From a virus (Duplodnaviria; Caudoviricetes), in the IMG/VR virus record IMGVR_UViG_3300022697_000105, positions 1 through 29,990 of that record: DNA of 29,990 nt. The stretch is one strand, 5' to 3'. Position numbers and translations under genes: made by a program. Each line of letters begins with the position of its first letter. Within the stretch, counting starts at the first letter, position 1. Shown here piece after piece: positions 1 to 29,990 of this stretch. Below the pieces are notes generated by a model. The model was given only the letters and a program-made list of their open reading frames with translations. It ran no database searches and was not told where the DNA came from.

Positions 1-3000
1 TTATCCGCTTGTAAGAATTCATCACAGTTGGTGTGATTTTTTGTGCAAGCAATTGTTGGGTTGTTGCATTCAATACAATGTCGGCATCGTGGTTTGCTGC
101 AATGTCATAGTCGTCAAGTGTGTCGAATCTTACTGTGGTTCCGTCAATTTGGTGCGCAAGGTCGCTTGTCGCAATCACCGCCCAAATGGTTCCGTTGAAT
201 GCAATTCCACTTCCTGTTCCACCCGCTGTGATTCCGTGGACCCTTATTTCATCAACGCCGCCTGTGAAGTTTGCGATGTAAGTTGAATTCGGTTCCAACA
301 CTAAGTGAATGTCACTTGCTGGTTCAACGATTGCTGGAAGCACATCAAATTGTTGAAGTGCAACCGCACCCGGTAAGTCATCGGTCAATGGCTGTGTTGG
401 CAATGTCCACAGGATGTCATTTGGGTTTGTTGATGGAAGTCCACCACCGTCATCCCGAACAAGTTTCAACTTGAAGAAACCACTTGGGCTTCCAAGTTTT
501 GACATTTGAAAAGCAACCTTGTTGATGGTTGTTTCCTTCGCCAATGTAACTTTCATTGAAAGTCTTTGCTGTGTTGTTGCGTTCAATACAATTGGTGTGG
601 TTGTTGTTGCGAATAATGATTGGAATGCATCTTTTGGTTCAGTCAGTTGATGTCGTCCACGGAATGCGCCTGTGTTGCCGACCCTTTCCATTTGAACAAC
701 TTCAAGACTGTTGCCACCATTCTTGGATGCTTCGACCACAAAGTTCGGGTCAACATCCCCTTCAATATTTTGGAAGGCAAGGATGTCAATTGTGTTGATG
801 TCCTTTTCTTCGGTGTATTCATTGAAGTCAATAAGGTTGATTGTAAGTAAGTCATTGGTTGCAAGGAACTTATAAAGTTCTTCAACAATACTGAAGGTTG
901 CCGTTGCGCTGTCAACCAAGTCATCATTTGTTAAGTTGAAAATCACTGGTGCTTGTAATTGAAATAAGGAATCATTTTGCGCATCGTCGATTCTTGTTTG
1001 AATCCCGGATGCATCACCACTTCCACCACCTTCACCACCAGCACCCACACCAAGTTGTGTGACGTTGGCTTGAACGATGTCTTCAATGTCTGTGTCACCA
1101 GCGTTTCTTTGAATGAAGAATTGACCAAGTGAAATGTTTCCACTGAATGGTGCCCTTGGTGCGGCATCGGCTGTTGCACCGTCCGCACTTCCAACCAAGA
1201 CCAACATTTGAATGTTGATTGTATTATTGGCATTCACACTTGACGGAACAATGTTCACAGACATCCAACGAAATTGCGATGCTGCAACAGTCGGTGGTGT
1301 GAAATTGATTCCAAGTGGTGTGGTCCCATCACTTTCAAAGATTGAACCCGTCTTTGGGTCAATTTCCGCACCAGAAAATTTTGGAAGTAAGTTCGACAAC
1401 TTTTGACCCAATGCTGTGTTGTCTGTTTTGACCGTTCCAATTCCTGTGATGACAAGCCTTTTCTTATTGGAAGGATGTTCACGAATCTGAAGGTCTTTGA
1501 AATATTTGTCTAAGGTCAACAACACTTTCGCCATGTCGTCATCGGCGTTCGGTATTGTTCCACCAAGGTTTGCTGGTGGTGTTGCAGCATTGACACCTGT
1601 GAAGATTGCGCCCGCACCGTGGTCTTTGTCTTGCAACCCTGTCAGTGTTCCGTGGTCACTTCCACCACCTGTTGGAATCCCTGATTCAACATCACTTCGG
1701 AAGTCAGTTACATCAACAAGTCGTGTGTTGACACTGTTGGTGAATGCCGCTTGTGTTTCAAAAATTGCACGATATAAGACTTTTGCTTCAAGAACTGGAA
1801 AGTCGCCAACCATGAATGCTGAAGAAACATTGTTTGCTTGTGCATTACTTAGTGTTGTGTCTTCCCTTTGTCCCAAGACCGCAATGACTGGTTCATTCAA
1901 GTCATTGGTTGCAATCAAGAATACAGCAACAAAATTTCCGTCGGTTGCTTCCTGAAGCCCGAACGGTCCCGATGTGTCGTTGAATTGCATCAATGGTGTT
2001 CCACCCACAAGGAATGGAAACGATGATGCTGCAACCTTGCGCCACACACCTGTGACACCATCCCTGTAAAGCACAGGAAGTTTTGCCGGAAGTGAAAGGT
2101 CTTGTTCAAAAGGATTCGCTGGAACACCCGCATCAACGATGTTCATTTCAATGTCTTCGTCGAATATTGTTCCACCATTCAATGCAAGTTGTGCATGTGC
2201 ATCCGCTGAACCGTCACCCGCCGCATTGAAGGTTGCATCAAGTCCGCTTATGTAACGAACACCAAAAGCATTGTGTAAGTAATAATGTGTGCGACCGTCC
2301 ATGACAGCGCCATGACGTTCTTCACCCAACTGTGTTATTTCTTGTTGTGCAACATTCCAGTAAACAGTCGCAATGATAACCTTGTCCAAAAGAACATCTT
2401 CGGTAAGTCCCTGTTGTGTTCCAATGACACCGTTTGCATCAAAATAAATGTAATGAACACCGTCAAGGTCTGGAATGACGATGTTTTCAGCCGCCGCCTT
2501 TCTTCGGACACGACCCCTTTGGGCAATGTCGTAAAATGTTGCGGGTGCTTTTGGTTGAATTGTGAATGTTCTTGTTCCTGTAACAAATGAAATTTCCGAA
2601 TCACTTCGGTCTTTACTTTCAAAACCTGTTTGTTCATCAACAAGTTCCGCAAGATTTTGTGGTTGCCAATCACCAACAGCAAGTCTTTGCCAAAGTGATT
2701 TCAAATAGTCTGTTCCACCATTTCTGACAACAGCAAGTGAACCGTTGACTGGTGTTACTGAACCCGCGAAGACTGGTTGTGCCGTCCACAATAATGCGGC
2801 ACCAACGCCGCTGACTTCATAGATTCCTTCGATTGCACTATTAGTGAATAGGACACGGTCACCGTTGACGACTGGTATGCCGTCGGGTGAATGATTTGTT
2901 CCGACTGGAAGTGCTGAAGAAACAATGTCGATGTAATCAGTTTTGACGACAACATCATCCCTTTGTTCAAGTCTTTTCAATCCCCTTGTGAGTGATTCCG

Positions 3001-4276
3001 CATCAATCAAAAATAAGTTAAGAATTGCACCACCAAGTGCATTCGTGTAGTCCGGGTCAGCATCCGATTCATCACTTGCACCCAAATAGTCAAGTGTGTC
3101 TTGGGTCATTCCGTCAATGCGCCCAACCGTTGGTGTTAAGGCATCACCCTTAAGTTCCAATGTTCCGTTTCTGAAAATGATGTCATTTCCTTCACGAAAC
3201 ATTATTGGTTCAGCTTCCGGCGTGTTTGGCATTCCACCATTCGCCGCCTTTGAAATTACTTTTGTCCCACCGATTTGGTCTTTGATGATGTAAAGGATGT
3301 CACCGTCTGAAATTGCTGCAATGCTTGTTGCTGTAATGTCGAAGTCAAAACTTCGGTGTGGCAATCTTACATTCAAGTCAGCCGCAAAGGTCATTGTTTC
3401 GGTTGCCAAATTCCAAGTGATATTTCCACCACCAGTCAAGAAACCAAATGTCGAATCGACGATGTTTTGAATTTCTGAAACACCAATGATTTTGTTGACC
3501 CCAATGAAATCAAATGTTGATGGGATGTTTCCATTGTCGCCTGTGATTTTTCCCAAATATACAACATTCGGGTCAAGTGTTAAGTCTGTGTTTCGCTTAA
3601 CAGTTGGACCAAGAAGAATCACTTCATAGTCTGTGGCAACCGCTGAAATATTTCCAAGTGTTTGACCAAGTGCTGTGATGGTTTCAATTTTGTTATTTGA
3701 CCCATCCCAAATCACAGTCAATTCTTCAAAGGCTTGAACCTGTGAAACCGGGTTCTTCAAATAGACAAGAACTTTTCTTCCGGCATTACTTACACCAGCT
3801 TCCGTCACCGAATCAACAGTGATGGTCAGCGTTTCATCGCCGTCATCAACAACCAAATCAGGGTCAGCCTTTTCACCAATGCCGTCTTCAAATAATGAAT
3901 ATTTGACTTTGCCTGTTCGCACATTGATTTCTGTCAATCGTGGAATGGTGACAAATCGAAGACCAACAAAATAGTCGATGCCTGTTGCATTTTCAAAAGG
4001 CACGTTGTCGGCAAACAATGGGTCAAGTGTAAGAATGTTCCCAAGTGGTCCGTCTGTCCCTGTAAGTGGTGTGAAGATGTCGAACGTGTCAATGGTGTCC
4101 GCACTAAGTGGTGGGTTGATGTCCGGGTTTGGTTCAAACAAACCTTGCAATCTGAACGTCCGAAAACTTAAATCCCGAATTTTCTTTTCAAGGAAGTCGA
4201 AGAAATTTTCCGTGATGTTCTGTTGCGACAGGAATTTCTTCAAAAATATATTGACTTTTCTATCGCCTGTTGCCAT
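1..4276 (-). CDS. Very large tail fibre / baseplate-attached structural protein, 3'-truncated by the window edge (at least 1425 aa)
   Basis: Manually translated because it is missing from the ORF track (no stop in the window). ATG at 4276 follows AAAAGGGG. It starts MATGDRKVNIFLKKFLSQQNITENFFDF and stays open to position 2 (...TPTVMNSYKRI). It contains a fibre-type motif DGIPVVNGDRVLFTN..GIYEV and Gly linkers, and lies directly after the gpI-like gene. Confidence 0.8.
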   Translation of the reverse strand, partial: MATGDRKVNIFLKKFLSQQNITENFFDFLEKKIRDLSFRTFRLQGLFEPNPDINPPLSADTIDTFDIFTPLTGTDGPLGNILTLDPLFADNVPFENATGIDYFVGLRFVTIPRLTEINVRTGKVKYSLFEDGIGEKADPDLVVDDGDETLTITVDSVTEAGVSNAGRKVLVYLKNPVSQVQAFEELTVIWDGSNNKIETITALGQTLGNISAVATDYEVILLGPTVKRNTDLTLDPNVVYLGKITGDNGNIPSTFDFIGVNKIIGVSEIQNIVDSTFGFLTGGGNITWNLATETMTFAADLNVRLPHRSFDFDITATSIAAISDGDILYIIKDQIGGTKVISKAANGGMPNTPEAEPIMFREGNDIIFRNGTLELKGDALTPTVGRIDGMTQDTLDYLGASDESDADPDYTNALGGAILNLFLIDAESLTRGLKRLEQRDDVVVKTDYIDIVSSALPVGTNHSPDGIPVVNGDRVLFTNSAIEGIYEVSGVGAALLWTAQPVFAGSVTPVNGSLAVVRNGGTDYLKSLWQRLAVGDWQPQNLAELVDEQTGFESKDRSDSEISFVTGTRTFTIQPKAPATFYDIAQRGRVRRKAAAENIVIPDLDGVHYIYFDANGVIGTQQGLTEDVLLDKVIIATVYWNVAQQEITQLGEERHGAVMDGRTHYYLHNAFGVRYISGLDATFNAAGDGSADAHAQLALNGGTIFDEDIEMNIVDAGVPANPFEQDLSLPAKLPVLYRDGVTGVWRKVAASSFPFLVGGTPLMQFNDTSGPFGLQEATDGNFVAVFLIATNDLNEPVIAVLGQREDTTLSNAQANNVSSAFMVGDFPVLEAKVLYRAIFETQAAFTNSVNTRLVDVTDFRSDVESGIPTGGGSDHGTLTGLQDKDHGAGAIFTGVNAATPPANLGGTIPNADDDMAKVLLTLDKYFKDLQIREHPSNKKRLVITGIGTVKTDNTALGQKLSNLLPKFSGAEIDPKTGSIFESDGTTPLGINFTPPTVAASQFRWMSVNIVPSSVNANNTINIQMLVLVGSADGATADAAPRAPFSGNISLGQFFIQRNAGDTDIEDIVQANVTQLGVGAGGEGGGSGDASGIQTRIDDAQNDSLFQLQAPVIFNLTNDDLVDSATATFSIVEELYKFLATNDLLTINLIDFNEYTEEKDINTIDILAFQNIEGDVDPNFVVEASKNGGNSLEVVQMERVGNTGAFRGRHQLTEPKDAFQSLFATTTTPIVLNATTQQRLSMKVTLAKETTINKVAFQMSKLGSPSGFFKLKLVRDDGGGLPSTNPNDILWTLPTQPLTDDLPGAVALQQFDVLPAIVEPASDIHLVLEPNSTYIANFTGGVDEIRVHGITAGGTGSGIAFNGTIWAVIATSDLAHQIDGTTVRFDTLDDYDIAANHDADIVLNATTQQLLAQKITPTVMNSYKRI

Positions 4277-4334
4277 TCGCTTCCCCTTTTACATTATGTA
4301 TAACATCGTATAACATGTCTTTCAATCCTTCAAT

Positions 4335-6272
4335 CTATAAATCAAATCCGGGGTCAATTCTTTCCACATCGACCGGAAGCTGCATCATTTCAACTTCGCC
4401 GATTTGGATTCCTGTCGCACCGGACCTAAAGCCAAATTTTCCCTTTTCAAAACTACTGTCAAACACTTGGTGTTGTCGGTTTGAATCGACAAATGTTTGA
4501 ATTTCTGTAATGCCTGACAATTCATCATAACTTGTTGTGACGCTGAAGAAATACGTTGCGCCTGTGATGATGTCTTCCGTCACGAATGCACCAATCTGTG
4601 AACTTACACCAGCCAATGTTTTGTGAACCGAAGTCCGCAACAGCACCGTGTCAATCCTGAATTCATAAAAATTATTCGCATCCTGATAGTTGAACACAAC
4701 CGAATAGATTGTTGGTGTCACAGTTCCAATGTCATTGATGGACGCCGCAAGTAATATGTTCTTGAAGTCCGTGTCACCCAACACTGAAGTGACGAACCAC
4801 GCATTCGGGTCAAGTTCCATTTGTTGTGCGCTGTTCACCCGACCGTCACCAACGAATGGTCCGTCAATAACCCTGTCAAACTGCCCAATCCCGTCAAGAA
4901 AGTCGTCAAAGAACCGAACGAAAATCACATTCAGCCTTTCCGAAGTCGGTCGCATAAGATTCAAAATCCGAAGAATCAATGTTTTATTTAAGTCACCTTC
5001 GTCAACAATCCGAATGTCTGATTGGAATTCGTCAAGAAGTTCCGGTTGGAATTCGATGAATCCAACAAGTGGTTCAGGGAAGTTTGCGGTTGTCGCCGGG
5101 TTGTAAACAGCATAGTCAAGAACATCACCGGGGTCCAATGGGTTCCCTTCAATGTTGTTGAATTGCCTGTTGGACCACCTGAAGTTGTCCATGTCCACTG
5201 GTGCCACATCCAAGCCCACACCTGAACCACCAAGAAATAATTTTCCTGAATTTGTTAAGTCCCCAACGACGGCTGAAATGTCCTGAAACGCATCACTTTC
5301 AGCCAAGTCCCCTTTGACAAATATTCTTGCAATGTCGTTCACCCTGTCAACTGAAACAGCAATGTGGTGAAGACCACCATCATCAAAGTCAACACTTGCC
5401 GGACTGTGGGTTCTTATGAAGTTGTTCACACCATCATTCAGTGTGTAACGAACTTCATTTGTTGTGGTGTTCAATTCGACTTTCCAACCCTTACCACCAA
5501 GGTCCATTTTTTGAAATAATGTTTTCCATGTGAATGTGTTTGTTGTCCGAACAAATGCTTCAACTGTGAAGCTGTCTGACAAGTCATAAGCGCCTGTGTT
5601 TGGTGCCGAAATTACATTGTTCACAAATCGCGCATAGTATTCCGAACTTGCCGGAAACCCCGAATTCGGGGTCAGAAAGAAGAACACGTCTGAAACAGCA
5701 CCGTGAACAGTTCCGTTGTTGACCACAATGCTTCGGTCCAATGCACCGTTTTCAAATCCAAACAATGCAACCACGTTTGCAATTGGAATTGACTTTTCAA
5801 TTCCGGGTCCAGAAATCAAGAATGGGTCATCACCTAATTGGCTTTCACCAAACTGTGTTTCACCAACAATCCAACGGAAATCAAAGTAATTGAAAACCCT
5901 TGCGGACTTACCTGTGAACAGTCTTACAATATTGATGTAACCGGGTTCAGTTCCCTTTTGTTTCCATAGTGCAACAGCAAGTGAAATCAATTTCCTTAAA
6001 TCATTTTCACCAAGGTCATTTGTTATGTTGTTCAATTCTTTTGTGAACCCAACATGGTCTTTCAAGAACTGAAGCAAGTCAGCCCGTGTAAGTGCCGGGT
6101 TCAAAATTGTCTTAATAAGTTCAATGCGGTCTTGGTTATCTTCAAATATGAATTGCGGACCCGTCAAGAATCGTTCGACAAAGTTCCCGCCTTGCTTCCT
6201 GTCAAGTTCCCGGATGGGCTTGTGCAAGAACAAGAACATGTCATGTGCAAAATTTGGGTCAATCTTTGCCAT
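4335..6272 (-). CDS. Baseplate wedge protein, P2 gpI-like N-terminus with LamG/concanavalin-like domain(s)
   Basis: N-terminal ADLLQFLKDHVG...LRKLISLAVALWKQKGT motif typical of gpI-like tail proteins. Central FTVEAFVR...LHHIAVSVDR...RIFVKG...LFLGG...MDNFRWS is a LamG-like pattern. Follows the gpJ-like gene. Confidence 0.75.
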   Translation of the reverse strand: MAKIDPNFAHDMFLFLHKPIRELDRKQGGNFVERFLTGPQFIFEDNQDRIELIKTILNPALTRADLLQFLKDHVGFTKELNNITNDLGENDLRKLISLAVALWKQKGTEPGYINIVRLFTGKSARVFNYFDFRWIVGETQFGESQLGDDPFLISGPGIEKSIPIANVVALFGFENGALDRSIVVNNGTVHGAVSDVFFFLTPNSGFPASSEYYARFVNNVISAPNTGAYDLSDSFTVEAFVRTTNTFTWKTLFQKMDLGGKGWKVELNTTTNEVRYTLNDGVNNFIRTHSPASVDFDDGGLHHIAVSVDRVNDIARIFVKGDLAESDAFQDISAVVGDLTNSGKLFLGGSGVGLDVAPVDMDNFRWSNRQFNNIEGNPLDPGDVLDYAVYNPATTANFPEPLVGFIEFQPELLDEFQSDIRIVDEGDLNKTLILRILNLMRPTSERLNVIFVRFFDDFLDGIGQFDRVIDGPFVGDGRVNSAQQMELDPNAWFVTSVLGDTDFKNILLAASINDIGTVTPTIYSVVFNYQDANNFYEFRIDTVLLRTSVHKTLAGVSSQIGAFVTEDIITGATYFFSVTTSYDELSGITEIQTFVDSNRQHQVFDSSFEKGKFGFRSGATGIQIGEVEMMQLPVDVERIDPGFDL

Positions 6273-6466
6273 TACTGGTTTTCCTTATCAAGTGCTTCCG
6301 CACAAGTGTAACAATACAATTCCAAATCATCATCTTCATCAACACATCCCGGCGCAAAATAGGCAATTGGTCTTTCACATTCACAACAATGAATCTTTCC
6401 CCATGTGGAAAGTGACCCATCACCGTTCAAGCCGTTTTCCATTTCCTGTTTTGCGTCCATGCGCAT
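6272..6466 (-). CDS. Small acidic putative Zn-binding protein (CxxC...CxxC)
   Basis: 64 aa with CCEC and CYTC. Fills the gap between gpJ and gpI, with a GGGGG RBS-like run and a TAATG overlap into gpI. Confidence 0.6.
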   Translation of the reverse strand: MRMDAKQEMENGLNGDGSLSTWGKIHCCECERPIAYFAPGCVDEDDDLELYCYTCAEALDKENQ

Positions 6467-6471
6467 CCCCC

Positions 6472-8937
6472 TTAAACCACAGACACCGCAATTGTTCCAG
6501 CCAATGGAAGTTGTCGCGTTGTCATCGGTATTTCGTCACCGATTGCTTGTGGTGAAGTTACCGTTGCTTTCTTAATATTCACCGGGTCAACTTCAAAGAT
6601 GGTTGCAACAATCACTGACAATGGAATCGCTTGACCGAAATCCCATCGCTTTGTCACACCGTCGCTGAATGTTGCGTCCGGGTTCAACAATGCTGTAATT
6701 GCATTCTTGATTTGTTCTTCGTTCCCACCTGTGACTGTTGCCACAATGTCGATGCTGTTCGGGTCATAGTTGACCACAGTCGCTTCGTGGTTTGCCAATC
6801 CAACAGGTTCAATGTTGTCAATCTTTGAACCGTTGAAGAATTTTTCAATTTCAATTCTTTGTGCTTCAGATAACAATGCACCTGATTGTCCCACCACAAC
6901 AACTTCGATTGTCTTCACACCAAATGTTTCTTCAATTGCAAGTGCCCGTGAAACTGGTGAAGACCCTGTTGTTGGTGATTCAAATTGTGCGGATAAGAAT
7001 TCATAGTCAGCAACAGTGATTGCACGTCCCCGTGTCCGCAAGGTTGCTGGTCCTTCAATTTTCAATCGTGCAAGGTCTTGTTCGGTTGAACCTTCCTTGA
7101 CTTCAAATCCTTGGGCTTGTCTTGGGTTGAACAGTCGATTCACAAAACTGATTCCAGATTTGTTCACTGTGATTGTGCTGGAACCAACGTTTCCATCTTG
7201 GTCAGCACCGACACGATATATTGCACGAATGTTGTCCACGCCCGGTGTTGGAATCTTACCCTGAACACCATCACCGAATCTTACTTTTGCATTGTCGTTT
7301 GCATCAATGTCAATTGTGTAATCTTTTGAAGCACTGTTTGAAGACAAGAAGTTTTCTTTCAAGTTCCAAGGCTGGAATCCTGAACCTTCATCGGCTTCAA
7401 TTGTCAGTGTTCCTTCAATCAATGGTCTTTGCACCAAAAGGAACTGTTGATTTTGCGCACCGTTTGAACTTCCAAGTGGGTCATCAACAACTGTCTGTCC
7501 CTGAACAACAGGCACAAGCAAGAATTGTTTTCCGGTGTCGATTCTTATTCGGTCAACATTTGGATTGATTGGTGCGCCCGTTACCGAAACAACACGAAGT
7601 CGAAGCCACATTGCTTCAAGACCATTCACAATCAACGGCAACCAGTCTTGTCCTTGATTTTGTGGAAGTGTGTATTCAATTTTTCCATCTTCGGTAAGTT
7701 CAGTTGTTGCATCTTCGGTGTCACTTACTTCGTTCCACTGTGTTCCAACATTGTAGTCATTTTCATTCACTGAAACAGTCGCTTGTCCAAGAAGTCCTGT
7801 TGTCGTGATGATGTTCTTTGTTCCATTCCACGTTGACACCACAAATTCTTGTGCGGCTGTTGAAGTAAGAATCACACGAACAACTGTGTTTCGTCGGTCG
7901 CTTGTTCCAAGAAGTGTTGTCAAATCAAGTTCAAGGTTTGAACCCAAGTTGGTTACTTCGTCCGGTTTTGCGTCTTCAAAGGTTGCGTCGTAAAATTCAA
8001 TTGCGAATTTGATTCCCGCACCAACCGTATTGAACACCCATTCAAGTGTGTCCCACATGATTTGTGCATGACCAAAATATATAAGGTCGCCCGCTTTCGG
8101 CGTGTCGTCAAATAGGTCAAAGAATACACCGTCCGTCGATGCCAACCCCGTTTTGTTTGTGCTGAAACCACCTGACAAAGTTGTAAAGTTATCGGTTGCA
8201 CCATCGCTTTCAACGACCGTGATGGTTTCAACTTCTTGAATAATTGGGATAAGCGAAATGGTGTCCACACCGTCAAAGATTGCGGCAACCCTTCCAAGGA
8301 TTGCATCGTCGGCTGAAAGATTGATTGCGTCTGTGATGTTTTGTGCCGTGACCGCAATGGAACCCCCCGCCACCCACTCAATTCCAAATCTGAATGCGAC
8401 ACCTTCAATTGCGATTTCATCCCCGGCATCAAATACATTGTTGATGACTTTGATTTTTCCACTTGTGAATGTGAAGACCGCTGTTGGTTCGTCTGTTGGG
8501 TCAATTGTAAGTGCTTCGTTATTTTCAAAAATTATTTGTGGGCTTTCATCCGTTTCAACTGTGGCGAATTGACTGTTGATTGGAACGATTGATGTGATGA
8601 TGTCGAACACTTTTGAAAATTCAAGAACAACATCAACGCTTGAAGGTTTTGCTTGTGACAATGTCACGTCAATAAGTGCAAGGTGCCCACGAACAGATTC
8701 CAAAAGTCTTGCTGTTGGAAGCAAGGTTTCGTTTGCAACAACATCCAAAAGAACATTATTCAAATGTGCTGTCAGCGCATAAGCACGTTCAAGCTGTGTG
8801 TAAGGTTCTTCATCACCTTCATCGGTTATTTCAGGAACGTTTGCACGTCTGAATTGGGTCAACGAACGGATGATGTCGGGATAGTAGAACCCCGAAAAGT
8901 CAAAGTCTGGAATTTCAATAAGTCTTGCTTCAGCCAT
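6472..8937 (-). CDS. Baseplate wedge protein, gpJ/gp6-like (long Afp11/Afp12-type)
   Basis: Motifs include IPDFDF..YPDII..L, ETLLPTARLLESV, LGSSNGAQNQQF, VRFGDGVQGKIP, YRVG...GNVG and RAITVADYE. These are hallmarks of long baseplate-J proteins. Confidence 0.9.
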   Translation of the reverse strand: MAEARLIEIPDFDFSGFYYPDIIRSLTQFRRANVPEITDEGDEEPYTQLERAYALTAHLNNVLLDVVANETLLPTARLLESVRGHLALIDVTLSQAKPSSVDVVLEFSKVFDIITSIVPINSQFATVETDESPQIIFENNEALTIDPTDEPTAVFTFTSGKIKVINNVFDAGDEIAIEGVAFRFGIEWVAGGSIAVTAQNITDAINLSADDAILGRVAAIFDGVDTISLIPIIQEVETITVVESDGATDNFTTLSGGFSTNKTGLASTDGVFFDLFDDTPKAGDLIYFGHAQIMWDTLEWVFNTVGAGIKFAIEFYDATFEDAKPDEVTNLGSNLELDLTTLLGTSDRRNTVVRVILTSTAAQEFVVSTWNGTKNIITTTGLLGQATVSVNENDYNVGTQWNEVSDTEDATTELTEDGKIEYTLPQNQGQDWLPLIVNGLEAMWLRLRVVSVTGAPINPNVDRIRIDTGKQFLLVPVVQGQTVVDDPLGSSNGAQNQQFLLVQRPLIEGTLTIEADEGSGFQPWNLKENFLSSNSASKDYTIDIDANDNAKVRFGDGVQGKIPTPGVDNIRAIYRVGADQDGNVGSSTITVNKSGISFVNRLFNPRQAQGFEVKEGSTEQDLARLKIEGPATLRTRGRAITVADYEFLSAQFESPTTGSSPVSRALAIEETFGVKTIEVVVVGQSGALLSEAQRIEIEKFFNGSKIDNIEPVGLANHEATVVNYDPNSIDIVATVTGGNEEQIKNAITALLNPDATFSDGVTKRWDFGQAIPLSVIVATIFEVDPVNIKKATVTSPQAIGDEIPMTTRQLPLAGTIAVSVV

Positions 8938-8946
8938 GTTTCACCC

Positions 8947-9318
8947 TTACCTTGTAAACGGCAAGCGAAAATCTTCAACCTTGTCCGTGAACTTGTCCAC
9001 ATATTCAAACGACATGATGATTTCCCCTTCGTTTTCGCTTTCTTCAAATTTGATTGGTTGGTTTGGCGACAGTTCAACACGGTCAACAAACTTTGCCAAA
9101 ATAGTATTCAACGCCCGTGTTGCGCGTCCACGGAATCCAACATTGTTGATTGACCAAATAAGTCCGGGGTCAATTCCCAATTGTTGAAAAGGATTTTGGT
9201 CACCGCCTTCAGAAAACGCAAGAATCAACATCTTCCGAAGTTGACGGCTTTCGTTCGTTTCGACGCGGGCACCACCTGACTTGTTGACACCCACTGGAAT
9301 TTGAAGACCTGTTGGCAT
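8947..9318 (-). CDS. Baseplate gp25/gpW-like sheath initiator
   Basis: 123 aa located immediately before gpJ. MPTGLQIPV...GG..V start and size fit the gp25 family. Confidence 0.7.
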   Translation of the reverse strand: MPTGLQIPVGVNKSGGARVETNESRQLRKMLILAFSEGGDQNPFQQLGIDPGLIWSINNVGFRGRATRALNTILAKFVDRVELSPNQPIKFEESENEGEIIMSFEYVDKFTDKVEDFRLPFTR

Positions 9319-9488
9319 TACGCAACCTTCCTTTTCTTAAGTTTCACTTTCTTTCTTACTGTCGGTCTTGCCGAACAATTCTTAACACATTGATATATTC
9401 CCTTTACTGTGTCCCGTCCCAAATTTTTCTTTGGTTCCCCACAATAATAACAACTGTTTGTGCGTTCCATTCCTTCAATCTTATTCAT
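9318..9488 (-). CDS. Small basic putative Zn-finger protein (56 aa, not in ORF track)
   Basis: Manual translation: MNKIEGMERTNSCYYCGEPKKNLGRDTVKGIYQCVKNCSARPTVRKKVKLKKRKVA. ATGA overlap with the upstream gene and TAATG overlap with the gp25-like gene. Confidence 0.65.
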   Translation of the reverse strand: MNKIEGMERTNSCYYCGEPKKNLGRDTVKGIYQCVKNCSARPTVRKKVKLKKRKVA

Positions 9489-10099
9489 GACACAACCCCC
9501 GCACCGACACCAGCACCCGGCAATGGACCCGGTGGTGATGACCCACCAAAAGACCCGCTTATTACAACGTTACCTGTTCCCGCCGCAAGGACGTGGTTTG
9601 CTTGACCCATCCCCATTGCGTTTGCAAAGTTTGACCATTGACTTCCAATGAATGATGGTGCGGCGGCATCAATGTCACTTCCCCACCCGGCTGGAATCAC
9701 GCCGATTGAACCAACGTCCACAACACCTGAACCGCTGAAAACTGGTGCATGTGTTGAATTCAAGTCAGCAAGTGCAAGTTCAGCAACACAGGCATCACCA
9801 ATCGCGTCTGTTGTGTCCATCAATTTTGAACCTGATTGTCCAAAGAATCCTGTTGCAAGTGCGAAGATAAGTGTTGAAATCGCTGGACCTGAAATACCTG
9901 TGACGCCCACACCAACGCCCGGACTTGGACCCGCACCGGGAACCAGCCCGGCGTCTGTGGTTGTGAACGCCTTTCCCACCACATGCGTTTGCCCACCATT
10001 GCCGACAGCATCCGTGAAATCACTTAAGCGTGTTCCCACAAATCCCTTTCCGGCAAGTAAGCCTTGCAATGTCGCTGACCAGTTTGGACCACTTATCAT
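9485..10099 (-). CDS. Gly/Ala-rich hypothetical virion protein with three internal repeats (about 204 aa)
   Basis: Track ORF is 9485..10171. The start was moved to the ATG at 10099 (MISGPNW), which forms an ATGA overlap with the stop of the upstream gene. Confidence 0.7.
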   Translation of the reverse strand: MISGPNWSATLQGLLAGKGFVGTRLSDFTDAVGNGGQTHVVGKAFTTTDAGLVPGAGPSPGVGVGVTGISGPAISTLIFALATGFFGQSGSKLMDTTDAIGDACVAELALADLNSTHAPVFSGSGVVDVGSIGVIPAGWGSDIDAAAPSFIGSQWSNFANAMGMGQANHVLAAGTGNVVISGSFGGSSPPGPLPGAGVGAGVVS

Positions 10100-10530
10100 T
10101 GATTCATCCCCAACATCATTTCCTTTGCTGGTTTCAACAAAGGAATCAATTTCTTCAAACAACAACCACACAAATACCGTGTGATGATTTCTTCACCGAC
10201 ACGAAGTTGTGTCAAATAAATCCTATCGCACAAGTCTTTCATTTCTGGAACTTCGATTTCATGCATCACACCAGTGACGGGTTCTTGTCGAAGCATCTTT
10301 CTTTTCTTGTGAACCATTCTTGGCTGTTTTTTTGTTTTTATTTTTTGGATTTTGATGGGTTTTCCAGCATCATCCTTTCCATCAATCATTTCAAAAACAG
10401 GACTTCCGTCCTTCCCAACTTCGGGAACTTCAATTTCACCGTCTTGAACCAATATTGGTTCCTGTGGTGGTGCAAGCAATCCGCTGTCATCACAGCCTTC
10501 ACAATTCCATTGCACTGGTGGTTTCTTCAT
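10096..10530 (-). CDS. Hypothetical protein with Cys pairs at both ends (CEGC, CGCC)
   Basis: 144 aa ORF with TAAGGGG RBS, tightly packed after the spike gene. Confidence 0.7.
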   Translation of the reverse strand: MKKPPVQWNCEGCDDSGLLAPPQEPILVQDGEIEVPEVGKDGSPVFEMIDGKDDAGKPIKIQKIKTKKQPRMVHKKRKMLRQEPVTGVMHEIEVPEMKDLCDRIYLTQLRVGEEIITRYLCGCCLKKLIPLLKPAKEMMLGMNQ

Positions 10531-10539
10531 TTCATCCCC

Positions 10540-11463
10540 TTACACATCTAAGAACACCGTTGTCGTTGGGACAATCGGTGCGCCTGTAATTAAATCAATC
10601 ACACCAAGATGTGATGCTTTGCTTGTTGCTTCACTTGCGGACCCATTCAATTGAATCTGTGACGCCATGATGATTGCATTCCCACCAGCCGTCGCTTCAA
10701 TATTTCCGCTTGCCATTATTTTTGCGTTTGCACAGTTGATTTCACAATCACCAGTAATGTTGAAAGTTTTCTTTCCACCAACTGTTTCTGTTCCATCCCC
10801 TGTTATACTTATGATTTGGTCCTTGACGATTGTTTCAAACCAATTTCCGTCTTTGTCCCAATGAAGTAAGTTTCCAATTGCATGGAATAACTTCATGAAG
10901 ACTTCCCCGCCTTTGTCCTTATTCATGAACTGAAGGAAGTGTCCGTCTGAATGTCCCAACTTGACAGCGACTTCATTCAATGTTTGGTCACCACCCTTGA
11001 TGAAATTTGTCATTTGAAGGATGTGACCAAGTGTGTGTTTCAATGCGACTTCATGAAAATTTTCAAGGTCATCAAACATAAGTATGTGACCGCTGTTTGT
11101 TTTCCACCCCATTCGGAACGGATAGTTTTTCCTGAATTCATCCGCGATGTCAGCGGCTTTGGAATATATCATGCAACGCCAACGCGGTTCAGGATTTTCA
11201 ATGTCGTCACAATCGAATGGTGTGTTCGGGTCATGCGCTTGAATCAACACTTCGATTTCGTCACCGACCTTTGGGACAAAAAAGAATCCCGCGCCATTGG
11301 GTGCTGAAGCAAACGGAAAACAAGGTTCCGCTGGAATGGGGAATTCACCATTGAATAATGTTGGTGCTTCAAAATAAACAGACCCACGCAATAACAAAGT
11401 TTGTTGGTCGTCTGACTCAACATTCCTTGTGACAATTGCATTGTGGACTTGTATTTTTCCCAC
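10540..11463 (-). CDS. Baseplate central spike (gpV/gp5/VgrG C-terminal-like)
   Basis: OB-fold motif GAGFFFVPKVGDEIEV, then KTNSGHILMFDD, repeated H-x-x-G-H beta-helix units and an ITGD/ASGN-rich C-terminus. GTG start overlaps the upstream TAG. Confidence 0.88.
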   Translation of the reverse strand: MGKIQVHNAIVTRNVESDDQQTLLLRGSVYFEAPTLFNGEFPIPAEPCFPFASAPNGAGFFFVPKVGDEIEVLIQAHDPNTPFDCDDIENPEPRWRCMIYSKAADIADEFRKNYPFRMGWKTNSGHILMFDDLENFHEVALKHTLGHILQMTNFIKGGDQTLNEVAVKLGHSDGHFLQFMNKDKGGEVFMKLFHAIGNLLHWDKDGNWFETIVKDQIISITGDGTETVGGKKTFNITGDCEINCANAKIMASGNIEATAGGNAIIMASQIQLNGSASEATSKASHLGVIDLITGAPIVPTTTVFLDV

Positions 11464-12851
11464 TATATATTCCCCTTAAATTTTTCAACCAATATGTCAT
11501 TCGCTGTCAAGTTCAGTGTTGGTGGCGATTGAACAATTGTGTCATCAATCAACTTGCGGCAAGTGAATTCACCCTTGTAACCTTCGGACTTTGAAACCCT
11601 ATGAATTACTTGTGTGAAGAAATACTTCCCTGTGAACTGTTCAGTGATTCCATTCAATATGTGTGTTTGTCTTGATTGAATTGCTTCATTTCCTTTAAGT
11701 GTTCCCTTTCCTGTTATGAAATTTTCTTTCTGTCTTTTGATGAATTCTTCAATTGCTTTTCTTGCGGCGAATTCATTCTTGAATCTTTTGTGTGATGGAA
11801 ACTTGAATGACCTTCCGAATGCTTTGAAGCCAACTTGCACACCATCGTCTGAAGGTGTTTGCTTGCCGCCTTGTGGTCCCGGATTCCCACCTGTGAATCG
11901 TCTGTCCCTTTCCGCTGCAATCTTCTTGTTTTCTTCAAGTGTCAACTTGTTGATGAAGTTCACTTTCGTTCCACGGGTTGTTTTGTCTTTGATGATGAAT
12001 ACTTCAAAATCTGTTGCTTGGTCAAATGCATCCAATGTTGGTTCAAACGACAACAACTTGTTTTGAAAATCGACCAAGTCCCCTTCACCATAAGAAAATG
12101 AAAACACTTCTTTTCGTGCTTTGCTGTTTGGTGGCTGGAAGAATAACGCGAATTTCTTTCTGTCTGTGTCGAACCGACTGAACACTTCAAACCCATTTAT
12201 TTCAGCGACTTTCTTCAAGAACTGATAGTCACTTGTTCCTTTCTTTTGGACACGGTCATGAACACCAGCCGTTCGTTTGATTCCCGCAAAACTTCTTGGG
12301 TCCGCTGTTCTTATGTCAAAGCCGTTTCTTTCACCAATTATTGAAGCAATCTGTGAATCACGGAATGACTTGTAAGAAACCCCACCTTTTGGAATCCGTC
12401 TTGCGGCTTTGAAAAGCAAGTCATGTCCTTCAATGCTGAAGGATGGGAAGTCTGTTTCTGGAAATGTTGGTGTCTTCTTGGTTATGATTCCGGCACCGAC
12501 AGTGCGAAGTGTTCCACCATAGCCGAATTGGAATTCAAGGATGCTTCCTTCAGAAAACAACTTTGAATCAAGTAATGACATGAATTGTCCACCACCAGCA
12601 TTGTCAGCCTGACCTTGGAAGGTGATGCTGAACCTTGACATTTGGTCGGAATTGTCTTCAAACATTATTTCATCAATATATTTTGTTATTTCATTTGTGA
12701 ATTCGACTGGCTGTGCGCCTTCGCCACCGCGATGAATAATCTTATAGGTTGGCGCAAACGGGTCACGGGTCAGCGGAACTGAACCAATCGCCCGTGGGGA
12801 AACGGCTTTCTTACTTAAACCCCCAAAATTGACCAACGATAACAAACCCAT
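11463..12851 (-). CDS. Baseplate hub, gpD/gp27-like (phage late control D)
   Basis: FGYGG...G.IT...PTFP...P...IEGHD, DSQIAS.I, Q...SDYQFLKKVAEING, and GKYFFTQVIH motifs. Confidence 0.88.
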   Translation of the reverse strand: MGLLSLVNFGGLSKKAVSPRAIGSVPLTRDPFAPTYKIIHRGGEGAQPVEFTNEITKYIDEIMFEDNSDQMSRFSITFQGQADNAGGGQFMSLLDSKLFSEGSILEFQFGYGGTLRTVGAGIITKKTPTFPETDFPSFSIEGHDLLFKAARRIPKGGVSYKSFRDSQIASIIGERNGFDIRTADPRSFAGIKRTAGVHDRVQKKGTSDYQFLKKVAEINGFEVFSRFDTDRKKFALFFQPPNSKARKEVFSFSYGEGDLVDFQNKLLSFEPTLDAFDQATDFEVFIIKDKTTRGTKVNFINKLTLEENKKIAAERDRRFTGGNPGPQGGKQTPSDDGVQVGFKAFGRSFKFPSHKRFKNEFAARKAIEEFIKRQKENFITGKGTLKGNEAIQSRQTHILNGITEQFTGKYFFTQVIHRVSKSEGYKGEFTCRKLIDDTIVQSPPTLNLTANDILVEKFKGNI

Positions 12852-12861
12852 TCAATTCCCT

Positions 12862-13731
12862 TTACACAAATATTGTTGTGCTTCGATTTCTTAGTTCAAA
12901 AAATTCTTCTTTCAATGCTGCATTTTCTGGTGTGTTCTTCAACGCCACACTTCCTTGTGTCACTGGAATTATTGCAATTTCTGTCGGTTCGATAAGCTGA
13001 ACCACAGCGCCCGGTTGCAATGGTGCAAGTTCGGGTTGTGTTCTTCTTACAATATCACCCAACAATGCATCACCATATTCGGCTTGCGCAATTGATTCAA
13101 AGGTGTCACCTTGTTTGGCAACCACTGTCCTGTCAATTGTGTGTGGTGAAAAGCCCGGAATGTTGATGACCCGCCCAAGCTGACTTGCGATTCCAGCGGC
13201 ACCCGCAACAATACCAGCGGCAAACTTGATTTGACTTGCAAGTGAAGTCGCTGCATTTTCTGTGACTGTCTCTTGTATTTTTTGAAGTGTGATTCTTACA
13301 TCAACACCACGAAGACTTCCGTCACTTCTTAGTTCGTCATAGTTTATTTGAATTCCGCGAACAAAACATGTGAATCCGATTTCTGTTCCGGCTGTGAACA
13401 AGAAGATTGGTGCCCTTTTCAACGAAGCATTTCTTCTTGCGAATGATTTCAATAATTCAGTTTGTTGCTTAATATTTTTGAACGAATTGTTTGCCCAAAT
13501 TCTTGCACCAAATGTGAATGGTTCCGCGTTTCCGTGAAGCCATGAAAAGTCCGGTGTCTGTGTATTGACCGCGTTTGTTTCATTTAAGTTTGAACCAACG
13601 CTTTCACCCATGTTTGTTGCAAGGAATTGTCCCTTGAATTCTTGGGTGAAGCCGGGGTCTTGTCCAACTAAGGACCAACCCTTGCGGTCTGAAAATCCAA
13701 ATAATTCGCCAACTACTTCAAGAAAAGCCAT
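12862..13731 (-). CDS. Tail tube initiator / CIS-tube protein with C-terminal LysM domain
   Basis: VAKQGDTFESIAQAEYGD...LQPGAVVQL is a LysM pattern. The N-terminus has an APIFLFTAG...CFV..I.INY tube-like motif. Lies between tape measure and hub. Confidence 0.82.
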   Translation of the reverse strand: MAFLEVVGELFGFSDRKGWSLVGQDPGFTQEFKGQFLATNMGESVGSNLNETNAVNTQTPDFSWLHGNAEPFTFGARIWANNSFKNIKQQTELLKSFARRNASLKRAPIFLFTAGTEIGFTCFVRGIQINYDELRSDGSLRGVDVRITLQKIQETVTENAATSLASQIKFAAGIVAGAAGIASQLGRVINIPGFSPHTIDRTVVAKQGDTFESIAQAEYGDALLGDIVRRTQPELAPLQPGAVVQLIEPTEIAIIPVTQGSVALKNTPENAALKEEFFELRNRSTTIFV

Positions 13732-16271
13732 TAATTAAATCCCCCCATTGGTGCGCCATTTCGCAACATCTTTTGCTTCGCGGCGGGGTCAATCTGTTGA
13801 CCATTCATTTCTGTTTGTGAAATTTGTTCCCGTGTTTGAACAAGAACCAAATCTTTCCCACGAATTCTTCCTTCAACAACAACCTTCATGGTCGAAGAAC
13901 CACCGGATGATTGACCACCACCCGATGCACCAGCCGTTGCACTTGCAATTGCTGAAGCGTTTTCGTCGGCTGTTGGTGCCTGTGCAAGAACCTTTCCTTC
14001 GGTTGAAGCAACACCCAATGCGCCCGCCGATGCTTTCACACCTGTTGCGGCGTCGATTGAATCAACACCCGGAAGACTTGCAAGTGAACTATTCAATGAA
14101 GCGGCGTCCACACCAGCAAGTGAAAGTGCTTTTCTTCCAATTGCGGAATCCGCAATCTTTGAAATCACACCCTTAATTAAGCTGAAGACAGCCCTGATTG
14201 GAAATGTAAGTGCATCAAATATGAACTTTCCGACACCAAGGAAAACGTTTCCAATGGCTGTTCCAATTGGAATCACAAAGTCCAGTATGCTTTGGAAGAT
14301 TGACTTCGCTGTTGAAGCAACCCCTTCCCACATTTCCCCAAAGAAATTTCCAATTGGTTGAATTACATTTGTGTCAATTGTTGTTGCCCACACACCAGCG
14401 ACTTCAGCGATTTCGTTGAAGATGACTGTTGCAAGTGCGCCAATGAATTTGAATATTGTTATTACTGGTTGAAATGCATCAAGTAAGAAGTTTCCGATTG
14501 CTTGGAATGCCGAAAATATTTCATCCCTGAAGATGAATATTACAGCACCCACCGCCACAATTGCAGCAATGACCGCCAACACTGGAAGTGAAATGGCACC
14601 AAGCACAGCACCGATAAGTCCGGCAATCACTTGGATTGCTCCAAACACGACGCCAATGACTGACCCAAGGAATCCGAAGAATCCTATGATTCCAGAAATG
14701 ATTGGTCCAAGTATGAATATTGCGGCACCTATTCCCAAAATTATTGGTGCCACAATTGCGCCAATGGTGATGACCTTTGCCGCAAGTTTTCCGAATTCTT
14801 TGATTGTCAAACCTGTGTCACCAAGTATTGGTTTCAAGAATTCGCTTATTGAATTGAATGTTTCAAATGCGGCTTGCTTTACTTCCTTGAATCCTTCGAC
14901 GAATCCCGCCGCGAATTCTTGGATGTCGTTGAATGTAAGTCCAAACTTTGCAAGTGCTTTGTCAGCCGCCGCAATCTTATCTTTTGAAATTTTTGTTCCT
15001 GAAATAATTGATTGAAATGCAAGTGCCGATGCCGACACAAAAATGGTCATTGTTTGAACACCACGTTTCAATGGTCCTGTGATAAGACTTCCGAGTTCAA
15101 TCGCAACACCTGAAGTCGCTGATTGAAGCAGCACGAATTGACCTTTCAAATTGTCCAGTCTAATTTTTGCCATTTCAGCGGCGGTTCCCGTTGCGCCCTG
15201 AACTTGCACCCTTAGTGCAACAAGTGACGGAAGTGAATCACCAATTGACACCCGTGTCTTTTCACCCAAGGATTCAAAACCCCTGTTCAACCTGTCAACA
15301 TTCTTCTTTGTGACTTCGGTTGTTTTTCCAATTGAAGCACTGAACGAACTGAATGATGTTGCGCCACGAAGACCCAAAATTTCAAATGCTTTTGCTGTTG
15401 CTTGTAGTGGGTCCGCTGATTTGGCGACAACCTTTTGAATGTTCGCCATGATAACTTCAAGTGGTTTCAATTTCTTTTGTCCATCGACGATTCGGAACAA
15501 TGCTTTGTCCATTCCCGCACGCCCACCGAATAAGTCAATTGCTTTCTTTGATGGTTTCGCAAGTTTGGCAAGTGAATTTTTCAATGCTGTTCCGGCAAGT
15601 GAACCTTTCACACCAGCGTTCGCCATTACACCAATTGCAACAGCGGTTTCTTGCATTGAAAGTCCCGCTTGTTTTGCGGCTGGTGATGCAAACTTCATTG
15701 CTTCACCAAGTTGTGTGAAGTTTGTGTTCGTCAATGCTGTTGTCAATGACATTGCATCCGCGACTTCACCCGCCTTTTCAGCTTCAAGTCCAAATGCACC
15801 CAAACTACTTACAACAATGTCTGTTGCTGTTGCCAAATCCACACCTGAAGCGGCGGCGGCATTCAAAACCCCCGGCAAAGCGGCAACGATTTGGTTGACC
15901 TTAAGACCAGCCCTTGCCAAGAATTCTTGACCTTCGGATGCTTGCTTTGCTGTGAAGACTGTTGTCGCGCCCATTTCTTTTGCGGCGGCTGACAGTGTTG
16001 ACATTTCTTCGGATGTCCCAAGAATGACTGATTGAACAACTGACATTTGTGCTTCAAAATCGGCGGCTGTCTTTGCAGCAAAACCGAATGCGGCTGTTGC
16101 TGGTGCCGCTGCAAGTCCGACTGATTTCAAACCTTGCCCGACTGAACGAAGTTGTGAACCCATCTTCTTAGATGACTTTCGCATTCGGTCGAAACCACGA
16201 CTTGCGCGTGACATCCCCGCAACCGCACGGTCACTGTTGAAATTTAAGATTGCATTAAATTTGAAAGCCAA
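13731..16271 (-). CDS. Tape measure protein (TP901-family core)
   Basis: AADFEAQMS..., AKEMGATTVFTAKQA, FLARAG, LPGVLNAAAA, TNFTQLGEAMKF and GVKGSLAGTALK motifs, plus a hydrophobic central stretch. TTG start with AGGGG RBS. Confidence 0.95.
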   Translation of the reverse strand: MAFKFNAILNFNSDRAVAGMSRASRGFDRMRKSSKKMGSQLRSVGQGLKSVGLAAAPATAAFGFAAKTAADFEAQMSVVQSVILGTSEEMSTLSAAAKEMGATTVFTAKQASEGQEFLARAGLKVNQIVAALPGVLNAAAASGVDLATATDIVVSSLGAFGLEAEKAGEVADAMSLTTALTNTNFTQLGEAMKFASPAAKQAGLSMQETAVAIGVMANAGVKGSLAGTALKNSLAKLAKPSKKAIDLFGGRAGMDKALFRIVDGQKKLKPLEVIMANIQKVVAKSADPLQATAKAFEILGLRGATSFSSFSASIGKTTEVTKKNVDRLNRGFESLGEKTRVSIGDSLPSLVALRVQVQGATGTAAEMAKIRLDNLKGQFVLLQSATSGVAIELGSLITGPLKRGVQTMTIFVSASALAFQSIISGTKISKDKIAAADKALAKFGLTFNDIQEFAAGFVEGFKEVKQAAFETFNSISEFLKPILGDTGLTIKEFGKLAAKVITIGAIVAPIILGIGAAIFILGPIISGIIGFFGFLGSVIGVVFGAIQVIAGLIGAVLGAISLPVLAVIAAIVAVGAVIFIFRDEIFSAFQAIGNFLLDAFQPVITIFKFIGALATVIFNEIAEVAGVWATTIDTNVIQPIGNFFGEMWEGVASTAKSIFQSILDFVIPIGTAIGNVFLGVGKFIFDALTFPIRAVFSLIKGVISKIADSAIGRKALSLAGVDAASLNSSLASLPGVDSIDAATGVKASAGALGVASTEGKVLAQAPTADENASAIASATAGASGGGQSSGGSSTMKVVVEGRIRGKDLVLVQTREQISQTEMNGQQIDPAAKQKMLRNGAPMGGFN

Positions 16272-16282
16272 ACTTCAACCCC

Positions 16283-16534
16283 TTATTTTCGTCGTCCCCC
16301 CAACATTTTCATCTTCTTGGACGACGGTTTTTTTGAACTTACCATGCGTTTCTTCATCGCATCGTTTTCATCTTTCTTTTGCTTTGCCAACCGCTTCAAC
16401 ATCCAAAGAAATTTCCGTTTTGGCATTTTGGAAATTTCACCAACTGTGACCCCGCCTTGAAAGTTATAAGCGAGTTGAAAACCCGCTTCCCAGATTTCAT
16501 CCCTTGGGGTTATAGGGATGAAGAATCGAAAAAA
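16283..16534 (-). CDS. -1 frame extension of the tail assembly chaperone (gpGT/gpE'-like)
   Basis: The frame opens right after a TGA and reads FFRFFIPITPRDEIWEAGFQLAYNFQGGVTVGEISKMPKRKFLWMLKRLAKQKKDEND...RRK*. It has no start codon near its 5' end and begins at the slippery T TTT TTC. Confidence 0.75.
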   Translation of the reverse strand, partial: FFRFFIPITPRDEIWEAGFQLAYNFQGGVTVGEISKMPKRKFLWMLKRLAKQKKDENDAMKKRMVSSKKPSSKKMKMLGGRRK

Positions 16535-17403
16535 TGGTCATATCTCCAATCAAGTGTTTGAATGAATTCCGCATTGCAATGAATACAATTTCCACCAACA
16601 CCCATCACAGGTCCGGCGTTGTTATCCGTCACGGCTTTCATAGTCTTTTCAATATCAATTTTTTTAAGTTTCTTAATTAAAGTGTCGGTGTCCACATAAC
16701 TTTTGATTGGTCCGTCCGCGTTTGAAGCACCCGCAATGGCTGACTTCAACATCAAGAATTTCATCCGACCATCGTTTTCCGCATCTTTGATTCCGGCTTG
16801 TTCAAGAACAGTCCACTTTGAAACATCCAAGACGATTCCTGTGATTGTTTCTTCACCGATTAGAATTGGTTTTCTTAGTTCATAGTCAACTTCACGTTCA
16901 TTTTCTTCGGGATTTTTTGTGCGAATTTCAAGTGTGTTCAAATCCCCCATGAAATCCTTGTTCACCTTTCGGCAAACTGGACAAGTGATGTCACCAACAT
17001 TGTAGTCTTCACCAAGTTCTTCCACCCGCAACCAAATATACATATACATAAGGTTTGGAAATTCAAGCTGTGACATCAAAACAGTCTTTGCGTCTTTGTC
17101 CATGTCTTGCATAGACTGACCACAAAAATCATCAAGCAAAAGACACATCATTTTGTTGACGAATTCGCCAACATTGTTTGCGTTCTTCTTAAGTCCCGCA
17201 ATCTTTTCTTCAGTTTCCATGTCCCAATCGACAAAACTGAAACCGCGTTCCTTGATGTAAGATTGTTTGTCTGGTGTCCGTCTTTGAATCGGAAGTATTG
17301 CACCAAGTTCCTGTAAGGTTGTGGTGCTGTAAGGTGTAAGTTCTTTCTTTGGTTCCGCACTTGCTGTTGTCGGTTCCGTGTTTGTTTCTGTTTGCATTTC
17401 CAT
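16510..17403 (-). CDS. Tail assembly chaperone with two CxxC-ended domains (T4 gp26/gp51-like architecture)
   Basis: Lies between tube and tape measure. Contains CPVC and CIHC motifs and a terminal FF. The ATG at 17403 follows a GGGGG RBS (the track start 17415 is TTG). Confidence 0.75.
   Translation of the reverse strand: MEMQTETNTEPTTASAEPKKELTPYSTTTLQELGAILPIQRRTPDKQSYIKERGFSFVDWDMETEEKIAGLKKNANNVGEFVNKMMCLLLDDFCGQSMQDMDKDAKTVLMSQLEFPNLMYMYIWLRVEELGEDYNVGDITCPVCRKVNKDFMGDLNTLEIRTKNPEENEREVDYELRKPILIGEETITGIVLDVSKWTVLEQAGIKDAENDGRMKFLMLKSAIAGASNADGPIKSYVDTDTLIKKLKKIDIEKTMKAVTDNNAGPVMGVGGNCIHCNAEFIQTLDWRYDHFFDSSSL
16528..16534 (-). other. Programmed -1 ribosomal frameshift heptamer T-TTT-TTC
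   Basis: X XXY YYZ phasing in the chaperone frame (CAT TTT TTC, His-Phe-Phe), five sense codons before the TAA. This is the canonical location between tube and tape measure genes. Confidence 0.75.
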
Positions 17404-17457
17404 GATTTCCCCCAATTACGCTTTTCGCGTTTGTTTGGAAATTAAAGTTCATATTCA

Positions 17458-17486
17458 AAGCCCACAGACTATGAATCTGTGGACTT
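17458..17486 (-). terminator. Stem-loop downstream of the tail tube gene (weak terminator or mRNA-stabilising hairpin)
   Basis: Minus strand AAGTCCACAGA-ttcatag-TCTGTGGGCTT forms an 11-bp stem with one G-U pair. The U-tract is poor. Confidence 0.55.
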
Positions 17487-17508
17487 CCCCTGTTTTATTT
17501 CACCCCGC

Positions 17509-17955
17509 TTAAACTGGAAGTGCGCTGTCGGCGCTGAACGTCCATTCAATCATTGCTGGTTCACCTTCATTCGCCATGTCCAAGTCAGGATTTTTCTTCT
17601 TAGTTATCCAAAGACCAGTCATGGTTTGTGTTGATGCGACTTCACCCGCAATGTTTCGCTTAATTAGTGTCCCAATTTTCTTATAAAGTGGGTCCACCGG
17701 GTCACGACCTTGTTTGAACCAAAGTTCAAGTGCGGCACGTTCAACAGTGTGATGTTCAAACATCATCCCGGTGAATTCTTTCGCGCCTGTGTCGTTACCA
17801 CCGGAAGCCTTGGTTCGGTCTGGAAGGTCAACGGCTTGCGTTTCATCTTCAAGTCCCGAAATTTCGGTGAACAAAATTGGTGGAAGTCCCACGACAATCA
17901 GTTCAAAATTGTTTACTGGAATGTGGTTCGTTTGAACGCTTCCCTTCATAGTCAT
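17509..17955 (-). CDS. Tail tube protein, T4 gp19-like
   Basis: 148 aa with NNFEL...FTEISGL, W....DP..KKIGTL and PDLDMANEG...IEWTF. Directly after the sheath gene. Confidence 0.9.
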   Translation of the reverse strand: MTMKGSVQTNHIPVNNFELIVVGLPPILFTEISGLEDETQAVDLPDRTKASGGNDTGAKEFTGMMFEHHTVERAALELWFKQGRDPVDPLYKKIGTLIKRNIAGEVASTQTMTGLWITKKKNPDLDMANEGEPAMIEWTFSADSALPV

Positions 17956-18005
17956 AGTGATTTCCCCTTTGTCATATAAGTGTTATTTTTCGCCATTGTT
18001 TTGCC

Positions 18006-20651
18006 TTACCCTTCCGTCACGCCAAGTTGACTGACTGTGATGATGAATCTTTCAACTGTGTCAACAAGGTTCAACGTAATTGAAGCATTCAAGTTCCCCG
18101 CATTTGTTTCGGAAGCCGGGTTGTTTTCATCATCAATTTTGATGATTGCGGCATCCGTTACACTGTCCCCAACAATCGCACCTTTTGCGAATTCAGGAAT
18201 GAAGAACACAAGGAATGTTGATTTCAATTGTTCCCTTGTTTCCCTGTTGTTCAAGGCGAAAATAATGAAGTCAAAGTTTTCAAGGAATATGTTTTCGTAA
18301 TGTGACAAAGTTTCACGCTTATGTTTGAAACGTGAACTTGGGTCAAGGTGAAGTGTTCGGTCACCCCATAACACGAAGTTTCCACTGATTTGTTTGATGA
18401 CACCAATTCCCTGTGGGTTCAAGAATTCTTCATCCAATTGTTTGTCTTCAAGTCCCGCTGGAAGTTTGATGACATTGGAAAGAATTGCGTCCACACCAGC
18501 GGCGGCTTTGTGATAACCGTCGAAGTCCCGTGCAAACCTTGATTCAACACCCATGATGGAACCTGTCAGTGTGACAAGTTTCAAACCTTCACCAAGTGGG
18601 TTGGGAACGAAACCATAAGATGGGAATGAAACGACCGCAAAGTCATTTCTTCCAATCGTTTCGTTGATATATTCTTCAGCCGCTTGTTCGGAAACGATGT
18701 TCGCTGGAATTTCATAACGATACATCCAGTTTTGGCTTGCACCGAATGCAACCCCCGCTTTCTGAACAGCCGCCGAATTCACACCCGGTGAAGCCAACTT
18801 AATAAGTCCAAGGTTCTTTCCGCGCATTGCTTTCAATGGTGAAGTTCCTGTGTCGTATGCGACCAAGTAATTGATGTCCGCGATGCTTGCAACACCGTCT
18901 GAACCACCGCCAAGTTGTTGTTCATAACTTGAATCGAATTGGTCACCAGCAACCGCATTCACTGTCATGTCCGAACCTGTTTTTACAGTTATGCTTTCGG
19001 AATCGTTTGACACGATTTCAAAACCTTCGCGGAATAATGATGATTTTGGTCTAAGTGTTCCACCAACCAAGGCATCGTTTGCCAACGGTCGAACTTCAAT
19101 AAGAAGTGATTCACCAACTTGCCATTCTTTCGTGCTGTCGAATGTTGTGTCCACTAAGGTGAAGCCCATTGCGAAAGCGTTTGGCGGTGCAAGTGCAACC
19201 CCTGAAGTTACAACCACACCCGTGATGAATGTCATTTTGGCTGAAGCATAAGTCCAAGTTTGGTCAACACCACCCGAAAGCGTCGCACCAGCGAAAGTTG
19301 GTGGGGTTCCACCAGCACTTGTGGTTGTCAGCGCATTTCCAAGAACACCCGGTGTTGCAGCGAAAAGGTCCATGTTTGCACCAGTCGCTTCGGCAAACAC
19401 TAATAAGTAAAGTGCGTCACCAAGTGTGTCCCGTTTGGAATTAATTTTTGCAACCAAGTTGTCCCGTGAATCGGCGGCTGTTGCACCAATCAACACTTCA
19501 TCCGCAAGTGTCGGAACGGTTTTGAAGGTAAGTGTTTCACCAGCAATGACAACTGTGTCACCGTCGGTCGGCTGTCCGGGAAATGTCAACAGGCTTGTTG
19601 CCCGTGCGCCCGTTGCCGTCACTGTCAAGGTGGCGTCATCGTCAATTATTGAAGCACCCGGAACTTGTGTGGAAACTTTCGCTTTCGCACCAGTCGGTGA
19701 ATTGGGAACTTCTTGTGAAATTTTTAGTGTAAGAACTGTGGATGTCAATGAAAGTGATTCACCCGCCAAGTTTGCTGGTCGAATATCGGCGGTAACTGTA
19801 ACCCCAACCTGAAGGTCTTCAACACGAATGTTGAAATCAACATCACTGTCGTCATTGACAACTTTGATGTAATAGTTTCCAGCCGCCGGGTCTGGTGAAA
19901 GATTGTCGAATGTTTTGACCAGTGTTGAAATGTTTCCTTCAATGAAGAAAACTTCCATTTTGAATTCTTCGGAAGGGTTGTCTGTTCCCGGTCCCACTTT
20001 GACGGCAATTGCTTCACCATCGTTTGCCAAGTTGACTGAAATAAGTTTGTCCAAACTTCCACCAAGTTCAGCAACAAGGTCAACATCGCTTGGGAATGTA
20101 AGAAGTCCAAGTGCTGTGTTTGAAACAACAACAAAGGATTTTCCGGGTATTGCATTGAAGCTGACCAATGCGCCAACTAATTCATCAACCTTTAAGTCGG
20201 CGGGCACAACATCCAACTGAAGTGTCGTTGTAAGAACGGTGTCATATTCATCAATAAGAATTTGTTTTTTGCCACCCCAACGACCCGGATTTCCACCTTC
20301 AATTTTCATTGCAAGTGCGCGTGTTGGGCTTTTGCGATTTGTGAGTTCAACGAAAGAAGTCTTTTCATCACCATCGGTAAGACGGTTCAACCAAAGTTGT
20401 CCGGCACCGTTTCCAAGTCTTAGTCTGTCAATTGCGGAATCAGGAAGTAATGATTCGGGGATGATTCCACCAGCACGGAAGCCATAGTCAGTGACATTGT
20501 TCACGAAGAACATCTTCCCAACTGGTCCCTTTTGCATGATTCCGGTGAATGCTGTCGTTCCCAATGCGCCCGGTGTGATTGTTTGTTGTCCACTCTTTTC
20601 GATAACAACGACGCCCGCGCCGCGTGTTGGTCCAAATCTTCGTTGTGCCAT
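18006..20651 (-). CDS. Contractile tail sheath protein with large insertion domains (881 aa)
   Basis: GVVVIEK...ITPG..GTTAFTGI..KGP, NPGRWG, GYHKAAAG, LNPQGI..I, VLWGDRTL and IDDENNP...GNL motifs. Confidence 0.95.
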   Translation of the reverse strand: MAQRRFGPTRGAGVVVIEKSGQQTITPGALGTTAFTGIMQKGPVGKMFFVNNVTDYGFRAGGIIPESLLPDSAIDRLRLGNGAGQLWLNRLTDGDEKTSFVELTNRKSPTRALAMKIEGGNPGRWGGKKQILIDEYDTVLTTTLQLDVVPADLKVDELVGALVSFNAIPGKSFVVVSNTALGLLTFPSDVDLVAELGGSLDKLISVNLANDGEAIAVKVGPGTDNPSEEFKMEVFFIEGNISTLVKTFDNLSPDPAAGNYYIKVVNDDSDVDFNIRVEDLQVGVTVTADIRPANLAGESLSLTSTVLTLKISQEVPNSPTGAKAKVSTQVPGASIIDDDATLTVTATGARATSLLTFPGQPTDGDTVVIAGETLTFKTVPTLADEVLIGATAADSRDNLVAKINSKRDTLGDALYLLVFAEATGANMDLFAATPGVLGNALTTTSAGGTPPTFAGATLSGGVDQTWTYASAKMTFITGVVVTSGVALAPPNAFAMGFTLVDTTFDSTKEWQVGESLLIEVRPLANDALVGGTLRPKSSLFREGFEIVSNDSESITVKTGSDMTVNAVAGDQFDSSYEQQLGGGSDGVASIADINYLVAYDTGTSPLKAMRGKNLGLIKLASPGVNSAAVQKAGVAFGASQNWMYRYEIPANIVSEQAAEEYINETIGRNDFAVVSFPSYGFVPNPLGEGLKLVTLTGSIMGVESRFARDFDGYHKAAAGVDAILSNVIKLPAGLEDKQLDEEFLNPQGIGVIKQISGNFVLWGDRTLHLDPSSRFKHKRETLSHYENIFLENFDFIIFALNNRETREQLKSTFLVFFIPEFAKGAIVGDSVTDAAIIKIDDENNPASETNAGNLNASITLNLVDTVERFIITVSQLGVTEG

Positions 20652-20677
20652 TATTTTCCCCTTTGTGTGTTATACAT

Positions 20678-20707
20678 AGTTATACCGTCCAAACAAAAAA
20701 ACATCAA
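20678..20707 (-). promoter_or_regulatory. Putative sigma70-like promoter upstream of the sheath gene
   Basis: Minus strand TTGATG-N17-TATAAC, with a second TATAAC 10 bp downstream. Confidence 0.35.
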
Positions 20708-22065
20708 GTTGATTGAACAGCGACGTTAAGTTTTCCTTCATCAACCAAGGGTTCGTCCAGTGCGGGCTTGTCAAAAAACAAGACCCCAAGAACGTCGAAT
20801 GACCCGGTCGCCACATTGGTGTCGGTGTCATCGGATGCCTTTTGATTCCGGCTTGTGCTAAGTTCCACGAAGATTTCAATGCCGTAAAGACAATCAAGGT
20901 TGAATTCCCGAATGAACTTGTTGTTTGCCCAAAATTGGTTGATGTCATTGACCAACCGCATTTGGTCCAATTGACTGTTCGTGAAGACAGCCCATTCAAA
21001 CCTGATAGTATTTTGCCGTGGACTTCTTTGAACCACCGCGTTACCAGCATCTTTGTCACGGATGAAATCAATAACGCTGTTGGTGTTCTTAAGCGTGAAC
21101 CCCGGTCTGTCAAGAATTTGAATGTTTTCAAAAATGATTGAAGGAAAGGTTGGGACTTCAAAGAAATCCTGTCCCTGTCGAACATAGACTTCCGGCACAT
21201 ATTCAAATGTGACTTCATACACCGCACCCGAAGGCAATACTGAATTAAGCGTGATGATTCCGGGGTCATGTGTAAAGCCGTCCTTCCTTAGCGACCCCAA
21301 TGCATAACTGTCAAACAAGTTTGTCAGCTTCAAGGGGTCATTCACAAGGTCATACACGCTTCGGATGTCCGTTACGTTATAACCTTTGTTATCAAGGACG
21401 GAATTCAAGTCGATGCTTGAACCAGTTCCCGGTCTTCTTAGGACTGAACTTGACCTGAAGTCTTTGTTCAGTGTCCGAATAACTCCATCATACACCAGCG
21501 AATCCAAGACTTCAATTTCAAACTGACCCAACAGTTTCAGTTCCTTGACTTCCGGTGTGATTGCCGGGTCTATGGTCCTTAAATTGACGACAAACCCGAT
21601 TCCCTTATTCCCGACCGTTACCATTGGGAAGGTTGGAATGTTGGCACTTATTTCCGTTTCAGTATTCCAGTCAGTCGATGTTGCGACAGCCCATGCGCCA
21701 CCGTCCCACCAATATTCGACGAAGGTTGGGATTGTTGCAAAATCACTTGTCAAAACCCTAAACCGAACGTCTGTTCCAACTGGTGTGTTGAAGTTATTAC
21801 TTGCATCTTCGGTCACCCGTGCTTCAAACTTAAGCCATTTCTGAACACCAGCCGGATTGAACAATGGTGTCCTGACATGAATGTCCTGATTGACAGCGGG
21901 TCCAGTTGAAGCGACTGGAAATTGCCCACTTGCAACCTTCAATTGAAGTTTCTGATTCACAAGGTCTTCGGTATTCAAACGAATTTTGTCGGTGTCTGAA
22001 AAGACAAGGTCTGAACGAATGGGTTCTTCAAATGTAAAATTCTTAATAAGTTTTCTTATCGCCAT
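20704..22065 (-). CDS. Probable tail terminator/completion protein with N-terminal extra domains
   Basis: 453 aa immediately upstream of the sheath. The C-terminal FPSIIFE...IRFEWAVFT..Q.D...L pattern resembles tail terminators. The call is mainly syntenic. Confidence 0.55.
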   Translation of the reverse strand: MAIRKLIKNFTFEEPIRSDLVFSDTDKIRLNTEDLVNQKLQLKVASGQFPVASTGPAVNQDIHVRTPLFNPAGVQKWLKFEARVTEDASNNFNTPVGTDVRFRVLTSDFATIPTFVEYWWDGGAWAVATSTDWNTETEISANIPTFPMVTVGNKGIGFVVNLRTIDPAITPEVKELKLLGQFEIEVLDSLVYDGVIRTLNKDFRSSSVLRRPGTGSSIDLNSVLDNKGYNVTDIRSVYDLVNDPLKLTNLFDSYALGSLRKDGFTHDPGIITLNSVLPSGAVYEVTFEYVPEVYVRQGQDFFEVPTFPSIIFENIQILDRPGFTLKNTNSVIDFIRDKDAGNAVVQRSPRQNTIRFEWAVFTNSQLDQMRLVNDINQFWANNKFIREFNLDCLYGIEIFVELSTSRNQKASDDTDTNVATGSFDVLGVLFFDKPALDEPLVDEGKLNVAVQST

Positions 22066-22742
22066 TATTTGTCCTTATGTTCCCCGTCTTTTGCACCTTG
22101 GGCTTTCCACATTTGTTCAAGTGATTCACGCCAAATTGCAATGACTTCCCCCTTGACATCCTGTCGTTCCCAAACCGAAGAAAATATTTTCCTTGGTGGG
22201 ACACGCCAAACACCACCCCGGCGTCCAGCATTTTGCCCAATCTTCGCAAGTGCCTGTCCTTGTTTCTTCTTAACTTTCCCCCGTTTTGTTTTCTGTGCTT
22301 CAAGTGTTGCAATCAAAGCGGCAATCATCTTTGGTGTGATTGTTATGACATAACCACTTTCCATAAGTTCAACAAGTTTCTTCATTCCAATTGTGCTGGA
22401 ACCCGGCTTTCGCCCAAATCTACTTCCTGTTGATTGCGCATTTCTTATCATTCCAACTTCAGCACTGAAAGCGTTATTCAGTTTGTGCGCAATTGCGTCC
22501 ACTAAATTTTTTTGCTTAAGAAGTGGGATTGTTCCGCGTTCCATCAATAATGTCATCGGGGAATTTTCTTTGAATTCCCTTTGTCTGATTTGTCTTTTCA
22601 CTTCACGAATCAAAAATAATGAAGCCTTGATGGTTCCCCGGCGAATGAATTTTTGCAAGTTCCTGTCAAGCAATTGAACAGTCGTGAATTTTTCAAACTG
22701 TTCGATGTCACCTGTAATTCGCATACTTGCAATTGCGCCCAT
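22065..22742 (-). CDS. Neck / virion morphogenesis protein (HK97 gp10 / Mu gpG-like)
   Basis: Basic 225 aa protein with NSPMT, PLL...NLVDAI, ELMESG and VPPRKIF motifs. Confidence 0.7.
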   Translation of the reverse strand: MGAIASMRITGDIEQFEKFTTVQLLDRNLQKFIRRGTIKASLFLIREVKRQIRQREFKENSPMTLLMERGTIPLLKQKNLVDAIAHKLNNAFSAEVGMIRNAQSTGSRFGRKPGSSTIGMKKLVELMESGYVITITPKMIAALIATLEAQKTKRGKVKKKQGQALAKIGQNAGRRGGVWRVPPRKIFSSVWERQDVKGEVIAIWRESLEQMWKAQGAKDGEHKDK

Positions 22743-22744
22743 AC

Positions 22745-23173
22745 TTACCCCGGATTCCTGTCAGCAAAGAAAACCCTTGCCAATGCAAAACCACCCAAGG
22801 CACTAAACTGTGCGCCCATTTTATTTTGCCCGTGTAATAAGTAAAGTTCGGTGTCCAACGAATCGGCACCTGTTCCCATCTTAATTATTTTGTCACCCCT
22901 TTTTAATTTGATTCCGGCGTTTCGCAAGTCCACACTTCTTACAACCAAGTAACCACCAGCGTTTTCGTCGGCACCTATTTGACTGAATTCCGTTTTCTGT
23001 TCAGTGTTCCCAAAGACAACTTGTGCTTGGAACGACACTTTCACTTTGACAGTGCTGTTGATTGTTTCATGCCGTCCTGAAAGCCCACCAGAAAATTGCG
23101 TGTTTGCTTCGTCAATCTGTTCGACTTCAATAAGTATTGGTTCAATAAGGGGTGGTGGAATAAGAAAACCCAT
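22745..23173 (-). CDS. Probable head closure (stopper) protein
   Basis: 142 aa beta-rich protein with LKRGDKI motif, between adaptor and neck genes. Confidence 0.6.
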   Translation of the reverse strand: MGFLIPPPLIEPILIEVEQIDEANTQFSGGLSGRHETINSTVKVKVSFQAQVVFGNTEQKTEFSQIGADENAGGYLVVRSVDLRNAGIKLKRGDKIIKMGTGADSLDTELYLLHGQNKMGAQFSALGGFALARVFFADRNPG

Positions 23174-23174
23174 G

Positions 23175-24167
23175 TCAGTAACTTACCCCCTGACTTGTCC
23201 TATTCAACACAACTGGTGTTTCTTCAATGGACCCGTCGATTCTTATTGGTGCTTGATATTTTGCAAGGATTCGGTCAACTTCCGAATTCCCGGACAGCGA
23301 ACCCCTTGCTGTTGAATCTTTCAATTCAAAAAATTCTTGTTCATGTAAGTCAATTTTCAATCGCTTCAACGGTCCCGTGCTGGAAGATGTTGCCTGTGCT
23401 GTTGGACTATTTATTTGGATGATTGAAAGAAGTTCGGTTGCACGCTTAATAAGTGAAGGTGTGCTTCCGTTTTCTTCCAAGAATCCGAAGTCACCATCAA
23501 TTTTTGTCAATGTTTCCTTTACGAAAACACGATTTGTCAATGCACCTGAAAAGATGTTGTCCCTTCCACTTCCAACATTCAATTTGATTCTTGGATTCCG
23601 TCTGTCATCCTGTGGTCTTGACCGTCCCTTGAAAGCAACGAAGTCATTGTCTTCACCTTCAACCAGCGCGTTCGATGTGCTGTTGATAACAAGTTCCCGG
23701 ATTTCAATTATTGGGACAGGCAACCACATTGTTGGTGTGTTGTTTCCTTCAAGTCTGACAATCGCCGCACGCAAGTTGAAGAACTGTCCTGTGAATTCAT
23801 CAATGAAGTCCATTGATTCTTGGATGATTGCATTTCCCCGATGCTTTGGAATTGTGTCCGAATGAAGGTTGTTTGCTGGTCCATTCACAATCAAGTTTGC
23901 GGCACCAGTCAATTCAATTCTTACTGTCGTTGGTGTTGGAAATTCAATGATGCAAGAACCAAATCCAAGCTGTTCAATGACATCACCAACCACCGGGTCA
24001 GGGTCACCAGCGGTTACTTTGACAAAATCATATATGTCACCACCAGCATCGACCACCTTGTTTGAAAGTGTTATTTTTATTTTTGAAACCAATGGTGAAC
24101 CACCTGTTGCAAGTGCGCAAAGAAGTTCGCCATAAGTTAAGTATGGTCCTGTGTTGTCCACTGTCAT
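23175..24167 (-). CDS. Probable head-tail adaptor/connector protein with insertions
   Basis: YLTYGEL start, IIQESMDFIDEFTGQFF, G.FGF.....TP.LIKRAT and EVDRILAKY motifs, typical of gp6/gp15-like adaptors. Confidence 0.7.
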   Translation of the reverse strand: MTVDNTGPYLTYGELLCALATGGSPLVSKIKITLSNKVVDAGGDIYDFVKVTAGDPDPVVGDVIEQLGFGSCIIEFPTPTTVRIELTGAANLIVNGPANNLHSDTIPKHRGNAIIQESMDFIDEFTGQFFNLRAAIVRLEGNNTPTMWLPVPIIEIRELVINSTSNALVEGEDNDFVAFKGRSRPQDDRRNPRIKLNVGSGRDNIFSGALTNRVFVKETLTKIDGDFGFLEENGSTPSLIKRATELLSIIQINSPTAQATSSSTGPLKRLKIDLHEQEFFELKDSTARGSLSGNSEVDRILAKYQAPIRIDGSIEETPVVLNRTSQGVSY

Positions 24168-24727
24168 ACCCCCCTATTTTGTGTAAGTTCCGCACCATCA
24201 TAAGTCGAAAGCCATTCGTCAAAACCTTTTGGTCCGACTGACTCAAGGTCAATTCCTGTGTCAATACCCTTTACATTTTCAATTGCCGCGCCACCGAGTT
24301 CGTTGCAAAACCATGTGTAATCACCATCGGCAAAAGGATTTTTCCATTTCTTGCCAATGGTTTTCCCGGCATAGACCCAAACGATTCCAAGTGCGCCCTT
24401 CATTCCATAGCTGACACCCGCATTTGACATTGCAAACGAAATTAATTTTTTATATTGTGCGCGTGTTATTTTTATTTCGTATTCCTTAACTATATGGGTG
24501 AACTGTTCAAAGACTTTCTTCTTTGATGAAAATTGAACCTTGGTCCCGGATGCTTCATACACCACACCAACTTTTGCACCGCTTGAATACCATCTCAAAT
24601 AAACATGTGAATACGGTGTTTGTTCAAGCAATCTGATAGCCCACGAAAAGATATAACCAATAACAGGAATCCTGTTCTTTGGTTTGCTGAAACCTATGAA
24701 AATAGAAATCATTTTTCCTTCGTCCAT
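24164..24727 (-). CDS. Permuted papain-like (NlpC/P60, YiiX/YebB-type) amidase/peptidase
   Basis: Catalytic His precedes Cys: FSWAIRLLEQTPYSHV...YEA...AGVSYG...WFCNEL...GP. Confidence 0.8.
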   Translation of the reverse strand: MDEGKMISIFIGFSKPKNRIPVIGYIFSWAIRLLEQTPYSHVYLRWYSSGAKVGVVYEASGTKVQFSSKKKVFEQFTHIVKEYEIKITRAQYKKLISFAMSNAGVSYGMKGALGIVWVYAGKTIGKKWKNPFADGDYTWFCNELGGAAIENVKGIDTGIDLESVGPKGFDEWLSTYDGAELTQNRGV

Positions 24728-24736
24728 ACCTATCCC

Positions 24737-25264
24737 TTACAATTGCCCGTCATACACAGCCGCAAGTGGTGTTATTCCCAAATATTCTTCAATCTGTTGT
24801 CTGAATGTAAGAAGTCGTGCGGCTGTCAAAACTTGTGCGTCCAAATCTGTGGACACCACCTGTGCAATTTCAAAACGTGCATCATACAGACTTGCGGTCC
24901 CAAGCGCACCAATGACCTGTTCCAAAGTTTTTCGGACATGATTAGTCAAACCAAGTTGTGTAATGCCAAGACGAATATTTTCGTTCATGAATTCATTACG
25001 GGCACCTTCAGCAAACCTTTCGGCGTCGTTAATTATTGCATCAACCTGAAGATATACATTGTAACTTGCTTCATCGTGCGCCGTCACAGCCGCATCAATC
25101 TTTGCTTTGTTTGTGCTGTCGTCAAATGTATCATCCAACATCACCCAAATCTTATCACCTTTACGGTTGATGTTTTTGATATAAGGTTTCACTTCAGGAA
25201 TTTGTTTTAATTCCTTTAAGAAATATTGTGTATTAATTGTTTTTGGATATTCAAATGTTTTCAT
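24737..25264 (-). CDS. Hypothetical protein, possibly a fibre assembly chaperone
   Basis: 175 aa ORF starting 1 nt after the fibre gene stop. Function is inferred from position only. Confidence 0.6.
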   Translation of the reverse strand: MKTFEYPKTINTQYFLKELKQIPEVKPYIKNINRKGDKIWVMLDDTFDDSTNKAKIDAAVTAHDEASYNVYLQVDAIINDAERFAEGARNEFMNENIRLGITQLGLTNHVRKTLEQVIGALGTASLYDARFEIAQVVSTDLDAQVLTAARLLTFRQQIEEYLGITPLAAVYDGQL

Positions 25265-25265
25265 T

Positions 25266-27005
25266 TTACAACAACCTCACAGCTTTTATTTTTGCCCAAG
25301 AAATTCCTTCATTATTTTGTTCTATTGTATAGACATTCACAGCTTCCCTTCCGTTGAAAATAAACCGAACAATGTCGTTCGCGCTTAAAGACAAAAGAAA
25401 TGGTGGAAGTATAAGTGAATTAGATTCGGAATTGTTATTTCGTAAAAATGTCCGCACTGTTGTTAGATTTTGGCGAACATTATTGACAGTGACATACGCT
25501 TCACAACCCGAATTGTTCGCATTAGCGTCGGCATCTAAGTTGAATGAAACTTCAACTTCACAGTTCACGTCCACACGAAATTGTTCAACTGTAACCTTGG
25601 TGAATATCCCGTTGGGTCTTGAATTTTGGTCATCGGCAAAATCAAGAATTAAATTGCCACCAATTCCAGTCGTGTCTTGTTGAATGCTTGTGCTGTACTG
25701 AAGCCATGCATGGACAAATTCATCTAATTTTGCCTTGTCTGTCGATGTCATGAAACCATTTATTGTTGGTGTAACCGCCGCATGAAGTGCCGCACCCGCT
25801 TGATTTCCGTGTGCATGTGTATGGTTTGCATTCGCATAAGTATTTGTGTCTGTTCCGGCATTCCCTGTTGCCGCAATTGCTGGTGGTGTCACACCTGAAG
25901 CGGCATCTTGTGTTGCACCCGCCTCAATACCACCAAGTTTGGTTTGTTCAGCATCCGTGAATGCATTGGTGTTTGCATTGGCTTCATATTGTGTTTTTAT
26001 TTCAGCGTCGGTTTGATTGACTTCAGCAAGTGCTTCAATACCAGCAAGTTTGGATTTTTCGGAATCTAAGAATGCGTTTGTGTCGGCATTATTTTCATAC
26101 TGTGTTTTTATTTGTGCATCGGTCAGTATTGTACTTTCGCCCAACTGAAGAACATACTTGGCGTCGTCTGTGTCCCAAACATATTTTTCAACATCCTGAC
26201 CGACACCGCCGTCAACGTTACCGTATGACCCAACTGGTGGTGCTGGAAATGCTGTTTGCAATGCCACAAGTGAAACAAATTCACCCAAAAATTTTGATGT
26301 TTCAAGTGCTGCAAGTTTTGATTTTTCAGCATCCGTGAAACCATTTGTGTTGATATTATTTTCATACGCTGTTTTTATTTCGGCGTCTGTCTGGTCGGCT
26401 GTTGCACCGTTTTCAATTGTATTAAGTTTTGTTTTGTCAACGGCTGACTGAAGTCCACCCGTTGCTGGTGTTGCGTTTGCAATTGCATCCGCACCCCCTT
26501 CGACATGCCGTGAAGCATGACTGTCAGCATCCGCTTGCGCTTGGTTGACATCTATTCTTAGTTGGCTGACATCTTCACCATCAACTGTTCCCACATTTGT
26601 GATGTTATTCCCACCCATGTCGGAATCACCGGACATTGCGCGTGTTCCGTCTTCCCTGAAATATTGTGGGTGGTCATCAAGTAATAATGATGCTGGTGAA
26701 AGTTGATTGTGCGCGGTTATACCACCGGACGCTGTGACATTGAATTGAAATGTCCATACAAGTGTCGCTGTTTTCTTATGATAGTCACCCGTCAACTTAT
26801 CAATGTAAGTGTCATTCACGCGACCAAGTGCGGGTGAAGGTGCGCCGTCACCAAACAATAATTGCTGACCGAATTCAGAAACAGCACGATATTCCAAAGC
26901 ATTGGTTGAATTTTTTAGTGGGACCGTTTCTGAACCAGCACCATCAAAACCTTTTGGAACATGAAGTTCACTGTCTGGTAAGTCCTTATGCACGCCGTTT
27001 GCCAT
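25266..27005 (-). CDS. Repeat-rich fibre protein (head/collar fibre-like) with beta-sandwich C-terminal domain
   Basis: GDGAPSPALGRVNDTYID, MSGDSDMGGNNITNV, DK.KL motifs and three TDA(E/Q)IKTxYExN repeats. The C-terminus (LLSLSANDIVRF) is C1q/BclA-like. Confidence 0.75.
   Translation of the reverse strand: MANGVHKDLPDSELHVPKGFDGAGSETVPLKNSTNALEYRAVSEFGQQLLFGDGAPSPALGRVNDTYIDKLTGDYHKKTATLVWTFQFNVTASGGITAHNQLSPASLLLDDHPQYFREDGTRAMSGDSDMGGNNITNVGTVDGEDVSQLRIDVNQAQADADSHASRHVEGGADAIANATPATGGLQSAVDKTKLNTIENGATADQTDAEIKTAYENNINTNGFTDAEKSKLAALETSKFLGEFVSLVALQTAFPAPPVGSYGNVDGGVGQDVEKYVWDTDDAKYVLQLGESTILTDAQIKTQYENNADTNAFLDSEKSKLAGIEALAEVNQTDAEIKTQYEANANTNAFTDAEQTKLGGIEAGATQDAASGVTPPAIAATGNAGTDTNTYANANHTHAHGNQAGAALHAAVTPTINGFMTSTDKAKLDEFVHAWLQYSTSIQQDTTGIGGNLILDFADDQNSRPNGIFTKVTVEQFRVDVNCEVEVSFNLDADANANNSGCEAYVTVNNVRQNLTTVRTFLRNNNSESNSLILPPFLLSLSANDIVRFIFNGREAVNVYTIEQNNEGISWAKIKAVRLL
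25910..26400 (-). repeat. Three copies of an approximately 36-aa coding repeat in the fibre gene
   Basis: TDAEIKTAYENNINTNGFTDAEKSKLAALE / TDAQIKTQYENNADTNAFLDSEKSKLAGIE / TDAEIKTQYEANANTNAFTDAEQTKLGGIE. Confidence 0.9.
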
Positions 27006-27018
27006 ATTCTATCCCCGC

Positions 27019-27198
27019 TTATGGTGTTGTGAGTTCCACAAACCCACCGCTTGATGTAATTACATAACCACCATCATTCGTCGTGACAACATTGTCAGGA
27101 ACAACACCCTGAACCAACAATGCCTGAAGACACAAGTCGAACAGTGCCAATGTTTCAGCAAGTTCATCATTGACCTGTCTTCTTTCAAATCCCGACAT
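27019..27198 (-). CDS. Small hypothetical protein (59 aa, not in ORF track)
   Basis: Manual translation: MSGFERRQVNDELAETLALFDLCLQALLVQGVVPDNVVTTNDGGYVITSSGGFVELTTP. Fills the gap between its neighbours without overlap. Confidence 0.7.
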   Translation of the reverse strand: MSGFERRQVNDELAETLALFDLCLQALLVQGVVPDNVVTTNDGGYVITSSGGFVELTTP

Positions 27199-27201
27199 AG
27201 T

Positions 27202-27507
27202 TTATTTTCTCCACGCCCAAACCCGAACTTCACCGGGTTGGTCATTTTCTTTCCCATCACGTTTGAACCACATTTTCCCTTCGGAAATTCCGTCAAAAGT
27301 TATAGGACTTTCTTTCTTAAATAGTTCACCGTCCAAAGCTGTCCCATTGAAGGAAAACAACGTTGCACGTTTGTTTGATTCATTTGAAATTACAATGTGT
27401 GTGGCTTGGAAAGGAAGAATAATTTGTGCCTTGGACGGAAAATCCAAAGGAACGACCGCAAGTCGCTTATAGAATATTTTTCGTGTTCCGTCCGTTGTAT
27501 GCGACAC
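27202..27507 (-). CDS. Small beta-rich hypothetical protein, probable paralog of 27540..27800
   Basis: 101 aa with GTG start and GGGGG RBS. Contains FSFNG...DGE and ends VRVWAWRK. Confidence 0.7.
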   Translation of the reverse strand: MSHTTDGTRKIFYKRLAVVPLDFPSKAQIILPFQATHIVISNESNKRATLFSFNGTALDGELFKKESPITFDGISEGKMWFKRDGKENDQPGEVRVWAWRK

Positions 27508-27539
27508 TATTTTCCCCCATTGACTTTCGTCCCCTTAGT

Positions 27540-27800
27540 TTAGTAAGCCCAAACCCGGACGCTTGCACCAGCACCACGAATTGAAATTTTTGCTGTTTGC
27601 ATGTGTTCAAGGCACAGTTCTTCACCCACAAGAACATCCGCATCAACATCATTATTGTTGAATGAAATTTGTGCTGTCGCACCTGTGACTTTTATTTTGA
27701 CAAGACGACTTGCGCCCAATTTTAATTTGAATGCGTTGTCAGCAAAGTTTGCCGTCGCTGCAATGATTCCTGAATAGAACAAATGTGTGTCGTTTCGCAT
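27540..27800 (-). CDS. Small beta-rich hypothetical protein, probable paralog of 27202..27507
   Basis: 86 aa with AGGGG RBS. Contains ISFNN...DAD and ends VRVWAY. Confidence 0.7.
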   Translation of the reverse strand: MRNDTHLFYSGIIAATANFADNAFKLKLGASRLVKIKVTGATAQISFNNNDVDADVLVGEELCLEHMQTAKISIRGAGASVRVWAY

Positions 27801-27805
27801 TTCGG

Positions 27806-28279
27806 TTACCCCTTTACTTTCACCGGGCTTCCGGGAAACATTTGTTTGCCCACCCGTTCAATATCATACCTTGCAAGAATAGGTGGTGGTGGGTCTTGAT
27901 AAGTGTAAACCAACAAACTGTATTTCACTTCATCGGCGTGGCACGTTACCTTTTCACCCAACAACCTTTTCTTACCTTTTCTTTCATTCCAAACAAGTTC
28001 AGCGTAAAAATTCACCCGCTTGAAACGCTTGGGACGTTGAATCGTAAGAAACTTCCCATCATTTTTGGTCACGGTGGCTTCACAACCTTGGCATTTCACA
28101 ACCACATCGTTTCGCCTTACAATCCCGATGCTTGTAATTCGATGTTGAAAGTCTGAAGCCGACGACCATTCTTGCCAAGCACGAAGGTCATCTTCATTAT
28201 TCAAATCAAATCCAAGCGTCGTCCCGTCACTGAAACTTACTTTCACCATGCGTCGTTCCTTTTGTGCGTCAATCGCCAA
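27806..28279 (-). CDS. Hypothetical protein (one CxxC)
   Basis: 157 aa ORF that fits the operon packing. Confidence 0.65.
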   Translation of the reverse strand: MAIDAQKERRMVKVSFSDGTTLGFDLNNEDDLRAWQEWSSASDFQHRITSIGIVRRNDVVVKCQGCEATVTKNDGKFLTIQRPKRFKRVNFYAELVWNERKGKKRLLGEKVTCHADEVKYSLLVYTYQDPPPPILARYDIERVGKQMFPGSPVKVKG

Positions 28280-28298
28280 TTAAGGTATGCGCTTCAAT

Positions 28299-28697
28299 TC
28301 ATCGTTTCTTCTTTGACTTCTTTCCCCCGTCACCAGACGAAGAACTTTCCATTGATGTTGGTTCTTTTGCTGAAGCGGGTTGGTCCGATGTTGCAGCTTT
28401 CACCTTGCTTGCATCGTCCTTCCCTTTCGGTGCTTCCTTGGCTTCAGCTTTCGCCTTCACCTTTTCAGCCCGTTTCTTTTCAGCTTCAAGTTCCTTTTCA
28501 CCAATTTCGGCAACCACTTTCAGCTTTGGACACATCCAAGCATACTTTTCGCAAAGATACTTGTATTCAGCGTCCGTCACTGTCTTGTGCTTGCCGGGAT
28601 GAATGTGAAGCGCACCTTCACAGGAACGCGCACACCCTTTTGGAAAGCCTTCGACCTGAACGGGTGAATCGCCATGATATACAATTAGTTTTTTCAT
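28299..28697 (-). CDS. Hypothetical head-associated protein with Lys/Ala/Ser-rich disordered tail
   Basis: 132 aa with AGAGAGGTGA RBS and a low-complexity C-terminus. Confidence 0.7.
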   Translation of the reverse strand: MKKLIVYHGDSPVQVEGFPKGCARSCEGALHIHPGKHKTVTDAEYKYLCEKYAWMCPKLKVVAEIGEKELEAEKKRAEKVKAKAEAKEAPKGKDDASKVKAATSDQPASAKEPTSMESSSSGDGGKKSKKKR

Positions 28698-28733
28698 AGG
28701 ATGTCACCTCTCTGTTCGTTACGGTTCACGGTC

Positions 28734-28958
28734 TTACTTCTTAAGTGAAGGCTTTCCGCTTCCCTTTTCTTTCCCTTCATCACCTTTCGATTTTGAAGAC
28801 TTCTTTACTTTCAAATCAGACACACGGAAGTAACCGTTTTGCTTATAGAGTGCCACAGCGTCACCACTGACAACGCCGGGAACGTCTTTAATCCAACGTC
28901 TTCCCCCGAATGTGTATGTTTTCGCACCCCGAAGGACGACTTTTGCTTTTGCTTTCAT
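28734..28958 (-). CDS. Small basic protein, YqbF-like domain
   Basis: KTYTFGG..W...V...V......Y..NGYF pattern as I recall it from Bacillus skin-element YqbF, which also follows the capsid gene. AGGGG RBS. Confidence 0.55.
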   Translation of the reverse strand: MKAKAKVVLRGAKTYTFGGRRWIKDVPGVVSGDAVALYKQNGYFRVSDLKVKKSSKSKGDEGKEKGSGKPSLKK

Positions 28959-29035
28959 TGTTCAATTCCCCTTTACATCAAGTATGTAATTCAAATTTCA
29001 GTTACCAGTTCAAAAGTTACCCGAAGGCTTGGCTA

Positions 29036-29990
29036 TTAAGCCAAACCAACGTTGATGCCAAGAACAACGGCATCGGTTTCTTCAATTTCCACAGCGACCC
29101 TTGCTGTCAAAGCAAACTCGGAAACACTTGCGAAAATGTTTCGGTCACGTTCCATGCGAATGTCACGTCCGATTCCAAGAATCAGGTTGCGAAATTCAGT
29201 CAAGAACAACTGTGATTCCGACTGGTAAGTGATTTTGATGTCACTTGGGTCAGGAATTGCGCCACCAAGCAAAGTGATTGTTCCAGCGGCTTCATCAAGG
29301 TCATAGTCAGCGCCATTCACGAAAGGTGTTCTTGGCACCCGTGGTGTGCTGTCAATGTCTTGTAAAGTCACAAGTTCAGACCCCGCAACGATGTTCTTAT
29401 GCTTCAAGGCAAACGGTGAACCCGCGATTGTCACAGTTAAGTGTTCAGTCACAAGTGGTGTTTGTGGAAGCAAAGCCAATGGCACAAGTTCGATTCCGAA
29501 AGGACGCAAGTTCATTTCTGAAGTCGCGGCTTGGTCACCCAATCCTGTGGCGCGTGCCGCAAGGTTATTTCTGAACAACTGTTCAGTGGTGTCGGAAGCA
29601 AAGAACTTAAGATTTCTCTTATTTCTTTTGAACTTGGAAGGCATTTCAACAATCATGTCGCTGAAGATTTGGTGCTGAACATTCTTACCGTCGTTGTCAA
29701 CAATGTGGCTTTCACCAGCACGTTTCAACCAGCCGTCTTGCAGCTTTAAGTAAGTGTCAACAATTACTTCAGTTGGTGAACCACCATCAACAAGGTCGCT
29801 TTCAAATCTTAACAAGCCAAGTTTGTCACCTTGGATGTAAAGTTCTTCAAGGTCATTCCCAAGTTGGGTTGCCATGATTCGCATGATAGTTGATTCAACA
29901 TCATCACCTTCCAAGTTTTCAGAAACAAATTCGTCCGAGATTTCCCAAGGAACCATTATTTCTTCAGGTTGTAAGGTTACTTTGCTGAAG
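29036..29990 (-). CDS. Major capsid protein (HK97 fold, XkdG/YqbE-like), 5'-truncated by the window edge
   Basis: The frame is open to the edge (FSKVTLQPEEIMVPW). Motifs include ENLEG, NDLEELYIQGD, DGWLK, MPSKF, RATGLGD, FGIELVP and LT..RNLILGIGRDIRME. Confidence 0.9.
   Translation of the reverse strand, partial: FSKVTLQPEEIMVPWEISDEFVSENLEGDDVESTIMRIMATQLGNDLEELYIQGDKLGLLRFESDLVDGGSPTEVIVDTYLKLQDGWLKRAGESHIVDNDGKNVQHQIFSDMIVEMPSKFKRNKRNLKFFASDTTEQLFRNNLAARATGLGDQAATSEMNLRPFGIELVPLALLPQTPLVTEHLTVTIAGSPFALKHKNIVAGSELVTLQDIDSTPRVPRTPFVNGADYDLDEAAGTITLLGGAIPDPSDIKITYQSESQLFLTEFRNLILGIGRDIRMERDRNIFASVSEFALTARVAVEIEETDAVVLGINVGLA

Follow-up and report, generated by a model that had tools for sequence, protein, structure and literature searches.

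Near-absence of GAG/CTC from an uncultured myovirus fragment resembles restriction-site avoidance and probably reflects a half-site shared by many Type I targets

What would make a phage give up almost every copy of a single trinucleotide, on both strands and in every reading frame? The question is raised by a fragment of an uncultured virus (Duplodnaviria; Caudoviricetes), IMG/VR record IMGVR_UViG_3300022697_000105, whose positions 1 to 29,990 were analysed in full and are called the window here. The window encodes the head-tail module of an uncultured myovirus with a contractile tail, every gene lying on the minus strand. Genes for replication or modification were not found within its 29,990 bases, and a metagenome scan did not yield a longer contig of the same phage. 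Its features are as follows.

1..29990, no strand: whole contig, 24 GAG/CTC sites, ratio to expectation 0.04; many other short words depleted
2..4279, minus: large structural protein whose frame runs off the left end, without a match in the family search; 1 GAG/CTC in 4278 bases
4335..6272, minus: LamG/concanavalin-domain protein, likely tail or baseplate (PF13385, E 4.5e-11); 0 sites
6472..8937, minus: baseplate wedge subunit (phrog_219, E 2e-13)
10540..11463, minus: baseplate hub-like protein (phrog_430, E 3e-7)
11463..12851, minus: tail protein (phrog_52, E 3e-8)
13731..16271, minus: tape measure protein (phrog_1533, E 2.5e-83; PF10145)
18006..20651, minus: tail sheath of the contractile tail (phrog_23, E 7.5e-20; 54-58% identity to relatives G001-G005)
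25266..27005, minus: tail-fibre-like repeat protein (phrog_24456, E 1.5e-26)
28698..28717, minus: region upstream of gene 28299-28697, with two of the four non-coding surviving sites (28708, 28710)
29036..29989, minus: C-terminal portion of the major capsid protein, whose frame runs off the right end (phrog_1623, E 1.5e-57)

Extent of the loss in the window

Under a maximal-order Markov model 539 GAG/CTC sites are expected in the window and 24 are observed, so that about 96% of the expected copies are gone; base composition alone predicts 809. GAG/CTC has the lowest ratio among the 32 trinucleotide pairs, followed by CTA/TAG at 0.58. The 27 window genes hold 20 sites compared with 372 in 100 synonymous-codon shuffles (z -22), with out-of-frame GAG at 8 versus 221 and out-of-frame CTC at 1 versus 140. 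In frame, glutamate is encoded 549 times by GAA and 6 times by GAG, and leucine 350 times by CTT and 5 times by CTC; for lysine, glutamine and phenylalanine both codons are in use. Since out-of-frame positions are equally depleted, codon preference fails as an explanation and is ruled out as the cause, and on both strands GAG/CTC is rarer than codon usage and the Markov model would predict.

The first site lies at 2990, and the site-free stretches include 1-2989, 2993-8376 (the longest, 5.4 kb) and 16547-20342. Among the 24 survivors, 13 are GAGT/ACTC and 7 are GAGA/TCTC. AAG/CTT (1.69, the most enriched trinucleotide) and GAA/TTC (1.35) are both over-represented, CAG stands at 0.96, the dinucleotide TC/GA is normal at 1.02 and TA is low at 0.32. 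The initial annotation, based on a manual scan, had reported about 20 sites against several hundred expected, a depletion across all frames and both strands that a preference for GAA over GAG could not explain, and a majority of GAGT/ACTC among the survivors. Exact counting bears out each of these points, all 11 of its example coordinates are genuine sites, and the shuffles and Markov models that it had proposed both place the counts far below expectation. It was also right that the first 2989 bases are free of the word, but that stretch is unexceptional, since 2993-8376 is longer.

Other words are missing as well. In the window GATC is observed 0 times versus 72 expected, GGCC 0 versus 38, CCWGG 0 versus 26, GTAC 2 versus 27 and GCAG 19 versus 130, and 16 hexamers and 3 heptamers are also at or near zero. 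The GAG loss is therefore one among many word losses, a point overlooked in the initial annotation. According to a large survey (Rusinov et al. 2018; PMC6286503), loss of many words of this sort is the profile of heavy restriction-site avoidance.

Distribution among relatives, other phages and host DNA

Relatives were found through the major capsid protein of the window. The uncultured ones share 69-81% capsid identity, with one at 88% over a part, and their longest records reach 99-109 kb; no close cultured phage was found, the capsid matches lying below 60% identity among the matches listed and the sheath having no match. Depletion is graded among these relatives: it is strongest in G003 (ratio 0.13), L062 (0.19), L038 (0.22), G002 (0.29), L006 (0.31) and L054 (0.47), and weak or absent in G001 (0.70), L066 (0.80), G010 (0.88), G005 (0.90) and provirus G004 (0.98), several of these contigs being only about 2 kb long. 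G003 retains 243 sites and G002 about 540, and the loss is even along both contigs. The loci of prophage relatives have ratios of 0.95-1.0, and the other DNA of three bins that carry prophage relatives has 0.99-1.21 of the expected GAG/CTC.

Matches in species genomes point to a host group. Four of the five loci lie on 71-281 kb contigs in bins titled Bdellovibrionales or Pseudobdellovibrionaceae, and the fifth on a 2.1-kb contig in a Hyphomicrobiales bin. In the tree, the window's own branch comprises five rows (support 100/99) and includes none of these loci, and depleted members occur at scattered places outside the prophage clade. A search for closer prophages among 401 genomes from the phylum to which G006 belongs matched one, namely G006 itself. 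Since the window's branch lacks the bin loci, the host is no more than likely a member of Bdellovibrionota, as judged from prophage relatives on a different branch. The Type I specificity domain PF01420 was detected in 20 of the 121 genomes from the same order as G006, with up to 11 matches in one genome, and not in G006 itself; Type I systems are thus present in the likely host group. Our literature search found no Bdellovibrio methylome paper.

Because the prophage relatives and their bins are undepleted, no host-wide bias is apparent, and such a bias is ruled out for the Bdellovibrionales bins. A general trait of lytic phages is ruled out by five control phages, whose 19-21 kb stretches have ratios of 1.00 (T7), 0.82 (phiKMV), 0.85 (phi1422), 0.98 (phi1402) and 0.93 (T1). 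The trait does recur in Pseudomonas phage 73 (PA73, 0.03), Burkholderia phage KL1 (0.04) and Rhodobacter phage RcTitan (0.01), all from GenBank, which resemble the window also in the absence of CCWGG. These three differ from it in being 43-44 kb siphoviruses of Proteobacteria that fall outside the best 40 of 178 capsid matches. The trait thus characterises neither the hosts as a whole nor phages in general, and is present in two unrelated phage groups. The comparison with related phages and predicted host DNA that the initial annotation had called for thus gave a graded depletion among relatives and none in bin DNA, which speaks against its alternative of a lineage-wide mutational bias.

The GAG loss extends to gene starts. 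GAG stands upstream of 2 of 26 ORF starts in the window and 3 of 84 in G003 versus 60 of 101 in the prophage loci, and four-G runs upstream of 9 of 26 in the window versus 3 of 101 in the prophage loci, with starts approximate in both counts. The survivors at 28708 and 28710 are likely the ribosome-binding site of gene 28299-28697; most other window genes have G-runs upstream instead of GAG.

Bases around the surviving sites

In a bipartite Type I site, the second methylated A lies on the opposite strand and so appears as T on this strand. A base profile around surviving GAGs showed that T is scarce at +8..+11, where the first G of GAG counts as 0 and the offsets were picked from profiling these same genomes. 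With putative ribosome-binding-like sites dropped (4 of 24 in the window, 14 of 243 in G003 and 28 of 540 in G002), the ratio of observed to expected T at these offsets, normalised for codon phase, is 0.47 for the window, 0.62 for G003, 0.77 for G002 and 0.86 for G010, and in each of the four GAG has the deepest gap of all 64 trinucleotides. T is normal (0.97-1.02) in G001, G004, G005 and the three host bins, and milder gaps occur without GAG loss in G009 (0.83) and T7 (0.92). Counted as sites free of T at +8..+11, the excess is seen in the window (15 of 24, all sites, versus a null of 0.31; p 1.2e-3), G003 (126 of 243 versus 0.30; p 1e-12), G002 (244 of 539 versus 0.28; p 3e-18) and G010 (103 of 308 versus 0.22; p 5e-6); in PA73 and KL1, which share the gap behind GAG, 25 of 28 and 25 of 29 sites are T-free. 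The excess is not significant in G001 (285 of 1148), G004 (736 of 2233), six loci of the prophage clade (1253 of 4047) or RcTitan (6 of 10), nor is the gap in L006; it is absent (0.97) from eight small relatives pooled, a pool of depleted and undepleted contigs.

The dip is restricted to about +8..+12 in G003 and G002. In the window, on its 24 sites, the gap is broad, with T missing at +14..+17, too, from 11 of 20 sites (p 0.03), and an upstream control is flat (7 of 20). Among 7168 gapped tests in G002, only two are significant after correction, and both combine GAG with a T-bearing pair: GAG with TG six bases on (7 versus 32.6) and GAG with GT five bases on (6 versus 28.5). The same search gave 0 significant words in the 30 kb of the window, where few GAG are left. 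Coupling of the half-site to a partner T at Type I spacing is thus clear in G003, G002, G010, PA73 and KL1, and broader in the window. PA73, KL1 and RcTitan differ in having deep T gaps also behind CAG (0.26-0.41) and CAC (0.36-0.45); the window has 0.91 behind CAG.

These offsets can be compared with methylated motifs in Table S4 of Blow et al. 2016 (PMC4752239), as far as its rows were tallied by hand. Spacer-adjacent GAG occurs in 28 rows, 27 of Type I and 1 of Type IIG, two of which are both strands of one motif; the partner T lies at +8 in 4, +9 in 10, +10 in 7, +11 in 6 and +12 in 1, hence within +8..+11 in 27 of the 28, and is not marked methylated in two. Among the 10 trimers counted as half-sites in that table, GAG ranks second with 29 places, after GCA (31) and before CAG (25), CCA (23), AAG (21), GAC (19), CAC (13), GAA (11), TAC (8) and TAG (3). 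Contiguous motifs show a preference on the 3' side: among 24 that fix the base after GAG, 19 fix G/C and 1 fixes T, as counted by eye over 60 of 68 GAG places.

Survival of GAG depends on the same neighbours. In the window genes GAG before G/C is found 3 times versus 157 and GAG before T 11 times versus 107. Sorted by flank and downstream T, survival runs from 0.75 to 0.07 in G002, from 0.31 to 0.05 in G003 and from 0.16 to 0 in the window, and the order of contexts in G002 is that predicted by a model of half-site sharing. Loss is thus unequal among contexts in the window, G002 and G003, as it would not be with a single reader of three bases. All window contexts are nonetheless depleted, and even the safest ones, A/T-flanked and T-free, are 4- to 6-fold short (8 versus 35, or 9 versus 56). 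In the three siphoviruses they are about 20- to 50-fold down (2 versus 49 in PA73 and 3 versus 49 in RcTitan).

Explanations and what the loss may mean

The GAG/CTC loss works like restriction-site avoidance, and with the host assigned as above it is stronger in phages than in prophage relatives and host DNA. We think it probable that GAG has been lost because it is a core shared by many host restriction-modification targets, chiefly as a Type I half-site. GAG recurs in many targets of Type I, IIG and III enzymes, so separate avoidances would add up to loss of the trinucleotide. We infer hosts whose varied Type I specificity subunits join GAG, as one half-site, to many different second halves at a distance of 4-8 bases, and Type IIG and III enzymes that contribute uninterrupted words in which GAG is flanked by G/C. 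A phage without protection, likely a lytic one, that crosses many such strains would be under selection at each, and one-by-one avoidance would merge into trinucleotide loss, with an endpoint at which GAG is left mainly before T and without a partner T downstream. The relatives may represent stages of one process that is near saturation in the window. The data support the claim of the initial annotation that selection acts against a short, non-palindromic DNA target. Its candidate of stacked restriction systems fits best among those it named, although through Type I half-sites and IIG/III cores and not through one four-base enzyme.

Not all observations sit easily with half-site sharing. CAG (25 places), GCA (31) and CCA (23) are also common half-sites, yet CAG is at 0.96 in the window; this retention, together with the residual deficit in the safest contexts and the weak or broad gaps, leaves room for recognition of the trinucleotide alone. 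It is possible, though doubtful, that an undescribed host defence reads GAG/CTC itself, the T gap coming from Type I systems acting alongside. That would explain why none of the eight context classes in the window escapes depletion (best 0.16), why the A/T-flanked, T-free class is at 0.02-0.06 in PA73, KL1 and RcTitan, why GAG is the lowest trinucleotide in two phage groups that are unrelated and infect different hosts, why it is rare even upstream of genes (2 of 26 versus 60 of 101 in prophage loci) and why the equally common half-site CAG is retained. Such a defence would be widespread, and to escape it the myovirus clade and the three siphoviruses would each have changed codons and ribosome-binding sites, besides evading Type I half-sites, a scenario to which we give a low probability. 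It predicts equal loss everywhere, whereas survival in G002 varies about tenfold by context, the A/T contexts of G010 are at or above expectation, depletion is graded from 0.04 to about 1 among relatives, and the five control phages are near expectation (0.82-1.00); moreover, no candidate enzyme was identified.

The remaining readings fare worse. A phage-encoded, GAG-specific nuclease or modifier that attacks host DNA, with the phage genome purged of its target, needs GAG-normal host DNA, which the bins have, and could reside in the roughly 70 kb missing from the record, judged by the 99-109 kb relatives, or among the many relatives' genes without a family match. However, 243 sites remain in G003 and 540 in G002, and a T gap at Type I spacing is not predicted. 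Pfam scans of 70 of the 101 ORFs of G003 and 77 of the 121 of G002, and PADLOC scans of 30, revealed no restriction-nuclease or base-hypermodification family; the scanned ORFs include replication, repair and ligase genes and a C5 methyltransferase in each, with many unannotated, and G003 also encodes DUF1599, HD and GIY-YIG proteins. Given the graded depletion and the lack of such a family in the scanned genes of these two depleted relatives, this candidate of the initial annotation is disfavoured, and we consider it unlikely. Erosion of CTC by a context-specific mutation or repair bias, in the absence of selection, would fit the enrichment of its one-step products CTT/AAG and TTC/GAA, the most enriched of their kind, and the low TA; these products are equally the synonymous escapes under selection, local context should not depend on a T 8-11 bases away, and prophage relatives, host-bin DNA and TC/GA are normal, all of which makes this reading very unlikely. 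Avoidance of GAG as a CRISPR PAM or within the DarT ADP-ribosylation target, both named in the initial annotation, has in its favour that both systems read short, non-palindromic words. AAG is the main Type I-E PAM. Sister motifs of these systems are not depleted: AAG/CTT is the most enriched trinucleotide and GAA/TTC is enriched too; GAGA/TCTC, with 7 of 24 survivors, is not singled out; and the T gap at +8..+11 is left unaccounted for. Both candidates are thus disfavoured, to the point of being extremely unlikely.

Returning to avoidance of targets that share GAG, we find parallels and differences in earlier work. Rusinov et al. 2018 (PMC6286503) did not find avoidance of Type I and IIG sites, and found that of Type III sites rarely, the view there being that Type I and IIG sites are not avoided because their specificities change too fast. 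As in that survey, targets are removed here, more than in temperate relatives, and palindromic Type II-like words are at zero; unlike there, the signal points to Type I half-sites and spans a whole trinucleotide. In Murciavirus/Autographiviridae phages, the leading region is free of a Type I motif (PMC12455610). The window resembles these phages in an escape from Type I by motif absence, but what they lack is one full motif, and only in the region injected first, whereas here a shared half-site is missing over late structural genes, and over the whole contig in G003 and G002. A search of the open literature found no report of phage GAG/CTC loss or half-site avoidance, and GAG is not mentioned in the main text of PMC6286503, PMC7320823 or PMC12455610.

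The T gap at +8..+11 offers a simple test for any phage genome and could reveal the Type I repertoire of a host without a methylome. Moreover, the occurrence of the trait in cultured PA73, KL1 and RcTitan makes both the half-site model and the three-base reader testable at the bench. The residual deficit, if real, would lead to a defence with an unusually short target. Our data suggest a way round the fast-changing specificities of Type I and IIG systems, which is to drop the half-site that many of them share.

Depleted words in the window and in a GAG-poor relative

Across the window (1-29990), the tetranucleotide GCAG is found 19 times where 130 are expected, and its survivors hardly occur in other flanks than a preceding T (17 of 19) and a following C (18 of 19). 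This pattern echoes that of GAG at four-base length. G003, an uncultured GAG-depleted relative (L008-L012), is also poor in GCAG (observed/expected 0.14). TAG stands at 0.58 in the window and is itself followed by a T gap (0.70, z -4.2), a scarcity of T at +8..+11 from the first base, the spacing of a Type I partner adenine. The TA dinucleotide of the window is at 0.32 of expectation, compared to 0.47-0.50 in prophage-clade loci. In G003, a second trinucleotide is depleted, CGA/TCG (0.50, T gap 0.81), and several interrupted palindromes are missing.

T gaps in GAG-depleted siphoviruses

In the whole records of Pseudomonas phage 73, Burkholderia phage KL1 and Rhodobacter phage RcTitan, very deep T gaps at +8..+11 follow CAG (0.26-0.41) and CAC (0.36-0.45), and shallower ones follow CCA, GGA and CAT, with z reaching -23. 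These gaps are the clearest sign in this analysis of mass avoidance of Type I sites.

Genes and prophages of the clade

The window and the uncultured relatives G003 and G002 carry the following features:

window 24164-24727, gene matching phrog_1128, within the head-completion block
L008:1294-4248 and L008:13550-15679, intein domains in the G003 primase-helicase and phosphoesterase
L014:10815-13052, intein domain in the G002 RecA-like gene

G003 and G002 each have a permuted papain-like (Peptidase_C92) gene close to the terminase. Among prophage relatives, two are found in genome G007 (C1 and C13), and the tape-measure match of the G006 prophage is broken across two frames (G006:C4:39471-42100).

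Palindrome avoidance in a GAG-normal provirus

The provirus relative G004 (L025-L028) lacks at least 15 palindromic hexamers while its GAG content is normal; thus, Type II-like avoidance is separable from GAG loss within this clade.
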